Source: Thalia democratica
Taxonomy: Eukaryota
Length of the DNA stretch: 64,000 bases
Assembly (NCBI GenBank): GCA_965202585.1
Contig: OZ241829.1
Span: 37,014,001-37,078,000 of the forward strand
Reading direction: 5' to 3'
The translations under genes and the position numbers were made by a program. Under the pieces are notes generated by a model, which saw only the letters and a list, made by a program, of their open reading frames with translations, ran no database searches and was not told the DNA's origin. Shown here one piece after another: positions 1 to 64,000 of the stretch. How positions within the stretch are numbered: the stretch's first letter is position 1; each line of letters opens with the position of its first letter.

Positions 1-362
1 AATAAGTACATATGATTTAAATTTACCCAGTAACAACCAAAGACAACATTTAATATAAACAAAATGGTTTTCTTATTATTTTTCATATAGCTTTTGATTG
101 ACGAAAACTTTATCAATAAGATACTGAGAACATTTTTTTTGTAAGAACGTTAGAAATCCATACAAATAGTTTAATTATAATCATGTAGCAGTTTAACTAA
201 AATATATATAAATTTAAAGTCTTACTTGTACTACACGCACGCATTATTGAATGTTGCACGACAAAAGACAATGCTGACGTCACTGATCAATGTCAGCAAA
301 AAGCTGTTTCATGCTTGCATCTACAAATCGTATGTAGATTGAAGACTGCAGTTTTTTTAATT

Positions 363-425
363 GAGACCGGCTAATGAGTCCAAATCAGGAGAAGTCTATC
401 CCAGTCTACCGAAATCCTGTGGTCT
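363..425 (+). ncRNA. Possible degenerate type I hammerhead ribozyme
   Basis: AGACC-GG-CTAATGA-GTCC-AAATCA-GGA-GAA-GTCT-ATCCC-AGTC-TA-CC...GGTCT. The core order and three stems are recognisable, but there are about four deviations from consensus. Confidence 0.3.
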
Positions 426-495
426 GATGATCAATTGGTATGATCAACCCTTTTGAAAAGTAAATTTTTCTTCTTCATAAGCTAATTAGTTTATA

Positions 496-605
496 GAACG
501 ACCAAAAAAGTGCTCAAAATATTCGGTCTTAGAACCTAGTGCACGAAGAACCTTTCGGTTATCGAGTCGCACACCACGGATACCTTTTAACGTCTTGTCC
601 AGGAC
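496..605 (-). repeat. SINE-like dispersed repeat, copy 1 of 4
   Basis: Core GTGCACGAAGAACCTTTCGGTTATCGAGTCGCACACCAC is shared with 27598-27692 (opposite orientation), 33162-33257 and 53829-53940. TGTCCTGGACAAGACGTTAA (minus strand) resembles a common SINE body motif. No A/B boxes were seen, so orientation is inferred. Confidence 0.7.
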
Positions 606-3600
606 ATGAAGTTCCAAGCGAATTGGGAAACATATAAGCTATTTTTAATACAACATATTCTTTTAAACCTTGCTGTTTGATAATTGTAAACATTTAATGA
701 TTTTTGTTTTATACATAAAAAAATGAGTTGGGCTAAATACAGCTTAAAAAAAAACTAAATAAATGTCTAAAACTATACTACAAATAAAAAAACGTTAGAA
801 AAATTGCTAATTGTGTTTAAACCATGGTTTCCAAAACTTTTTTTTATAACGCTCCCTTTGGAAAAACTTAAAAAGCAATGGTCCCCCTCCAATAAAGTTT
901 CTTAAAAATCTACTGTGCGCAAGATATTTTCTCGTCATATCTATTATATTTATCAAAACTATTCTTAAATACGCCTAAGAAAATTATTGCTCTTTTTCGT
1001 AAACTCCAGGATACCTATTATAAGTCTCTTGTCATAGTCTAGCCACCCCACCTCCCTCCTTACTGCTTTATATGCAATAAATAATCAGTTATTTCTTTAG
1101 TTTTAGTGATGAGCTAAATTTTTTAATGAATCTTGTACATGTTTCAATTGAAAGTTTATATTTATATCTTACTAGTCAGTTCTCGTTTTTGATTGACCAC
1201 ATTATAGTAACAAAATTACCATAGTTCTTTTTTAATGAGTTTACCAACAAATGTGTTGGGCTATGATCTAGTTTAAATAAGAAGTGATACGAACTACAAA
1301 GTTTTTTTTTTGTCGGTGCCTTTTTTTGAAGTTACTAAACAGTCCTAATTGTATCCTTGATCAGTAAGCAGTTCCTACGTGCAAGTTCAGCAACAAAGAC
1401 ATGGTTTTCTTTACTGTAAAAATAATGATTAAATTTTTTGAAGCAAAAAACAACCATGCGATGTATTTAGTAGCTTATTAATTTACTAAAACATTTAGCT
1501 ACATTTAAAAAAGTATTTTAAATAACAAGTTTAATAATTTTCGACAAAAGTTGGTTTTAATTTTAAGCTTAAATTTCATTTTTAAAAGTTGAGCACATTT
1601 AAAAATGTTTGTTATATAAAACTGTGTTTCATTTAGTTTTTTTTTTCAAGCTAAAAATTACGTAGCGTTATAAGTTACTCTTAGTTTTTACCTTTTTACG
1701 GCCGTACGTTGGGTACCTCTGTCTAGGTGTTATAAAGAATCTACAAATGCAATCATTTGTCTCATGTAACTACAAGTACACTTTTAGATGGTATATGAAC
1801 TATTTTTTTGCGTCCTAATTTGCAGCATAAAATTGTTTCATGATTTGTACATTTAATAGACTATCATAAAGCTTTGATCAAGATGCAGTATTAGTGGTAA
1901 AATATCCCATTTGCATAGAACAACTTATAAAACATTTGACTTTGTTTTTAAGTAGTGGAAAAGTAATAAAAAAAGCTTATAGCCAAGATTTTTTATGCAA
2001 TTATATATTTTAATGTGATAAACATTTTAAATCTTGTTCGATTTTATTGCAATTACCATCTGTGCTTAGCAGTTTGTTCGATGTTAAAGTTTTTATCATT
2101 TTATATCCTTAATAACAGGGGGCGGCAAATCGACTACTTATTCTAAAAATATTAAGATTTTTTTTAAGGCTCCTAGTTTAATAAAAAGTAAACACTTTTT
2201 AGTTAAATAATAAAATGTTTTGTTTAGCTTAACTTATTTAACTTTTCGTTTAAAGTAATTTTCTTATATATACCATTATAATTATTTTAAACAACTACAG
2301 CTCATTAATTAATTATTATCTGTATAGTGCAGCCTTCGAGTAGTTTTCCAATGAAAAACTTGCTCCAACTTGAAAATGCTACATAACCTTTCTCAATATA
2401 TTACTTGATAGACTCTGGTTATACTTTAAATTGAAGGTCCTTCGCCCATTATTCTGTTTGAAATGTCCCTTACTTTATTTAGTTACAACTAATCATCTAC
2501 CAAGTTAGAATAAGTCTCAAATGCTCAATTACAGTTCTAATATTTTTTAATTTCTTTAGTTATGTTTCAGGTAATAAATGACTGTAGGTAAACAGTTTCT
2601 GGTTTATTGAATTTTGACTTAACTTTGTTTTAACATAGGTGAGCAAAGGTTATTAAACTATCGCTAGCTTGTAAACTTTTGCTAATATTTTGAACATTTG
2701 TTGATTTCTGTTAATCTGAGCAGTGTTATTTTGATAAATCTTAAGGATAGGCGATACAAGATAAATTTAGAAACTACAGGTTTAGATATAATAAAAAATA
2801 AACGCAGTACTTCAAAAAACATTAATAGAAAGAACGCTTGTCGTGACTTCTCGTGAATGTCTACATTTTGTTTTACATAATTTATATCTATTTATAATCT
2901 CTAAAATCAAGTGATTTTTTATTTATTTAAATTTAACATAGTTTATATTAAAGACCAGAACTTCTTATTAAGTACGCATAGCTTGGCTGTGTTCATAAAA
3001 CATTACTATCGGTAGGTTACTGTAAATTGTTAATTTTATGTTTATTTTACATATTGTTAATATTTTAAACTGAAAATACATCTTATAATATTAAAAAGCT
3101 GTAAAAACACAAATTACCTTTAAATTGCTGATGTATCCTTAGTTTATTTCCCAAAAATTTTTTTTGACTAAATTAAGTTTTTCAAAGGACGTAAAACTGG
3201 TCGAAGACTTTATTAAGGTTTTTTTTTTACAAGTAATATAATACAGTTATTTTCTTAAAAAACAGATCTTTGTTGTTAATTTTATCAATTAATATAAAAA
3301 CCTTGCTAGTCGACGACTTAATTCATCAACTACTTATAAAATGACTGCTTTCTAATTTATTACTTGTTAAGGTTTAATATACGCGCGTATTGAAAAAAAA
3401 AGTTGTGCTTAAATTAAAATCAAGCAAAATTAAAAGTAATTTTATTATCGTGATAAAAAAAAAATCGATTGCTAGAAAGAAGAATAAATATTTTTAATTT
3501 GTTTATTATACTCTTTAATTCATTAAGTGCAAATAAATTACAAAGTAATGAGGCTTTTAAGAAACGTACTATTAAAGCTTGTAAACCACTAGTCAAAAAA

Positions 3601-5687
3601 TACCACTTTGGTATTTTACGAAAACATAAGTTTTCCAGTTCACATAAAAAAGTATCTTCATAATACTTAATATTTGTTTAACAACAAATTTTAACCAAAA
3701 ACTTTACACATCTGTTCAACTTTATAAGATTGAAAATGGCTTGAATATTTTCAAAAGCTAGTTTTTATCTTTAATTTACAAACTATAAAAATAATCTAAT
3801 GCTATGTTTTAATTATTAATTTTTTTAAAACTTGTAAAAATTTTTAAGTTATGTATTGTTAGTAAAAAAAAAAACTTTAAACGAGCTACGTAACGCAAAA
3901 GACTAAACTTTTAAGTTAATTAAGCTAACTTGGCTATATTGGGTATGCAATATTGTTTGAAAAAGATAGATAGTAAATATCTAAAACAACTTATTTGTTT
4001 GTTGAAATATTTAAAATTAAAGGGTTGAAATTTTTGTGACTTTTTATTAAACTCACATAGACTGTAGCTTTAAATATGTAAAAAATAAGTGAAAAGTTTT
4101 TAATTTGTAGTTTAAAACATTGGCTTAACTTTATAAAATAAAAACATAGCTCTGAACAACAGTTTTTTTTTGACAGAGAAACTTGAAAGAAGGCTCACAG
4201 TAAAATCAATTCAAAATAGTTTATAAACAATTTTCATTAAAATTATACTGTATACTTTATTAAAACTTCCCTTTTTAAAAAATAAAGTAAAAGAAAATAA
4301 TTTAAACGAGACTAATATTTAATTACTGCCTCCAATAATACACTGCAAGTGTTAAAAACTAAGTTTCAACTTATAAAAAATACTTAAGTAATTAATTTTT
4401 TTTAACTGACAAGGGCTGAAGTTCTCTAATTGTAATTGTAAAACGAACACTGGTTTTTGTTAGGTGTAAAAGTTTGCAGTAAGTAGCTCAAATAAGCTTA
4501 AACTATAAGCATAAAAACTTTACGTTATTAATTTAACATTATTGTATTTTTATTGTATACTTACATATATAAATTTTAAACTTTTTACTTACGTTTTTAA
4601 AACCATTTTATTGCTTTGTTCAATAAGATTTTTTTTAATAGTGCTTTATTTCTAATGTAAAACAATTAGCATTTCTACACTTACATTAAGCGTTTTGTTT
4701 AATAATTAACATCAAAGGTTTAACTTCCAACTTAACCTCGCTGAAATTTAGTTATAAAGTTCAGAAAATAAACAATTTTTTTTTTTGCAAAATTTAACTT
4801 TAAAATAATAAAAATGGTCAGAAACTTCTAAAAATTTTTCAAGTTTAGTTATATCTTTTTTAAAACACTAAAACGGGAATTCAACTTTAAAATTATCTTT
4901 TTGAAATGTTTGATATCGTTATAAAAAATTCAAAGAAAAATTTTCAAAATTAGACTACTAATCATAATAAGTTCTTAAAGTATACAAGTTTAAGAAGTAA
5001 ACAAATAATCGATGAAAAACATTAAAAAACGTATTACATATCAAATAAATTTGAAGAATGTTGAAAATGATATAGTATATTGAACACGTGAACGAAATCT
5101 CAGAAATTTTTTCAAAGAACCTGGTATATAGAAAGAATTTTCGGTTTATAATTTTTGGTATTATAAAAATACAAATAAAATTAAGGTAGTCTATTTAGTC
5201 GCAAGAGTTATACATGATTTTCTAAAAAATTAAAAGTTAATTTTTAAGCAAACTGTGGTAATAGTATACAAATATATATTCTTAGATACCCAAGCAGTCA
5301 GTACTTTTGCGTTGTAATCGAAAAAATTATTTAAAATCCCAAAAAAAAGTTTAAAGATTTCACAAGAGTATAAGAGCTTAAGGGTTTTTGTATCACTTGA
5401 AAGAAACAACTTTTAGATATAGAAAAAAATATAGCTTATAGATTATAAACACTTTAAAATTTAAACAGGTTGTAGTACAGTTTACTGATACTCATCAACA
5501 AATTTAAATAATAAATAAAACTCTTTTGGCTTCTAATCAGTTTTTAAAGGATTAGAAAAACAAAAACTTGTAATCTATCCTACCATGTTTATGTACGAAA
5601 TAATTCTATTTTTATTTAAATTATAATTTTCTATTTTGTTTGTTAATACGCAATATAGCAAGCCACTATTTTTCATAAGTTTTTGTT

Positions 5688-5689
<2 letters not shown>

Positions 5690-5720
<31 letters not shown>
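5690..5720. repeat. (TA)n microsatellite, ~15 units
   Basis: Direct reading. Confidence 0.95.
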
Positions 5721-5723
<3 letters not shown>

Positions 5724-6094
5724 TATATGTTTATAGATAGTGTAAGTTTTGATTATGAAAACTTTAAAATTTGTTGTTACAGAAAATACTTATTGAAAAC
5801 TGCATTTGAAATACAAAAATGTATTCATTTCAGTTTTGGATTATTTTGTTAAATTTTAATAAAATAAAACTTAACTTTATTTGCTTTTTCTTAAAAAGAT
5901 AGAACAATTAGCGATTAATACTTGTTCTTACGCTTATTTATCTAGCAGGGTAACATAAAACATACAAAATGACTTAAACCTGTTATTCATGGCGTAAAAA
6001 ACGAATAATAAACTTCGTGTTACATATCAAGTTTAACAAGTTAAAATTATTTGGTTTAATTAAGACTTTAACTAGAGATGTTACGAAATTTTTA

Positions 6095-6177
6095 GAAATA
6101 CATTTTACTGATTTTCGCACTGAAAAAATTTCGGCACTGAAGTTTTGAAATACATTTTACTGATTTTTGCACTGAAA
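6095..6177. repeat. Short tandem duplication (31-nt unit, 52-nt period)
   Basis: GAAATACATTTTACTGATTTT(C/T)GCACTGAAA at 6095 and 6147. Confidence 0.8.
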
Positions 6178-9100
6178 TAATTATATATAAAAAAAAACTT
6201 AAATATGTTATTTAATTTAAATAGATGCTGATAACATTTATAATAGATGCTGATTGTAATAGAAATAAAAACGTACTGTAGCGCAAAGTTTGTATACAAT
6301 AATTTTGAAAATTAACGCTTTGAGAAAAAATAAAAATATGTGTTGAAAATAGTTATGTGGTAAATGAGTAAAAAAATGTATAGTTTCAGTACTTTTATAC
6401 ATTGTTTGTAAGACTTTAATAACTTATTAATTTTTAAGGAAAGCATTTTTGTAAAGTGTTTTTGAATAATTTGATTTTATAGTAAATAAACCTTGTTGTA
6501 AACGTTTTGATAAAAAATAAACAATTAATCGTAATATAAATCGGGTATTTTGTTACTAAAAAGTTATAGTTATTATTTAAAATTTACTAAATATTCAATG
6601 GACGTTTAAGTTTTAATTTTCTTTAATAGAAGTGATTGACTTCAATTCAATATATATACATGTACATAAAAAACAATTTATAAAAGTAAGCATCAATGTT
6701 TTTTTGTAGAATGTTTAATTTTCTTCTACTAAATTAAAGTTTACATAAAAATAATATCATTGAATACAATCTCAAACAAAATATATTCTGCGCATAAAAA
6801 ACGCTGTTCTACACAATTTTTAACAGATAAACTTTAATCATATCTTTATTAATTTTGTTAATTTTTTTCTGAGTTTGAATAAAGAGGCAGATTTACTTTT
6901 TCAAAGTAAACATTAATTTTAATTTTGTTCAAGCTTTTGAGATTATTTTTGCTTATTTCTGCATAAATTTTGCTACATATAAACTAAAGATAATTTTGAG
7001 TTGTTTTGACAAACTTTTATTTGAGACTTTTATGTGTATAAAAATACTTTTTAATTTTTATTAAATAATTTAAAACTTAGTTAGTCCTAAACGATTTTTT
7101 TTAATCTGTTTTCAAAAACCTATAAAACTTTTTTTTAACAAATTTTATGCTAAAACTTTGTTTTAAAGGCTTTAATTAAGTTTAATTTATGAATAAACAC
7201 AAAATAACTTTGACAAGTCCAACCATTAAGATATATTGATTGCGCAATGACGTTAAATTGTTATCAACTTTTAGTTTATGTAACAATTTTATAAACTAAT
7301 ACGAAGTTTGTAGGTCTATACATAAAAATTTTAGAGAAAAAATCAACAACAAAAAAAAAACGTATGTAACAAGGAAATTTTTGTAGGCTTTTCAGCTAAA
7401 TATAACTTAACTGTTTCCTCATTTTATTTTACTTATGCAAAAATTTTTTATAAGTTTTTTAATAATTACTTAGGTACAACTTTAATTAGTAAAAATGTTT
7501 GCCGTGTACGACATGATATAAGATTTTAAAGATGCAAGTTGAATGAAAAAATTTTTTTCATGTTTCTCTAAACTACTTAAAAAAACAAAATATCAATCAT
7601 TTATATATTTTTAGTGTATCTTAAATATTTAAAGTACTAGTTTTAATTGTTGATTTAAACAGACTATAATTTTTTCTATCATAGTTTTTGTATTAAATTG
7701 CCTGGTATATACAAGCTAGAATTAGCCCTTTTTAACTTTTCACTACTGTGTTTTACTTAACTTTCAGTGATAATCGTACATTACCATAATATTATTGTAT
7801 TTTGGTATTATAGTTACAATGCTTTAGACAGTTTTATTTACATTTTAGATAAAACAGATATTTTTCAAGTCAGTATTTATGCACGAAAATTCGGTAAACA
7901 CTTTCTACTAGATGTTATCTCGTTTTGACCTTAAAATTAGTCATTTTTGATAAAAAAGTAATGAACTTGAAACTTTTCGTAGTTACAATGTTTATAGCAA
8001 AACATTGCAAACGAAATTTAGTTTAAGTCAATTAATGATTATCTTCAAACTTAAAAAAACCGTGTAAAGCTTTAAACTAGTTTTGCAACGATGAAACTTT
8101 GCATTCTAAATTTAAGTTAGAACTTAATTAACATCGACGGTTAACCTAAAACCAATGATTGATGATTAAGCTACAATATTTTTAAAACTTTACTTGCTTT
8201 TGCTAGTTTACCAAGTAGTATGTTGTTTAACTTGGTATCTTCTTACTAAAGTAAATAGAAACCTATAAAGACTATTTGAAAATAACCAATAATCAAGCAA
8301 AACTTTCAACACCGACTTTTAGATTTAAGCAAAAATAAATAAATCCTAAAATTAAATTTATCATTATTTGTTTATGGTGTTGTTATTTAAAACAAAGTTA
8401 TATTAATTAAAAACTTTCAAAATGAACAGCTTAGTTCTGAATTTTGGTTCAGGTTAAAAAGACAACTTTAGTTTATCAGTTTTAAAGAAGTATTTACTTT
8501 TATGATTAATTTGAATGAAATAATCTTATAACTTTAAAAGGTTTTAATGACTGAAGATAGATACTTAGTAATGCTTATGTTTTATGAAACAAAGAAATTT
8601 AAAACAAATTTGATGTTTATTGAAAAAACTTAAATTTGAACGTAATTTAAATTTTTATTAACTCTAATGTTAAAAAATGTAGTAATCAAAGATTAAAAAA
8701 AATAATAATAACGATATACTAAGTTGTGATTTTAAAGTTAAAGGGTATTTTGTGTTTAATACATTTTTTTACGAAAAAACCTAAAAATTCTTTTAAAACT
8801 TATTTTTTACAGTAAAAACTTAAAGTAAAACAGATTAAAACATTTTTTTTATTAAGCACTACTAGTATTAGATAAAGTCGGATTTTTATATAACAAAAAA
8901 TATTTATAATACCGTACGAAGGTTAGTTTAATGGAAACGTATATCTTTTAAAAAACCTGGTTGCATCAACTTTTGTAGAAAATATTTTAACCACCGTTAT
9001 TTCGGCGACTTTATGTATCCGCGCAGACGACACAACGAAATATTGAACTCAAACTCAGGCCGCAGGCAATAATATGCGCTGTTGAAGACGTTCTCGATCT

Positions 9101-12100
9101 TTCCGTTGAGAAACACAGCCGATATGTCAAGGTAACTTTGCAGCAGCAGCAGTAATAATAAAAGCAATGTATTGAAGTAAAAGCATTGTGATGAAACTCG
9201 GTAGCCGGTTCTCGAACGCTCGCGTGTCTTGCGGCTTTAGCTAGGCTCGAGCTTTAGAAAATATATCATCAAAACGACTTTTGTTGTGTGGAATTAATGA
9301 TTTCAGTGTCTACGCGCTGGCGCTTAAATTTGAGCCGGTATTATAAAACTAAGAGAGTGTACTTTTAGTGTTTAATCTAATGCTATTTTGTCAATAAACG
9401 AAACCTTAATTGGTAAACCATCTTATGAATTCGTAAAAATTAGTTGAAGTTAAACTGATATGATAACAAAACCCGAGTTAAAACTTCAATTGTAATAAAT
9501 TTTTTTTTTGGTATTTAAATAAATTATTAGTAAATTTAAGTTTTAAAAGTCATCAACTGATACTTTTTTAACTTGAAAAAGTTTTTTAGATAAGCTTTTA
9601 AAAATAAAGTTATAAAAAAATTGCATTACACAATTGATCTTCCTTTACGCTAAGACAGAGTTCGGCAGCCTTTCATAAAATGCGTGAATTTTGCAGGAAT
9701 AAATTTCTCGCGGACCGTATTTTTAACAAAGGCTTAAGCAGATTATAGTTTTTAAGATTGTTTTAGCAGTCATTATAAAAAGAATACACCATAAAAGTGA
9801 TAAAACTATAAGACTAGTTCCAATTTTTAGCCATATTAAAAAGTAATAGTTATTGTTTTAAAGTAAATTTTTCAGTTTTGAAAGCTCATCCCGGGTTGCA
9901 TTTTATTTTGCTTTTCAGGCCGCATTTGGTCCGTGTATCGCAGTTTTCTGATTTTTTTACTTGGAAATATCGAAAATAACAAACAAAAAGTCTTCTACAT
10001 GTCACTGTAAAAAGATAAAATTTTAATGCTACATAGATTTAGTCAACAGTCTAAATATTAAAAGTAATAGTACTTTTAAAAAGAACTTATACACCTGTGT
10101 CTTCTTAAAAATACAATCAAAATGGTTTAGAGGTAAAAAAAAAATTATAATAGGTATAACAGTGTATTTAAAGTACTTTAATAGTTTAAATTATTTTCAT
10201 ATTATTATTAATTTAAAGTTGTTTTTACTTTAAGAAAAAATCAAAAATGCAGTGTTTTTCATTAACAAAACATATTAAAACTTCTTGCAAGAAACTGTTG
10301 TTTGGATTGATGTAAATATAAAACAAACAGTCTAGAGTTACTTTTAAAAAAATTAAGTTAAAGCATGTTTTTTTTACTGAAGCAACTTTAACCTATACAT
10401 GTAAATTGAACTTAAACTACAGAGTTAAAAATATACGTTAACGTATTTGATCCTTTGCAATGCAATAGTAGACTAAATGTGTTTTTTTAAGTTTAAAACT
10501 TATTCTATGCGATACTATGAAAAAACTGGTAATAACTGGAATGTATAATTTAAAAACCGTTCAGTATTTAATCGAATATGAATTATAAATATGTTGTGTA
10601 TAAAACTGACATATAAAATATATTTATTTTTTTCATACTAATAGTTTTCTTCTGTACAAAAAAAAATAAAAGAAAATCATCGAAAAAGAAAACTATAGTT
10701 CTTGAAAAGTCTAAAGAAATAACTAAATATAATACGTAAATAACAATGCAACATGTATAATATAAAACAAGAAAAATTTGTTGTTTAAACTATATTGACT
10801 TTATCTTAAAACTTTGGTTTGGTAATATACTTTTACGATCTATTAATAATGTAATATAAAACTAGTATTTAATATAAACTCTTGCAAATCATTTTTAAAA
10901 GTTATGTCAAAAGCTTTATGGGTTATAAAATACAAAACTAGTATAATAGTTTTTATATTATTTAATGTTTACATATTTTAGTAACAATTTGACTAAATGA
11001 ATAGCAGAAAATGGTTAACTATTAATAAGCTCTTGATTTAAAAAAACAAATATAAAAAAGTAATGACTTAGTGTTTTTATTAAGTTTCATTTTTTAGTAT
11101 AAAATGTTTTTAATGTATTACTTTCAAAACATTAAAAAAAGTATAAAATATGACTTTTAAAGGTCCGCAGTAGTATAGCTTATAAGGTCAGCTAAGCTTA
11201 TAAAAAAAAAGTCTTTTGGAAAAAAAAAACCACAAAATATAAATGTGCAAAAACTTTAAATTAAATTCAAATTATGTTTTTGAACTGAAAAAGTATTAAT
11301 TTTAAGCTATTATGAAAACTAAACTAACAAATCACAAATAATTTTTTAAGTGCACCCAAGTATTATCAAAGTTTAGTCTTTAATTTCTACAGCTGCTAGT
11401 CCTTTTTATTTCAAAATATGAAACAATAAATCTGTAGTATTTTTGTTTAATCGATCTGAATACCGGTTTAACTATTTACTTTAGTTTTCTTTTTTGATAA
11501 ATTTGTGTATTTTGCTTATCAAAGTTGTTCAAAAAACTAATTAAAAAAATAAGTTTTGTTAAATTAAGATACAAACTGTTCACCAACTTTATTAACTGTT
11601 TACTGTAGACATTACGAGCGCATAATTAATGTTTTAATAAAGAATTAAATATCTAAAAAAAATTAAATAAATAAGATTATTTAAAAAATTTGGTTGTATT
11701 CGTTCAAGATTAAGTTATTCTGTAACCTCACTGATCAGAAAACTAAAAAACTAAAAATTGAAAGCATTAATTACGTAAATTAGACCTTAATGACTGTTTA
11801 AAGTATTTGAAAGAGCATGTATGTTTAAGCTAGATACTTTGTACTAAATCATAAGCAAAATACTTACATTAAGAAGCGCTTTTTTAAGTTATGCCATAAA
11901 TAGTAATTCAATATCAAAAGCTATATCAAATATCAATACGAACATTATGGTATAATCGTGTTGCAAAAGTTTTACTTAATATCGTGTTCATACTCTAGTT
12001 TGAAGCAATGAAAACACGTCAGGCTTACGCGTCGAGGGAGCTCTAAGGAGCACTATCTATGATTTTCTTTCTTGATTTACGACATTTTTCGCCTTTTGCT

Positions 12101-12531
12101 CTGTTAAACAACGTGTTTTCTACTCAGTTGACTTGCCCGCGGGCCTTTTGACTTTTGCTTATAAGAGCTTTCCGGCTGAGCTAGAAAGCAGAAATGTGAA
12201 AACATCTTATCTGAGTTTTTAATTAAACAAATATTTTATAAAACGATACAACTGAAAAAATTTTATATATAAACTTTCTTTAAAAGAACAATTTAAAAAC
12301 TAGAGGCAAATATATAATTGTATAAGTTACAAATTTATCAAATAAAAACGCAACAAATGTGTGTTTTTTTTTTTTCGTCAAGTTCATAGTAGCATTTTTT
12401 TAACTAAATATAAAGGTCAGAGAAAACGTTGTTAACGCAGCAAGAAAGTATTTATTTAAGTACATCATTTGTTAATAAATTTTAGTTTTTACTAACATCT
12501 TAAATCCAGCAATAACAGTGTTTATTTTTTG

Positions 12532-12713
12532 CAGCGTTAAAGCGAGAAGGGGCAAGTACCTCACTCTTAGAACTTTAACCTTATATAGTTTTTTTATTTA
12601 ATACATCCTAGAAAAAGTATCAACAAATAGATAAGTAAGTTGTATTTTTTAGAATTGCTATTGATTAGCCCTATTTTAATAACTTTCAATTTTGTTACAC
12701 TCTTCTTTTTCAG
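12532..12713 (+). promoter_or_regulatory. Candidate 5' non-coding exon (12535-12634) and 5'-UTR intron of copy 1; equivalent 40352-40528 in copy 2
   Basis: Homology between copies starts at T-tract+CAG (CAG|CGTTAAAG.GAGAAGGGGCAA.TACCTC..TCTTAGAA.TTTAA.CTTATATAG). There are donors GTAAGT at 12635 and GTAAGA at 40456, and an acceptor CAG|A-ATG in both. TATATAG at 12582/40402 is an alternative TATA-box reading. Confidence 0.5.
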
Positions 12714-12714
12714 A

Positions 12715-15700
12715 ATGAGGAGCATTTCTATTGTCGCCCTTTTGGTGGCAGTTGTCTTCGCACAAGAAGTCCCACGTTAGTATTCAATAAAAAACTTTTG
12801 TTTCAACATATAAAAAATAAATAATCTTTTTTTTTTATAGCACCACCAGTACCCGAGTCCGCTTGCGTACTCACTGGAGACCTTCAGTTCGTCATTGACT
12901 CTTCATCGTCTATCGGTGAAGAAAACTTCGCCCTTGTCAAAGACTTCGTCTACGAAGTAAGAAAATAAACTTTTTTTTTATTATTTTTGGACATAATTTA
13001 AATTTTAAGTTAATAGAGGTATAAAATAAAAACACTGATGTCATTTATTAATCTTAACTAAAACAGGTTGTCTCGAACCTTGATGTCGGAAAAGACGCTG
13101 TTCGTGTTGGTTTGTCCAGGTACAACTCTTGGGTCGATCACAGGTTCTTTTTGAACACCATGACCGATAAGGACGCCGTCTTGGAAGAAATCCAAAACTG
13201 TCCTTACTACGGACGTGGCACAAGAACTGCCCAAGCTCTGTCCGAAGTTGCCGCTCACGCACTTCAGCCATACAATGGATACAGAGGACATCCCACCGCA
13301 GTTGTTGTAATCACTGACGGAAGAAGTCAAGATGCTGCTGGTCTTGCTGCTGCAGCTAAAGCCGTCAAAGGTAGTTTTACTAAAAAAGCAATTTAGTTTT
13401 TCACTATTTTATACTTTTATTTGATAACATTTTATTACAATTAAAATAAAATTTTGCAATCTACATCTAAAAAAAAAAACGAAATTTTCATCTTAAAAGA
13501 AACTGTATTTAAAAATCTAGTTAAAGCATACTCGACAGAAAATTTCAATTTCAATTTAAAGCTTAATAAACAAGTTTATTTGCTATTTGCAAACAAAAAA
13601 AAAAGATCGTACAAAAACAAAAATATTCAAACGAATTTTGTCTTATTAGCAAAAGCTACTCGCGTCATTGCCATCGGTATTGGACCTAACGTTGTTGGTG
13701 AGGAACTAGTCACCATTGCTTCTCAACCCAGTGACACCAACGTCTACATGACCCCATCTTTCGAAGAACTGTCCGGAGTTGTCGGAGAAATCCTCGAAAA
13801 GGTAATAATGCCTTAATAGTTATACCTCAGCTATTAAACTGGTTTAAAAAATAAGAAGATCGAAAAGTTTGATACATAAGTTTATACTGTTTGTTTTTGC
13901 TTGAAAGATACTTTTAAACACTAACACTTTTACAAATAATTTAACTTGCTTATATGTTAGTATGACTTTTGTTTGCAATAAAACAAAAAACTTTTAAGGT
14001 TTGTGAAATTGAAGACGATGTCAATGAGTGTGCCGTCGGAAACGGAGGTTGCCAAGTTGAATGCGTTAACACTTTGGGCGCCTACTACTGCGATTGCCCC
14101 GCTGGATATGTTCTTAGCGGAAGCACTGAATGTCAAGATGTTGACGAGTGCTTGGAAGAAAACGGTGGATGTGAAGGTGGTTGCGAAAACAGCATTGGAA
14201 GCTACACCTGTACTTGCCCCGAAGGACTTGTTCTCGGAAACGATGGACTTTCATGTGGTTAGTAAAAGTTTACAAAAAAAAATATTTAAGTTAAAATTGT
14301 TTTAGAAATTAATTCCTTTTACAGTTGAAGATAGCTGCTTCGGAAACGATGCATGCGCTCACACTTGCCAGAACGTCGAAGGCGGAGAGTTTGTCTGCGT
14401 TTGCGACGCTGGATACGAACTTGCTGAAGATCTCGTCAGCTGCGTAGGTTAGATAAAAAATAGTTTTTATTTTTTGCTACCTTGGATAAACTGTTTTAAA
14501 ATTTATATTGCATTTTTAAAGAAAAATTTAAGAGCAAATAAAAATCAAAGAAACTATTATTTCTACAAAATACGTTTAATAAGTAGGTAAAATTTAAAAT
14601 TATTGAAACTTCTATTTTTTGGAGACAATAAATAATGTATCATTCAAAAGTTTTATTAATAGAAATGTGCACAGAGTATAGTAAACAATTGTTTAATACT
14701 AAAATTTGAGTGCAAGATAAAAACGTAGCACAGTTTTTAAATTGTAAAAAAAAACCGCAAAGCATGTTGCTGTGGTTTTTAGAAAAAACTACAAATCTTT
14801 ATCGAAATCATCGACATTTAAACTTGTCCTTAGGCAAATTAACACGTCAACTTTAAAATTTAATATCTATAAAAAGTTTTAGTTTGTGAGCAGCTTTTAA
14901 AGTCAAAGAAAAAATTAATAACAATTGAATAATTTTATCTAGATAATTGTACAAAATACTAAAAAAAGGGTTTTCTCTAGAACCAAAAACATTCTTGATC
15001 TAATATTTTTTCAACTAAACTAGATATTGACGAATGCTTGGAAGGTATCTCAGGTTGTCAACACGGATGTAACAACACCGTTGGAGGATTCACTTGCTCA
15101 TGTCCCGAAGGTCAAGGACTTCGTGATGATGGTCTTACTTGTGGTACCATTTGCTACACTTGCGAAAATGTCCTTTCCAACGACGAATGCAATGAAGCCG
15201 TTATCTGCTCAGATTTGGAGGTAAAAAGAAAGCAGTGTGAAATTTATTTTATGACGTTGAGTTATGTTATAGGAAACCTTTAAGGCTTAACTTTATATAC
15301 TTGATGATAAAATAAATAAAAAATGACATAACATAAAACAAACGTTTAAACCATACACAGTTAGTATTATTATTAAAATATTATTATTTTACCGCGTGTT
15401 AAAGAATAATAAAATTTCAGACTGCCTGCCAAACTAAGACTCGTCTTGTCGATGGCCTTCTTTACATCACCAAAAGATGCAAACAGCCTGAAGCTTGCTC
15501 AAACAACCAAATTCAAAACCCCCGTGATGCTGTTGATATCAAGCAATGTCAACTCGAAGGAGAAGTATCTGTTTGCAGGTGCTGTTGCTTCGAATCATAC
15601 TGTAACTCCGCTGGCGACTGTGAAGATGCTGACAATGGTGTAAGATGCCCATCTACTGACACTCTTGTTCCACCTAACGGGGGAAGTCTTGAATGCTCAG

Positions 15701-18700
15701 GAAATGCTGTAAGTGTAGTTTTTAGTTATATCAAGTAACAACTTTTATTTATCTAAATGTCTTGTATAAATGTACAGATCGGTGATTCATGCGCCATTGT
15801 CTGCCCTGCCGGATACGCTCCTGCTAACGGAAACGATCAAGTTTTCTGTAACTTGAAACCAAGATCTTTGGAAGGTGCTTGGGTTGGAGAAATCTCACCA
15901 TGTGTTGACATCAATGAGTGTCTTGACAACAACGGAGGTTGTTCTCACGACTGCGTTAATTTGAACGGAACATACGAGTGCAGATGTCCCAATGAAAACC
16001 CATGTCAGTTCCAAGTATTCGATCTTTTGTTCATTGTTGACTCATCTAGTTCCATTGGTGAAGCTAACTGGGCTACTATGGTCAACTGGCTTAACACCGC
16101 TGCATCCCTCTTTACCGTCGGACAAGATTTCACAAGGGTAAGTACTTTTTTATGAGACATACAAGCGTTTTATTAATAAGATTTAAGTGTTAATTGGATA
16201 TATTTTTAATCAGATTGCTATGGTAACTTACAACAACAACCAAGTTGCAAGAATGTTCTTCAACGAAATTGACAGCATCGAAGAGTTCCAACAAGGTCTT
16301 GATGTTAGTTTAAGTGAACATACTAAGCCTTAAAAGTTTCAATAAGATTAGTTTAAAAGTTAAAAATACAACACATTGAAAACAGGGTATTATCTATGAA
16401 GGACGTGGTACTAGAACAGCTTCCGCTATCAGGTTCTCTGCCGCTGAAATGCTGTCAGCTGCTTCTGGACGTCGTGCTTTCGCACCATTGGCAACTGTAG
16501 TAATTACTGATGGAAGAGCTTCTGATAAGAGATTTATGGATGAAGCCCTTGCACAATTGGTTGCTGCTGGATCCGTCAACTTTGCCATTGGTGTTTGTAA
16601 GTAGCCTAAATTTACGTTTAATACTAGGGAATAGGCTTCTATAACCGAATATTATCATTGCAGCTGAAAACTCTAACGAAAAAGAGTTGTTGAAAATTGC
16701 TGGAGGAGTCTCAGCCAGATACAGGCAAGTTGACAACTTCGATGCCCTTACCGAAGAACTTCTTAGTGATATGAGCATTTGCATTGGTGCTGAAGATCAG
16801 CATTACATGACTGTGAGTTAAAGATTTTTTTGTTAAGTACCACTATAACTGTTTATTAAACTTGACGTTTTTACTAGTCTGACGGTAAAACTTGTGATGT
16901 CGATGAGTGCGCTTACGACAACGGTGGTTGCTCCGATGATTGTGCTAACACTATCGGTTCATACGTGTGCTTGTGTCCACCAGGTGAAGAAATTGTAAAC
17001 GACGGTAGAACTTGCGATCTCAACGAATGTGCTGTCGGAAACGGAGGTTGCTCTGGTGATTGTGTCAACACTCTCGGTGGTTTCCACTGCTTGTGTGACA
17101 ACGAATTCCAAGTTGTAAGTATTTTTTTTCTGACAGATTACTTAATTATTTAGAGTAGTAGTCAAAATATGATTTTTATAGGATGGAGTCGATTGTGTAG
17201 ACTACAATGAGTGCGCTGACGACAACGGCGGTTGCTCACATGATTGCGTCAATCTCGTAGGAAGTTTCGAATGTGTCTGCCCACCAGGACTTGCACTTGA
17301 CACTGACGGTCTCACTTGTGTTGCTGATAGCTGCTTTGGACGTGACCATCCTGAACTCTGTGAGCACATTTGCACCAGCATCCCCGGAGGCGACTACGTC
17401 TGCTCATGCCAAGACGGTTACGAACTTAGCGAAGACATGCACAACTGTACTGAAGTCAACGAGTGCGACCGCAACAACGGTGGCTGCCAATATGATTGCA
17501 TCAACTTCGAAGGAGGATTCGAGTGTGCTTGCCCAGAAGGTATGTTCTTGCACACTGATGGAAAGAGCTGTGTCATCCAATGTTACACTTGCGAAAATGT
17601 CGGATCAAACGAAGAGTGCAGCGACCTTGTTGTAAGTACTTTTGAAATAGCTAGTGTATGTAGAGTTATTCTTATTTTACTTATTGTGAATAATTTTTAG
17701 ACTTGTCCACCAAGCGAGACTGCTTGCTTCGCCACTATGCGTACACGTGGATCTGAAGTTCTTATTACTAAGGGATGCAAACAAGATCTTGCTTGTGTCA
17801 ACAATCTTGTCCAAAACCCACGCGACCAAGGTGAAGGTCCATCTCAATGCAACGTGAACGGAATCCACTCAAAATGCGAGTGCTGCTGCTTCACTACTGA
17901 ATGCAATGCTGACTTGTGCCCATACCCCAACGAATGTAAGAGTTTTTTTCAAAGATAAGATAAATACTAAAAAGACAAAACTCTAAGTTATAATTTTGTA
18001 CAGTACCAACTTGTGCATCTTTCGTCGTTGAGAACGTTGTTTTCCGTGGTGTTGATTTGGATGGTTCAATCCTTCCAGGAGGTGTTGCTGCACTTGTCTG
18101 CCCAGAAGGGTTTGAACCCAGCTTTGGAGATGCTGGAGTTACCAAGCTTAACTGCGTCTACGACATGCTCAACGGAACATCTGCTTGGGATGGTTCATCA
18201 GAAGACTTTGACGTTTGCGTTGGTCAGTAAAATATATATTAACTGTCTATATTAATGAATAGTTAAATAAAAAAATTGTTTTTAGATATTGACGAATGTG
18301 CTGTAGACAACGGTGGCTGCGTTGCACCAGCATCTTGTGTAAACTACCCTGGTGGTTTTGAATGTGTATGCCCAGACTTCCCAGAAGATTACATTCTCGT
18401 TGATGGAACTATCTGCGAAAGAGATGAGTGCGCAGATATCGACCAAGGAGGTTGTTCTCACAACTGTACTAACACCATCGGAGGATACATGTGCTATTGC
18501 CCTGGCGAGCTCAGCCTTGTTACTGACGGACTCACTTGCGGTAGGATTGCCTTATTAAAATAATTATAATCAAAAATTTTTCACAATGAACCAAAATTTG
18601 TATGATTAGGTGTTTAAAAAAATATGAAACAAAGTAAACAAATAACTTATAACTTCAGACATCGACGAATGCCGTGAAAACAACGGAGGATGTGTTGAAA

Positions 18701-21700
18701 TTTGCATCAACACTTTGGGAGGAAACGAGTGTGGTTGTCACAACGCTGGATATGCTGTCGGTGAAGACGGTGTTACTTGTGAAGATATCGACGAGTGCTT
18801 GACCGATAACGGTGGCTGTAGCGATGTTTGTGTAAATACTGACGGAGGCTTTGAGTGCTCATGCTCAGAAGGACGTATTATGAATGAAGATGGTATGACA
18901 TGCCGGTAAGTAGGATAATCACAAACTTAATAAAAATTATGAGCTAAAAAATAAACTTTAAAAAAATTTCTATCAATGATTTTTATAATAGTGATGATCC
19001 TTGCTTCCCTGACAACGGTGGTTGCGAACAACTCTGCATTGTCGATGGGGATAACACTATTTGCGCTTGTGAAAGTGGATTCACATTGAACGATGACGGA
19101 ACCTGCACTGATATTGACGAATGTGCTCCAGGAGTCAACACTTGTAGCTACAACTGCACAAACACCATTGGAGGTTTCCAATGTAACTGCCCACCAGGAA
19201 CTGCTTTGGATCACGATGGAATAACTTGCGGTAAGTTTAGAAATAAACTAAAAGAAGAACAATCTAAACAGGACAATTTTTAAAATGTTACTTTTACATT
19301 CTGATAGGATTTGCATGTTTCTCATGTCACGGAGCTGCTACTAACGAAGAGTGCAATGCTGGACCTATGGAAGTATGTAGACCAGACTCACAGGCTTGTG
19401 AAAATGAAGTTCGCGTCCACCACGGAAAGAAACAAATTTTCAAGAGGTGCAAACAAGAGCATGCTTGCAGAAACAACCAGATCCAGAACCCACGTCAAGC
19501 TTTCTTACCAACACAGTGTAATGGTGATGAAGAAAATGACGTATGCAGATGCTGTTGTACCAGCCATTTGTGTAATGAAGCCGAACGTGTTTGCAGCAAG
19601 AGATGCAACATTAACAAAGCCGATCTTGCTATTATCATGGACTCTTCAAGCTCTGTCAAAGTCAAGAATTTTAACACCATGAGATCTTTCGTTCAGAATC
19701 TCGTAAACGCTTTCCAGGTTGGAGTCGGAATGGTCCACGTAGCTCTTATTAGGTACATATATTCTGTTGCAATGCTTTAAATATTAAAATTAACTTTTTT
19801 TTAATTCTTAAATCTTAAAACAGGTACAACAAAAACGTCGATGTCCGTCGTACATTTGCTGACAGCCAAACTGCCAACGCAGTCATGGACGATGTTCGTC
19901 AAACTCCTTACAGAGGATCTGGAACCAGAACTGGCCAAGCCATTCAGTACGCTCTTGAAAACATCTTCAAGACAGGAAATGGTATGAGAGCTGATGTTCC
20001 TCAAATCTTGGTCACAATTACTGATGGAAAGTCACAGGTTAGAATTTGTAAATGCATTTTCATATTTAACTAATTTATATCATAAAGTGCGTGAAGAAAA
20101 AAAAATATGAATATGTTCTTACCTAAGATAGTTTATTTATAACATTAGTATAGTTTTAAATAAAAACCAAACTAAATCAACTGTTTTAATTTTAGGATGA
20201 TGTTCTTGCCCCAAGTGAAGCTATTAGAGCAGCTGGAATTTCAACCTACGCCGTTGGTATTGGTACCACAATCGACAGATCTGAGGTTGTAAAGATATCT
20301 GGAGCCGAAGACCGTGCTTTCACCACTGCTTCTTTCGCTGCTTTGGAAACTACTGTACTTGAAAACATCCGTGTTTCTCTTTGCCAGAGTTAGTTTTATG
20401 CAAGATTATATTAAAAAAAAAATACTGAACAAAAAAAACTACTAATACATTTTTTAGACAAAGACGAATGTTTGGTTAACAATGGCGGTTGTTCTCATAC
20501 TTGTACTGACACTGACGGTTCATACATGTGTTCTTGCCCTGAAGACTTCGTTCTTAGTGGAGATCTCCGTACTTGCGTCTCAATCGCCGGTAAGATTTCT
20601 TACTATAAATAAAAAAAAAATTACTTAGTGATTAAAGATTATATAAGAACGATTAATGAAAATTAAAAAATGTATATATACTATTAGGATAAATTATATT
20701 TCAACTTTTGTTTTCAGAAAACCCTGATCAAGTTGATAATGTTGATGAGTGTGCCGATGACAACGGTGGCTGTACTCACACTTGTCAAGATACTGAAGAA
20801 GCATACGAATGCTTGTGTCCTGATAACATGTACTTGGAAGCCGACAACAAAACTTGCGCAAGTATGTAGACCTTCCTTTCGTTTTATATCTTGAAATACT
20901 TACATTAATTTAAACAAACTTTAAAGGCATCGACAACTGTGCTAGCAGCCCATGTGAACAGCAATGTGTCAATACTTTAAGTGGATACTTCTGTGAATGC
21001 GGTGCCGGATTTGTCCTTAATGCCGATGGATCAACTTGCTCCGCACGCACAACTGCTGTAGGCTGTGGTGCCGGATTCTCTCCTCTTGGACAAACTTGTG
21101 TTGCTGTTGTAGATGTTGCCACTTCTTTCGCTGACGCTGCAGCCGCTTGTACTGGTTTGGGAGCACGTTTGATGGCTGTCAATGACCTTGGAACTGCTAT
21201 TTTGGTCGGACGCGTTGCTGCCGGAGCTTGGGTTGGTTCATCAAGCGAACTTGAAGCTGGAGTATTTGTTAACTCTGACGGAAACGTCAATGCTTTGGAC
21301 AACTGGGCTGATGGTTCACCTGGAGATTTCAACAAGTGCGTGTATGTTGATGCAAACGGAAAGTTCAACACTGATAATTGTCTTTTCCGTAGACAAGCTG
21401 TCTGTGAAAAAGGTTTGCAACTTGTTAAAGCGAATAAAGTTATAAATTATTAAACTAAATTAATATTTTTTAAATAGCTCGTGCCGGTGGAGAAATTGCC
21501 TTCCTCAGTACCTGGCCAAATGGTGCTCAAGCTAGAGCTTCCTGGGTCACCGGATCACCATTCTTGAAGGTTTCAATGCCTACCATGATCAAGAGCGTAT
21601 CGGTAAGTTTTTAAACACACTATAATTAAACATAAAAAGTTATGTTTCGAACTTATTATTAATTGTTTGCAGTCATGGTTCTGTACTGTTGTGAGAAACG

Positions 21701-21861
21701 AAGGTAGCGCAGTGATCTTCTCTCAGAGCGATCTCGAGCGTGTATCTGGAAATGGATACTGCGAATTCGTTTTCGAAGGAAAAGAACAAGTACCAGTTGG
21801 TAGCTGCACAGTAGAAGCACTGAAAGATAGTAATAGTAATGGTGATTATGATGATTATTAA
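12715..21861 (+). CDS. Large secreted vWA/EGF/Ly6(three-finger)/CCP/C-type-lectin mosaic protein, copy 1 (27 coding exons, 2039 aa)
   Basis: Manually spliced exons, all GT-AG with consistent phases, total 6120 nt: 12715-12775, 12841-12956, 13067-13370, 13650-13801, 13999-14257, 14325-14447, 15024-15220, 15421-15708, 15778-16137, 16214-16303, 16386-16596, 16664-16812, 16878-17114, 17182-17631, 17701-17935, 18004-18222, 18286-18540, 18659-18905, 18992-19230, 19308-19752, 19824-20037, 20196-20388, 20458-20589, 20718-20861, 20927-21412, 21478-21602, 21673-21861. It starts with signal-like [20 protein letters not shown]. It has three vWA domains with DSSSS/GTRT/ITDG MIDAS residues, 19 EGF repeats (many D-I/V-D/N-E-C calcium-binding type), 3 Ly6-like, 2 CCP and 1 CTLD, and no transmembrane segment. 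It ends GDYDDY*. Confidence 0.93.
12864..14004 (+). other. vWA domain 1 of copy 1 (Cys-flanked, intact MIDAS)
   Basis: [18 protein letters not shown] ... GRGTRT ... [10 protein letters not shown] ... ILEKVC. Confidence 0.9.
15152..15621 (+). other. Ly6/uPAR (three-finger)-like domain 1, 14-Cys variant; paralogous domains at ~17581-17920 and ~19316-19590
   Basis: CxxC start, CKQxxAC, NNxxQNPR and C-x-CCC-x4-CN-x3/5-C end are present in all three. Confidence 0.75.
15907..16895 (+). other. EGF domain interrupted by vWA domain 2 (copy 1; copy 2 equivalent 43937-44908)
   Basis: DINEC..C..C..C.CP-NENP-[[17 protein letters not shown]...SDMSIC][16 protein letters not shown]. EGF Cys1-5 precede the vWA and an EGF-type SDGKTC ending follows it. 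Confidence 0.75.
21064..21405 (+). other. C-type lectin-like domain of copy 1 (within exon 25, 20927-21412; copy 2 exon 25 is 49260-49745)
   Basis: [13 protein letters not shown]...[15 protein letters not shown]...WVG...NWADGSPG...KCV...NTDNC...VCE. It lacks EPN/QPD and WND. Confidence 0.8.
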
Positions 21862-21865
21862 ACGG

Positions 21866-21871
21866 AATAAA
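21866..21871 (+). terminator. Candidate polyadenylation signal of copy 1
   Basis: AATAAA lies 5 nt after the stop. It is unusually close, and other AATAAA occur downstream in AT-rich DNA. Confidence 0.25.
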
Positions 21872-23199
21872 CATAGCTTTGAAACGAATTAAGAACTTTG
21901 AAACGATCTCACCACTATGCATTGTGTGTTTATTTCTAAAGTCATCTAAATATCATGCTTAGTGGATAACCACGAAACTTCCATCTGTTTTTGCTTTTTG
22001 TTTTGCTTTTTTTATTATTCGCTAATAAATTTTACAAGGTCTTGTAAACAATGTATATATATGTATATTATTTTAAGGTTCGAAAAATACTTAGACGCTG
22101 AAATAATTTAGAAGGCAGATATTTTGTGTATTTTATATATATTTTGTTAAGCATTTAACTAAATATTGATAAAAATTGATTATAAAACTATTAATAGAAG
22201 TAGTGTCTTTTATTTGTCTTAGGTAAAAGTCAAAAATAAGTAAAGTACAAAAACGTAGTATAAAAGTCCATATTAATTTTTAAAGTTCTTTCTTGTTTAA
22301 AATTAATTGAAAAACACTATTTAAGTAGTATAAGCTAAATGGAAATAAAATTCAAAATTTTTTTTCAACCATAACATATTTATGTTTGTTTTTTTAAAGG
22401 TATTAACAAGTTTAAAACTCTATTTACATTTTTTGGTATTTGGTGTCAATAATTCAAGCTAAAATTTGATTAGTTAGTTTTATAGAATATTTTTATTAGA
22501 ATTATTTTTTATTTCTGTAATAAGTCATTGTTAATCCTTTTAGGTCGTTCACTAATCAGTATTAGTTGTAAGAATAATATTTACTGAATTCTAAAGATTA
22601 TTTTTGACTAATTCTTACAATCAGGAAAGTATTTGTTTGTTTAAATATTAAGTAAACTTGTTTATGTTAAAAAATATAATAAGCATAACAAACCAAAACT
22701 TATAAAAAACAATTGAAAAAAAGTTTCAATCCTTCGTTATTTTTTTTAAATTTAATTGTCATAGATCGTATTTATTATAAGTCTTACTTAAATAAAAGTA
22801 TAAAATAAGATATATTAAAAAAAACATATCAATAATACAAATTTTTTATCTACGATTGATAAAGAACGAAACTGTTATCTTTTACCTGATACGACACGTT
22901 ATATTGTTATTGTCGTTTATCCTGCAACGTTAGACTCACACATTAAAACTTGAGCCGCTTAAACAGATGACACACGAAGAGTAAAAACGAAAAAAGCCAG
23001 AACTAAAGGGGCAGATATTTTTTAACTTTTAAATGTATAGAAAATAAAATTATATGCAATTAAACAAAATAAATCAAACAAACAAATATGAAACTTCGTA
23101 AAAAAAACTAATCGAATTTTAAAGTCACAAACATAAGCCTACTATAGTTTTTTTTACTTATATAAATAACAATCCAATATTTTTCAATAGAAGTTTCAA

Positions 23200-24370
23200 T
23201 GTTTTACAAAGTGAAGTATCATATAGCTTAAGAAAACTAAGTATCAAGAAAACTAGTTTTATAAAGTTAATGAAAGTAGCTACAAGTCACGTTCAGTTTA
23301 GCTTCGATAACGAGATTTATATTCAAACAGACAGAGTGGCTATGGGGTCTCCTCTTGGGCCTACTCTCGCAAATATCTTAATGGGATACTTAGAATTTAA
23401 AGTGGTTGATGAGTTATCATCCCAAGTTCTTCTTTACATAAGGTACATGGACGATTGTCTAATAATTTCACAAACAGAGAAAGTTAATGAGACTTTGTTT
23501 TGTAAGTTAAACGTGTTACATGAAAAATTTAGTTCACTAAGGAAATAGAAACCAATAACCAAATTCCTTTTTTGGGTATATTGATTACAACGAGTAAAGC
23601 AAAATCCTTACCAGTGTGTATAAAAAACCTTCTTTTACAGGGCATTATTTGCATTTTAAATATTTCTATACAAAAAATAGAAAAATAAACATGATAAGAA
23701 TCTTCTACCATCGGGTATGTATAATTTGTTCTCCTGAATTGCATCATACTGAAACAGAAAAGATTAAGGAATTTCTAGTCGGAAATTGTTATCCATTAGA
23801 GCTGATAAAAAGAGTCATTAAATCACACGATGACACCGTAGGAAGCTTTAACTGTTTCGACCGGAGAAATTTAATACGGTTCCTAGGCTACCATATTTAG
23901 GTAACGTATCAAGTTAATTTGAGAAGAAAGTGCAAGAACCAACACAGACGACTTATAACCAAAGAAAGTCTAGAGTAATATTTGTTTCTAAACCAGTTCT
24001 TAGATTGGAACTAAAAGACCCAATATCCTACCTTAACAAAAGTTGTATTATTTACAAATTTAATTGCTTCTGCAAAAAAAGTTACATTGGACAAACATTT
24101 AGGTATCGAAAAACGAGAGTGAATGAACATATACCTAAATAAAAATTAAACTTTATAAAAGAAAAGACTAATAATAAGACGAAAGCTGTTATAGATGCGA
24201 CAAAAAGATCTTCGAATCTAATTAATAACTTCGATTGTGCAAACAACTATGTTTTATCGAGATTTAAGGTTATTAACAATTGTACAAATTCCATTGATTC
24301 ATTTAGATTAGAAGCAATCTCAATATTTCAAAATAAAAAGAGCCGAATTATGTAATCAGAAAGAGTTTGA
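23200..24370 (+). mobile_element. Degenerate Penelope-like retroelement (RT C-terminal part + GIY-YIG endonuclease)
   Basis: Frameshifted pieces: YIQTDRVAMGSPLGPTLANILMG...YIRYMDD; FTKEIETNNQIPFLGILI; VYKKPSFTGHYLHF...ICS...GNCYP; LPYLGNVS; SCIIYKFNCFCKKSYIGQT.R...RVNEH; RLEAISI. Confidence 0.88.
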
Positions 24371-27300
24371 TTATAAGGTTTTTTAATTATTTAAAATAGT
24401 TTTTGGTTATTTTTTTACTTAAAAGTGTCTTTGTTTGTTTTAATCTTTTTTTTTGTACCTAAAAATTTTTATTCTCGCAGTAATTACTATCTTACAATAA
24501 TTGATTATTTAAAAAAATGGTTTTCGTTGATTGTTTTTTTACATCAATTTAATTAGTTTAAGTAGTTTTCTAAAGTTTATTGTTTTTAAATAAAAGTTTA
24601 TAGTTTTGTTTCAATTGTCTGCAGTAAGTTTCTAAAGAGTTGCAGTGAAAATATATTTAAACTTTTATTGATAAACATTTGATTGATATTTATACAGATA
24701 AGAAAATTAAAATTTTAAGTAAAAACACAATATAACATAATACTTTATAAAAGTACTACAAGATAACACATCACAATCTTTCAAGTCAAGTAATCGAAGA
24801 AGGCGTAGAAAAAAAAATTAAAATTTTTTATTCATAAGTAGTAAATATTTTTAAAAAAAGTTAAGTTCTTTCGAGTATTTGGGGGTATTTATCAAGCTTT
24901 AACTTCAACTATTTTGTCTAAATTATTTTTTTTTAGTTTTGATCGAAAATTCTCTACCCTCCCGGCCAAAACTACTATATGTGACGACTTATTCCACAAG
25001 TTCATTTATTTGTTGAAAAAAAGATCTTTTTTGTTAGCTCTTTGTAAAATCATGATTAGATTTAAAAAAAATTCTTTTTGTTTCCTCTTAAAACATAGTT
25101 CTTTTGACAAAACTTAAAAGTATGATTAACGAACACCTTATGTTTAAGCCAAGTCTAATTAATCTAGATAAATTGGAAATGTTACAGCGATTAATAATTA
25201 AACAAGTAAAGCTTCTTTGTTTTTTCTCAATTTTTTGATGTATTTTTTTTAGAGTCTAGCTTATAAAGAACATATAGCGTAAATAATTTATTTAAAATAG
25301 TAACCATAGCTTTGAAGCTTTTGGATATTTTGATATTGATACTATACAATTATACGTTTAAATATATTATGCTTGTTTAAAATCAAATAATAACTAAACT
25401 TTTGTTTTGAAACAAAAGTAGTTCAATTTGATACTAAATATAATTTTACACAATGCTGCTATAAAACAACAGAACAATTTATTTTTTCAATTCTTGACTA
25501 AAATCGTTTTCTTTATTGAAGTTTAAATTTTAGGAAACAATCTGAAAAGGCTAGCTTATTCGTTTTAAGTGCTTAAATTTTTTTATTGATAATAAAATAT
25601 ATATACAGTAAACGTAAATGTAAAAGTTACTATTGTACATTTAAATTTATCAAATAACATTAAAAATAAAAGAAAAAAACATTTGTTTTGTAATAAAAAA
25701 ACTTATCAGATTGTTACTGTTATAAATTTTGAAGTCAATTGTAAGACTTTGTGGTATAAAAGAATCATGTTCTTTAATGCATATTTTTAAGTTTGTGTGA
25801 TATTTCTTAGAAGAAAATAGAATATCAAGCAGTCATGTTAAATCAATAAACTTAACAAAAAGAAACAAAAACACTGTTGAATTTTTTAATGTAATGAAAC
25901 CTGTACAACCGCTAAAGTACTAGTTTTGTGTCAAAATCTCTTTAGTGTTTTAAGCATAATTTTGTTCACAGATTAATAAACAGGTATAAAAAATGTTTAA
26001 AAGCATTGTCAATATAATACAAGATGTTTAGTAGGAACCTTAGAAATTACTAAAACTGTTCTGTCAAACAGCCTCGTCTAAAACAGACTAAAATAATTAG
26101 ATTTACGCTTAATAAGTAGTGCTGTATAATACACATAAAATTATGTTAAAACTTAAAAGCTTTTTTATTAAAACTGTTGAAAGTTTAAATTTCTACTACA
26201 AAATATTTATATAAAAATATTATAATATGGTTAGTGTATATTTTTTAGAAATTACAACAGTTCCTTTAAAATTCACAGCTACTAACCGTTTATTCTACAG
26301 TTATGTACTGTAAACTCTAAAAATCTAACTCTACTTCAGAGTGGCATCTGGTAGTAGCGGAAAAAAAATCAAAAATAAAAAACTTCGCGGGCCGCAGTTG
26401 TAGTTTTAGTTTCAAGTTGACTTTTTCAATGTCCATAACAGGCGTCGGAATATATATTGTTTGTCTGAAATATCTAGCCAATTGTTACTGAGACCGTTTT
26501 TAGATCTTCATTTCAAAAAGATTTGTAAAAGTTTTTGACTATAAATTTCATATATTTCTCGATCTAACAAATTTGTCTTAAGTTATTTTTCAAAGAAGTG
26601 CTGAAAAACTGCTTTGTTTTGAAATTTTGTTGATGTTTTATGTCATTTCACTCTAGCTTTCTATTTACATTTTTTTTGTTAAAATCTCTAACTTAGTAAT
26701 ACTAAAAAATTAAACTTATGCCTATCTTTAAATGTATGTAAAAGCTTTAAGTTAAAGAAAAAATTTAGTATTTTAATGCTTTTTCATATAGAAGTTTTAT
26801 CAGTTTAGTATTTTATACTGACGTAGCTTTAATTCACAAGTTAAACTTAAATGGGTTTGAAATTAAAAACGTGTATGATGTTTGTTTTAAAAAGTTGTTT
26901 ACAAGTTTTACCGTAAAAAAGGCTGAATGCCTCGTGTTAAAGCAAATTAAAAACTAAAAGTGGCTAAATTTTCAAGAAATAACAGTTAAATAAAACATAT
27001 TTTGAAACTTAAGAATAGAAAAAAAAAACTAGAAAAATATGCATCTTATTTAATTTTGCCATAACTTTTTTAGACTTTAGCTAGCTGACGTTAACTCCTA
27101 TGCTAATTTGCACGTTATAGTCGTACTTTCGCTTTCGTTTTTACTAAACTTTAACTTGGTTTCATGATTTCATACAAAGAAGTTAAATTTTCATTTCTTT
27201 CAAAGATTTTGGAAAGCGTTTTTAGCTTTTTATTGATATTTAGTTCCGATTATATTTTATTGATACTTCACAGTGGATACAAAACGGATTGGAGCGGAAA

Positions 27301-27597
27301 TGTAGGTGAAAACTAGAATAAAATCAGTGTTTTTATAAAAACTTACTCAATAAAAATGTCAATTAATTACGTCAAAAGATTTTTTCTTACTAACTAAGAT
27401 ATTTCCCATCAGAACAAAAGGCGTCATCCATAAAATAGCACCTTTCTAAAATGTTTTGCTTTGTGCGTTTTTATCTAACAAACAAGTTTATTTTAAACTT
27501 TAAAATGCTCAATAGAAGTCAAATGTAAAATTTAAAAAATTGAAAATAACATATTCTACTTAAACTATTCAATAAAATTTAAATGATAACTTCTATA

Positions 27598-27692
27598 GTC
27601 CTTGACAAGACGCTAAAAGGTATCCGTGGTGTGCGACTCGATAACCAAAAGGTTCTTCGTACACCAGCTCTTAGAACCAAATATTTTAAGCG
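27598..27692 (+). repeat. SINE-like dispersed repeat, copy 2
   Basis: Reverse complement of the 496-605 core. Confidence 0.7.
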
Positions 27693-27959
27693 TGTCATAG
27701 AATACGGTTACAAGTGTCTAAAAACGATAAAAATTTATTTTAAGGGTTTGTGACAAATATTTTTAACCTTTTCAACATCTGTTAAACTTATTATTTATAA
27801 ATATATATATTTTTTTACCTTCAGTTTGTCAGTAAAATACTTAAATCTTTCAAAGTTCACTAGCTTAACGATAAAAAAGCTTATAAAATACATTTTCTTC
27901 TGTAAAAAACTCAAAAATAAGATAGGTATACTGACTAAATTTATCTTACAAAATTTTAA

Positions 27960-28434
27960 AGCATATTTTTTGCACAAAAAATTAAAATAATTTTATGTGA
28001 AAGTATATTTTAAATGTTTGTTCTTTGATGGATGATTTCCTGCTGTAAAAGACATCATAATATGATCCATGAAAAGACCCTTGAAATCTTCTCGTGCCAA
28101 CTTCCATAACTTCTGTTGTAAACGAAATTTTAATTTTGTTTTGAAACTCTAAATAAAAAAACATTGGCTTTAAAGCCAGTAATTTTTAATGAAATTTCCT
28201 CATCTCGAGTTGCTAGTCCTCTGTTTACTTTAGATGCAAGATAATTTAATTTGAGTTGGTATATTATAATTAACCTTTTTAGTAATGAGCTTATGTTCAG
28301 CAAAAACATATTTATTATATTATATTGAGCATTCAATGGTTCGTTGCCTACAAAACTTTGTTCTTAGTACTTAAATGTTTAATTCTTTAAAGTTTAAAGT
28401 TGGACTAAGTTTTGTCCCAGTTTACCGACCCCTG
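27960..28434 (-). mobile_element. Possible internally deleted hAT element remnant
   Basis: The minus strand starts CAGGGGTCGGTAAAC (hAT-like TIR), followed by weakly transposase-like degenerate coding (FLLNISSL...KLNYL...FKANVFLF). Confidence 0.35.
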
Positions 28435-28782
28435 TTTTAACATTACCTTTTTTTGAAAAAAGTAAAGTTTAAAAAATAATACAGCTATCAAAAACCCTTA
28501 TTCAAACAAACTAGTCAGGCTTTGTAGTCAAAATCATTGACGTGGTATTTTCAAATTATAAAAATATTGTTCTAAATAAACTATTATAACTAAAAAATGT
28601 ATATACAATACAGCAGTAGCTCACAAAGCCATCAAAAGCTATACACAAAAAAATATTTAAAAAATTCTCTGTGTGTATAAGAGTGTTCAGTATACATTTT
28701 GTTGTTTTAATTATTTTGAGTATGTTTAAAAAGTATTTATTGGTACATAACATATTAAAACTTCTTAGAAACTATCAAAATG

Positions 28783-29366
28783 TAGAACGGGTCAAATATG
28801 CACGAAAGGTCAAATTTGCACGAAGACACTTTTGCACGAGAGTATAAAAATGAAAAAATAAACATTATAAAAAAACAAGAAAAAAAAAGTTACTGACCGA
28901 GGGTAAGGGTTAGGGGTAACAGTGATAGTAAAAATAATAGTAATAAGAAAAAAATAACAACAATTATTATTAAGAAAAAAAAAAACAAATAAAAAAAAAT
29001 AATAAAAAATAAATAATAGTAAGTATTAAAAAAAAAAGTTATTAAGCGAGGGTAAGGGTTAGGGATAACAGTGATAGTAAAAATATGTAATAAAAAACAA
29101 ATAATAACTTATAGAAATTACTAATAAAAGTTAAAAACAAACAAAAAAACAATCATAATAACAAAGTTAATAAAAAAAAAAGTTACCGACTGAGGGTAAG
29201 GGTTAGAGGTAACAGTGGTAGTAAAAGAAAAATTAATCAAAAAAAAATTAAAATCAATAAAAAATTTTAGTAAATCAAAATAAAAATTCAACCCGTGCAA
29301 AAGTGTCTTCGTGCAAAAGTGACCCCTCGTACAAAAGCGTCTTCGTGCGTATTTGACTCCTACCCG
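28783..29366. mobile_element. MITE with modular TIRs (TTTTGCACGA subrepeats) and internal ~145-bp-period repeat; MULE-like by TSD
   Basis: Inverted subrepeat arrays lie at both ends. There are three copies of GAGGGTAAGGGTTAG.GGTAACAGTG.TAGTAAAA at ~28899, 29048 and 29192. Direct repeat TCAAAATG lies at 28775-28782 and 29367-29374. Confidence 0.8.
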
Positions 29367-29949
29367 TCAAAATGAGTTTTAAAGTAAACTAAGGTTAAAA
29401 ATAATCCGACAAAAATTTTTGTGCCTAGTAAAACAACTACTCTATACACAAACTTTTGTGCACAGATTCACATCCAGAGATGCACTACAACAAGCTATTT
29501 ATCGATGTTTTATACTATCTTTTCAATGTTGTTATTTTATTTTTCGACTACAAATTATACCATAGTTAAAAAGAACTGTACCAATAAACATTGGTGTATT
29601 ATTGAAGTAGCGTTTAAATAAGCTTAAAGTTTTGATGCATATTAGTAAAGTGTTTACGGTTTTACAAATTAACAATATTTTATATTAGTATATAATAAAG
29701 TTAGCGACGTTTCTCAGTACAAAAAATGTAAGTGCTTTAAAATGTAGAATATATAAAGAGTTAAAAATGTGTTTTTTATAAGTACGAATTGAAACACCTA
29801 CAAATATTCATTAGTTAGTAAAAAACTAGTATAAATATATGCGTTTAAACTTTATTAGAAAACATAAATCTATACCTCTTATATCTTCTATTTTTCGAAG
29901 TACTTATGTTTATTTTTCAGAATTTTGTCGAACTGTGTTGTTCATAGCA

Positions 29950-32450
29950 CAAAGAAAAATCGTTAGTTTTGATAATTTAAGTTATTTTTGTAGTTGTTTT
30001 TATTGTACCCAAACGAACTTGCTTCGTTTTGTATTTTTATTAAAAACCAACATTTACTACCAGCATTTTGTATATTTTGTTTTGTTTTAGTAAATATTTG
30101 TTGATTTCGACGCTTTGATCTCAGATGAAAAACTTTCCAGCTTATCTCATATCCTACTTTGTTACTGGCAAATTTGTGAATATGTTTATTAAGTTTAGTT
30201 TCTTGTACGTATAGTTTTTGTTTTCAGTTTTGGATCAAATGTAGTTTCATGGGTTGTTATACTTTCTTAAATTGAATAATTCTTTACCTAACGTAAACTT
30301 TGGTTTCACTGTCTGTTTTGATTTTGGCTATAGAAAATTTTGGTAAATTAAAACGTTTTGTTTTCAGTAAGTACTTCCCTATAAAGGCATGGCTTTTTTA
30401 TTGTAGTTGCAGGATAAAATAGAATCATTGTTGTTTGTTAGTATTAGCCTTTGTTGTGGCTTGTGATGTTCGGCTTGGAACTGTAGATTAATTTTACGTT
30501 ATTTGAATAAAAACAATTTTCTGCATTGGTGATCACAGATTTACAAGATTTAGGGTAAAGTTATATACTATTACGTTTTCTATTTCTTTTCTTTTAAGTC
30601 TTCATAACTCATTTCGTTTTTTGATACCTTTGATTTTAGTGGGTTGTTTGTAACTTTTTCTGCACTGTCAAATCTCCCATGACTACTAAATCTCAAGTTG
30701 TTTTATTTTACTGCTGGGTGTGAGGTTTATTAAACATTGAGTAAGGCATAGCTGATTTGGTTGTTAAAATTTTTGGAGGTGTAACAGGAATTTTTGTAGT
30801 GTAGTTGAAATCTAGAAAGTTTACCATCAGTGCTTGCATGACTTATCGAATGTAGCTTTGATTCTAACTACCTGAAAATTTCGTGTTTGTTTTTATTTTC
30901 TGCTGTTTCATCTTGTTGTTTTTTTATCGCTAATAATCTGTTATCTCTACTTAGTCTTATTTGTGTTTTAACCTTTCTAGCAAATAATGTCCGGTAGGGT
31001 GATTCTGTTACCCCAACTTTTGAATTTCGCTTAGTAAAATTTTTTGACGTTGGAAAATCACATGAATAGAAAGCACAAAAAAAAATAGTATCCTAGCTTT
31101 AAGTTTTCTGATGTAAATTATTTTTGAAAATTTAGTTTTATATTGGTATATTTATGAAGGGGAAAAAAGACTTTTTCACTAAAAATCTATTTTCTCTTAC
31201 GTTTTTTGAGATAATTACTTGAAACGGCTAGGAAATGTTCCTTGCTATATTTAGATATTTTGTTATAACAAAATTTAGAAAAATAAAAATAAAAATTATG
31301 CGAAAATAACATAAACATTTTTTTTTTCTTCTACATACATGAAATCTCATTTTGTGATGTAAATAGTTGATAATAACAAAATTTTAAAATGAGTGAAAAA
31401 AAAAACATAAAAAAATTATTAAAAAAAAAAAAAAAAAATAACTGATTTTATTTTTGTAATTTTTGCCATAATTTTTTTTTCTGTTTTAATTTTGTTGAGA
31501 CAGAACTTTCTAAATATAGCAAGGAACATTTCCTAGCCGTTTCCGGTAATTATCTGAACAAACGTGGGAGAAAGTAGATTTTTAGTGAAATAGTCTTTTT
31601 CCCCTTTATAAAAATACCAGTTAAAAGCTAAACTTTCAAAAGTATTTTGCTCCAGCAAACTTAAAGCTAGGAAGCTTATTTTTTTTACTTTCTATCCATG
31701 CGATTTCCCAACGTCAATAAATTTTACTAAGTTAAATTCCAAAACTTTCATTTTTGAGGGGCAACAGATTCACTCTAATGTCCGGCTATTTGACACACTT
31801 CTGCATATTTTAATCTCATTGTTATACCAAAAGTATAAGTTCCATCGCTGAAACTTTTATATATACTTTATATATTTGCATCGTACTGATCGTTGATTGG
31901 TTAGGACCGACTTTGCTAAAATTTTTATTTCATTGCTAGTTCCAGCTCTTTCTATCAAAGTTCCCTTTATACTTAGGGATAGAATTTTTTTAATGGAATT
32001 TTATAACTTTTATCTAGTTTATCTTAGTGTTTCATACAACTGTACAACTTACTCACTGCTAGTCAACTGATTTAGTTTATCAGATTTACATTTTTTTGTT
32101 GGAGTTCTCTAAAGTTATTTAGCTTATGTAACTTATTTCCGAGTATGTCAGATTGATCAGTCTTGTTACTGATATCTGTTCAAGTTGCCTTTGTAGTTTC
32201 AGTCTTCAAGCTTCAAAAGTTTATTTGCTTCTTCGTTAATAGAATTTACTAAATCTTTAAATTTTCTAATTTATGTTATTTTTTTCTAACAGCAGTAATT
32301 AGCATTTTGATGTGTTCCTATTTTGTTGTTTTGTAGAAATTTGAGTATTAAATGTTCCAAAGCTTTAAAAAATTCTGCTAAATTTTTAAGTTTAAATTTA
32401 ACTTTCTTAACAAAATTCCAATTCTTTTTACGTACAATGTATATTTTGTT
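29950..32450 (-). mobile_element. Highly degraded LINE relic (ORF1 end / AP-endonuclease start), interrupted by a MITE
   Basis: The minus strand is strongly A/C-rich. It carries the motif YVQETKL at 30191-30211 (APE QETK motif), and a remnant resembling an ORF1 Cys/His knuckle lies near 30830-30880. There are many stops and the boundaries are approximate. Confidence 0.4.
30995..31777. mobile_element. hAT-type foldback MITE, almost entirely palindromic, with perfect 8-bp TSD
   Basis: Termini are TAGGGTGATTCTGTTACCCC and GGGGCAACAGATTCACTCTA, with imperfect arms of ~350-400 bp. ATGTCCGG lies at 30987-30994 and 31778-31785. Confidence 0.85.
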
Positions 32451-33016
32451 TGATGGGATTTATTTTTTTTTTACAAAACTTAACAACTAGAAGAGCTTTT
32501 CTTCGAATAGAATTAATAAATTTGTCCTTGATATTTCTTTAGTGAAACTTACATTTTTTTATTTAAAAATTTTTAGGACTACAATAAAGTTTTAGTTTTA
32601 GTCAATAAACCAGTATGACTTCATTAGTAATTTGAAGTTTTTGAGGAAACACTTGTTGCATAATACGAAAAATGTATAATTAGATAGACAATGTGGTTAC
32701 AATAAAACGTTGTAAACAAAATTAGTCGAAAAATATGATCAAAAAGTAAGATCGGAGAAGTATGTTACTAAATAAAGATTTTTATTAATCTGAAAAACAT
32801 TCTCTGATTGTTTTGTAAAAAAAAATTTTGATGCTATTATGTTGTTAATGTTTATTTTACCCAAAACGTATTCTTATACTTTTTATTTGCATGATTTTTA
32901 GCTGAATAAAATAAAAATATATGCACTAAAATCTCTATTGATTTACTGATTAAAGCTAAAACTCCAAACTCTATCAAAGTTTTTAATTATCAATAAATTA
33001 TCAGTATATTACAATT

Positions 33017-33432
33017 ATGCAAACTGTGGCTCGCAGACTATATGCTGCATGAAAATCTAAACTTTGCGGACTGCAATAGACTTTTAAGTTAAATACTTTT
33101 TTTTAACAAAAACATTGATAAAAGCTTAAAATTAAGCTTTAACTTTAATAGTTGAAAAAATCGCTCAAAATAGTTGTTCTAAGGACCTGGTGTACGGAAA
33201 AACTTTTCGGTTTTCGAGTTGTACACCACTTTAGTTCATTTTAACGTCTTTTCCAGAATAAACTTTATTTATTAACAATTATCTTACCACATTTTTGTTA
33301 AAAATAGTAATTTTATATTCAGTTATTATATGAAACTGGAGCCCGTTCAAGACTTTTTTCTGTACAGTGCGGCCTGTGGTCAACTTTATGAACAAAAATT
33401 GACCCGCGACTTATAAAATATTGCCAACCCTA
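33017..33432. mobile_element. hAT MITE remnant containing an inserted SINE-like copy; similar terminal fragments at ~26385, ~34590-34635, ~35283-35320, ~53345-53410
   Basis: It has CAAACTGTGGCTCGCAG...TTGCCAACCCTA ends and GCGGCC/GGCCGC-type subterminal motifs. Confidence 0.45.
33162..33257 (-). repeat. SINE-like dispersed repeat, copy 3 (diverged)
   Basis: CGCTCAAAAT...CTGGTGTACGG..AACTTTTCGGTTTTCGAGTTGTACACCAC...TTAACGTCTT. Confidence 0.6.
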
Positions 33433-36400
33433 CACTATGGTAACTAATTATATGTATAAATAACATATTTTAGCAATTTACTCCTACTTAAGTAAAACTA
33501 AACTAGCACTTGTGCAAAAATATTTTTGTTTTGTGTTAACAATTTTAAATTTATTTTAGTTGTTAAAGTGTACACATTGTTTATAAAAAATAACTAAATT
33601 CATTAAGAAATTTTCAATATCATCAATTTTACACAATAACTCTTAAATATGCAGTATTAGAATCACTAAACAAATTAAACATCTTTCTTTCAGAATAAAG
33701 TTCTACTCCGCGTGTTCTTTTTAAACTAGAAGTTTTATTTTATGTTACATGAACAGACTTTCTTAAATAAATATTTGAAAAATTTTTATCTAAAAAGAAT
33801 ATTCTAATACATTAATAAAAAAAATATAAAGTTGTTAATATACTTAAAGGTTAAGTTTTCACTCAAATAAACAGTTAAAGCTTTACCTTGTAAAACAATT
33901 TTATATTACTTTAGTTTCGTTATTATAACTGTATATAACCTCACCGGTTTTACAGTTTAAAGATTAATGAAAATTAAATGTATAAATTCCACTAATTGTA
34001 GACTAAAAAAAATAATCCTGAAAACATAAACTAGTCATTAAAAAAATAACACTTTAAGAAAATACTTTCTTCCTGATTTTGATATGCTTTAACTTGATCA
34101 TATGAATGAAAATTAAAAAACATACAACTGTCACCATCTAGGTCTAGAATATGGGTAGAATAATTTTATTTTTGTCGGGGCGCCAAACTAACAATAATAA
34201 ATACTTTGTGAATTAAACTTGTTAAAATAGTTTTAAGCGTGTCGTGTAATTTTGAAAAACTACACTATAAAAATAAAAACATACATCTATAAAAGTAGAA
34301 TTGTAATTGAATAATCGTTGTGTACTTTTTACTTGATAGATAACAATTAAAGTTCTCGACTTAAGTATAAGGAGAATGATCAATTCAAAATTTTAAAGTT
34401 TATTATAATACAATGTTTCACTCGCCTGAACTTAATCAAACGAGATCATCAGTTAAATAAAATCTTATTAAAATAGAACTATTAGGTGTCAAAAATGTTG
34501 TTTGAAACTTTTTTTATTACATTTATCATAAAAAAATTCAACCTTGTTTGATCTGCACGCACAAGATGTCTTAAAGCTAAAAAATACGTTGTGGGCCAGA
34601 GTTATCAGCATTTGGTCCGATACAGCCAACGTGTCATACGTTGCCCACCCTAATTAGAACATAACTACTTTAAACTTAAAGCCTTTATGAGTAATAAAAG
34701 TGTTATTATCAATACCTTCGTAAAAATATAATTTTTTAGTTTGAACAGTTTGACATTTATCAAAAAGCTAGTTTACATGTCACTTAATAAAAATAACATG
34801 ACTAATTTAGTTTAAATGGTTTTATTTTAAACTTTATATAATTTTTTTAGCATCTGTCAATTAAAAAACTCACGATGTGCAAAATATTTAACTTTCACTA
34901 ATTAAAAAATTTATCTTACACTTTAATAAACTTTAACCTATAACAAAAGCTTAAATAGAATTATAAAAAGTAAAAATGTCACCATATAAAAGCACCCTTG
35001 TATTAGCTTATTTATTTGTTGTTGTGTTTTGCAAGTACAAACTTTGTGTTTAAGAAAGTATAGTTGTACAAAATTTACAAAAGTTGAAATTTTACTGTTT
35101 AAAAACTTAAAAACTAGTTCCTGATGTTTCTTTCGAACAAAGAATAAAATGATTATTAGTATTAAAAAGTTTAGGGATGCATTTAATAAATTAAGTGTCA
35201 GTAATTAAAACAAAAACAAAAGGGTCACGTAGTGTAAACATCACAAAAAAACTGATACTGTTTTAACTGTCTTAAATTATGGTTGGGTAACGTACAGCCC
35301 GCAGGCCGGAACCAGCGTGGTATTTAAAAATCTTCAGCTAAAACTATTTGTGAAATTTAAATAAGTTTCAGTTTTAAATAAATTTAAAAACAAAAAAACA
35401 AATTCTTAGTTTGGTCTTCAATACACAGTGTTTTTTTTACTAAGTGACAACTTTATAACAATTTTGCTCGTTAAGAGTTTTTAAAATATTCATACTACAA
35501 TTTTTTTAAGTTAGGCATTCTACGAAGACCTGTTTAATAGTTCCGGCCGAAAAAATATTTTTTCTAGTAAATCTAATGAAAGGGACCCATGAAAGTTGCC
35601 AACTCATATCTTAAAAAATACTTAGTAAAAGGTGCTAAACTTTTATGAAAATTAAAAATGATGAAACTAATAAGAAGAAATCTCAATAAATAAAATTTAG
35701 GTGTGTCATCATGTTCATTGAAAATAAATAAGTAAAAGTTAAACGCGTTGTAGATTTAACGTCCTGGTTTAAATTATAGCAATTTGAGTTGTTGTAATAT
35801 GACTTATAAAAGCTTAAATGGTATTAATTTGAACTATCGAAATTTGAGTTGTAGTTCGAAATGTCGTAATCAAAACTTTCAGAATTTAAACTGTCATAAT
35901 TAAAATTATTGAATTTTACAATTTATCAATTTCTATTTTAGACTTTAGTTGTCTTAAATATTTTTGTAAGTAATGTTTTTGTAGTTTTGAACTAGTCAGT
36001 AAAATAAAGTTTTAAAATTTATATATACAAAAATAATTTTCTACCCTTAATCAAATCTATAACTACTATTTAAAAAATACATTTTACTAATTGATTTCAC
36101 AGAATTATCTTTTGATTATATACGAATTAACTTTCCAGTTTTCATTTCTACAAACTCTTTCTTTGTACATAAAATCTTTACTTTGAAAATTCCAGTGTTG
36201 TAGTTTTAAAACTTGAATCAATTAATAAAACATTTTAAATAAAAAAACAATTTTTAATTTTTTTCACACTAATCCTAGTTCGGTATGCTATTAATTCCGA
36301 TTTGGATCAGTTACTACCCGAATCATTTTTTTAAATATTTCCAATCTGATTAATCCTGTAAAATTGAATTTTAATCTATCAATTTATATCTAAATAACTT

Positions 36401-37041
36401 TACATCCGATCAGTTCCCATCCTGTTAATTTTTATTAAAGCTATTTACTACTTCATAATTCCTATTCAATCAGTTTCTATTCGAACTACTTTCAATTTTA
36501 TCTATTTCAACAAAACAAAAGCTATACTAATTGAAATTATACTCAAGTTTTGACGATGATTCAGACTATGTTGCTAACTTTTACTGAAAAATTTGACTTT
36601 TGCGTTTCAGAATGTTCAGCTGAATTTTGCAAAGAAGACTTTTTGAAAGAGGTGAATAGACAATTTTAACAAGATATTCAGAAAATTTTCTACTCTAAAT
36701 CGTAATTAATTTAATTAGTACACGTTTTATGTGCTAAACTTTTTTAAATGTTTATCTATCAGTTTTCAACAATATGAATTTTTTGTGCTGTATATGTTTT
36801 CTTTTTTGTCCTTTCTTATGTGTGTTTCAGTTCAAGTGGCCTAGGTTTTGACGCCTGGGTCCATCGTAGGACAATAATCTTGTAAAAATAACAAATATTC
36901 CTGATTACTTAGCGTAAAGTTTCTACTTCTTTAGACTTCAAAAAAATATTTTGTAACACAGAAACTTTTTAAGTTTAAGCCTGGTGTAAAGTTAAAACTT
37001 ATGGGGACATATTGTAGAAACATATTGAACTAGTTTATTGT

Positions 37042-37675
37042 TCCTGTGTATGCAGTACTCTGCTATACGGTAGCAAAACATGGACTTTGTCTGGCGTGCA
37101 GGAGAAGGAAATCAATACCTTCCACCTACAATGCCTTCGTCGCATCCTTAGAATTGCATGGCAACAAAAGATCACCAACGAGAAAGTATTGTGACGTACT
37201 AGTCTTACCACCATGTACTTTACCCTCAGTCAGTGGAGGCTTTACTGACTTGGTCATGTTCTAAGAATTGGTGTAGAGCGAAGCCCAAAGTCTCTGTTGA
37301 ATGGCGAGTTGGTCGTTGGCAAACGCAACCGAGGTCATCCAAAATTACGGTTTAAGGACGTATGCAACCGCGACCTAAAAAAAATTGAAATAAGAACTGA
37401 TGAGTGGGAGTTGCTTGCAAATGACCGCGCTAAATGAAGATCTACTGTACACAAAAGACTGAAAGAAACAGAAAAAGAATACTTTAAGAACCCAAAGAAA
37501 TGAAGCATTTAGAAGTAAGGTTAATTTTATTTTCATTTTTGCTTATTATCTGTTTGTTCTATCTATTGAACCACTGTGCTTTAAGTTTATTATTATCATT
37601 TATTTTTATTTTCTATGCACAGTTACGCTAAGCCAATCTCGGCTGATTGCGGGTCTTTTATTATTATCATTTAAC
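37042..37675 (+). mobile_element. 5'-truncated RTE-clade LINE (3' end of ORF plus A/T-rich tail), inactivated
   Basis: The frame from 37042 reads SCVCSTLLYGSKTWTL...FHLQCLRRILRIAWQQKITNEKVL*R...RLY*LGHVLR...PKSLLNGEL..GKRNRGHPKLRFKDVCNRDLK...WELLANDRAK*R, with in-frame TGA stops. A repeated TTATTATCATT tail follows. Confidence 0.85.
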
Positions 37676-40529
37676 TATAGTAAAATAAAAGTTTGACATG
37701 TGAAGTGCACCCGATGCAAATAACACCCGATACAAAATGTTTTTAAATTTATACAATTTTAAAATCTAGGAAAAAACTATTTTTTACTTTAAATCTAGGC
37801 TTAATTTTAATTTGTTTAAAACAAAGAAAAATATTTTTTTACAACTGAAACTTTTATTAAGTTGCTCAAAAACCAAATAATAAAATATATGATCATTTTG
37901 AGTGTTTAGTGAGTAAAAAATGTTATTTTTTTATATAAAATATTGCACAAGCTTTTGAATAAATACTTTACAGGTTAATATTAAAACCTTTGTTGAAAAA
38001 AAAAAGTTTATTAAGCATAACTTCATTCAACAATCTTATATAGTTTGGTACAGGGATTTTTAAATAAAGCTATAACTAATTAAATTAAGCAAATTGAATA
38101 CAAAACTAATTTAATAATTGATTTTTTTTGCGTGGCTGTAAAAAAAACAAATAATGTTTGTACGTTGTAAACAAATTACCTAAGCTGTTTGTTCGCAACA
38201 TTTTATCTGTTGTTACAAGTTTTCTTTCATACTTAAAACTTAAACTTGTATGAAAGGCTCGGTAAAGTTGCCAAAATAAATGTAATAACAAGTTTGTTTA
38301 ACAACAAAATAAGATGTAACAAAAATACTAAAGTATATAAATTTATGTATTGTATTGTTTTATTAAAATTGGTCGGAGTTATTTGACCAAACATTCTAAA
38401 AAATGCAATAACAAAACTAAAAGCATATTGAAAGCTTTGAGTCATATATCTAAACCATGATCTTTTCAGTATATGATACAATTTATATTTAAATAGGTCG
38501 AAACAATAATGTTCAAAACAAAAATAAAACTGAAAAAATTATTTACTTTAGTTTTATTTAATTTTTTTTTTTAATTTGATTCAAAAAAAACAACTTTTAA
38601 AACTGGTTTAAGCTTTTTTAAGGTAAATCCAATCTAGAATAATTATTTACCTTTACAAAATAACCTAGTTGATCTACAAATAAAACCGTATTAAAAATTT
38701 TGCACGTAACAGAAAACATTTGTAAACTTGTTAGTTTTGTTTTCGCTCAAAAGTTACAACAATTGTTTTAAAAACAAGTTTTCTCTTGTGAATTTTTACA
38801 CTTGAAAACTTTTACTAGAAAGTAAATTCATACAATTATAATTATTACAAAGGTTTTTAGGTATAATTTAGATGCTGTTTAACATTTTTTCAAATAAAAC
38901 GTGTTTTATTAAGTTTTGATATACTTATTTATAATATCTGTCTATTTTAAAGTTCAAAAATTAAGATACTGCTGAAAATATTACTTTTGTTTTCTTTAAC
39001 GTGACCCAATTTATTATCTAAAGAAAAGTTCTGAAAAGTTTACACTTTAAGCAGTAGTTTTTTTTTTTCTGGCTAGTATTGATTTTATAAACATAAGTAG
39101 CTTTAATTTAACAAAATTGTAGTCTTATGAAGATAAATTTTGAAAACTAATAAAAAGTTACAACAAACTTATATGTTAAACAACCCAATTGAAATATCTA
39201 ACAATATTAAACTATAGTTCCAGATAAGTAATAATATAACTGTTAGCAACTAGATCATAAACTTTAAATCAACTATGACATTAAGATGCTACAGTGTTAA
39301 AAGTTAAATACAAATAGTGTTTAATGAAAATTTTGCAGTTATTTTAGAATTTATAAAATGCAAAACCAAAGTTATTATCAAATTTAATTATAAATCTTAA
39401 GTTTAGAACTTTTATTTTTTTTTAATTATGTTAAAAATTTAATAGCTTTCGTTGGAACATTATGTTATAGCATTTATGACATGAAAAACAACATGATCTA
39501 CAAAAATATTTGATCGAAATTTCAAAGAAAAGTAAGAAAACTACCGTACTTAACTGGTACCATGTAAAACTTGTAAGGATGTTTAACAACATAGTTGCTA
39601 CTTACTTGACTTTACTTTACTTACGTTCATTTTATTATTTAATTTAATAATAAACAAAACAGCAGCCTTAGTTTAATATAATTTTTTTTCAACTTAGACT
39701 AAGTAGAGGCAATAATGTAAGTAGATAATAATTTAATTGTGTGCTAGTTTTCGTATCTAGATTACGTTTACAAAACTTTTCAAATAACTAAAAAGTATTA
39801 AAAATCAAAAGTTTTAATGAACTTTTACTTGAACAAAATTTTTATCTTTCAGAAAGACTGCTTACACAATTCCACGTTTTATGGTTTTATTTTGTGGCTG
39901 TTAGTGTTTCAAACGCTTAAAGTCATTTTATGTGTTATTTTTTCCAATTAAGAAAACATTAATAAAGAAATGTATGCTTTGTTGACATGCCTCCAGGCCT
40001 TTTTAATTCCTATTTAAAAAGCTTAATTTTCCATCTAAACTATAATCAAAAATGTTTTACACCAAGCTTGTAAAGTTGTTTTAAGACTAAATTTAAAGCT
40101 TTTTGATTATGAAGTTAGCTTAAAAATTCTTAAAAAAAGTAATTGTTATATTAGAAATGAATGTTTTAAGTTTTTGAATAAGCATCTTTCCGAAATTGAA
40201 TTAAAGTGTAATATTTTCAAGATTAAGGGTTAAGATGAGCTGGACAAAAATTATCAAAGAGAATATGTAGTTTAAAATGTTAAAATATAGCTACTTAAAA
40301 CTGTTGTATTTTTTTGGTGCTTAAACAATTAACGAAACGAGTTTAATTTTTCAGCGTTAAAGTGAGAAGGGGCAATTACCTCGATCTTAGAATTTTAAGC
40401 TTATATAGTTTTTAATTTAACTCTAAAAATAAAAGAAAGGTCTGCATTAGTACAGGTAAGAAATCAACTACGATTTAATAATTAAATAGTAACGTTTAAC
40501 ATAAATTATTTTGATACAAAACAAACAGA

Positions 40530-43500
40530 ATGAGGTGCATTTCTTTGGTTGCCCTTTTGGTGGCAGTTGTCTTCGCTCAAGAAGTCCCACGTTAGTATTC
40601 AATAAAAAACTTTTGTTTCAACATATAAAAAATAAATAATCTTTTTTTTTTCATAGCACCACCAGTACCCGAGTCCGCTTGCGTACTCACTGGAGACCTT
40701 CAGTTCGTCATTGACTCTTCATCGTCTATTGGTACAGAAAACTTCGCCCTTGTCAAAGACTTCGTCTACGAAGTAAGAAACTAATGTTTTATCTCTTCTC
40801 AATTTTGAACATAACTTAAAAGCAATTTAGTGAGATATTCATATTTTGTTGAACATTTTTGTTCAATGAATGACTTCTACAGTTTCCTAAAAAGTGATGT
40901 GACTAACCACACTAAACAGGTTGTCTCGAACCTTGATGTCGGAAAAGACGCTGTTCGTGTTGGTTTGTCCAGGTACAACTCTTGGGTCGATCACAGGTTC
41001 TTTTTGAACACCATGACCGATAAGGACGCCGTCTTGGAAGAAATCCAAAACTGTCCTTACTACGGACGTGGCACAAAAACTGCCCAAGCTCTGTCCGAAG
41101 TTGCCGCTCACGCACTTCAGCCATACAACGGATACAGAGGACATCCCACCGCAGTTGTTGTAATCACTGACGGAAGAAGCCAAGATTCTGCTGGTCTTGC
41201 TGCTGCAGCTAAAGCAATTAAAGGTAGTCTAAAACGTGATTTTTTTGTACAAATAGTCTTTAGAATCCTATAATAAACTAAAAATAACAATATTGCTCTA
41301 CTCATGGTTTTATAACACTTTTTAACAGTTTGATTATAATAACATTGCTTTAAAACTTTACTACTATCCTAATTTACAGCTAAAGCTACTCGCGTCATTG
41401 CCATCGGTATTGGACCTAATGTTGTCGGTGATGAATTAGTCACCATTGCCTCTCAACCCAGTGACACCAACGTCTACATGACCCCATCTTTCGAAGAGCT
41501 TTCCGGTGTTGTCGGAGAAATCCTCGAAAAGGTAACATCATCAATTTGTTTATAACTGATTTAGTAATCGAAGTTGAAAAAATAATTTATACTTTGTTTT
41601 TGTTTGACAATAAGTTTGTATTTTCAATTTAGCTATTTATTACTTATTTATGTTTCTGGTTTTTAATTGATAAACTTTTAAGGTTTGTGAAATTGAAGAC
41701 GATGTCAATGAGTGTGCTGTCGGAAACGGAGGTTGCCAAGTTGAATGCGTTAACACTCTGGGCGCCTACTACTGCGATTGCCCCGCTGGATATGTTCTTA
41801 GCGGAAGCACTGAATGTCAAGATGTTGACGAGTGCTTGGAAGAAAACGGTGGATGTGAAGGTGGTTGCGAAAACAGCATTGGAAGCTACACCTGTACTTG
41901 CCCCGAAGGACTTGTTCTCGGAAACGATGGACTTTCATGTGGTTAGTAAAAGTTTACAAAAAAAACTATTTAAGATAACTTTGTTTTAGAAATTAATTCC
42001 TTTTACAGTTGAAGATAGCTGCTTCGGAAACGATGCATGCGCTCACACTTGCCAGAACGTCGAAGGCGGAGAATTTGTCTGCGTTTGCGACGCTGGATAC
42101 GAACTTGCTGAAGATCTCGTCAGCTGCGTAGGTTAGAAAAAATAAACTATTCACTCCGTCATAAAATGAATTATTTAATGACAAACATGTTTTCTGTGTC
42201 ATTTTTATAGAACTTAATGGGAATACTATAAAAAGTGATAGTTTATGAAACTTACTTTTTATATCCACAAGTTTTGTTCTTTTTTAATCGTAACAAACTT
42301 ATGTTTTTTATAGATAGCTGAAATTTATTTGTTTTGTAAAAGTTTGTCTTAAAGTAAAAACACTTCGCTGGCCAGATATTTTTGTTGGCGGGTGTAACGT
42401 GACTTACCCTTAACTTAAAGCTATTAAAAAGTAACAAAATACATTTTTGAGAAAAAAGCATGTGGTAAGCGTTGAAATAAAAAATATATTTGTTTAAGCG
42501 TAAATATAAGACCTAAATTATATATTTAAATGACTGCTTTAAATTACTTAAAATATTTTTTACCAACAATAAACGAGACAAGCCTTGTACAAAATTCAAT
42601 TTTTAAATACTTTTTTACTAATAAACTTTTTAACTCTAATTGAACAAATTTTAAAAGCATTTGAAACTTTAATTGCTATAACTTTTAACCATAATTTTCA
42701 AGCTTTAAAAACAAACTTTTCAAAACTTGTGGTAACTTATTAAATTATGTATCTTAACATAACGTATCACGATTTGGTTTTGCGGGTAGAAACACACCTA
42801 GATATACTATAGGTGTATCAAAGTTTTATAACCACTTTAAAAGTTTAGCGGTTTGTAAGTACATAAATTAGAGGCCACTAAATACTGCGGTCGATAAACA
42901 GAAACCACGTATATGTCTTTAGGCAAGTTTACACGTGAGCCGAAAACGACAACATTTTGATAAAAACTTTTTAACTAATATGTATATAAACAACTATCTC
43001 AAAACTTATTTGTCAACTACTTCTTAGGATAGTTTTAACAAAATATAAAATAGATATTGACGAATGCTTGGAAGGAACATCGGGTTGCCAACACGGATGT
43101 AACAACACCGTTGGAGGATTTTTGTGCTCATGTCCCGAAGGTCAAGGACTTCGTGATGATGGTCTTACTTGTGGTACCATTTGCTACACTTGCGAAAATG
43201 TCCTTTCCAACGACGAATGCAATGAAGCCGTTATCTGCTCGGATTTGGAGGTAAAAAGAAAGCAGTGTGAAATTTATTTTATGACGTTGAGTTATGTTAT
43301 AGGAAACTTTTAAGATTTAACTGTATATACTTAATGATAAAATAAAAATAAAATGGAATAACATAAAACAAACGTTTAAACCATACACAATTAGCATTAT
43401 TATTAAAATATTTTTATTTTACCGCGTGTTAAAGAATAATAAAATTTCAGACTGCCTGCCAAACTAAGACTCGTCTTGTCGATGGCCTTCTTTACATCAC

Positions 43501-46500
43501 CAAAAGATGCAAACAGCCTGAAGCTTGCTCAAACAACCAAATCCAAAACCCCCGTGATGCTGTTGATATCAAGCAATGTCAACTCGAAGGAGAGGTATCT
43601 GTTTGCAGGTGCTGTTGCTTTGAATCATACTGTAACTCCGCTGGTGACTGTGAAGATGCTGACAATGGTGTAAGATGCCCATCTACTGACACTCTTGTTC
43701 CACCTAACGGAGGAAGTCTTGAATGCTCAGGAAATGCTGTAAGTATAATTTTTAGTTATATCAAGTAATAACTTTTATTTATCTAAATCTCTTGTATAAA
43801 TGTACAGATCGGTGATTCATGCGCCATTGTTTGCCCTGCCGGATACGAACCTGCAAACGGAAACGATCAAGTTTTCTGTAACTTGAAACCAAGATCTTTG
43901 GAAGGTGCTTGGGTTGGAGAAATCTCACCTTGTGTTGACATCAATGAGTGTCTTGACAACAACGGAGGTTGTTCTCACGACTGCGTTAACTTAAACGGAA
44001 CATACGAGTGCAGATGTCCCAATGAAAACCCATGTCAGTTCCAAGTATTCGATCTTTTGTTCGTTGTTGACTCATCTAGTTCAATCGGACCTGACAACTG
44101 GGCTACTATGGTCAACTGGCTTAACACCGCCGCATCCCTCTTTACCGTCGGACAAGATTTCACAAGGGTAAGTACTTTTTTTTAGGGAAATACTGTTTAA
44201 AATCAAACAGTTTGTTTTTGTAGATTGCTATGGTAACTTACAACAACGACCAAGTTGCAAGAATGTTCTTCAACGAAATTGACAGCATCGAAGATTTCCA
44301 AAAAGGTCTTGATGTTAGTTTAAGTGAACATACTAAGCCTTAAAAGTTTTAAAAAGATCATTTTAAATGTTGAAAATACAACACATTAAAAACAGGCTAT
44401 TGTCTATGAAGGACGTGGTACTAGAACAGCTTCCGCTATCAGGTTCTCTGCCGCTGAAATGCTGTCAGCTGCTTCTGGACGTCGTGCTTTCGCACCATTG
44501 GCAACTGTAGTAATTACTGATGGAAGAGCTTCTGATAAGAGATTTATGGATGAAGCCCTTGCACAATTGGTTGCTGCTGGATCCGTCAACTTTGCCATTG
44601 GTGTTTGTAAGTAGCCTAAATTCACGTTTTATACTAGGGAATAGGCTTCTATAACCGAATATTATCATTGCAGCTGAAAACTCTAACGAAAAGGAATTGT
44701 TGAAAATTGCTGGAGGAGTCTCAGCCAGATACAGGCAAGTTGACAACTTCGATGCCCTTACCGAAGAACTTCTTAGTGATATGAGCATTTGCATTGGTGC
44801 TGAAGATCAGCATTACATGACTGTGAGTTAAAGATTTTTTTTTTGTTAAGTACCACTATATCTGTTTATTAAACTTGACGTTTTTACTAGTCTGACGGTA
44901 AAACTTGTGATGTCGATGAGTGCGCTTACGACAACGGTGGTTGCTCCGATGATTGTGCTAACACTATCGGTTCATACGTGTGCTTGTGCCCACCAGGTGA
45001 AGAAATTGTTAACGACGGTAAAACTTGCGATCTCAACGAATGTGCTGTCGGAAACGGAGGTTGCTCTGGTGATTGTGTCAACACTCTTGGTGGTTTCCAC
45101 TGCTTGTGTGACAACGAGTTCCAAGTTGTAAGTATCTTTTTTCTGACAGATTACTTAATTATTTAGAGTAGTAGTCAAAATATGATTTTTATAGGATGGA
45201 GTCGATTGTGTAGACTACAATGAGTGCGCTGACGACAACGGCGGTTGCTCACATGATTGCGTCAATCTCGTAGGAAGTTTCGAATGTGTCTGCCCACCAG
45301 GACTTGCACTTGACACTGACGGTCTCACTTGCGTTGCTGATAGCTGCTTTGGACGTGACCATCCTGAACTCTGTGAGCACATTTGCACCAGCATCCCCGG
45401 AGGCGACTACGTCTGCTCATGCCAAGACGGTTACGAACTTAGCGAAGACATGCACAACTGTACTGAAGTCAACGAGTGCGACCGCAACAACGGTGGCTGC
45501 CAATACGATTGCATCAACTTCGAAGGAGGATTCGAGTGTGCTTGCCCAGAAGGTATGTTCTTGCACACTGATGGAAAGAGCTGTGTCATCCAATGTTACA
45601 CTTGCGAAAATGTCGGATCAAACGAAGAGTGCAGCGACCTTGTTGTAAGTATTTTTGAAGTAGCTAGTTTATGTTGAGTTATTATTATTTTACTTATTGT
45701 AAATAACTTTTAGACTTGTCCACCAAGCGAGACTGCTTGCTTCGCCACTATGCGTACACGTGGATCTGAGGTTCTTATTTCTAAGGGATGCAAACAAGAT
45801 CTTGCTTGTGTCAACAATCTTGTCCAAAACCCACGCGACCAAGGTGAAGGTCCATCTCAATGCAACGTGAACGGAATCCACTCAAAATGCGAATGCTGCT
45901 GCTTCACTACTGAGTGCAATGCTGACTTGTGCCCATACCCCAACGAATGTAAGAGTTTTTTTCAAAGATAAGATAAATACTAAAAAGACAAAACTCTAAG
46001 TTATAATTTTGTACAGTACCAACTTGTGCATCTTTCGTCGTTGAGAACGTTGTTTTCCGTGGTGTTGATTTGGATGGTTCAATCCTTCCAGGAGGTGTTG
46101 CTGCACTTGTCTGCCCAGAAGGGTTTGAACCCAGCTTTGGAGATGCTGGAGTTACCAAGCTTAACTGCGTCTACGACATGCTTAACGGAACATCTGCTTG
46201 GGATGGTTCATCAGAAGACTTTGACGTTTGCGTTGGTTAGTAACAAAATTATTATTAACTGTCTATATTTATGAATAAATAAATATAAAATTTGTTTGCA
46301 GATATTGACGAATGCGCTGTAGACAACGGTGGCTGCGTTGCACCAGCATCTTGTGTAAACTACCCTGGTGGTTTTGAATGTGTGTGCCCAGACTTCCCAG
46401 AAGATTACGTTCTCGTTGATGGAACTATCTGCGAAAGAGATGAGTGCGCAGATATCGACCAAGGAGGTTGTTCTCACAACTGTACTAACACCATCGGAGG

Positions 46501-49500
46501 ATACATGTGCTATTGCCCTGGCGAGCTCAGCCTTGTTACTGACGGACTCACTTGCGGTAAGACTGCCTTATTAAAATAACTTTAATCAAAAAAATTTTCA
46601 CAATGAACCAAAAGTTGTATGATTATGTGTTTAGAATAAAACGAAAATATGAAACAAAGTAAACAAATAACTTATAACTTCAGACATCGACGAATGCCGT
46701 GAAAACAACGGAGGATGTGTTGAAATTTGCATCAACACTTTGGGAGGAAACGAGTGTGGTTGTCACAACGCTGGATATGCTGTCGGTGAAGACGGTGTTA
46801 CTTGTGAAGATATCGACGAGTGCTTGACCGATAACGGTGGCTGTAGCGATGTTTGCTTGAACACTGACGGAGCCTTCGAGTGCTCATGCTCAGAAGGACG
46901 CATCATGACTGATGATGGTATGACATGCCGGTAAGTGGGAATATAAATAAAGTTATCAAACCGATTAATTAAAATTAAAAAAATACCTAAACTTTTTAGT
47001 GATGATCCTTGCTTCCCTGACAACGGTGGTTGCGAACAGCTCTGCATTGTCGATGAAGAAAACACCATTTGCGCTTGTGAAAGTGGATTCACATTGAACG
47101 ATGACGGAACCTGCACTGATATTGATGAATGTGCTCCAGGAGTCAACACTTGTAGCTACAACTGCACAAACACCATTGGAGGTTTCCAATGTAACTGCCC
47201 ACCAGGAACTGCTTTGGATCACGATGGAATAACTTGCGGTAAGTTTAGAATTGAATTAAAAGAAGAACAATCTAAACAGGACAGTTTTTAAAATGTTACT
47301 TTTACATTCTGATAGGATTTGCATGTTTCTCATGTCACGGAGCTGCTACTAACGAAGAGTGCAATGCTGGACCTATGGAAGTATGTAGACCAGACTCACA
47401 GGCTTGTGAAAATGAAGTTCGCGTCCACCACGGAAAGAAACAAATTTTCAAGAGGTGCAAACAAGAGCATGCTTGCAGAAACAACCAGATCCAGAACCCA
47501 CGTCAAGCTTTCTTACCAACACAGTGTAATGGTGACGAAGATAATGATGTATGCAGATGCTGTTGTACCAGCCATTTGTGTAATGAAGCCGAACGTGTTT
47601 GCAGCAAGAGATGCAACATCAACAAAGCCGATCTTGCTATTATCATGGACTCTTCAAGCTCTGTCAAAGTCAAGAATTTTAACACCATGAGATCTTTCGT
47701 TCAGAATCTCGTAAACGCTTTCCAGGTTGGAGTCGGAATGGTCCACGTAGCTCTTATTAGGTACATATATTCTGTTGCAATGCTTTAAATATTAAAATTA
47801 ACTTTTTTTTAATTCTTAAATTTTAAAACAGGTACAACAAAAACGTCGATGTCCGTCGTACATTTGCTGACAGCCAAACTGCCAACGCAGTCATGGACGA
47901 TGTTCGTCAAACTCCTTACAGAGGATCTGGAACCAGAACTGGCCAAGCCATCCAATACGCTCTTGAAAATATCTTCCAACCCGCAAACGGAATGAGACCA
48001 GAAGCTCCACAAATCTTGGTCACAATTACTGATGGAAAATCACAGGTTTGTATTTTTATCATCATTTTAAAAACAAAATAATTTTATAAGTAGACATTAA
48101 AGAATATATAATCAAGTGATCATAAACTTATAAAAACTCAAGAAGCTCAGAACGTAAATTTAGATTTGTTATAAGTTTTATTCTGTTTTTATTATATCCT
48201 ATATACTAAGAGTTATTTTATTAGAAAATAGAAAGAATAATTAAATTAATGTTTAAATGATAAACCAGCAGGGTATTAAGCTTCAATTAGGACACATCTA
48301 TTTTTCTTATATTTACAATACTTTCTATATTATTTGCCACTAGCTATAAGTTTTAATGAAAACTTAAGATCTATTGTTTAGTAATATAACTTCTTTTGTT
48401 CGCTTATCTCTCTATTTGAATGCTCAGTTTCGCAATCGTTTTTTATTAAATCTTATGACAATTGTCCTTCACGAACTTTTTTTGATTATAGCGTTTTTTT
48501 AATGTTTAAAACTTTTTTTAAATCTTAAGGATGATGTTCTTGCCCCAAGTGAAGCTATTCGTGCATCTGGAATTTCAACCTACGCCGTTGGTATTGGTAC
48601 CACAATCGACAGATCTGAGGTTGTAAAGATATCTGGAGCCGAAGACCGTGCTTTCACCACTGCTTCTTTCGCTGCTTTGGAAACTACTGTACTCGAAAAC
48701 ATCCGTGTTTCTCTTTGCCAGAGTTAGTTTGTGCAAGGTCATATTTTAAAAAGTACTGAACAAAAGAAACTACTAATACATTTTTTAGACAAAGACGAAT
48801 GTTTGGTTGACAATGGCGGTTGTTCTCATACTTGTACTGACACTGACGGTTCATACATGTGTTCATGCCCAGAAGATTTCGTTCTTAGTGGAGATCTCCG
48901 TACTTGCGTCTCAATCGCCGGTAAGATTTGTTACTATAATTAAAGTTAAAAAATCACTTAGTGATTAAAGATTATATAACAATGATTACTGAAATGAAAA
49001 AAATACAGATATACCATTAAGATAAGTTATATTTCAATTTTTATTTTCAGAAAACCCTGATCAAGTTGATAATGTTGATGAGTGTGCCGATGACAACGGT
49101 GGCTGTACTCACACTTGTCAAGATACTGAAGAAGCATACGAATGCTTGTGTCCTGATAACATGTACTTGGAAGCCGACAACAAAACTTGCGCAAGTATGT
49201 AGACCTTCTTATTTTTTAATATATTAGACTATTGTCATTAACTGTTTTAAATTTCCAAGGCATCGACGACTGTGCTAGCAGCCCATGTGAACAGCAATGT
49301 GTCGACACTTTAAGTGGATACTTCTGTGAATGCGGTGCCGGATTTGTCCTTAATGCCGATGGATCTACTTGCTCCGCACGCACAACTGCTGTAGGCTGTG
49401 GTGCCGGATTCTCTCCTCTTGGACAAACTTGTGTTGCTGTTGTAGATGTTGCCACTTCTTTCGCTGACGCTGCAGCCGCTTGTACTGGTTTGGGAGCACG

Positions 49501-50203
49501 TTTGATGGCTGTCAATGACCTTGGAACTGCTATTTTGGTCGGACGCGTTGCTGCCGGAGCTTGGGTTGGTTCATCAAGCGAACTTGAAGCTGGAGTATTT
49601 GTCAACTCTGACGGAAGTGTTAATGCTTTGGACAACTGGGCTGATGGTTCACCTGGAGATTTCAACAAGTGCGTGTATGTTGATGCAAACGGAAAGTTCA
49701 ACACTGATAATTGTCTTTTCCGTAGACAAGCTGTCTGTGAAAAAGGTTTGCAACTTGTTAAAGCGAATAAAGTTATAAATTATTGAACTAAATTATTATT
49801 TTTTAAATAGCTCGTGCCGGTGGAGAAATTGCCTTCCTCAGTACCTGGCCAAATGGTGCTCAAGCTAGAGCTTCTTGGGTCACCGGATCACCATTCTTGA
49901 AGGTTTCAATACCTACCATGATCAAGAGCGTATCTGTAAGTTTTTAAACACACTATAATTAAACATAAAAAGTTATGTTTCGAACTTATTATTAATTTTT
50001 TGCAGTCATGGTTCTGTACTGTTGTGAGAAACGAAGGTAGCGCAGTGATCTTCTCTCAGAGCGATCTCGAGCGTGTATCTGGAAATGGATACTGCGAATT
50101 CGTTTTCGAAGGAAAAGAACAAGTACCAGTTGGTAGCTGCGTAGTAGAAGCATTGAAAGATAGTAATAGTAATGGTGATTATGATGCTTATGATAATTAT
50201 TAA
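40530..50203 (+). CDS. Same mosaic protein, copy 2 (27 coding exons, 2042 aa)
   Basis: Exons 40530-40590, 40657-40772, 40920-41223, 41380-41531, 41683-41941, 42009-42131, 43054-43250, 43451-43738, 43808-44167, 44224-44313, 44396-44606, 44674-44822, 44891-45127, 45195-45644, 45714-45948, 46017-46235, 46302-46556, 46684-46930, 47000-47238, 47316-47760, 47832-48045, 48530-48722, 48789-48920, 49051-49194, 49260-49745, 49811-49935, 50006-50203. Every exon has the same length as in copy 1 except the last (+9 nt; ends GDYDAYDNY*). No stops or frameshifts were seen, and many differences are synonymous. Confidence 0.93.
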
Positions 50204-50362
50204 ACTAAAAGCATTACAAGATTATAAGCATCATTAGTAATCTCTCTTACGTTAACAATTTTGGAACGGTCTCACCACTATGCATTGTTTAAATATTTTG
50301 TGTATTTAACTCCATGTATAGCTAATTACCACATCTTTTTTTATTAATTTAATTTTACTGCA

Positions 50363-50368
50363 AATAAA
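50363..50368 (+). terminator. Candidate polyadenylation signal of copy 2
   Basis: AATAAA lies ~160 nt after the stop, downstream of the conserved UTR block. The background is AT-rich. Confidence 0.3.
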
Positions 50369-52635
50369 ATGTTCAAACTTGTGAACAAAAAAAATCAGTT
50401 GTTTCTTTTTTTTATTAGTTAATTAATAGTAAAATTAAAATTGTCTATTCCTAACTAGAAGCAATTTTTTGTTATATAAACAGGTAAATACTAGAAAACA
50501 TATTTAAGAATACATAAGTTAGCAATTTAAGTTAAGTATATAACTACACCGTTATCTATTAAATTACCAGTTTGAATATGTTTTGCTTTTAAAACTGATA
50601 AATTACTGGAGTGTTTGAAATTGCCTATTTCATCTTATTCATATATTAAAGTTGTTCTACCATTATCTCAAGCGTTAGGAAAACAGTTCACTTCAATAAG
50701 TATTACTAAGTTTTGTTTTAATCTTTTTTATTTTATTTTACTTATTTTATTTTGTAAACAACTGATAATTATCGACTTTGAAAATGTTGAACAACAGTAA
50801 GTTCAAATCATATAACAAAAACGCGTGTCAATACTTCATAAAATAACTGTTGGTCACTAAAAATTACGTTTTTTAAACAACAAGTGTTCTGTTTGCTAAT
50901 AATAAATTTCAAACAAAAATTAATATAACTATTAAGCTAAGCTATGAAAAACTGTTCAGTTTTACTTTGATTTGGTAAAAATATTAAGTAACGATAAAAC
51001 ATAAAAACATTTGCATTACAAAATTTTAGCGTGTTTCATACTTACAGAAGTTAACTAGACATACGTTGAAACATAAAAAAATGTACTTTTTGGAGGAATA
51101 ATTAAAACAACTTAAAAAAAAAAATTTTTAATCACATGACGTGCGAGAAAGTTTCTGAGTACGAAGTTTAATATCTTCAAATGTAATATGTTCAGTTTTT
51201 TCTTGTTTCTCCTTAAAGATTATTATTGAATTAAAATGTTTTAAATTAATAATTGTCGGTCTTTAAAAAAAAAAAGCAACAACTACTTTGATTATTAGTA
51301 CAATTAAATAGAAGCATACCACCAAAATATATTTTACAAAAAAAAGCATTTTTCATGTTTTTCAAAGATTCGTTATACTTTACTACGTATTACTTTTCTT
51401 TTTAATAATTCAAGTCTATTCATATAAGAAAAACTTTGTAAATAAGCAGCTGTGTAAAGACTGGTGTAACCAAAGGTTATAAAATAGAATCTTATTTTTT
51501 TGCAATATTATAAACTCTTTAGTTTTTAGTAGAAATTAAGAGATATTTAAATTGGAATTGTTCCACTTGTAAATACACCTTTAAGCTGTAGCTTAAACAT
51601 TTTCGTAATGAATTCTACTGATTGGCGATCAAAGGCGTTTCAGGTGTAAACACTTAAAAGACATTGTTAGCTTATAGATTTTCAGCAGATTTTATGATTA
51701 TAAATGTTTATACTTTTTGTTTTAAGTGTAACTACTAAAGTTATAAACTTAGGTTTAAATGGATAATTAAAAATATTGTATGTACAAGAACTGTGATGTA
51801 AAAAAATGTTTGATTCAATTAGCTATCTTCAGTTATAAATGAATTCTTGAAATTGAAGCAAAGATATATGTAGATATTTAGGCTAAACTGAATTTACAAG
51901 ATATATTTAAAAACAATTTAAAAACATAAAACTTATTTAACTTTAACTTGAAAAATATGTTAAATTTTACATTAAGGTTTAAGTAGTACTAAAAACATCT
52001 TTTAAGTATTTAAAAATATTAATCAAAAAGACTTACAAACTAGGTCTCGAAAATTTGTAAGTAAAAATATATAGTTGTTTGTCTTAACTAAAAAGATTGC
52101 TCAATTTACTGAAATGTGAAGAGCTTATTTAAATAAAGATTAATTAAAATAAATTAAAAATTTTATTCACAACCAGGTTTCGGTGACAAAAAATTGCGAC
52201 ATCTTCAAGTTAAATTAAATACTAAACTAAGTAAAACAAACACATGGATTCCTAATTATGTTTTCAGCAAACTAAACTTTAACAAATTAAACTCATAACT
52301 GTATTTATGTATTTAAAAATAATATTTTAAAGGTTACCACGTAACTATAAATTTTACTAAAAATCCAATAGTATTAGAGCGTTTCAAATTTTAATGTTTT
52401 TCATATTGTTTTTATATTTAAATACATAACTTAAGATAGACATAGATTTTTAATTACCACACAATATTCATTACAGTTTTCTAAGTTTACATGTTTAAAC
52501 TTTTAAAGTGGGGCAGCAACCAAGTTATTAATTCCTTTACTTTAATGGAGTTTTTCTGTCAGCGTTTGCTATTACCATTTTCTCACAGATAGAAACAAAA
52601 CAAAAGTATTTTTTGTCTTGTTTATATTCCCAATG

Positions 52636-53072
52636 TGGTGTTGAATGGTTACATGACAATTCAAATTCGGACAACTCAAGTACCGACAGTTAAAATTTTT
52701 GAAAAAATATAAAAAAAACTACAACTTAAAAAGTAAAATGAATTTGAAAAAAAATAAAAATGCGTATGTGGATCTTATTGATATCTACAAGCCACTGTTA
52801 TCTTTTTTGAGAAATCAAAAAAAAATTCAAAGATATTTTGAAATTACTAAAAATAACTATATCTTTTATTCAATTAAAGCCATATCTCAAAAAATATTTA
52901 TATTTTTTGCAAAAAGAAAAAAATGGTCTGTAGATATTTATACGATTTAAATATACATTTTTTATTTTAGACAGATATAAATTACTTTTTTTATTTTTAG
53001 CCGTTTCAATTTTTTATTAATAATTTGAATTGTCCGAATTTGAATAGTCGTGAACCCGTGTGGAATACACCA
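52636..53072. mobile_element. MITE with ~45-bp imperfect TIRs
   Basis: Left TGGTGT...GACAATTCAAATTCGGACAA pairs with right TTGTCCGAATTTGAATAGTC...ACACCA. Confidence 0.6.
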
Positions 53073-53577
53073 GTCCAGTTAATATTGTAATTAAAGAAAC
53101 ACACTAAAAGTTTTTTTGTACATTTTACGCATGTCATTTACAAAAAATGCATACAAATACTATGTTGAGCTTTTTAAAAGTTAAACATTTGAAAATGGAT
53201 AAAATAATTAAAGGAACTAAACAACTGTGTTAAAAAAGTTAATCTTAAATAACAACTAAATTTTATAATTTTTATGCTTAGGAACTACTGAACTCGATAC
53301 TTTTCAGGTTAGTTTCAAATTAAACCTTTTAAAAACGAATAACTTAAGGGTCTGCAAACTATGGTCTGCAGGCCGGATCGCTTAAGTATAACTTTCTGGT
53401 CTGCGATTTGTTAAAGAGTCAATGCACAAGAGCGTAAACTGTTTTATTTTACCTAACAAAGGTTTTTAAAATGACAGTAACATAATCATGAGTAAGCAAT
53501 AAAGAGTATTTAATAGTTATTTCGTTAAAATTTTTTGATTTTAACTTTATTTTTTAAGTTTTTTGTATGAAAAATAT

Positions 53578-53809
53578 GGTATACTGTCAAAATCCACCCG
53601 CGTTCAAAATCCACCTGCGTTCAAAATCCACCCAATTTATTTTTTATATTTTCGTTATTTATTAATCTATTTTATATACTTTTTGCATTTTTTTATTTAT
53701 TTTTTCATTTATCACTATCACTGTTTCCCCTAACCCTTAACCTCGATCGCTAAGCGGTTCTCGAATTTGACTGGGTGGATTTTGATCGGATGGATTTTTA
53801 ACGAGTCCC
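53578..53809. mobile_element. Related MITE with AAAATCCACC subrepeats and 9-bp TSD
   Basis: Three direct AAAATCCACC units at left and inverted GGTGGATTTT-type units at right. GAAAAATAT lies at 53569-53577 and 53810-53818. It shares a 31-nt internal motif (29/31) with the 28.8-kb element. Confidence 0.75.
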
Positions 53810-53828
53810 GAAAAATATACAGTTTATT

Positions 53829-53940
53829 GAACGACAAAAAGACGCTCAAAATGTTTGGTTCAAGAAGCTGGTGCACGAAGAACCTTTCGGTTATCGAGTC
53901 GCACACCACTTGGATACAGTTTAACGTCTCTTGTCCAGGA
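53829..53940 (-). repeat. SINE-like dispersed repeat, copy 4
   Basis: Identical ~40-nt core to copy 1. Confidence 0.7.
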
Positions 53941-56901
53941 TTAATGTATAATGAAAAATAAAAACAAGACTATACGCGCAAATGTATTCTAAGTTCCTTG
54001 TTATAAAACACTGCAGCTCTAGCAAAATGGTTAAAATTTATAAAAATCAAGCAGTAACAAATACAATGAGCATATAAAAGTTATACATAACAACAGCTTT
54101 AGAGTACAAACATTTCTATACCACAGTTACAATATTTACTCATGTGTTTTAAAATTGTATCCTTTTGACAGAAAACATTTTCAACGTTAAAGAGGTTTGA
54201 AAATACAGCTTAACTTATATGTAACTTTATGTTTTTAACTTAGTTTGCCACTTTTTTGACCAAATTTTATGTACTTAGACGCAGTTGATAACTGAAAAAT
54301 TTTGGTTTGATAAATATCTTGTGGTTTTCGTAAAGAAACTATACAGAAAGTATTTTGGTGTGAGCTGTAAGTTTTGTGGATTGAAATTCGTTAGTTGTAA
54401 AGTAATTATTCATAAAAACTAACCTAATAAAATAAATTATGTATGCATATTGTGAAAATATCCGCGTAGTAAAGTTTTCTAATAACGCAAAACATTTTCT
54501 AAGCTTTTTACTGACTTAATTTGTTTTTGAATTATACTTAATTAAACTAAAACCTTATTTTCTTTATTTTTTATTTGTTTGAACAAATTGAGACTTAACA
54601 ACAAAGTTAAATATAGTAGTTGATTTTTATCTATACCTTAATGAAAGTACTTTTAATAAATCCTAACATAACAGTTTTTAGTCTACTTGTAATAAAAGCA
54701 TAATCTATATATTATAGAGAGACTAATAACTCTGGAATGGGATAAATACGCACAACAACGTCACTTTTACACGGAAGACACTTTTGAATAACGTTGCACG
54801 GATAATTTCTGTAAAAAATAGACAAAGTTAGTAAAATAAGACCAGAAATTTTATTAGAACTCATTCTAAAATTAGCCGAAGTAAAAATTTAATAAAATAA
54901 AGACAAACTTAACTTTAAAAAATCGAGTTAAAACTTAACTATAAATAATAAAGTTAATCGTTAAGGAAAGTTCACATGCTTTTAAGTCTTATGTCAACTT
55001 TTTTTTGAATTTTTGTCTTCTTGTTTTTTTCGTTTACTACCAGCTACAAGTGACTATTATGTTTTATGTGCTGTGAAAGGTAATGTTTTTTTTTTCACAG
55101 GAGATCAAGGTGTCGTTTTAATTTTTCAAAGTTATTTAACTGGTGACATTTAAACTTTTTTTCTAATTAACTTTTAATATAAATAAAAAATCTTAAGCTA
55201 TACTTTTTAAAGATTTCAAGTTTAAGAACTCTCACTTACTGAAAAAGGAGACCAAATAACATATGTATCCTACTTTTATAAACTTCTTTGAAAAAATGCT
55301 AACTTAATAAATAAAAATATTTTACAATGTATATGATTTCAAAGATGACACTGACTTAATATTTTTAAACATTGAAACAAAGTACAGAAACGCACTACAG
55401 AGCAAATCGAGACATCCAAATTTTAAAAAATAATAATGTTCTTTTTTTTTATATCTATTCTAGAGTATTACTTTAACGTTTTATTTTTATAATAAAATGC
55501 GTGCCGTAACTCGTGCATCAGCTAGATAGTTCTTAACCTAAAGAATTATGGTTGTACGCTATTATTTACATAAAAATAAAGAATAACTTGAATTTTTTTT
55601 AAAGTTATTATACTTTTGAAATGTTAAGCAACGAGTATTTTTATAAACAAAAAGTTGAAATATAATTTAGTTTAAAACTAGTTTTTAATTTGCTTAAAAG
55701 TTACAAGACTTTTTTTGCATCTAAAAGAGTGTTTAGAATTTTCTTATATAAAACTACACTGAATATGTAAAAACATGTACTCAGTTTACAACTTTACGAA
55801 ACGTATTAAGTAATTAATTTGATCAAAACGCCTTTAATAAAAAAATTTACTTTATTTTAATTTCTACTTTTTTTAAAAGTAATTAAAAACTTATAAGTGA
55901 TTTAAAAGAAAGCCAAACCTAATAGGTTTTATTTTGTTAAGTTAGTCCATTATTATTTTCTAACTATTGTTGTTTAGTTTGAACAAAATTAAATGTATTA
56001 GAAGTTTATATAAACTTTTATTTTATTTTTTTGTATCCACAAAACATAAAGCAAAGTATTTTAATTATATACAAAAATATAATAGTTTTCGAAAGTTTTA
56101 ACATAATACATGTTTAAAACTACTTTAGCAAAATATTGTCTTAGAATTTAAAAATTTATCCAAACAGTTTAATTTTTTACAGAAATAAATTCAGTTTTTT
56201 ATGTAAAAAAAAAATACATCCATTATATGCAAAAGTGTCACTGGTTCAAAAGGAATGCCGTCAAAAACTCCTCCTTTAGTAATAATGATGACATTTGCAA
56301 AAGTGACGTCTTGCATTTCTGACCCAATCACAGTAAAGTACGTACCCCGATTATTGTTCCAGTGCGTTCTTTATGTTATTCTATATTTTAGTTTTGAGCG
56401 TATCAGTGTCAATAGATATTTTTTTAAACTATTAAAAAAACAAATTACTAAATACTTAAAGAAAATTTTAAATCTTAATTCAACAATAAATTGTTTCATT
56501 AGAATTGAAATTACACCAAAGTCTGACGTACAAAATACATTTTCACTAACAGCACACAAGAGATTATATAAATTTAAACCGGTAACTAAACAGATAATGA
56601 ATTGAAAAGAAAAAGTTTGTAAAAAAGTGAGTGAGAAAACAACACCAAAAAACGAGCGAACTTTCCTCCATGAAAATTTTTTAATGAACCATATAATTAA
56701 CTAATAACTTTGATTTATAAAATTAATTTTAATAAAAATTTTTGTTGACTTTTTCTTAGGCTTATTTCATTTATAATGAAGTTCTGTATAAGGTTTAATA
56801 TAATTAGATCTAAATGAGTTTAATAAAAGGTTTGATATAATTTAACTCAGTTCTATTTCAATTTAATAAAAGCCACCCGTACTAAAATGACGATGTCCAA
56901 A

Positions 56902-57115
56902 AGGGGTAGGTGTCAACATGCATAAAGGGTCACTTTTGCACGGGTTAAAACAATAATTTTTCTATCACTGTTACCACTGACCCTTGGTCGGTATTTTTTT
57001 TTTTTTTGACTTATTTAATTTCTATAATTTTCATTTTTCTTTATTTATTCAATTTTTTACTCTCATGCAGAATGACCCTTCGTTCAAAAGTGACGCCGTG
57101 AAAAATTACACTCCT
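56902..57115. mobile_element. Degraded, inverted copy of the 28.8-kb MITE family; further terminal fragments at ~54738-54800 and ~56227-56345
   Basis: GGGTAGGTGTCAA...GGGTCACTTTTGCACGGGTT matches the reverse complement of the 29.3-kb terminus. The CTATCACTGTTACC core is present. Confidence 0.6.
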
Positions 57116-57751
57116 TGCATATCTCTCACTTACACAAGTTAAAAAGTGCTGAAACAACTGTAAAAACTTTGATTTCTTTAATGTGCAATATACTACTTAA
57201 ATTGTTTAAAACTATTGCACGATACGATTTTATAAAAGTACTTATCGCTTCACTACTTTGCATTTTCCAGCAAAGCTCAATTTTATTTAGTAGTTGTTCT
57301 TTGAGCAAAATAAACAAATACTTGTATATTAATTTTTATATCAGGAAACGTAACGTTTATAGTTCCATAATAACTTTAAAAACATTTTGAATTCTAAATT
57401 TAAAATTTTAAATGTAGTTCTATAAAGTTATGATAGTATGTGTGAATAAACCTAACATGTTAAAATTCGAACACCTATTTAAAAATATTAGGAAAAATGT
57501 CTAGGCAGACTAATTATTCAGACTTAAAATCGTTAGCTTGTAATATTTTATTTCTAAAAGAACTTTTGGTATTTTATTAAACAAAAATAAAACAAAAGTA
57601 AATAAAACAATTTTAAGAACTTTTTTTTTGCATATTGTTTTTTACTTTTTTTGCATATCTTATACACTAGCATTCTTTATTTTTAAACTACTTAATTTAG
57701 CTAGGATAGGTTTTTTTTTTATTAAGCTAAAAAATAAGCATAACTTAACTG

Positions 57752-59293
57752 TTTAAGTCTTTTAGTTTAAAAAATAATCTAGGTCTTTAAATTTTAGTAA
57801 AATAACTGTCTAAATTGTCATATAATGTATAAGTACAAAAAAAAAAATTGATAAAATAAAATATTAAGAAAAGATAAAAGTTTTTTGATAATCAAAGCTT
57901 CTGACAATACTTCTAATCTTTGGTATTTAAGAAAAAGAAAAACAAAAACTAGCTTCTAAATTTTTAGCATCTTAAGTATAAAAGCTTAACTTCAGTTACT
58001 TAAAAATGGGTTTACAATTAAAGCAAAGACTATATGTAAAACAAAGATCATAAATGCTTAAATTATGCATGAAATATTACTTCTTAAACAAACCAGTGTG
58101 CTTTATTTTTAACTGAGACATAAAAGATTTACAAGATTGACCAACAAGCTAAAAAAACTTCAAGTAATTAATAATGTATTTAATAAGTGTTAACTTGTTG
58201 TTTACAACTTTTGATGCCTTACAGTTAGGTTAGCTAATTTAAAATTGTATAACTTTTTGTACAAGTGTTACAATTGTTGATTTTTAAAATAAAGTTTTAT
58301 TTTATACCAAATCAAAATAGTTTTGATTTAGGACTTCTTTGTATTGTACAATTTATAATAGTAAGTAATGTTTGTTTATTACTTTAATTTTAGTAGGTAA
58401 TGCTAAAAATGCAATGCATATTTCTTTTTAGTTTGAATTTTTTGCCTAATGTAGTACTATTTTTATTTGAAATATAAACCAAATGATTATTTATATGTTG
58501 TAAATACAACTAACTACTCATGCAATTAATTCAAGGTGTTTATCTGATACTAAAACTTATTAAGTATATTTCAGTACATCTTGCAACTTTTTACACGCTA
58601 ACAAGTTTAAAGAGTAAAAGCAAAGCAAACAAGTCTATAACTTTAAATGCATTCTATATAGTCATTTCGACGGTTGTGCTTATATTCAATATTGTTTTAA
58701 TAGTAATAGTTCATGTATTTTAGCTAAATGTGTTATGTTATATGAGCTTGAAAGCACAGAGAGAAACCGAGACAATAGAAAGAAAATTCGTTTTAGCTTA
58801 ATGCTGAACTTAACTGTGAGGCATCAAAAGTTGTAAACAACAAGTTAACATTTATTAAATACTTTATTAATAGATTTACTTGAAGTTTTTTTAGCTTGTT
58901 GGTCAATCTTGTAAATCTTTTATGTCTCAGTTAAAAATAAAGCACACTGGTTTGTTTAAGAAGTAATATTTCATGCATAATTTAAGCATTTATGATCTTT
59001 GTTTTACATATAGTCTTTGCTTTAATTGTAAACCCATTTTTAAGTAACTGAAGTTAAGCTTTTATACTTAAGATGCTAAAAATTTAGAAGCTAGTTTTTG
59101 TTTTTCTTTTTCTTAAATACCAAAGATTAGAAGTATTGTCAGAAGCTTTGATTATCAAAAAACTTTTATCTTTTCTTAATATTTTATTTTATCAATTTTT
59201 TTTTTTTTGTACTTATACATTATATGACAATTTAGACAATTATTGTACTAAAATTTAAAGACCTAGATTATTTGTTAAACTAAAAGACTTAAA
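57752..59293. repeat. Long inverted repeat: arms ~57752-58234 and ~58803-59293, spacer ~570 bp
   Basis: The arms are near-perfect reverse complements, e.g. CAAAGCTTCTGACAATACTTCTAATCTTTGG versus CCAAAGATTAGAAGTATTGTCAGAAGCTTTG. Mismatches occur mainly at the arm ends. Confidence 0.92.
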
Positions 59294-60426
59294 AAGTTTT
59301 TTTTTAATAGAAAATTGTATTGAAATTTGCAACTGTTTTTGTTATGTACTTTACTAGAAATAAGAAGTTACTGCTGTTCTAGAAAAATATAAACAAGGAA
59401 AAAGATTTTTTTTCAAACAGAATTTATTATATGTTTAACATAGCTTTTGAAAAAAAAATATTTTTTTTAAACAATCTTTTAGATGATAGAGTAATTTAAA
59501 CTTAAAATTATGAGTTTATTGTGTTTAGGTTTTCAACATTATTTCAGTTTTATGTATTTTACCTTCTTAATTCTAAAAACAAAACACAATGTATAATAAA
59601 AATTACTTTTAATTGATTTTGGTTGTAGGTTATTAAAAAAGTAAATATTTTTAGTTTTCTCTATAAAATTAAAGTAGTTTTAGGTTAAGTCTTCAAAACT
59701 GTTTTTTATAAAAATAAAACATAAAGACTAGAACGAAGCTTTTTAAGCAGAACACTAAAGTTTTCGCTTTGAAAAATTTACTATGATACTAAGTAAACAA
59801 AGTTCGTTTTTTGTGCAAAGCATTGTTTAAAGTTAAACAAATACAAAGTTTTATTTAAATTCACATATTCACTTAAAAGTTTGGAAACTAACAGCCTAGT
59901 ACTAAGATAAAAAAAAGAGTATTCTTAGCTTTTATTTTATTAAAAAAGTTAACAGATTTTTTTTAGCTTGTTGTTGTAGTTAAAGTTTTAGTTGCATTTT
60001 CAATTAGAAAACATAATCAGAACATTTTATATAAGCTTTTTCTTTAAAGAAAGGTTTTCTTGAAAAATCTTTAAACATTGTCTGGATTTTTGTCTTTAGT
60101 TTTTATGTTCACAAGCAGTTAAAATATTTGAAATACAAACATTTTGTACAAAATTAAATTATTGTTTCCTTTCACAATGTATTCAGTAAATTGTTAAGTA
60201 TTTTGTTTACTTTATTTTTATTCAGTATATTTAAACATTTTCTACTTTCATTATTTTTTTTTAACCAAGTTATTACTAAAAATATAAGTGTATAAGTCTA
60301 AAAACAAAATTAATAACATATTTATAAATCAATGCTTTATAAACTTTTCAACTATTGTTCAACTTTAAGTTAAGCAGCAACCACAGCTTAAATTACACAA
60401 AAAGCAACAAACAAGTAAAACTAAGT

Positions 60427-63400
60427 ATGGACAACGAAAGATGCCATGCGAATCCGTTCGTACACCGGATGTCGCTTTCAAGCAGGCAAAAACTGCAAAT
60501 TTTTATAATGTCCTTTACTCTCGCCCCGATGCGCTTCTTCTTTGCTTTTTCAACATTGTTAGTAACCTGGGTAATGGGTTTTGTTTTTACTTTCGGAGCA
60601 AGCAGCGACTTCACTGTTCCTGTCAGTTCGTTTCGTCAAAAATTATACAACTTTCTTCGTAAAATGGGTTCGTTGGTTGGCTTCTTTTGCGGAATTCATT
60701 TTCAGGTAGCGTTTTGTAAGTTTTGTATATCCTATTAGTGTTTTTAAATATTCAATTTGATGTACATTTTAATAGCATGATAGAAAATGTTTAATCTATT
60801 TGTTCATTATGAATGTATCTTGAAAAAAATATATATAATTTTTCAAAGATATAAACGTTGAAACTAGCTATAAATTTGTCAGATTAGTAATAGTCAACTT
60901 CTTTAACATACAATTTAGCTTTTAACATACAACTTTGTTTTATTTCTTTAAACTCTCACTATTGCATTATAAAATAACAAAAAAAAAAGTTTATAATTAG
61001 AAAATTATTTTTTGAATAGTACTACTTAATACTTAAAAAATTTATAAATTTTCAAGATTACGAAGTAAGAAACAAAAAAACAACACAGTTTACTTTTGTA
61101 ACATACTTTAATAAAAACTTATCCTAATTACACTTGAAAGTAGAAAATTTACTATTGTTTAAAAAAGTATTTTAATTTTCAACTTCACTTCTTAACATAA
61201 ACATCACAAAGCTGTTTTACGCAGTAAAGTTACTAACAGTTATTGATTTAGAACCAAATACACGTTTTAAAAAGTTAACCAGCAAACAGTAATCATTTCC
61301 AAAATATAAGTCTTGTTTTAAAGGTCAGCGGTGTTCGAAGCTCTGCTGCTGAAGCTCCCATTTTGATAGGATGTCCCCACTCCTCCTACTTAGACATAAT
61401 GTACTGGTTTATTGGCGGTGACCTCCCGGCCGCGATGTCCAAGCAAGAAAACCTGAGGCTACCCATTTTTGGTACCCTGTTCAAAGCAGTGCAACCAGTT
61501 TTCGTACAGGTTTGTCAAATGCGTTCATAGTACTACGAAATTTATTGAGTCGTTACAATAAAAAATTACGTTATCTAATGATCATTTTCAGGTGCTTCAA
61601 AAACGTTGGAAGCTAATAACTACTAATCTTTTATATTTCAGCCTTGCAAACATCGGCACCTTTGTTATCACTCACTTAATCCTAAATCAGATTTAAAAAT
61701 AGACTTTTTTGTTTAAAATTATTGTTTTTTTATGAAAAAATAAGGTGATGTTATATCTAATTTATTTTAAATATATTGTACTATCACTAACCTGTTTTAT
61801 AAAAATATTCATATTGTTTAAAGCCAAGAAGTTATAAAAAGTATTTAGCGCTAGCATGTGCGAAATGACAAAAATATAATAAATATTAAAATAAGAAATT
61901 CTGGTAAAAAGCTGTTACTAAACTATTTTTCAATCTACTTTATGTTGTATTTGTTGCGAAATCAAATAATAAAATTTATGAACAACATTAGCATGAAGCT
62001 GTAACATATTCACAACAAACCAAACGTTTAAGTAAAACTAGAGACCCTCTAGTAGAGGGCTGAAATTTAGGATATGCAAAAAACGAAAAACCAGTAAACT
62101 TCACTTTCAAATATTAACTATACTTCTTTTTGAAACCTTATCAAAAAATAAAGTTGACTGATTTTTTTATTTCTAACGGGAGAACTATCGTTACTTGTTA
62201 CTCATGTTTTAATTTATAAATCAAGATTTATAAATAACTTGCAAATTGGTCCAGGACACAAGTCAATTGTTTTTACTAGTAATTTTTTCCCTGCATCAGT
62301 AGTTACAAAAAATAAATAAACGATGGTTTTAAGGAGTTTTTAATTTCAAATTTCAGTTATGAAGGACTGTTGTGCGAAATTAATTTGAACAAAATGTTGC
62401 AACAACTGGTAGATTTTCAAACCATGGTTTGTTTATTTTTTGTAATTACTTTATAAATAAAATTCATACTTTTTATGTGAAAAAAAATCTAACCCAAAAG
62501 CCAGAAGTTTTTGGTAATAATGTTAGTTTAAGTCTCTTTAACTGACTAAAATATTTTATTAAGATATGTGATGCAAAACTTATAAACTTTAACATTTTTA
62601 ATCAACAAATATTAAGTGAACAGCGCTTAAAGTTAGTTACCATATAAAAAATCGCAAGTCCCTTATTAAGGATCAGAGCTTTAAAATTTACAATTTTTTA
62701 CCCATTTTACTTATTACAAAAGTTACATTTTTCTAATAAACTCTAAGTTGTATAGTTTCTTCTATACCAGGGTTTCCCAAACTTTACTTCATAAGGCCCC
62801 CTTTGAAGATATTTTATAAAATATATGGCCCCCTCCAACAACATTTTTCATAAAACTAATGTTAAATACATCTAAAAACTTTATATTGTTCTTTATCACC
62901 AACTCAAGAATATATAATATCTAATGTTAGTTTCAAATTACGGCCTCATAGCCCCTTTACTACTTAGAGCCCCTCCTTTAAGAAATCTGGCCCACTTTGG
63001 GAAACCTTGTATTCTGTACAATACTTTATACAACAATTCATTGTTATTATAACAAATAGCACAACTAGTAAATAAAAAATAAATAACTTGTCACAGAGAA
63101 CGGATATCAAGTCTCGCGCCAAAGCACTCAACATGCTAAAGGAGCGTGTGACGTCACCGGGCAAGTGGCCGCAAGTGCTCCTGTTTCCCGAGGGAACATG
63201 TACGAACAAGTCCAGCCTGATATCGTTCAAAAGAGGAGCTTTCGCCGTCGGAGTGCCGGTTCAGCCGATTGCGGTTCGGTGGGAAGTCCCCTTTGACTAC
63301 GTCACGTGGACCGAGATCAGCAGCGGCGCGATCAAGCTGATATGGATAATGCTGTGCCAGTTTAGGACGACTCTGAAAGTGAGCAGTGTAGTTTATTATG

Positions 63401-64000
63401 TCAAGAAGTATTAGGTAATAAAAGTTGATATGCGGTTTGTGTTTACAATGAAATGTTGTTTTAAATTTGCAATAAACGTGAAGTTTGTGAACGTAAGCAA
63501 GATAATAAGAACGTTTACTCATTAAAACAAGTAAAAGGATTATGAATTGCAGTTAAGTTTAAACTTCTGATTTTTAGCAACTAACATCTAATCAAACTAT
63601 TATTATTGTAACAAAATACCATGTTTTATAAACAATTAATTTCTTTAAAACAAAACCATTTAAGTAAACATATTTCGCCATCATAGGTCGATTACCTTCC
63701 AGTGTACAAACCGAACGAGGACGAAGTGAACGATGCGAGCTTGTACGCGGAAAATGTACGCAAAACGCTGGCCTCTCACTTCGGTGTTCCGACGTCCGAG
63801 TACTCCTACGAAGACCGACAGCTGATGCGGTGCGCGAAAAAAATCAACTTTCCTCAGGAGCACGCCGCAGTTGAGTTTCTTCACGCAAAAAAGCTGTACG
63901 GTGTCGACTTGGCCTTTGCGTTCGACGTATTAAAACAGTTTTCGAAGGTGGTCAAAAATGGCTGTTACGAAGCTACCAAGGAAGACTTTCTTAGCAATTA
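60427..64000 (+). CDS. LPCAT: Lysophosphatidylcholine acyltransferase (LPCAT1/LPCAT2 family), 5' part, truncated by window end
   Basis: Exons 60427-60705 (MDNERCHANPFV...LAPMRF plus a hydrophobic segment), 61324-61509 (PILIGCPHSSYLD = HxxxxD motif), 63097-63378 (WPQVLLFPEGTCTN...FKRGAF...VPVQP) and 63687-64000+ (VDYLPVYKP...YAENVRK...). All introns are GT-AG, phase 0. LPCAT1 versus LPCAT2 cannot be resolved. Confidence 0.9.
62768..63009. mobile_element. hAT (Charlie-like) MITE in LPCAT intron 2; related left-end fragment at ~823-960
   Basis: TIRs are CAGGGTTTCCCAAAC and CTTTGGGAAACCTTG. The left flank TTCTATAC resembles NTCTAGAN, and a TTCTGTAC lies 2 nt beyond the right end. Confidence 0.75.

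What the first reader, a model, noticed from the sequence alone, without database searches (positions are those of the whole stretch)
12715..21861. ~2040-aa secreted protein combining 3 vWA, 19 EGF, 3 Ly6, 2 CCP and a CTLD
Seen: the domain order given in the summary, three intact MIDAS motifs, a signal peptide, and no membrane anchor or GPI-like tail. Established: vWA, CCP, CTLD and Ly6/CD59 folds are typical of complement/innate-immune, adhesion and matrix proteins. I recall vWA/EGF/Ly6 mosaics from ascidian genomes but cannot name an orthologue with this order. Inference: a multivalent extracellular scaffold (tunic/matrix, adhesive, or immune/recognition aggregation factor) encoded by a two-gene cluster.
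Basis: partly seen in the sequence, partly recalled or inferred. Interest (0 to 1): 0.7.

Follow-up and report, generated by a model that had tools for sequence, protein, structure and literature searches.

The report
Secreted tunicate mosaic matrix protein
This is a real, expressed gene for a 2,039-residue secreted protein of a free-swimming tunicate, also present in sea squirts, that strings together adhesion modules and ends in a fold like bacterial cellulose-binding modules, so it may tie the animal's cellulose coat to cells or other matrix proteins.

Summary
Positions 12715-21861 (+) carry 27 coding exons, all with GT-AG introns, encoding 2,039 residues. The order is signal peptide, 3 vWA domains with complete MIDAS motifs, 19 EGF (13 calcium-binding type), 3 Ly6/uPAR domains, 2 CCP and a CTLD. 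There is no membrane anchor.

Plankton metatranscriptome contigs show the splice joints of exons 2-17. A 6.6-kb intron-less mRNA contig from a sister species (96% identical protein) matches all 26 coding junctions.

An intact tandem copy lies at 40530-50203 (97.9% identical, dN/dS 0.15).

They are uncharacterised: Ciona (auto-named "fibrillin-3 isoform X4"), Clavelina and Styela. The Ciona protein matches the published domain count of Ci-meta1 (6 EGF + 13 cbEGF); identity is unproven.

They fold confidently into a beta-sandwich whose best matches in five structure libraries are almost all bacterial CBM2 modules (cellulose, xylan or chitin binding; Z 9.4). No sequence search finds CBM2.

My best reading is a calcium-stiffened matrix adaptor anchored to tunic cellulose.

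The scan's other notes cover this same stretch only.

The parts
12535..12634 (+). 5' non-coding exon of gene 1. It follows an AG acceptor at 12533-12534, the probable spliced-leader addition site, and is followed by a GT donor at 12635.
   Evidence: The sister-species mRNA contig L001, positions 23-125, aligns here and then jumps to 12714. Sequence read. That the unaligned L001 5' end is the Ciona-type 16-nt spliced leader rests on my memory.
12715..21861 (+). Gene 1 coding region: 27 exons, 2,039 aa plus a stop codon. Exons: 12715-12775, 12841-12956, 13067-13370, 13650-13801, 13999-14257, 14325-14447, 15024-15220, 15421-15708, 15778-16137, 16214-16303, 16386-16596, 16664-16812, 16878-17114, 17182-17631, 17701-17935, 18004-18222, 18286-18540, 18659-18905, 18992-19230, 19308-19752, 19824-20037, 20196-20388, 20458-20589, 20718-20861, 20927-21412, 21478-21602, 21673-21861.
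   Evidence: model. (RNA joints of exons 2-17). (all junctions match P0273 / L001).
12715..12762 (+). Signal peptide (aa 1-16).
   Evidence: It is the only hydrophobic 19-aa window with a Kyte-Doolittle mean above 1.6. N-termini are conserved in the orthologues.
12879..14001 (+). vWA1 (aa 34-212), MIDAS complete.
   Evidence: Pfam VWA E 7.1e-21 on exon 3. MIDAS positions.
14002..15142 (+). EGF1-4 (aa 213-378).
   Evidence: Pfam EGF_CA, FXa_inhibition and cEGF.
15143..15624 (+). Ly6/uPAR (LU) domain 1 (aa 379-472).
   Evidence: 52% identical to LU3. CCCx(4-6)CN motif at aa 458. Family profile and fold.
15640..15906 (+). CCP/Sushi 1 (aa 478-543), a six-cysteine type.
   Evidence: hhalign 97.4% against validated Sushi repeats, via orthologues 44-45% identical to the window's module.
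15907..16895 (+). EGF5 with vWA2 (aa 577-762, MIDAS complete) inserted in its last loop.
   Evidence: Pfam VWA on exons 9 and 11. The EGF tail 'HYMTSDGKTC' follows the vWA. The arrangement is conserved in P0157.
16896..17571 (+). EGF6-10 (aa 777-979).
   Evidence: Pfam hits on exon 14.
17572..17919 (+). LU domain 2 (aa 980-1072).
   Evidence: 41% identical to LU3. Motif at aa 1060. Toxin_TOLIP hit at 982-1035 in P0273.
18006..18221 (+). CCP/Sushi-like 2 (aa 1079-1150); divergent.
   Evidence: No Pfam hit. hhalign probability 16%. ESM-Atlas features 0.95 for Sushi, 68 of 100 hits. BLAST to CCP1 of orthologues.
18222..19229 (+). EGF11-16 (aa 1151-1397).
   Evidence: Open segments read. 19 EGF stretches in P0273.
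19230..19591 (+). LU domain 3 (aa 1398-1492).
   Evidence: Profile hits LYPD1, LYPD6B and LYPD6. AlphaFold pLDDT 87 and a three-finger fold.
19613..20390 (+). vWA3 (aa 1500-1682), MIDAS complete.
   Evidence: Pfam VWA. MIDAS.
20460..21042 (+). EGF17-19 (aa 1683-1812).
21064..21411 (+). C-type lectin-like domain (aa 1820-1935). It lacks the EPN/QPD and WND motifs.
   Evidence: Pfam Lectin_C E 6.6e-11. Sequence read.
21412..21819 (+). C-terminal CBM2-like beta-sandwich (aa 1936-2026), with invariant Trp at aa 1948 and 1979.
   Evidence: AlphaFold model of a family member, P0158, with pLDDT 87.5. Fold matches. Conservation. No sequence-level match.
21820..21858 (+). Acidic, Tyr-rich tail (aa 2027-2039); no hydrophobic GPI-type signal.
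40355..40455 (+). 5' non-coding exon of gene 2.
   Evidence: The unmatched end of an RNA contig maps to 40423-40452. L001 aligns to 40353-40417. Splice sites read.
40530..50203 (+). Gene 2: intact tandem copy with 27 coding exons and 2,042 aa.
   Evidence: 97.9% aa identity, dS 0.071, dN 0.010, dN/dS 0.15, all introns GT..AG.

Best explanation
The gene encodes a secreted, rod-like matrix adaptor that is conserved across tunicates.

Shown:
- It is one spliced, expressed gene with an intact recent duplicate.
- The domain order is SP, vWA1, EGF1-4, LU1, CCP1, EGF5 (with vWA2 inserted), EGF6-10, LU2, CCP2, EGF11-16, LU3, vWA3, EGF17-19, CTLD, then a beta-sandwich.
- Full-length colinear orthologues occur in Ciona, Clavelina and Styela.
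- The C-terminal domain has a CBM2-like fold.

Inferred:
- The 13 calcium-binding EGF modules stiffen the protein into an extended spacer.
- The three MIDAS-competent vWA domains, the LU modules and the CCP modules bind proteins or cell-surface ligands, as vWA domains do in matrilins, collagen VI and integrins.
- The C-terminal CTLD plus CBM2-like pair anchors the molecule to a polysaccharide, most likely the cellulose microfibrils of the tunic. Cellulose is a structural material that, among animals, only tunicates make.

On this reading the protein cross-links the cellulose scaffold to epidermal cells or to other matrix proteins.
For: - Single transcript and splicing.
- Domains.
- Secretion without an anchor.
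- Purifying selection on both copies (dN/dS 0.15).
- Colinear orthologues at 46-49% identity over about 2,020 residues in three ascidian orders, all keeping 3 LU, 3 vWA, about 19 EGF, the CTLD and the C-terminal domain.
- C-terminal domain model: pLDDT 87.5.
- Foldseek against PDB: the 16 best hits are all CBM2-type cellulose-, xylan- or chitin-binding modules, probability about 1.0, TM about 0.5-0.64.
- VIA-align: Z 9.4 (rmsd 2.4 A over 82 of 87 residues) for the Cellulomonas fimi xylan-binding CBM2b, 8.2 for EngD CBM2, 7.3 for Cex CBM2a; unrelated folds score 6 or less.
- ESM Atlas: TM 0.67-0.71 to actinobacterial CBM_2 proteins.
- Swiss-Prot AlphaFold models: the top 23 are all CBM2-bearing enzymes or cellulose/chitin-binding proteins.
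- AFDB clusters: the best hit is a 369-aa CTLD protein matched in its C-terminal 100 residues. Animal-type 'endoglucanase' and 'cellulase' entries and bacterial CBM2 proteins follow.
- Two Trp residues are invariant in 14 orthologues. They sit at the ends of strands 1 and 4 of the model. From my memory of Cex CBM2a, two of its three cellulose-stacking Trp sit at those places.
- That tunicates use cellulose structurally is established knowledge (stated in 10.1101/637728 and PMC10334666).
Against: - No sequence method links the domain to CBM2. Pfam CBM_2 does not match at E up to 10. Profiles A7 and A8 find nothing in the PDB. The language-model score is only 0.75.
- The fold was modelled on a family member about 40-47% identical to the window's domain, from a shallow 6-row alignment.
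- Small beta-sandwiches recur, and Z 9.4 is only modestly above the tool's stated background of 7-8.
- The terminal disulfide typical of CBM2 is absent, and the third aromatic position is not aromatic.
- There are no tissue, localisation or binding data.
- The CTLD lacks canonical sugar-binding residues.
- That the host is a cellulose-making tunicate rests on a one-gene tree and named relatives. My searches of its genome for GH6 and GT2 domains were uninformative.
Confidence: 0.45

Rival explanations
1. It is a general extracellular-matrix or adhesion protein that works like matrilin, AMACO or fibulin and has no link to cellulose. On this view the C-terminal beta-sandwich is simply another protein-binding or oligomerisation module.
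For: - vWA plus cbEGF arrays are the hallmark of matrilin-type adaptors.
- No sequence homology to CBM2 was found.
- The canonical CBM2 disulfide and the third aromatic residue are missing.
- Ascidian adhesive and stolon proteomes are reported to contain EGF- and vWF-domain proteins (PMC12817120).
Against: Five independent structure-library searches return CBM2 almost exclusively. The two Trp at CBM2-like positions are invariant from the window's lineage to Styela. The domain always follows a CTLD, another carbohydrate-associated fold.
Confidence: 0.3
2. It is a humoral immune recognition or aggregation factor. On this view vWA and CCP act as in complement factor B/C2 and its regulators, the CTLD acts as a pattern receptor, and the LU domains act like CD59.
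For: The domain types (vWA, CCP, CTLD, LU/CD59 fold) all occur in complement and innate immunity. The tandem duplication shows amino-acid changes enriched in the vWA domains: 20 of 42, p 0.003.
Against: - There is no serine protease, MACPF, TEP or other complement effector domain.
- The CTLD lacks EPN/QPD and WND.
- The gene is a single conserved orthologue with a fixed 19-EGF architecture across tunicates, and dN/dS is 0.15. This is unlike fast-evolving, expanding immune families. Only two close copies exist in the 802-Mb genome.
Confidence: 0.1
3. It is a secreted developmental signal or signal modulator. It could be the metamorphosis-associated papilla product Ci-meta1, or a modulator of Wnt/LRP6 or nicotinic receptors acting through its LYPD6/Lynx-like LU domains.
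For: - The Ciona orthologue and this protein both have 19 EGF, of which 13 carry the calcium-binding motif.
- Ci-meta1 is described as secreted, with 6 EGF and 13 cbEGF, and is expressed in the anterior region right after metamorphosis begins (PMC3760835, citing Nakayama et al. 2001).
- The LU domains are closest to LYPD6, LYPD6B and LYPD1.
Against: - Identity with Ci-meta1 is unproven.
- From its gene tree the window's organism looks like a holoplanktonic tunicate, and such animals have no settling larva (my inference; this rests on general knowledge, not on a tool).
- A 2,039-aa rod of 19 EGF with three MIDAS domains looks structural rather than like a diffusible ligand.
Confidence: 0.1

Closest known systems
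Ciona intestinalis XP_026693868.1 ('fibrillin-3 isoform X4', 2,053 aa), the Clavelina lepadiformis unnamed protein (2,281 aa) and Styela clava LOC120345319 (2,294 aa)
   Same: They are colinear over about 2,020 residues at 46-49% identity. Each has 3 vWA with MIDAS, about 19 EGF, 3 LU (CCCx4-6CN), a CTLD and the same C-terminal domain. They group as orthologues in the tree.
   Different: They are predicted proteins only, with automatic or no names and no function. The 'fibrillin' name is unsupported because no TB domain is found. The ascidian C-terminal domains lack the Cys pair seen in the window's lineage. Clavelina has an extra N-terminal vWA and Styela a Gly/Thr-rich tail.
Ci-meta1 (Nakayama, Satou and Satoh 2001, as summarised in PMC3760835)
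   Same: It is secreted and has 6 EGF plus 13 calcium-binding EGF repeats. That is exactly the count found in this protein and in its Ciona orthologue.
   Different: The summary lists no vWA, LU, CCP or CTLD. Only its expression at metamorphosis is known.
Matrilins and AMACO (VWA2)
   Same: They are secreted adaptors built of MIDAS-type vWA domains separated by EGF modules, and they link matrix components.
   Different: Matrilins end in a coiled-coil oligomerisation domain and have 1-10 EGF. Here there is no coiled coil (the C-terminus is a beta-sandwich), there are 19 EGF, and LU, CCP, CTLD and CBM2-like modules are added.
SVEP1 (polydom) and the selectins
   Same: They combine vWA, EGF and CCP (SVEP1) or CTLD, EGF and CCP (selectins). 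CCP1 is of the six-cysteine type, which I recall as typical of selectin CCPs. Related tunicate LU-bearing proteins are auto-named 'SVEP1-like' or 'E-selectin-like'.
   Different: There is no pentraxin or HYR domain, no long CCP array and no transmembrane segment. LU and CBM2-like modules are absent from SVEP1 and the selectins.
LYPD6 / LYPD6B / LYPD1 (Ly6/uPAR three-finger proteins)
   Same: They are the best sequence-profile and structural matches of the LU modules. The C-terminal CCxxxxCN signature is shared.
   Different: Those are small, single-domain proteins, GPI-anchored or secreted. Here three LU modules are embedded in a 2,039-aa mosaic, carry extra cysteines (a CCC motif) and have no GPI signal.
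CBM family 2 (for example Cellulomonas fimi Cex CBM2a and Xyn11A CBM2b, ScLPMO10C CBM2, and the Pyrococcus and Streptomyces chitin-binding CBM2 modules)
   Same: The fold and size match: about 90-100 residues, Z up to 9.4, TM 0.6-0.7. Conserved Trp residues sit at two topologically equivalent positions (plus my memory of CBM2a).
   Different: There is no detectable sequence similarity. The terminal disulfide and the third aromatic residue are missing. The module sits at the end of an animal matrix protein, not on a bacterial glycoside hydrolase. Binding is untested.
Oikosins (house proteins of Oikopleura)
   Same: They are secreted tunicate matrix proteins built of EGF_CA, VWA, CCP and CLECT modules and are associated with a cellulose scaffold (PMC3390340, PMC3071929).
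   Different: No oikosin of this architecture is described. No full-length Oikopleura orthologue appeared in my searches. The AFDB hit E4WSN7 (CTLD plus the same C-terminal fold) may be from Oikopleura, but that is from my memory of the accession range.

Membership tests
von Willebrand factor type A domain (PF00092) | Pfam match above the gathering score | tested here: met
   Exon-level hits down to E 7.1e-21. Three stretches in P0273, E 1.4e-107.
von Willebrand factor type A domain (PF00092) | Complete MIDAS (DxSxS ... T ... D) | tested here: met
   DSSSS at 40, 588 and 1509; GxGTRT at 108, 656 and 1577; ITDG at 141, 690 and 1611.
Calcium-binding EGF (PF07645) | Pfam match and the [DN]x[DN][EQ]C calcium consensus | tested here: met
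   EGF_CA, FXa_inhibition and cEGF above cut-off. 13 of the 19 EGF modules carry the consensus.
Ly6/uPAR (LU, three-finger) domain | Pfam gathering score | tested here: not met
   Toxin_TOLIP 19.0 bits against 21.2; UPAR_LY6_2 14.6 bits against 31.5.
Ly6/uPAR (LU, three-finger) domain | Profile-level homology to solved LU proteins, and the three-finger fold | tested here: met
   Profile A1 against the PDB: LYPD1 3.5e-6, LYPD6B 2.4e-4, LYPD6 5.8e-3. The model (pLDDT 87) has LYPD6, LYPD6B, LYPD1, erabutoxin, CD59 and uPAR as its top Foldseek hits.
Ly6/uPAR (LU, three-finger) domain | C-terminal CC-x(4-6)-CN signature | tested here: met
   Present at aa 458, 1060 and 1479, and in all orthologues.
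Sushi / CCP (PF00084) | Homology to validated Sushi repeats: module 1 | tested here: met
   hhalign 97.4%, E 1.4e-11, using orthologues of module 1 against 11 repeats that all pass Pfam Sushi. The window's module is 44-45% identical to those orthologues. No direct Pfam hit on the window's exons.
Sushi / CCP (PF00084) | Homology to validated Sushi repeats: module 2 | tested here: inconclusive
   No Pfam hit. hhalign 16%. The mixed profile finds no Sushi in the PDB. ESM-Atlas features 0.95 for Sushi. BLAST E 3e-5 to CCP1 of an orthologue.
C-type lectin-like domain (PF00059) | Pfam match above the gathering score | tested here: met
   Lectin_C E 6.6e-11, 43.3 bits against 22.6.
C-type lectin-like domain (PF00059) | EPN/QPD and WND residues of calcium-dependent sugar binding | tested here: not met
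   Direct reading shows 'SPG' and 'NTD' at these places. Ascidian orthologues have QPG or QPS.
Carbohydrate-binding module family 2 (PF00553) | CBM2 beta-sandwich fold | tested here: met
   CBM2 dominates the top matches in PDB Foldseek, VIA (Z 9.4, 8.2, 7.3), AFDB clusters, ESM Atlas (TM about 0.7) and Swiss-Prot models. The model is of a family member, not of the window's own sequence.
Carbohydrate-binding module family 2 (PF00553) | Sequence match to the family profile | tested here: not met
   No CBM_2 hit at E up to 10 in 14 members. No PDB hit with profiles A7 or A8. No PF00553 match in the genome.
Carbohydrate-binding module family 2 (PF00553) | Surface aromatic platform (three Trp in CBM2a, two in CBM2b) | tested here: inconclusive
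   Two invariant Trp (aa 1948, 1979) lie at the ends of strands 1 and 4. Their equivalence to the CBM2 Trp residues rests on my memory. Model coordinates could not be inspected.
Carbohydrate-binding module family 2 (PF00553) | Binding to cellulose, xylan or chitin | not testable with these tools
   Needs a binding assay.
Matrilin | C-terminal coiled-coil oligomerisation domain | tested here: not met
   The C-terminus is an all-beta domain plus a 13-residue acidic tail.
Fibrillin / LTBP (the automatic name of the Ciona orthologue) | TB (8-Cys) domains, PF00683 | tested here: not met
   No TB hit in P0278 or P0273.
SVEP1 / polydom | Pentraxin and HYR domains with a long CCP array | tested here: not met
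   Absent from the Pfam results for P0273 and P0278. Only two CCP-like modules are present.
Ci-meta1 orthologue group | Secreted; 6 EGF plus 13 calcium-binding EGF | tested here: met
   19 EGF, of which 13 carry the calcium motif, in the window protein and in Ciona P0278. Published description in PMC3760835.
Ci-meta1 orthologue group | Sequence identity of the Ciona orthologue with the Ci-meta1 cDNA | not testable with these tools
   The original paper and its sequence are not held.

The most novel reading that the evidence does not exclude
The C-terminal module is a true descendant of a bacterial CBM2. On this reading the tunicate ancestor acquired it with, or around the time of, the horizontally transferred cellulose genes (CesA / GH6). 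Exon shuffling then moved it onto a metazoan vWA/EGF/LU/CCP/CTLD matrix protein. The result would be the animal's dedicated linker between cellulose and cells or matrix, conserved from sea squirts to pelagic tunicates.
Probability: 0.2. Interest if true: 0.8.

Novelty: new variant of a known kind. Interest (0 to 1): 0.5.

Why it matters
Tunicates are the only animals that build a structural cellulose coat. Their cellulose synthase came from bacteria.

How the cellulose fibres are held, oriented and coupled to the epidermis is still under study, with recent work on Epi-1 (10.1101/2024.09.30.615758) and GH6-1 (PMC10334666, PMC10986139). In the papers I could search, I found no description of an endogenous cellulose-binding matrix protein.

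This protein is large, conserved, under purifying selection and expressed, and it joins classic animal adhesion modules to a CBM2-like fold. That makes it a concrete, testable candidate for the missing link. The test can be done directly in Ciona or Phallusia, where the orthologue exists and CRISPR and cellulose staining are routine.

Without the cellulose link it is still a tidy example of lineage-specific domain shuffling: LU domains inside a mosaic, and a vWA domain nested in an EGF loop. It also corrects a misleading 'fibrillin-3' annotation.

Tried and rejected
- Pfam on single exons found no Ly6, Sushi or C-terminal family above cut-off, so profiles and folds were needed.
- A mixed CCP1+CCP2 profile found no Sushi in the PDB.
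- A word-based search with the C-terminal domain of P0158 found only P0158 and P0005.
- Profiles A7 and A8 found nothing in the PDB, and Pfam gave only chance-level CBM_X2 and CBM46 hits.
- Pfam CBM_2 and GH6 found nothing in the genome when searched exon by exon. GT2_3 gave one unexamined hit. These results do not show absence.
- I could not build a profile-profile comparison with true CBM2 sequences, because no tool gave me CBM2 sequences by reference and typing them from memory is unreliable.
- The many GH9 endoglucanase loci in the genome were not mined for their own CBM2 modules.
- The Ci-meta1 paper is not held, and literature searches for Ci-meta1 found only one secondary mention.
- Read laying covered only 12400-18399. 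The 3' third rests on the sister-species mRNA contig and on orthologous transcript proteins.
- Membership as a matrilin, fibrillin or SVEP1 was rejected; see the membership tests.
- A complex prediction was not run, because no specific protein partner is claimed.

Full report
**What is there.** The window is AT-rich (intergenic GC about 22-29%) with two GC-richer blocks at about 12.7-21.9 kb and 40.4-50.2 kb. On the + strand of the first block, stop-free segments line up in consistent phases and are separated by short GT..AG introns. The assembled model has 27 coding exons running from 12715 to 21861. Its CDS is 6,120 nt, giving 2,039 aa plus a stop.

**Is it one expressed gene?** Public marine plankton metatranscriptomes hold 40-51% of the sampled words of 15900-21900.
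- Contigs of four RNA runs from two studies, laid on 12400-18399, carry every predicted joint from exon 2 to exon 17.
- Single contigs chain exons 2-3, 3-8, 5-14, 11-15 and 15-16. No contig ends inside the larger introns of 279, 197, 576 and 200 nt.
- One apparent non-GT/AG joint (16304/16388) is the predicted junction plus a G-to-C variant that matches gene 2.
- A length-matched search then found P0273, 2,040 aa and 96% identical. It is encoded without introns on a 6,635-nt metatranscriptome contig, L001, with CDS 127-6249.
- All 26 coding junctions of my model align to P0273 without a single indel.
- L001 aligns exon by exon to the window at 88-95% nucleotide identity, so it comes from a sister species.
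- L001 also reveals a 5' non-coding exon at 12535-12634. Upstream of that, its own 5' end reads as what I recall to be the Ciona-type 16-nt spliced leader. Other notes of this scan also report a Ciona-type leader in this genome (unchecked).

RNA therefore refutes the "several separate genes" alternative.

**The second gene.** All 27 exons recur at 40530-50203 with intact GT..AG introns and an open frame of 2,042 aa.
- The two proteins are 97.9% identical, with dS 0.071, dN 0.010 and dN/dS 0.15. Most short introns are 90-100% identical, while several others have been remodelled by indels.
- An RNA contig carries gene 2's own 5' exon, so both copies are transcribed.
- The 802-Mb genome holds no other close copy.
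- A more distant relative with EGF, CTLD and the same C-terminal domain lies 3.2 Mb away on the same contig.

**Domains.**
- Pfam confirms three vWA domains, EGF_CA / FXa_inhibition / cEGF modules and a C-type lectin-like domain. All three MIDAS motifs are complete.
- There are 19 EGF modules, 13 with the calcium-binding consensus. One of them, EGF5, carries vWA2 inside its last loop.
- The "Ly6" modules fall just below Pfam's cut-offs. A profile of 41 homologous modules hits solved LYPD1 (E 3.5e-6), LYPD6B and LYPD6. An AlphaFold model of the window's own third module (pLDDT 87) matches LYPD6, LYPD6B, LYPD1, erabutoxins, CD59 and uPAR. They are genuine LU / three-finger domains.
- CCP1 is a genuine Sushi repeat of a six-cysteine type: hhalign 97.4% against Pfam-validated repeats.
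- CCP2 is divergent. hhalign gives only 16%, but language-model features score 0.95 for Sushi and it resembles CCP1. I call it probable.
- Hydropathy shows only the N-terminal signal peptide and an acidic C-terminus, so there is no membrane or GPI anchor.
- The CTLD lacks the EPN/QPD and WND residues of calcium-dependent sugar binding.

**The unassigned C-terminus.** About 90 residues after the CTLD (21412-21819) match no Pfam family.
- They are conserved in all 14 family members examined, with invariant Arg, Trp, Gly-Ala, Trp and Gln.
- Because the window's domain is split over three exons, I folded a family member, P0158, which is 40-47% identical, with the window's exons in the alignment. 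The model is confident (pLDDT 87.5) and all-beta.
- Foldseek against the PDB returns CBM2-type modules as its 16 best hits.
- VIA-align against 48,161 representative chains gives Z 9.4 (rmsd 2.4 A, 82 of 87 residues) for the Cellulomonas fimi xylan-binding CBM2b, 8.2 for EngD CBM2 and 7.3 for the Cex cellulose-binding domain. Unrelated folds score 6 or less.
- The ESM Atlas gives TM about 0.7 to actinobacterial CBM_2 proteins.
- Swiss-Prot AlphaFold models give 23 CBM2-bearing proteins in a row.
- In the AFDB clusters the best hit is a 369-aa CTLD protein matched in its last 100 residues. Animal-type endoglucanases and bacterial CBM2 proteins follow.
- Sequence methods see nothing, so homology as opposed to fold resemblance is open.
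- The two invariant Trp sit at the ends of strands 1 and 4. From memory, two of the three cellulose-stacking Trp of CBM2a sit there. The third position is not aromatic here, as in the xylan-binding CBM2b.

**Relatives and host.**
- Full-length colinear orthologues at 46-49% identity exist in Ciona intestinalis (XP_026693868.1, auto-named "fibrillin-3 isoform X4"), Clavelina lepadiformis and Styela clava. Several unnamed plankton transcripts are 63-68% identical. All keep 3 LU, 3 vWA, about 19 EGF, the CTLD and the C-terminal domain.
- No TB, pentraxin or HYR domain is present, so "fibrillin" and "SVEP1" are misnomers.
- In a maximum-likelihood tree rooted with paralogues, the window's clade is nested among ascidian sequences, next to the Clavelina clade. 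Together with its presence in plankton RNA, this suggests a pelagic tunicate, probably a thaliacean. That is an inference from one gene.
- The same LU module heads many other tunicate mosaics, auto-named "SVEP1-like" or "E-selectin-like".
- Ci-meta1 of Ciona is described as secreted with 6 EGF plus 13 calcium-binding EGF repeats and is expressed anteriorly at the onset of metamorphosis (PMC3760835). Both this protein and its Ciona orthologue have exactly 13 + 6. It is a strong lead but unproven, because the original paper is not held.

**How it most likely works.**
- Shown: it is a secreted, cysteine-rich (182 Cys) modular protein, conserved and under purifying selection.
- Inferred from the established behaviour of the modules: cbEGF arrays form calcium-stiffened rods, and MIDAS vWA domains bind protein ligands through a metal ion. 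LU and CCP modules add protein-binding surfaces.
- The C-terminal CTLD plus CBM2-like pair is the best candidate for a polysaccharide anchor. In an animal lineage that builds its coat from cellulose, the obvious ligand is cellulose.
- I therefore favour a cellulose-anchored multivalent matrix adaptor (about 0.45).
- Rivals: the same adaptor without any cellulose link (0.3), an immune recognition factor (0.1) and a developmental signal or modulator (0.1).

**Novelty.**
- The domain kinds are all known, and the gene family is already in databases as unstudied predictions.
- New here are the verified architecture and transcript, the orthologue set, the correction of the automatic names and the CBM2-like C-terminal fold.
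- My searches of the held literature found no endogenous tunicate cellulose-binding matrix protein.
- The scan's other notes concern this same stretch only.

Noticed in passing
window 15907-16895: vWA2 is inserted in the last (Cys5-Cys6) loop of EGF5. The EGF starts '...CRCPNENPC', then the vWA follows, then '...[19 protein letters not shown]' completes the usual EGF tail. An extra Cys on each side could clamp the insertion. The arrangement is conserved in the 59%-identical P0157. This is the subject of another note of the scan.
   Followed up: partly
window 12715-21861 against 40530-50203: The 42 amino-acid substitutions between the two copies are enriched in the vWA domains: 20 of 42 fall in 27% of the length (binomial p 0.003). 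One cluster lies at aa 1595-1604 of vWA3.
   Followed up: partly
window 12533-12535 and 40353-40355; L001:1-24: The sister-species mRNA contig begins with what looks like a template-switch remnant. It is followed by a 16-nt sequence I recall as the Ciona-type spliced leader, joined exactly at an AG acceptor that is conserved upstream of both genes. This suggests both genes are trans-spliced.
   Followed up: partly
G000:C5:40283589-40292148 (-), loci L003/L004: A more distant paralogue with EGF modules, a CTLD and the same C-terminal CBM2-like domain lies 3.2 Mb downstream on the same contig. Its C-terminus resembles the P0158/P0005 subgroup.
   Followed up: partly
window 23123-23897 (+): Open frames here show reverse-transcriptase-like motifs (a '...YMDD...' segment). 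They lie in the AT-rich spacer between the two genes and are probably a decayed retroelement.
   Followed up: no
window 60343-64000 (+): These exons belong to another gene and carry an acyltransferase-like 'FPEGTCTN' motif, of the lysophospholipid acyltransferase type. The gene runs off the end of the window.
   Followed up: no
G000, several contigs (for example C2:100205841-100213331, C8:36485328-36492411, C10:17951299-17955617): The genome holds at least ten loci with strong GH9 endoglucanase exon matches, several of them in tandem pairs. This is of interest beside a candidate cellulose-binding matrix protein.
   Followed up: no
proteins P0031, P0061, P0103, P0240 and many of the 157 hits at E<1e-10: The same extended LU module (consensus CWxC...CKQxxAC.NN..QN.R.AW.P.QCN...SVCRCCC..D.CN) sits at the N-terminus of many other tunicate mosaics with long Sushi arrays and vWA domains. 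LU-headed mosaics thus look like a lineage-wide theme.
   Followed up: partly
window 21820-21858 and 50165-50200: The protein ends in a short acidic tail with Tyr residues flanked by Asp (gene 1 '...GDYDDY'; gene 2 is three residues longer). This is a context typical of tyrosine sulfation. It is not conserved in ascidians.
   Followed up: no

Follow-up and report, generated by a model that had tools for sequence, protein, structure and literature searches.

The window, by which we mean the whole 64,000-nt stretch of DNA that was analysed, contains two intact spliced genes on the + strand, each with 27 coding exons. The coding sequence of the first gene, copy A, was modelled with a dynamic-programming exon finder and extends over positions 12715-21861 in 27 exons encoding 2039 amino acids. 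The model of the second gene, copy B (CDS 40530-50203, with the stop at 50203), is an ungapped projection of all copy A exons, and its exon lengths equal those of copy A save in the last exon, which is 9 nt longer in B. All 26 introns have GT-AG borders in A as well as in B, and no in-frame stop interrupts either reading frame. The products are secreted vWA/EGF/C-lectin proteins of about 2040 amino acids each, the Pfam domains VWA, EGF_CA/cEGF, and Lectin_C being matched on single exons.

The transcription unit of copy A (12535-21925, + strand) was followed up to the point in the 3′UTR where A/B similarity stops. It begins with a non-coding exon 0 (12535-12634), placed by homology to B, and an intron 0 (12635-12713). 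The unit of copy B (40355-50288, + strand), delimited by the projection, the GT-AG borders, and RNA contigs, begins with exon 0 (40355-40455) and intron 0 (40456-40528). Between the units the self-BLAST and the list of ORFs define an AT-rich spacer of 18.4 kb (21926-40354), which has a reverse-transcriptase fragment at 23270-23900 and which, by self-BLAST, is unrelated to either outer flank. Similarity between the copies is confined to 12520-21925 and 40341-50288, that is, to the transcription unit. Neither the upstream nor the downstream flanks of A and B are related, and beyond a shared motif of about 30 nt the 3′UTRs have nothing in common, which agrees with the first-pass annotation on the flanks and most of the 3′UTR. 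The locus has no Ns and belongs to a chromosome-scale contig. In the 801.8-Mb assembly there are two copies only; no third close paralogue was found in the genome, where the nearest other match was not above 50% amino-acid identity.

Both genes are represented in RNA, and RNA contigs bear out 11 introns of the gene models. In a contig of run X7, introns 4-12, 15, and 16 of copy A are spliced out, and its exon 7 has none of the 10 B-type letters. The B-type joint of exon 0 with exon 1 and B-type letters are also contained in RNA contigs, so that the 5′ regions of both copies and both exon types are present. Over the whole gene, dS between A and B is 0.07 and dN/dS is 0.15. Because both copies are intact, are under purifying selection, and are represented in RNA, we conclude that the pair is maintained.

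Divergence of introns and exons between the copies

The exons of A and B are 92-100% identical, whereas the introns range from 100% identity down to the level of shuffled sequence. The first-pass annotation had sorted the introns into three classes, and our alignments bear this out. The introns called near-identical (1, 5, 7, 8, 11, 12, 13, 15, 19, 20, 25, and 26) have 94-100% identity and at most one indel. Introns 1 and 15 show no difference at all (0/68 in intron 15) and introns 12, 13, 20, and 26 one substitution each, while introns 5, 7, 8, and 19 reach about 94-95% only, which blurs the border with the intermediate class (introns 10, 14, 16, 17, 22, and 23; 86-94% identity over aligned columns). 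In the third class, described as largely unalignable, introns 3, 6, and 21 are indeed at shuffle level (z 1.5-2.5), and the lengths quoted for intron 6 (576 vs. 922 nt) and intron 21 (158 vs. 484 nt) are exact. Introns 2, 4, 9, and 18 retain weak similarity (z 4-6), and intron 24 has 72% identity (z 7.9).

The eight introns of this last class, which we call escaped, have maximum lengths of 147, 279, 197, 922, 76, 86, 484, and 65 nt, and the near-identical introns measure 65-77 nt, with one at 200 nt. Escaped introns are thus longer (Mann-Whitney p=0.008), introns 9, 18, and 24 being the short exceptions. Insertion of repeats was rejected as the source of the long odd introns: introns 6 and 21 of B and intron 6 of A are unique in the genome.

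Divergence of the exons follows that of the neighbouring introns. Exon ends beside diverged introns are 5.0% different, against 1.3% beside near-identical introns (Fisher p=1.6e-7; label permutation p=4e-4). For this reason the diverged introns should be regarded as parts of older tracts and not as a mere loss of alignment driven by indels. Exons 4 and 21 have dS of 0.24 compared with 0.07 overall, and the changes in exon 21 comprise 10 synonymous and 6 non-synonymous ones. The proposed clustering of amino-acid differences beside diverged introns was found at the ends of exons 3, 18/19, and 21 and where exon 25 begins; at exon 9 the fit is less tight, the cluster lying 25-35 codons from the exon end.

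Islands and homogenised tracts along the genes

It is possible to follow the alternation of diverged and similar segments from the 5′ end of the genes (all on the + strand). Intron 2 is diverged (A 12957-13066, 110 nt; B 40773-40919, 147 nt; z=4.8 against shuffles). Then there is an old island (A 13371-13998; B 41224-41682) composed of intron 3 (279 nt in A, 156 nt in B, unalignable), exon 4 with its raised dS, and intron 4 (197 and 151 nt). The adjacent block of exon 5, intron 5, and exon 6 (A 13999-14447; B 41683-42131) appears recently homogenised, with 7 differences in 449 nt, and has unalignable introns on either side. Intron 6 (A 14448-15023; B 42132-43053) is unrelated between the copies (z=2.5). 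After the diverged intron 9 (A 16138-16213, 76 nt; B 44168-44223, 56 nt), the strongest homogenisation extends over exons 11-16 (A 16393-18169; B 44403-46182), where perfect runs of 220, 195, 173, and 268 nt go across whole introns; intron 14, with 7/69 differences, is the outlier of this stretch.

The next old island consists of the end of exon 18, intron 18, and the start of exon 19 (A 18831-19058; B 46856-47066). The homogenised tract formed by the end of intron 19, exon 20, intron 20, and the start of exon 21 (A 19277-19943; B 47285-47951) harbours the longest A=B run of a Sawyer-type permutation test (37 polymorphic sites, 19657-19813, p=0.0002). It borders on the old island of the end of exon 21, intron 21, and the first 37 nt of exon 22 (A 19944-20232; B 47952-48566), in which the last 94 nt of exon 21 have 16 differences, 13 of them unique to B. 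Intron 24 (A 20862-20926; B 49195-49259; 65 nt in both copies) is the last diverged one, with B closer to the sister lineage described below. Several tract ends fall within exons, for instance at 19944 in exon 21 or, in exon 18, between 18816 and 18831, so tract ends are not always at introns.

Is the divergence uniform once the introns are properly aligned? It is not, and on this point, too, the earlier reading is sustained. Perfect A=B runs of at least 150 nt number 13, against 1.5 expected and a maximum of 6 in 2000 permutations, and most of them span exon-intron borders. Mismatches are heterogeneous among alignable introns (G=51.7, p=2e-5), even indel-free introns varying in A-B divergence from 0/68 to 18/128. 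Synonymous differences per exon are heterogeneous (p=8.5e-4) and differences at third codon positions are clustered (p<=0.0002). In the Sawyer-type permutation of A with B the sum-of-squares statistic gave p=0.0002, like the longest run. Since homogenisation covers introns and synonymous sites, protein constraint is not the explanation of the mosaic.

Copy-specific sequences in independent samples

A-type introns 3 and 4 were recovered in the independent runs X3 (genome) and X4 (wild metagenome), and A-type intron 6 on a 658-nt contig of X3. B-type introns 2 and 3 lie together with the B upstream flank on one X4 contig. In the X4 contig of B, intron 1 is nearly identical to that of A, as in the assembly, with the reservation that metagenome contigs may be chimeric between near-identical paralogues. 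Logan contigs merge A and B where these are alike, with a depth of about 97 compared with 61-76 for single-copy and 141 for fully collapsed sequence, and B-type letters there stand on the sole contig present. A reading of the X3 contigs as haplotypes was rejected, as exons 8-16 form a single series with mixed A/B letters and intermediate k-mer depth, which corresponds to bubble popping.

Comparison with a sister lineage

A sister lineage with about 20% neutral divergence is represented by the metagenome contigs L007, L015, L016, and L017, of which L015 and L017 come from metagenomes ERR1726790 and ERR1726876. These contigs carry two sequence types, S1 (L007/L016/L017) and S2 (L015), and none reaches introns 2-9 in the 5′ half. 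In L015, 1270 codons form an intact orthologue with GT-AG borders at all introns, followed downstream by the flank and acyltransferase-like neighbour that also follow copy B. Exact look-ups with the exon 21 ORFs of A and B and with further sister ORFs gave no additional contigs, and a protein search with exon 14 gave no matches; the exon 20 ORF matched P0001, P0011, and P0131 only, and the exon 9 ORF one distant match only. In a JGI metagenome scan with exon 25 we detected distant homologues only, their best tblastn segments showing 44-56% identity. Among them is a colinear full-length transcript, L009, which matches residues 21-2012 of protein A with 50% identity. The JGI homologues are too distant for DNA-level tests.

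A segment-by-segment comparison groups A with B at 152 of 165 informative sites, the two alternative groupings having 4 and 9 sites, yet introns 18 and 21 depart from this rule. Homogenised introns of A and B differ from the sister by 11-36% and from each other by 0-14%. For example, intron 20 differs at 1/71 positions between A and B and at 20-25/70 from the sister, and in the introns of exons 11-16 L015 is 10-25% different from both copies. In contrast, intron 21 of A can be aligned with the sister (24% different) while that of B cannot, and the end of exon 21 behaves in the same way. In intron 18, B differs from the sister by 15%, A from the sister by 28% plus 3 indels, and A from B by 29% plus indels. 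In the sister, this island combines A-type exon parts with a B-type intron.

The two sister types show a mosaic unlike that of A and B, the patterns being lineage-specific. S1 and S2 are identical in intron 21 (0/152) and differ at 23/70 positions in intron 20 and 22/69 in intron 22. Sawyer-type permutations detected a longest concordant run of 101 sites between S1 and S2 (p=0.0002) and one of 11 sites, at 19972-20031, between A and S1 (p=0.0006); a runs test on three-way site patterns gave p=5e-5, the same for exons alone. S1 and S2 were not encountered together in any one sample, and it is their mosaic that suggests that they are probably paralogues of one genome.

Orthologous grouping of A with S1 and of B with S2 was found in no alignable segment (4 and 9 sites vs. 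152), so a duplication age earlier than the split rests on distance, that is, on a clock, and not on topology. The distances in question are those of introns 18, 21, and 24 and of sister introns 20 and 22, in which S1 and S2 are 32-33% apart. From them the duplication would appear to predate the split from the nearest lineage in public metagenomes. Changes unique to one copy are more numerous in B, with 36 nt against 8 nt in A for exons 18-23 and 17 against 5 amino acids for exons 13-27; faster evolution of B could be another source of this excess.

Origin of the mosaic

We consider it very probable that A and B are an old tandem duplication which has been repeatedly homogenised by short conversion tracts, while long indel-rich introns escape. 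This is the inference of the first-pass annotation, and the non-uniform divergence, the diverged exon ends, and the sister contigs all support it. The analysis demonstrates the mosaic, with its statistical support, its spread over neutral sites, and the lineage-specific patterns; conversion as the mechanism, the direction of copying, the part of introns as barriers, and the age of the duplication are deduced from these. Interlocus (non-allelic) gene conversion would copy short tracts between A and B, again and again. The homogenised blocks, from about 100 nt to 1-2 kb in length, may represent such tracts, the largest perhaps being the sum of several. The result would be a patchwork of ages with divergence of 0-1.5% (very recent), about 3-6%, and about 9-14%, together with islands which would have been converted never or not for a long time, with unalignable introns and with exon ends of 14-24% synonymous-level divergence. 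These islands centre on longer, indel-bearing introns. Heteroduplex formation requires continuous homology, and heterologies and mismatch-repair rejection halt it. An intron that has once drifted or acquired an indel would thus escape conversion and confine later tracts to blocks of exons plus short introns. The long indel-rich introns may have acted as such tract stoppers, or they may be just the places where no tract landed. GC-biased conversion finds no support, as converted introns are not GC-enriched (intron GC 0.199 vs. 0.215 between classes, p=0.21).

Could the duplication instead be young, later than the sister split, with the odd introns rewritten in one copy and the exon patches due to mutational bursts or to a lost third copy? 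Informative sites do pair A with B (152 vs. 13), most unique changes sit in B, and L015 combines the downstream flank of B with an A-type intron 21, as if derived from a single-gene ancestor. Such a history needs alternating bursts, though, in B (end of exon 18, start of exon 19, end of exon 21, intron 21) and in A (introns 18 and 24), and these bursts must be mainly synonymous, as in exons 4 and 21. It also needs 8 of the 26 introns to have been rewritten while others show 0-1 change, and it does not account for the varying divergence of indel-free introns. The genome holds no third close paralogue; a third paralogue as donor of the B islands was rejected, none closer than 50% amino-acid identity being present. 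Moreover, the distance of S1 from S2 in introns 20 and 22 is at least as large as their distance to A and B (about 28%), which disallows a duplication after the split in the sister, and we regard a young duplication as very unlikely. An assembly artefact, that is, haplotypes or a misjoined or mispolished duplicate of one locus whose near-identity reflects consensus mixing, deserves still less credence and is extremely improbable. In X3 the k-mer depth of the copy-specific contigs (61-91) is roughly half that of the collapsed contig with exon 5 (141), a ratio that alleles would give as well. However, A and B share neither flank, unlike allelic haplotigs, and a unique spacer of 18.4 kb without Ns separates the copies within a chromosome-scale contig. 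A- and B-specific sequences both occur in X3 and X4 together with the B upstream flank, the sister lineage too has two types, with the B flank in S2, and RNA contigs contain both 5′ regions and both exon types.

It is also conceivable that selection and not intron heterology keeps the islands, converted alleles being disfavoured where the functions of A and B have diverged, for instance in vWA loops. Amino-acid differences do cluster in the islands, at residues 1595-1604 (end of exon 21) and 586-596, beside the DxSxS motif of the second vWA domain, and in copepods, islands of this sort in the GOT1 paralogues have been linked to selection (PMC3728101). Yet dN/dS in island exons is 0.04-0.15, in line with 0.15 for the whole gene, most island changes are synonymous or intronic, and no excess of non-synonymous changes indicating positive selection was found in the islands. 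The islands are centred on introns, and some lack an adjacent amino-acid change on one side (the exon 6 side of intron 6, the exon 5 side of intron 4, the exon 24 side of intron 24). We therefore hold this explanation to be unlikely.

Under the preferred reading of an old pair homogenised by conversion, a more far-reaching proposal is that the locus records unusually fine-grained conversion in both directions, independently in two sister lineages. The A-type end of exon 18, B-type intron 18, and A-type start of exon 19 of the sister, all within about 230 nt, suggest this, and we offer it as a doubtful but not negligible possibility.

Relation to known systems and significance

The process itself is well-known, textbook interlocus gene conversion, of which A and B are a clear but ordinary case. 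A classical example of concerted evolution in tandem duplicates is reportedly that of the human fetal G-gamma and A-gamma globin genes, said to have been described by Slightom et al. in 1980. As there, neighbouring duplicates have a far more similar stretch that includes introns and a sharp border tied to intronic sequence. The difference is that A and B have many alternating tracts of several ages instead of one, in a much larger gene of an uncharacterised marine animal.

The tandem HMA4 genes of Arabidopsis halleri show the same mosaic with the same explanation, long introns escaping conversion (bioRxiv 10.1101/2025.10.29.685298). In both systems the paralogues lie head-to-tail, exons and short introns are homogenised, and long introns carry the signal of age. 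HMA4 has three copies, whereas here there are two copies with 26 introns, 8 of which escaped; the escaped introns are unalignable here and 5-6% diverged in HMA4, and some short introns (9, 18, and 24) escaped as well. In place of population data, A and B are set apart by a sister lineage with a different mosaic. In the GOT1 paralogues of Tigriopus californicus, conversion slows divergence of the paralogues while islands persist, as in A and B, and the islands are read as candidates for selection (PMC3728101). The islands described here differ in having introns at their centres and in being under ordinary purifying selection.

It follows that the dS of 0.07 does not date the duplication of A and B; the escaped introns and the islands alone do. 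Trees built from coding sequences would wrongly give independent recent duplications in each lineage. As an example of several tracts in one gene pair, the locus is clean, comes from a marine animal that has received little study, and is replicated naturally in the sister lineage. If the fine-grained conversion is true and genome-wide, such loci could serve to measure, in natural populations, how long tracts are and how much homology conversion requires.

Organization of the Tandem Genes

The window is AT-rich (29% G+C, zero Ns) and carries two G+C-richer blocks, at ~12.5-22 kb and 40.3-50.3 kb, which self-BLAST of the window identified as direct repeats of each other. They are alike over 12520-21925 and 40341-50288 only; the same self-BLAST detected no further sharing in flanks and spacer except small dispersed repeats. 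Copy A was recovered by a dynamic-programming exon finder as a gene of 27 exons (12715-21861, + strand) coding for 2039 amino acids. Every A exon projects without a gap onto copy B (40530-50203, + strand), where 2040 codons are open up to the stop at 50203. All 26 introns are GT-AG in both copies, and individual exons matched Pfam VWA, EGF_CA/cEGF and Lectin_C. The JGI metatranscriptome contig L009 carries a homologue that is colinear and 50% identical across residues 21-2012, and the architecture is therefore real and conserved. A and B are the only copies of the gene in the 801.8 Mb assembly, where the window lies at C5:37,014,001-37,078,000 and where no third paralogue above 50% amino-acid identity was found.

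In a marine metatranscriptome run, RNA contigs showed exact splice joints for introns 4-12, 15 and 16, and both A-type exons (exon 7, with 0 of 10 B-type letters) and B-type exons occur in RNA. In the same RNA a non-coding upstream exon of B is spliced to the base preceding the ATG. This exon 0 (A 12535-12634, B 40355-40455, + strand) was placed by homology and by the B exon 0-exon 1 joint. Within 12520-12714 / 40340-40529, the similarity of A and B starts exactly at the AG acceptor before exon 0, while intron 0, after it, is poorly conserved. This acceptor may serve trans-splicing of a spliced leader, or it may point to another exon upstream. The sequence occurs in runs from marine metagenomes and metatranscriptomes.

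The 3′ UTRs are unrelated except for a motif of ~30 nt, ~90% conserved (21895-21925 / 50258-50288), which may be a regulatory element. A reverse-transcriptase fragment of a retroelement, with a YMDD motif, lies in the spacer (23270-23900). A dispersed repeat of ~100 nt, its copies 77-87% alike (488-604; 27588-27693 on the minus strand; 33155-33256; 53821-53943), is probably a small mobile element. Downstream of B there is an inverted repeat of ~490 nt, 97% identical (57747-58231 / 58807-59298), a portion of which matches the sister-lineage contig L015 in both orientations, and then exons of an acyltransferase-like gene (60355-60738 and 63088-63414, + strand) with the FPEGT motif of the LPCAT/AGPAT type.

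Uneven Divergence between the Copies

Exons of A and B are 92-100% identical, with an overall dS of 0.071 and dN/dS of 0.15, and the introns cover a far wider range. Introns 1 and 15 have 0 substitutions and introns 12, 13, 20 and 26 have 1 each; introns 5, 7, 8 and 19 are ~94-95% identical, introns 10, 14, 16, 17, 22 and 23 are 86-94% identical, and intron 24 reaches 72%. Alignments of introns 2, 4, 9 and 18 are barely above those of shuffled sequences (z 4-6), and those of introns 3, 6 and 21 are at the shuffled level (z 1.5-2.5). The first-pass annotation had sorted the introns into three classes; the range of divergence is real, but the class borders are softer than its lists suggest. Its lengths for introns 6 (576/922 nt) and 21 (158/484 nt) were reproduced in our per-segment table.

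Could this patchwork be produced by chance or by misalignment? On several independent counts it exceeds chance or misalignment, and the non-uniform divergence proposed from the sequence persisted after proper intron alignment. Mismatch counts are heterogeneous among the well-aligned introns only (G=51.7, 17 df, p=2e-5), as are synonymous differences per exon (p=8.5e-4), and third-position differences fall in clusters (index of dispersion 2.2 vs 0.94, p<=2e-4). Perfect A=B runs of at least 150 nt numbered 13, against 1.5 by permutation (maximum 6); the majority extend over exon-intron borders, such as the 268-nt run from exon 15 through intron 15 into exon 16. The 60 exonic bases flanking diverged introns differ at 5.0%, whereas those flanking near-identical introns differ at 1.3% (Fisher p=1.6e-7; intron-label permutation p=4e-4). 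Exon 4, between the unalignable introns 3 and 4, has a dS of 0.24, as does exon 21, where all 16 differences fall in the final 94 nt. These exon edges and dS values indicate that the diverged introns mark old tracts reaching into exons. The view that introns merely lost alignment through indels is ruled out by this extension of divergence into adjoining exons. Recent repeat insertion as the source of the long odd introns was also rejected, each being unique in the genome. Introns that escaped exceed the homogenised ones in length (p=0.008); the short introns 9, 18 and 24 are also among those that escaped, and several tract ends fall within exons.

At 16053-16065 (B 44083-44095) there are 9 substitutions in 13 nt, giving the adjacent residues EA in A and PD in B, two residues past the DxSxS metal-site motif of the second vWA domain. 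This cluster is a complex multi-nucleotide change or a micro-conversion.

An assembly artefact is unlikely, given the copy-specific introns in independent runs, the unrelated flanks and the gap-free spacer. Contigs of an independent genome run contain introns of both kinds, 3, 4 and 6 of the A type as well as 2 and 3 of the B type. A single contig from a wild metagenome joins the B upstream flank and exons 1-3 with an intron 2 of the B type, and its intron 1 hardly differs from that of A. Metagenome contigs, here and in the sister-lineage comparison below, may be chimeras of near-identical paralogues. Logan contigs of the genome run over 15415-18253 merge A and B, with mixed A- and B-type letters at intermediate k-mer depth. 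Such contigs are unusable for phasing near-identical paralogues.

Comparison with a Sister Lineage

A protein-representative search with exon 20 led to ORF P0001 on the ENA metagenome contig L007, and exact look-up of a second L007 ORF led to L015 (13.2 kb of a 16-kb Tara Oceans contig), L016 and L017. These contigs are ~90% identical to A and B, with introns and flank ~11-36% different, and so come from a related lineage, not the same species. Across exons 13-27, L015 carries an orthologue that is intact (1270 codons, all GT-AG), and the contig runs on into B's downstream flank and the acyltransferase-like neighbour, a region ~80% conserved, making it the positional counterpart of B. We call it type S2; L007, L016 and L017, mutually 99.2-99.8% alike, form type S1. 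The two types are identical in exon 21 (0/214), intron 21 (0/152) and intron 18 (0/68) but far apart in introns 20 (23/70) and 22 (22/69). Judged from these contigs, the contrast is a second, different patchwork in the sister lineage, S1 and S2 never having been found in one sample. A more distant relative (GCA_024449705.1, contig L014, 1-1128) carries the equivalent of exons 19-22 in one open frame, corresponding to residues 1359-1683 of protein A, the window gene's introns there being missing.

Among the 165 quartet-informative sites, 152 pair A+B against S1+S2 and the other two groupings have 4 and 9; a topology grouping by orthology is absent from all alignable segments. Most segments have A = B and the sister different, as in intron 20 (A-B 1/71 vs 20-25/70 to the sister) and intron 26 (1/70 vs 12-13/68). 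At the exon 18 end, the exon 19 start, the exon 21 end and intron 21, A matches the sister and it is B that stands apart: unique sites in exon 21 number 13 in B, 3 in A and 3 in the sister, and intron 21 of A is 24% different from the sister's, B's 484-nt version being unalignable. Intron 18 has the opposite pattern, B and the sister differing by 15% and A being the odd one at 28% plus 3 indels, at each of which the sister has the B state; intron 24 follows it more weakly. Overall, B has more unique changes than A. Sites of like pattern tend strongly to lie together (runs test p=5e-5, in exons alone too), and in a Sawyer-type permutation test the concordant runs were significant for A-B (37 polymorphic sites, p=0.0002), S1-S2 (101 sites, p=0.0002) and A-S1 (11 sites at 19972-20031, p=0.0006).

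Where L015, L007 and L016 align to window 18831-19058, the end of exon 18 and the start of exon 19 are of the A type, and the intron 18 between them is of the B type. This alternation spans ~230 nt in both sister types and points to one of two things: conversion tracts that were very short, or lineage-specific rewriting of intron 18 in A.

Evolution of the Two Copies

The first-pass annotation had proposed an old duplication homogenised by short conversion tracts, and both the mosaic statistics and the sister-lineage site patterns support it. The simplest account of these sequences is that the tandem duplication is old and that, in each lineage separately, short tracts have passed between its copies again and again. 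The window's lineage would have retained two ancestral types at intron 21 and the exon borders, while in the sister lineage the A-type intron 21 would have been copied into the B-position gene and the B type of intron 18 fixed in both copies. Introns 20 and 22 would have kept two types in the sister lineage and been homogenised in the window's. Divergence in homogenised segments falls at 0-1.5%, 3-6% and 9-14%, all below the orthologous neutral distance to the sister of ~20%, which argues that conversion was repeated and recent. The escaped islands probably predate the lineage split, the pre-split age of the duplication being suggested by distances.

Heterology limits heteroduplex extension, and it may have set the tract limits at this locus. 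The process read from this locus, interlocus gene conversion between tandem paralogues, is already known, as is the escape of long introns. Published work on the tandem HMA4 genes of Arabidopsis halleri (10.1101/2025.10.29.685298) describes homogenised exons and short introns alongside long introns that conversion spares, and here too the escaped introns are the longer ones. With its many tracts, the locus is a clear example from an unannotated marine planktonic animal, for which a sister lineage supplies a natural replicate. The age of the duplication would be badly underestimated if taken from coding-sequence divergence or gene trees.

Follow-up and report, generated by a model that had tools for sequence, protein, structure and literature searches.

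A candidate nested domain: a vWA domain in the Cys5-Cys6 loop of a calcium-binding EGF in a tunicate mosaic protein

Background

Extracellular mosaic proteins are usually built like beads on a string, by the shuffling of whole modules, and nested modules are rare, the textbook cases being the I-domains of integrins and the L4 domain of laminin. The window analysed here, a stretch of 64,000 nucleotides of Thalia democratica (contig OZ241829.1, positions 37,014,001 to 37,078,000), raises the question of whether a complete vWA domain can be housed in the last loop of a calcium-binding EGF (cbEGF), as an earlier sequence-only reading had claimed. A vWA in a cbEGF would add a third nested case, with a very small host, and, if true, would mean that an EGF can accommodate a guest of about 185 residues in its Cys5-Cys6 loop. 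At present, domain annotators give only a truncated EGF at the host site.

Results and discussion

Layout of the unit

The encoded protein of this pelagic tunicate is a secreted mosaic of about 2040 residues that combines a C-type lectin domain with vWA, cbEGF, Ly6 and CCP modules. By codon mapping, the split-EGF/vWA unit starts at 15907 with the D of D-I-N-E-C and ends at 16895 with the codon of Cys6, and it lies on exons 9-13 (15778-16137, 16214-16303, 16386-16596, 16664-16812 and 16878-17114), of which all introns are GT..AG. Its parts in the window are as follows.

15778..16137, + strand: exon 9, encoding the C-terminal half of CCP1, cbEGF Cys1-Cys5, the PNENP linker, the N-flanking Cys of the vWA and the first ~45 vWA residues
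15907..15987, + strand: N-terminal two thirds of the host cbEGF, with the Ca-binding D-I-N-E-C start, Cys1 to Cys5 (profile positions 1-30 of 40)
15988..16002, + strand: five-residue linker P-N-E-N-P from Cys5 to the N-flanking Cys of the vWA; P-x-x-N-P in most orthologues by alignment
16003..16782, + strand: guest vWA, 185 residues from N-flanking to C-flanking Cys, on exons 9-12 (introns 16138-16213, 16304-16385 and 16597-16663)
16783..16895, + strand: post-vWA hairpin, by sequence the C-terminal third of the host cbEGF (profile positions 29-40), ending in S-D-G-K-T-C with EGF Cys6
16896..17114, + strand: rest of exon 13, with two complete cbEGFs by translation (Pfam EGF_CA 1-43/43, E 2.7e-13)

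The four cysteine codons at the junctions are at 15985-15987 (Cys5), 16003-16005 (vWA N-flank), 16780-16782 (vWA C-flank) and 16893-16895 (Cys6). In the mRNA, Cys1-Cys5 of a cbEGF are thus followed by P-N-E-N-P, a Cys, a 183-residue vWA, a Cys, a 15-residue hairpin that ends in Cys6 and, directly after it, the next cbEGF; with respect to sequence, the proposed position of a complete vWA within the last loop of an EGF holds, with exact coordinates, and it is borne out by the RNA and the homologues described below. The translation of exon 9 places the EGF/vWA junction inside the exon, with no intron between the two domains, and Pfam finds EGF_CA 1-32/43 and then VWA 1-39 on this exon. On the C-terminal side, a phase-0 intron (16813-16877) near the junction splits the hairpin itself, and its joint, 16812>16878, is present in four RNA runs. 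Because the N-junction has no intron and the C-side intron lies within the hairpin, the arrangement is not a product of simple exon shuffling, as had been argued from the sequence.

The host cbEGF in two complementary halves

The host EGF carries the Ca-binding consensus D/N-x-D/N-E/Q-C (as D-I-N-E-C) and C3-x-N-x4-[FY]-x-C4, and it is matched from profile position 1 by Pfam EGF_CA (PF07645) and by FXa_inhibition. It is not a contiguous six-Cys module of about 40 residues, as the EGF_CA match stops at 32/43 and Cys6 comes 205 residues after Cys5. We built a cbEGF profile of 40 positions from 130 cbEGFs of the split-EGF protein family, in which the part before the vWA corresponds to positions 1-30 and the post-vWA hairpin to positions 29-40. 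These two halves complement each other: by sequence, the hairpin supplies the C-terminal third that the cbEGF lacks ahead of the vWA, in agreement with its earlier designation as an EGF ending. When the vWA was removed in silico, the remaining sequence matched the profile end to end (1-40); this construct scored only 2-3 bits above the N-terminal part, which is not enough to tell apart the two disulfide models considered below, and in this test the coordinates are informative and the score is not. The next cbEGF (D-V-D-E-C) begins four residues past Cys6, which is the normal spacing of tandem cbEGFs.

An internal comparator is available among the canonical cbEGFs of the same protein:

18286..18416, + strand: uninterrupted cbEGF after CCP2 (RNA-confirmed exon model, translation)

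This cbEGF, which corresponds to the host EGF without its guest, aligns with the host on both sides of the insertion point; the host counterpart of its Cys5-Cys6 segment reads PNENP ... EDQHYMTSDGKTC. At the level of sequence, the host resumes after the guest, and both halves are needed to fill one profile. An AlphaFold2 model (pTM 0.65) has two short strands in the hairpin, at 288-290 (H-Y-M) and 297-299 (C-D-V); with a pLDDT of 68 for the Cys5 linker and of 60-70 along the hairpin, the model does not confidently dock the hairpin.

The guest vWA

Pfam VWA (PF00092) matched the guest over its full length (1-169/174, E 1.8e-29, 103.6 bits) in the near-identical protein P0159, and the vWA blocks of the AlphaFold2 model mostly have a pLDDT of 83-93. 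The model was compared with 48,161 PDB chains by VIA-align. It superimposes on the integrin alpha-1 I domain with Z 27.9 and an rmsd of 1.6 over 180 residues, and Z is 24-28 for integrin alpha-I, collagen VI N5/N2 and vWF A1/A3 (24-26 for vWF A3, A1 and A2); among the matches listed, integrin alpha-I domains were the best (Z 24-28). The full-length profile match and the Rossmann-like alpha/beta fold of the model indicate that the guest is a genuine vWA. The VIA-align comparison was meant to find a tandem-EGF chain bridging the vWA gap, but the 50 matches listed were almost all vWA-containing chains. In structure searches of AFDB and the Atlas, the matches were again proteins with vWA and EGF in series (matrilins, VWA2, and nematode MUA-3 and MUP-4).

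The D-x-S-x-S, T and D residues of the MIDAS, a predicted metal site, are intact in the guest. They are also kept in 11 close orthologues (D109, S111, S113, T180/T182 and D213 of alignment A1), consistent with the MIDAS assignment of the sequence-only reading, and the motif is degenerate (D-x-S-x-N) in three distant homologues.

Conservation of the junction cysteines

None of the four junction cysteines (Cys5, the two that flank the vWA, and Cys6) varies among 14 homologues taken from several tunicate genera, with Ciona intestinalis, Clavelina and Styela among them, which argues that the layout did not arise by chance. The Cys5-to-vWA junction is also kept in a C. savignyi fragment (P0026) and in all four Ciona RefSeq isoforms. 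The C. savignyi AFDB models H2Y970 and H2Y967 are fragments, each with one side of the junction. As read from these alignments, the split-EGF layout is kept in all sea-squirt relatives examined. Among 360 proteins fetched, the junction of a truncated EGF with a vWA was seen only in the tunicate family and in the relatives P0070, P0154 and P0200. Multi-EGF proteins dominated a search of 1.84 billion representative proteins with exon 9, and only three among the matches listed share the truncated-EGF junction.

In the alignment, the flanking cysteines of this vWA (vWA2) fall where vWA1 and vWA3 of the same protein have their terminal clasp cysteines, which supports the proposal that both the Cys following NENP and the SIC Cys belong to the vWA. 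In vWA1 and vWA3 the next cbEGF starts two to five residues after the C-terminal clasp Cys, and the clasp cysteines of vWA1 must bond to each other, because no other unpaired Cys is nearby. The segment from about residue 96 to 284-286 of the AlphaFold2 model matches vWF A3 921-1110 and vWF A1 1270-1464, and we take Cys97 and Cys281 of the model to lie within a few residues of the terminal disulfides of vWF A3 and A1.

P0154 and P0070 have a second Ly6-CCP-EGF[vWA] unit, homologous to the Thalia unit (29% identity, E 4e-33), in which both clasp cysteines are absent together and Cys5 and Cys6 are kept. Note that this clasp-less unit has one extra internal Cys, giving an odd count and an ambiguous pairing.

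Disulfide pairing and proposed architecture

Comparative arguments are what favour a Cys5-Cys6 bond across the vWA together with a clasp of the vWA itself. The predicted disulfides would be Cys1-Cys3 and Cys2-Cys4 as usual, flank to flank in the vWA as in vWF A1 and A3, and Cys5-Cys6 across the guest. We assign a probability of roughly 60% to this reading, a true nested domain in which a clasped vWA with a MIDAS motif would sit in the Cys5-Cys6 loop of the cbEGF. With such a pairing, the minor hairpin of the host EGF would still pack on the next cbEGF, so that the calcium-stiffened EGF rod would stay continuous past the vWA, which would hang sideways on two short linkers (5 and ~6 residues) and turn its metal-ion binding face outwards. 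Rod tension would pass through the Cys5-Cys6 bond, bypassing the vWA; we infer both the sideways display and the mechanical shielding of the guest. This would be a natural design for mounting a binding domain on the side of a rigid rod while avoiding its unfolding by rod tension.

The best-surviving alternative is that the cysteines bond locally, Cys5 with the N-flanking Cys to close a tiny C-PNENP-C loop and the C-flanking Cys with Cys6 to close a 15-residue loop. The EGF would still be split in sequence, with the vWA in line and not covalently bypassed, and what remains would be an EGF cut short, a vWA with no clasp, and half an EGF standing alone as a hairpin that caps the next cbEGF. The spacing from the C-flanking Cys to Cys6 (14-15 residues) is near that of Cys5 to Cys6 in the normal cbEGFs of the family (10-14), the conserved P-x-x-N-P could be a tight turn, and pLDDT is low at both linkers. 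Moreover, several orthologues have P-E-P-E-G-x-Y-Y-L after the C-flanking Cys. The profile can place this Cys at Cys5, as it does in P0264 and P0265, which fits a local loop from the C-flank to Cys6 equally well. However, the flanking cysteines fall exactly in the clasp columns of vWA1 and vWA3, and under local bonding the joint loss of the clasp cysteines in P0154 and P0070 would imply the breaking and re-pairing of two disulfides. We consider local bonding unlikely, although it is a serious competitor.

A mixed or non-canonical pairing, in which at least one of the four cysteines is free or interchain (e.g. for multimerisation) and the hairpin is functionally part of the next cbEGF, seems improbable. 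Several orthologues do have one or two additional cysteines within vWA2, and the P0154/P0070 unit has its odd count, but the four junction cysteines are invariant in the 14 homologues and P0159 has an even number of cysteines (182) after the signal peptide.

Transcripts and the gene model

Every splice junction of exons 9-13 was seen, in frame, in spliced RNA contigs from marine metatranscriptomes (four runs), so that the splice pattern which the sequence-only reading had put up beforehand as a test of itself was confirmed throughout. For exon 9, the RNA joints are 15708>15778 and the one leaving 16137. A single RNA contig of 2609 nt is spliced across 14000 to 17631, and the length of its exon 9-13 stretch fits the predicted exon lengths. 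No splice skipping the vWA was found among the metatranscriptome RNA joints listed, nor a vWA-skipping form among the four Ciona RefSeq isoforms, whose only differences are close to the N-terminus. The reading of the unit as a gene-model or assembly artefact, in which vWA exons from another transcript, or normally skipped, would hide an ordinary EGF, has a C. savignyi database model without the vWA in its favour (P0011, H2Y974, running from C-S-C-P-D-S-N-P straight into S-N-R-S-D-G-H-T-C, and probably itself a prediction artefact), but it is already contradicted by the exon shared by the N-terminal EGF part and the start of the vWA, by the in-frame RNA contigs of four runs, and by the presence of the vWA in both genomic copies, in full-length transcript-derived proteins and in all four Ciona isoforms, and we give it hardly any weight.

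Comparison with known systems

No description of an EGF-hosted vWA or of a split EGF was found in the literature searched, in line with what the sequence-only reading had supposed; there is, however, a precedent for an EGF-type host, since laminin has its L4 domain inserted in an LE domain, between Cys3 and Cys4, where the rod keeps its packing as though no domain had been inserted and the guest sticks out to the side (PMC5338690). In laminin L4-in-LE, and in the LF domain that follows a truncated LE5 in laminin beta, a globular domain likewise interrupts an EGF-type disulfide-knot module in a tandem rod. The laminin host is an eight-Cys LE with the insertion between Cys3 and Cys4, whereas the tunicate host is a six-Cys calcium-binding EGF with the insertion in the Cys5-Cys6 loop, and the laminin guest is a CBM35-like beta-sandwich, whereas the tunicate guest is a MIDAS vWA with its own putative clasp.

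In integrin I domains, no disulfide clasps the termini, and signalling to the host works through a movement of the C-terminal helix; in the tunicate vWA, the predicted clasp would restrain such a movement. Like the tunicate guest, integrin I domains are nested domains of vWA fold with adjacent termini and a MIDAS site presented away from the host. In the established integrin architecture (see also PMC12422189), alpha-I is a vWA in a loop of the beta-propeller, and beta-I is a vWA-like domain in the hybrid domain, which is itself inserted in the PSI domain; the integrin hosts are thus a propeller or a hybrid domain, whereas the tunicate host is an EGF.

Matrilins, AMACO/VWA2 and collagen VI-type proteins were the closest named fold clusters for the vWA with the following EGF, and they share with the tunicate protein a clasp-type vWA adjoining a (cb)EGF. 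Their domains are strictly serial, a complete six-Cys EGF and then a vWA, whereas the EGF before vWA2 is truncated. We rejected an identification as a matrilin on this ground and because the matrilin coiled-coil (PF10393) is absent among the Pfam domains of P0159. Nematode MUP-4 and MUA-3 were considered as a possible second nested case; PMC2150763 places the vWFA after the eighth EGF repeat.

The Ciona intestinalis protein XP_026693868 resembles the tunicate protein in length and in the order of its domains, and is 47% identical to it across 100% of the region searched. From domain counts, this protein is probably Ci-meta1, a metamorphosis-associated secreted EGF protein that is switched on at metamorphosis, and the tunicate gene family is probably that of Ci-meta1. 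The count of 19 EGFs agrees with the available text of PMC3760835, which describes Ci-meta1 with no mention of a split EGF. Since the family is probably the same, Ciona could serve as a tractable model in which to test the layout.

We hold the wider proposal with slightly less confidence than the nested reading itself, at somewhat better than even odds: the Cys5-Cys6 loop of a cbEGF would host a whole MIDAS vWA by means of two stacked disulfides, a design conserved in ascidians and pelagic tunicates and used twice in one relative, which would mount a ligand-binding domain on the side of the stiff EGF rod, out of the path of the load, and would be the first EGF-hosted vWA.

A tandem paralogue

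The window contains a second copy of the unit, placed by pairwise mapping, translation and a GT..AG check:

43937..44908, + strand: split-EGF/vWA unit of copy 2 (codon coordinates)

The two copies had been called identical, which is correct for the junction residues and the exon structure; over 349 residues there are 10 differences, and the N-terminal half of the vWA holds nine of these. At 16053-16065, the letters of copy 2 are present in RNA contigs from runs X1 and X5, suggesting that copy 2, or a similar allele, is transcribed.

Structure and splicing of the gene around the split EGF

The window is AT-rich (29% GC), the introns around the unit are short (about 65-85 bases), and joining 15778-17114 over four GT..AG introns gives a single open frame on translation. 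The elements encoded by this frame are, in order:

C-terminal half of a CCP domain
calcium-binding EGF (cbEGF), from D-I-N-E-C to its fifth cysteine (Cys5)
P-N-E-N-P
flanking Cys (N-flank)
vWA domain (vWA2, the second of three in the protein)
flanking Cys (C-flank)
16-residue segment
D-V-D-E-C of the next cbEGF

The D-V-D-E-C starts immediately after the 16-residue segment, the hairpin, which ends in the sixth EGF cysteine (Cys6). Codon positions agreed with the extent given to the unit previously, the EGF opening at base 15907 and the Cys6 codon closing at base 16895. No intron separates the N-terminal EGF part from vWA2, three introns (phases 0, 0 and 1) lie inside vWA2, and the intron nearest the C-terminal junction is a phase-0 intron inside the hairpin. 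As the sequence-only reading had argued, this does not fit a module inserted with symmetric-phase introns at its borders. An intron at 14447-15024 of the gene is 576 bases long, compared with 63-200 bases in its neighbours.

A sequence search found the sequence of the unit in marine plankton metatranscriptomes. When contigs from four metatranscriptome runs were mapped on positions 14000-19500, all the predicted junctions were seen as GT..AG skips (15708>15778, 16137>16214, 16303>16386, 16596>16664, 16812>16878 and 17114>17182), so that the splice pattern around exons 9-13, on which the proposed nesting depended, was the predicted one. A single 2609-nt contig was spliced from 14000 to 17631, its internal length agreeing with the predicted exons, and no joint skipping vWA2 was found among the joints listed for these contigs.

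A vWA domain within the last loop of an EGF

Pfam assigned exon 9 to positions 1-32 of 43 of EGF_CA, followed by the start of VWA within the same exon. In P0159, a metatranscriptome protein of 2040 residues that shares about 86-99% identity with the exons of the window, Pfam recognised vWA2 as a full-length VWA domain (1-169 of 174, E 1.8e-29). vWA2 has the MIDAS residues (D-x-S-x-S, T and D), which are also kept in the 11 close orthologues. An AlphaFold2 model of the CCP-EGF[vWA]-EGF-EGF fragment, made from a 14-sequence alignment, had a mean pLDDT of 84 and a pTM of 0.65, and in a structure search its core matched the integrin alpha-1 I domain (Z 27.9) as well as collagen VI N5 and N2 and vWF A2, A3 and A1 (Z 24-26).

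We used 130 canonical six-Cys cbEGFs from the protein family to build a cbEGF profile of 40 positions. The segment before vWA2 matched positions 1-30 and the hairpin alone matched positions 29-40. When everything from flank Cys to flank Cys was cut out in silico, the whole profile (1-40) was matched end to end, with an insert of 8 residues where the pieces meet; at the level of sequence, the two pieces are thus the complementary halves of a single cbEGF. As a natural control, the EGF after the second CCP of this protein is uninterrupted, and its 16-residue Cys5-Cys6 segment aligns on both sides of the guest with C-PNENP ... EDQHYMTSDGKT-C.

Sequence searches identified full-length orthologues in Ciona intestinalis (XP_026693868, 47% identity), Clavelina lepadiformis and Styela clava, together with a Ciona savignyi fragment, several marine sequences and the more distant P0070, P0154 and P0200; the best named relatives were tunicates throughout, which, with the planktonic origin of the RNA, points to a pelagic tunicate as the most likely source. 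Cys5, both flanking cysteines and Cys6 are invariant in the 14 aligned homologues, at near-constant spacing (5-7 residues from Cys5 to the first flanking Cys, 14-15 from the second to Cys6), and the unit is kept in all four Ciona RefSeq isoforms. Among 360 proteins compared, including matrilins, collagen VI and vWA-EGF proteins of molluscs, annelids and amphioxus, the junction from a truncated EGF to a vWA occurs only in this family. The layout noticed earlier is thus confirmed, and sequence, splicing and conservation support the reading of a vWA nested in the last loop of an EGF; whichever disulfide topology holds, the EGF sequence is interrupted, and vWA2 leaves and rejoins the chain at one point.

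The gene model of P0011 (Ciona savignyi H2Y974) leaves out Ly6-CCP as well as the nested vWA, so that a plain EGF with six cysteines remains, in contrast to P0026 (H2Y970) of the same species. This form is probably a prediction artefact; no similar isoform was found among the RNA joints listed or among the Ciona intestinalis RefSeq isoforms.

Cysteine pairing and putative arrangement on the rod

The pairing proposed earlier, in which Cys5 would bond to Cys6 across the guest while the flanking cysteines clasp vWA2, appears probable (roughly 0.6). When the three vWA domains of four orthologues are aligned, the flanking cysteines of vWA2 share their columns with the flanking cysteines of vWA1 and vWA3. 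The C-terminal Cys of vWA1 and vWA3 stands two to five residues ahead of the next complete cbEGF. vWA1 directly follows the signal peptide, and its flanking pair must, judging from the sequence, close on itself because there is no other free Cys nearby. The part of the model matched by vWF A3 (chain residues 921-1110) and A1 (1270-1464) covers residues 96 to 284-286, so that model Cys97 and Cys281 presumably lie no more than a few residues from where these domains have their terminal disulfides.

The distant relatives P0154 and P0070 each have two Ly6-CCP-EGF[vWA] units, of which the first along the chain is homologous to the unit of the window (29% identity, E 4e-33).

Residues of the Ly6-CCP-EGF[vWA] units
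P0154: 345-640 and 975-1270
P0070: 14-301 and 646-933

In this first unit, both clasp positions are non-Cys, Cys5 is kept, and a Cys stands in the place of Cys6, four residues ahead of the next E-C; the unit reads as the nested design with its clasp naturally missing. The nested topology is favoured because it requires the loss of a single disulfide, a simpler change than the breaking and re-pairing of two that local loops between Cys5 or Cys6 and the adjacent flanking cysteines would require. Such local pairing seems less likely. Several points count against the nested topology: an extra internal Cys gives the clasp-less unit an odd Cys count, the homologues P0264 and P0265 have P-E-P-E-G-x-Y-Y-L after the C-flank Cys and the profile can align that Cys with Cys5, and the model has low pLDDT at the first linker (68) and over the hairpin (60-70).

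The hairpin has an aromatic residue (Y, F or H) in 10 of the 14 homologues, and the following cbEGF has the canonical four-residue spacing and a full calcium-binding consensus, features that would allow normal cbEGF-to-cbEGF packing to persist past the guest. The termini of vWA domains lie side by side on the face opposite the MIDAS site; for this reason vWA2 would project from the rod on short linkers, its metal site pointing outward. If Cys5 and Cys6 are bonded, rod tension would bypass vWA2.

Comparison with known proteins

The closest precedent for the EGF-type host is laminin. There, L4 interrupts an LE domain between its Cys3 and Cys4, the beta-chain LF domain comes after a truncated LE, and in both cases packing along the LE rod is as if there were no interruption (PMC5338690). 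A guest of the vWA fold has its precedent in the alpha-I and beta-I domains of integrins. No description of a vWA inside an EGF was found in the literature searched. Matrilins, VWA2/AMACO and collagen VI share their kinds of module with this protein, but arranged in series. Ci-meta1 of Ciona has 6 EGF and 13 cbEGF repeats (PMC3760835) and is probably the orthologue, since this count matches that of the window protein.

AFDB matches to Q21281 (MUP-4) and to A0A077ZD21 and A0A0V0ZQG4 (MUA-3-like) covered roughly 360-370 of the 376 model residues over an EGF-vWA-EGF segment. MUP-4, like MUA-3, is a nematode matrix receptor with a single vWA, and two Ciona isoforms of this gene are named 'mua-3' by NCBI.

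Tandem duplication and other repeats

The whole gene of about 9 kb occurs in tandem (12711-21858 and 40526-50191, about 93-98% DNA identity), with a 95.4% match between 15016-20060 and 43046-48068. The second copy had been described as identical, which holds for the exon structure and the junction residues; in the unit segment 10 of 349 residues differ, with nine of the changes falling in the N-terminal half of vWA2. At 16053-16065, contigs from metatranscriptome runs X1 and X5 carry the exact copy-2 letters and those from X2 the copy-1 letters; therefore both genomic copies, or alleles like them, are transcribed.

Other repeats in the window
57747-58234 and 59298-58803: inverted pair, about 490 bases, 97% identical, outside both gene copies
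31018-31315 and 31744-31451: inverted pair, about 300 bases, 83% identical, outside both gene copies
488-613, 27588-27693 and 53821-53940: element of about 100 bases, both orientations, 85-88% identity

The inverted pairs may be mobile-element ends or a hairpin-forming duplication, and the recurring element is probably a short interspersed repeat.
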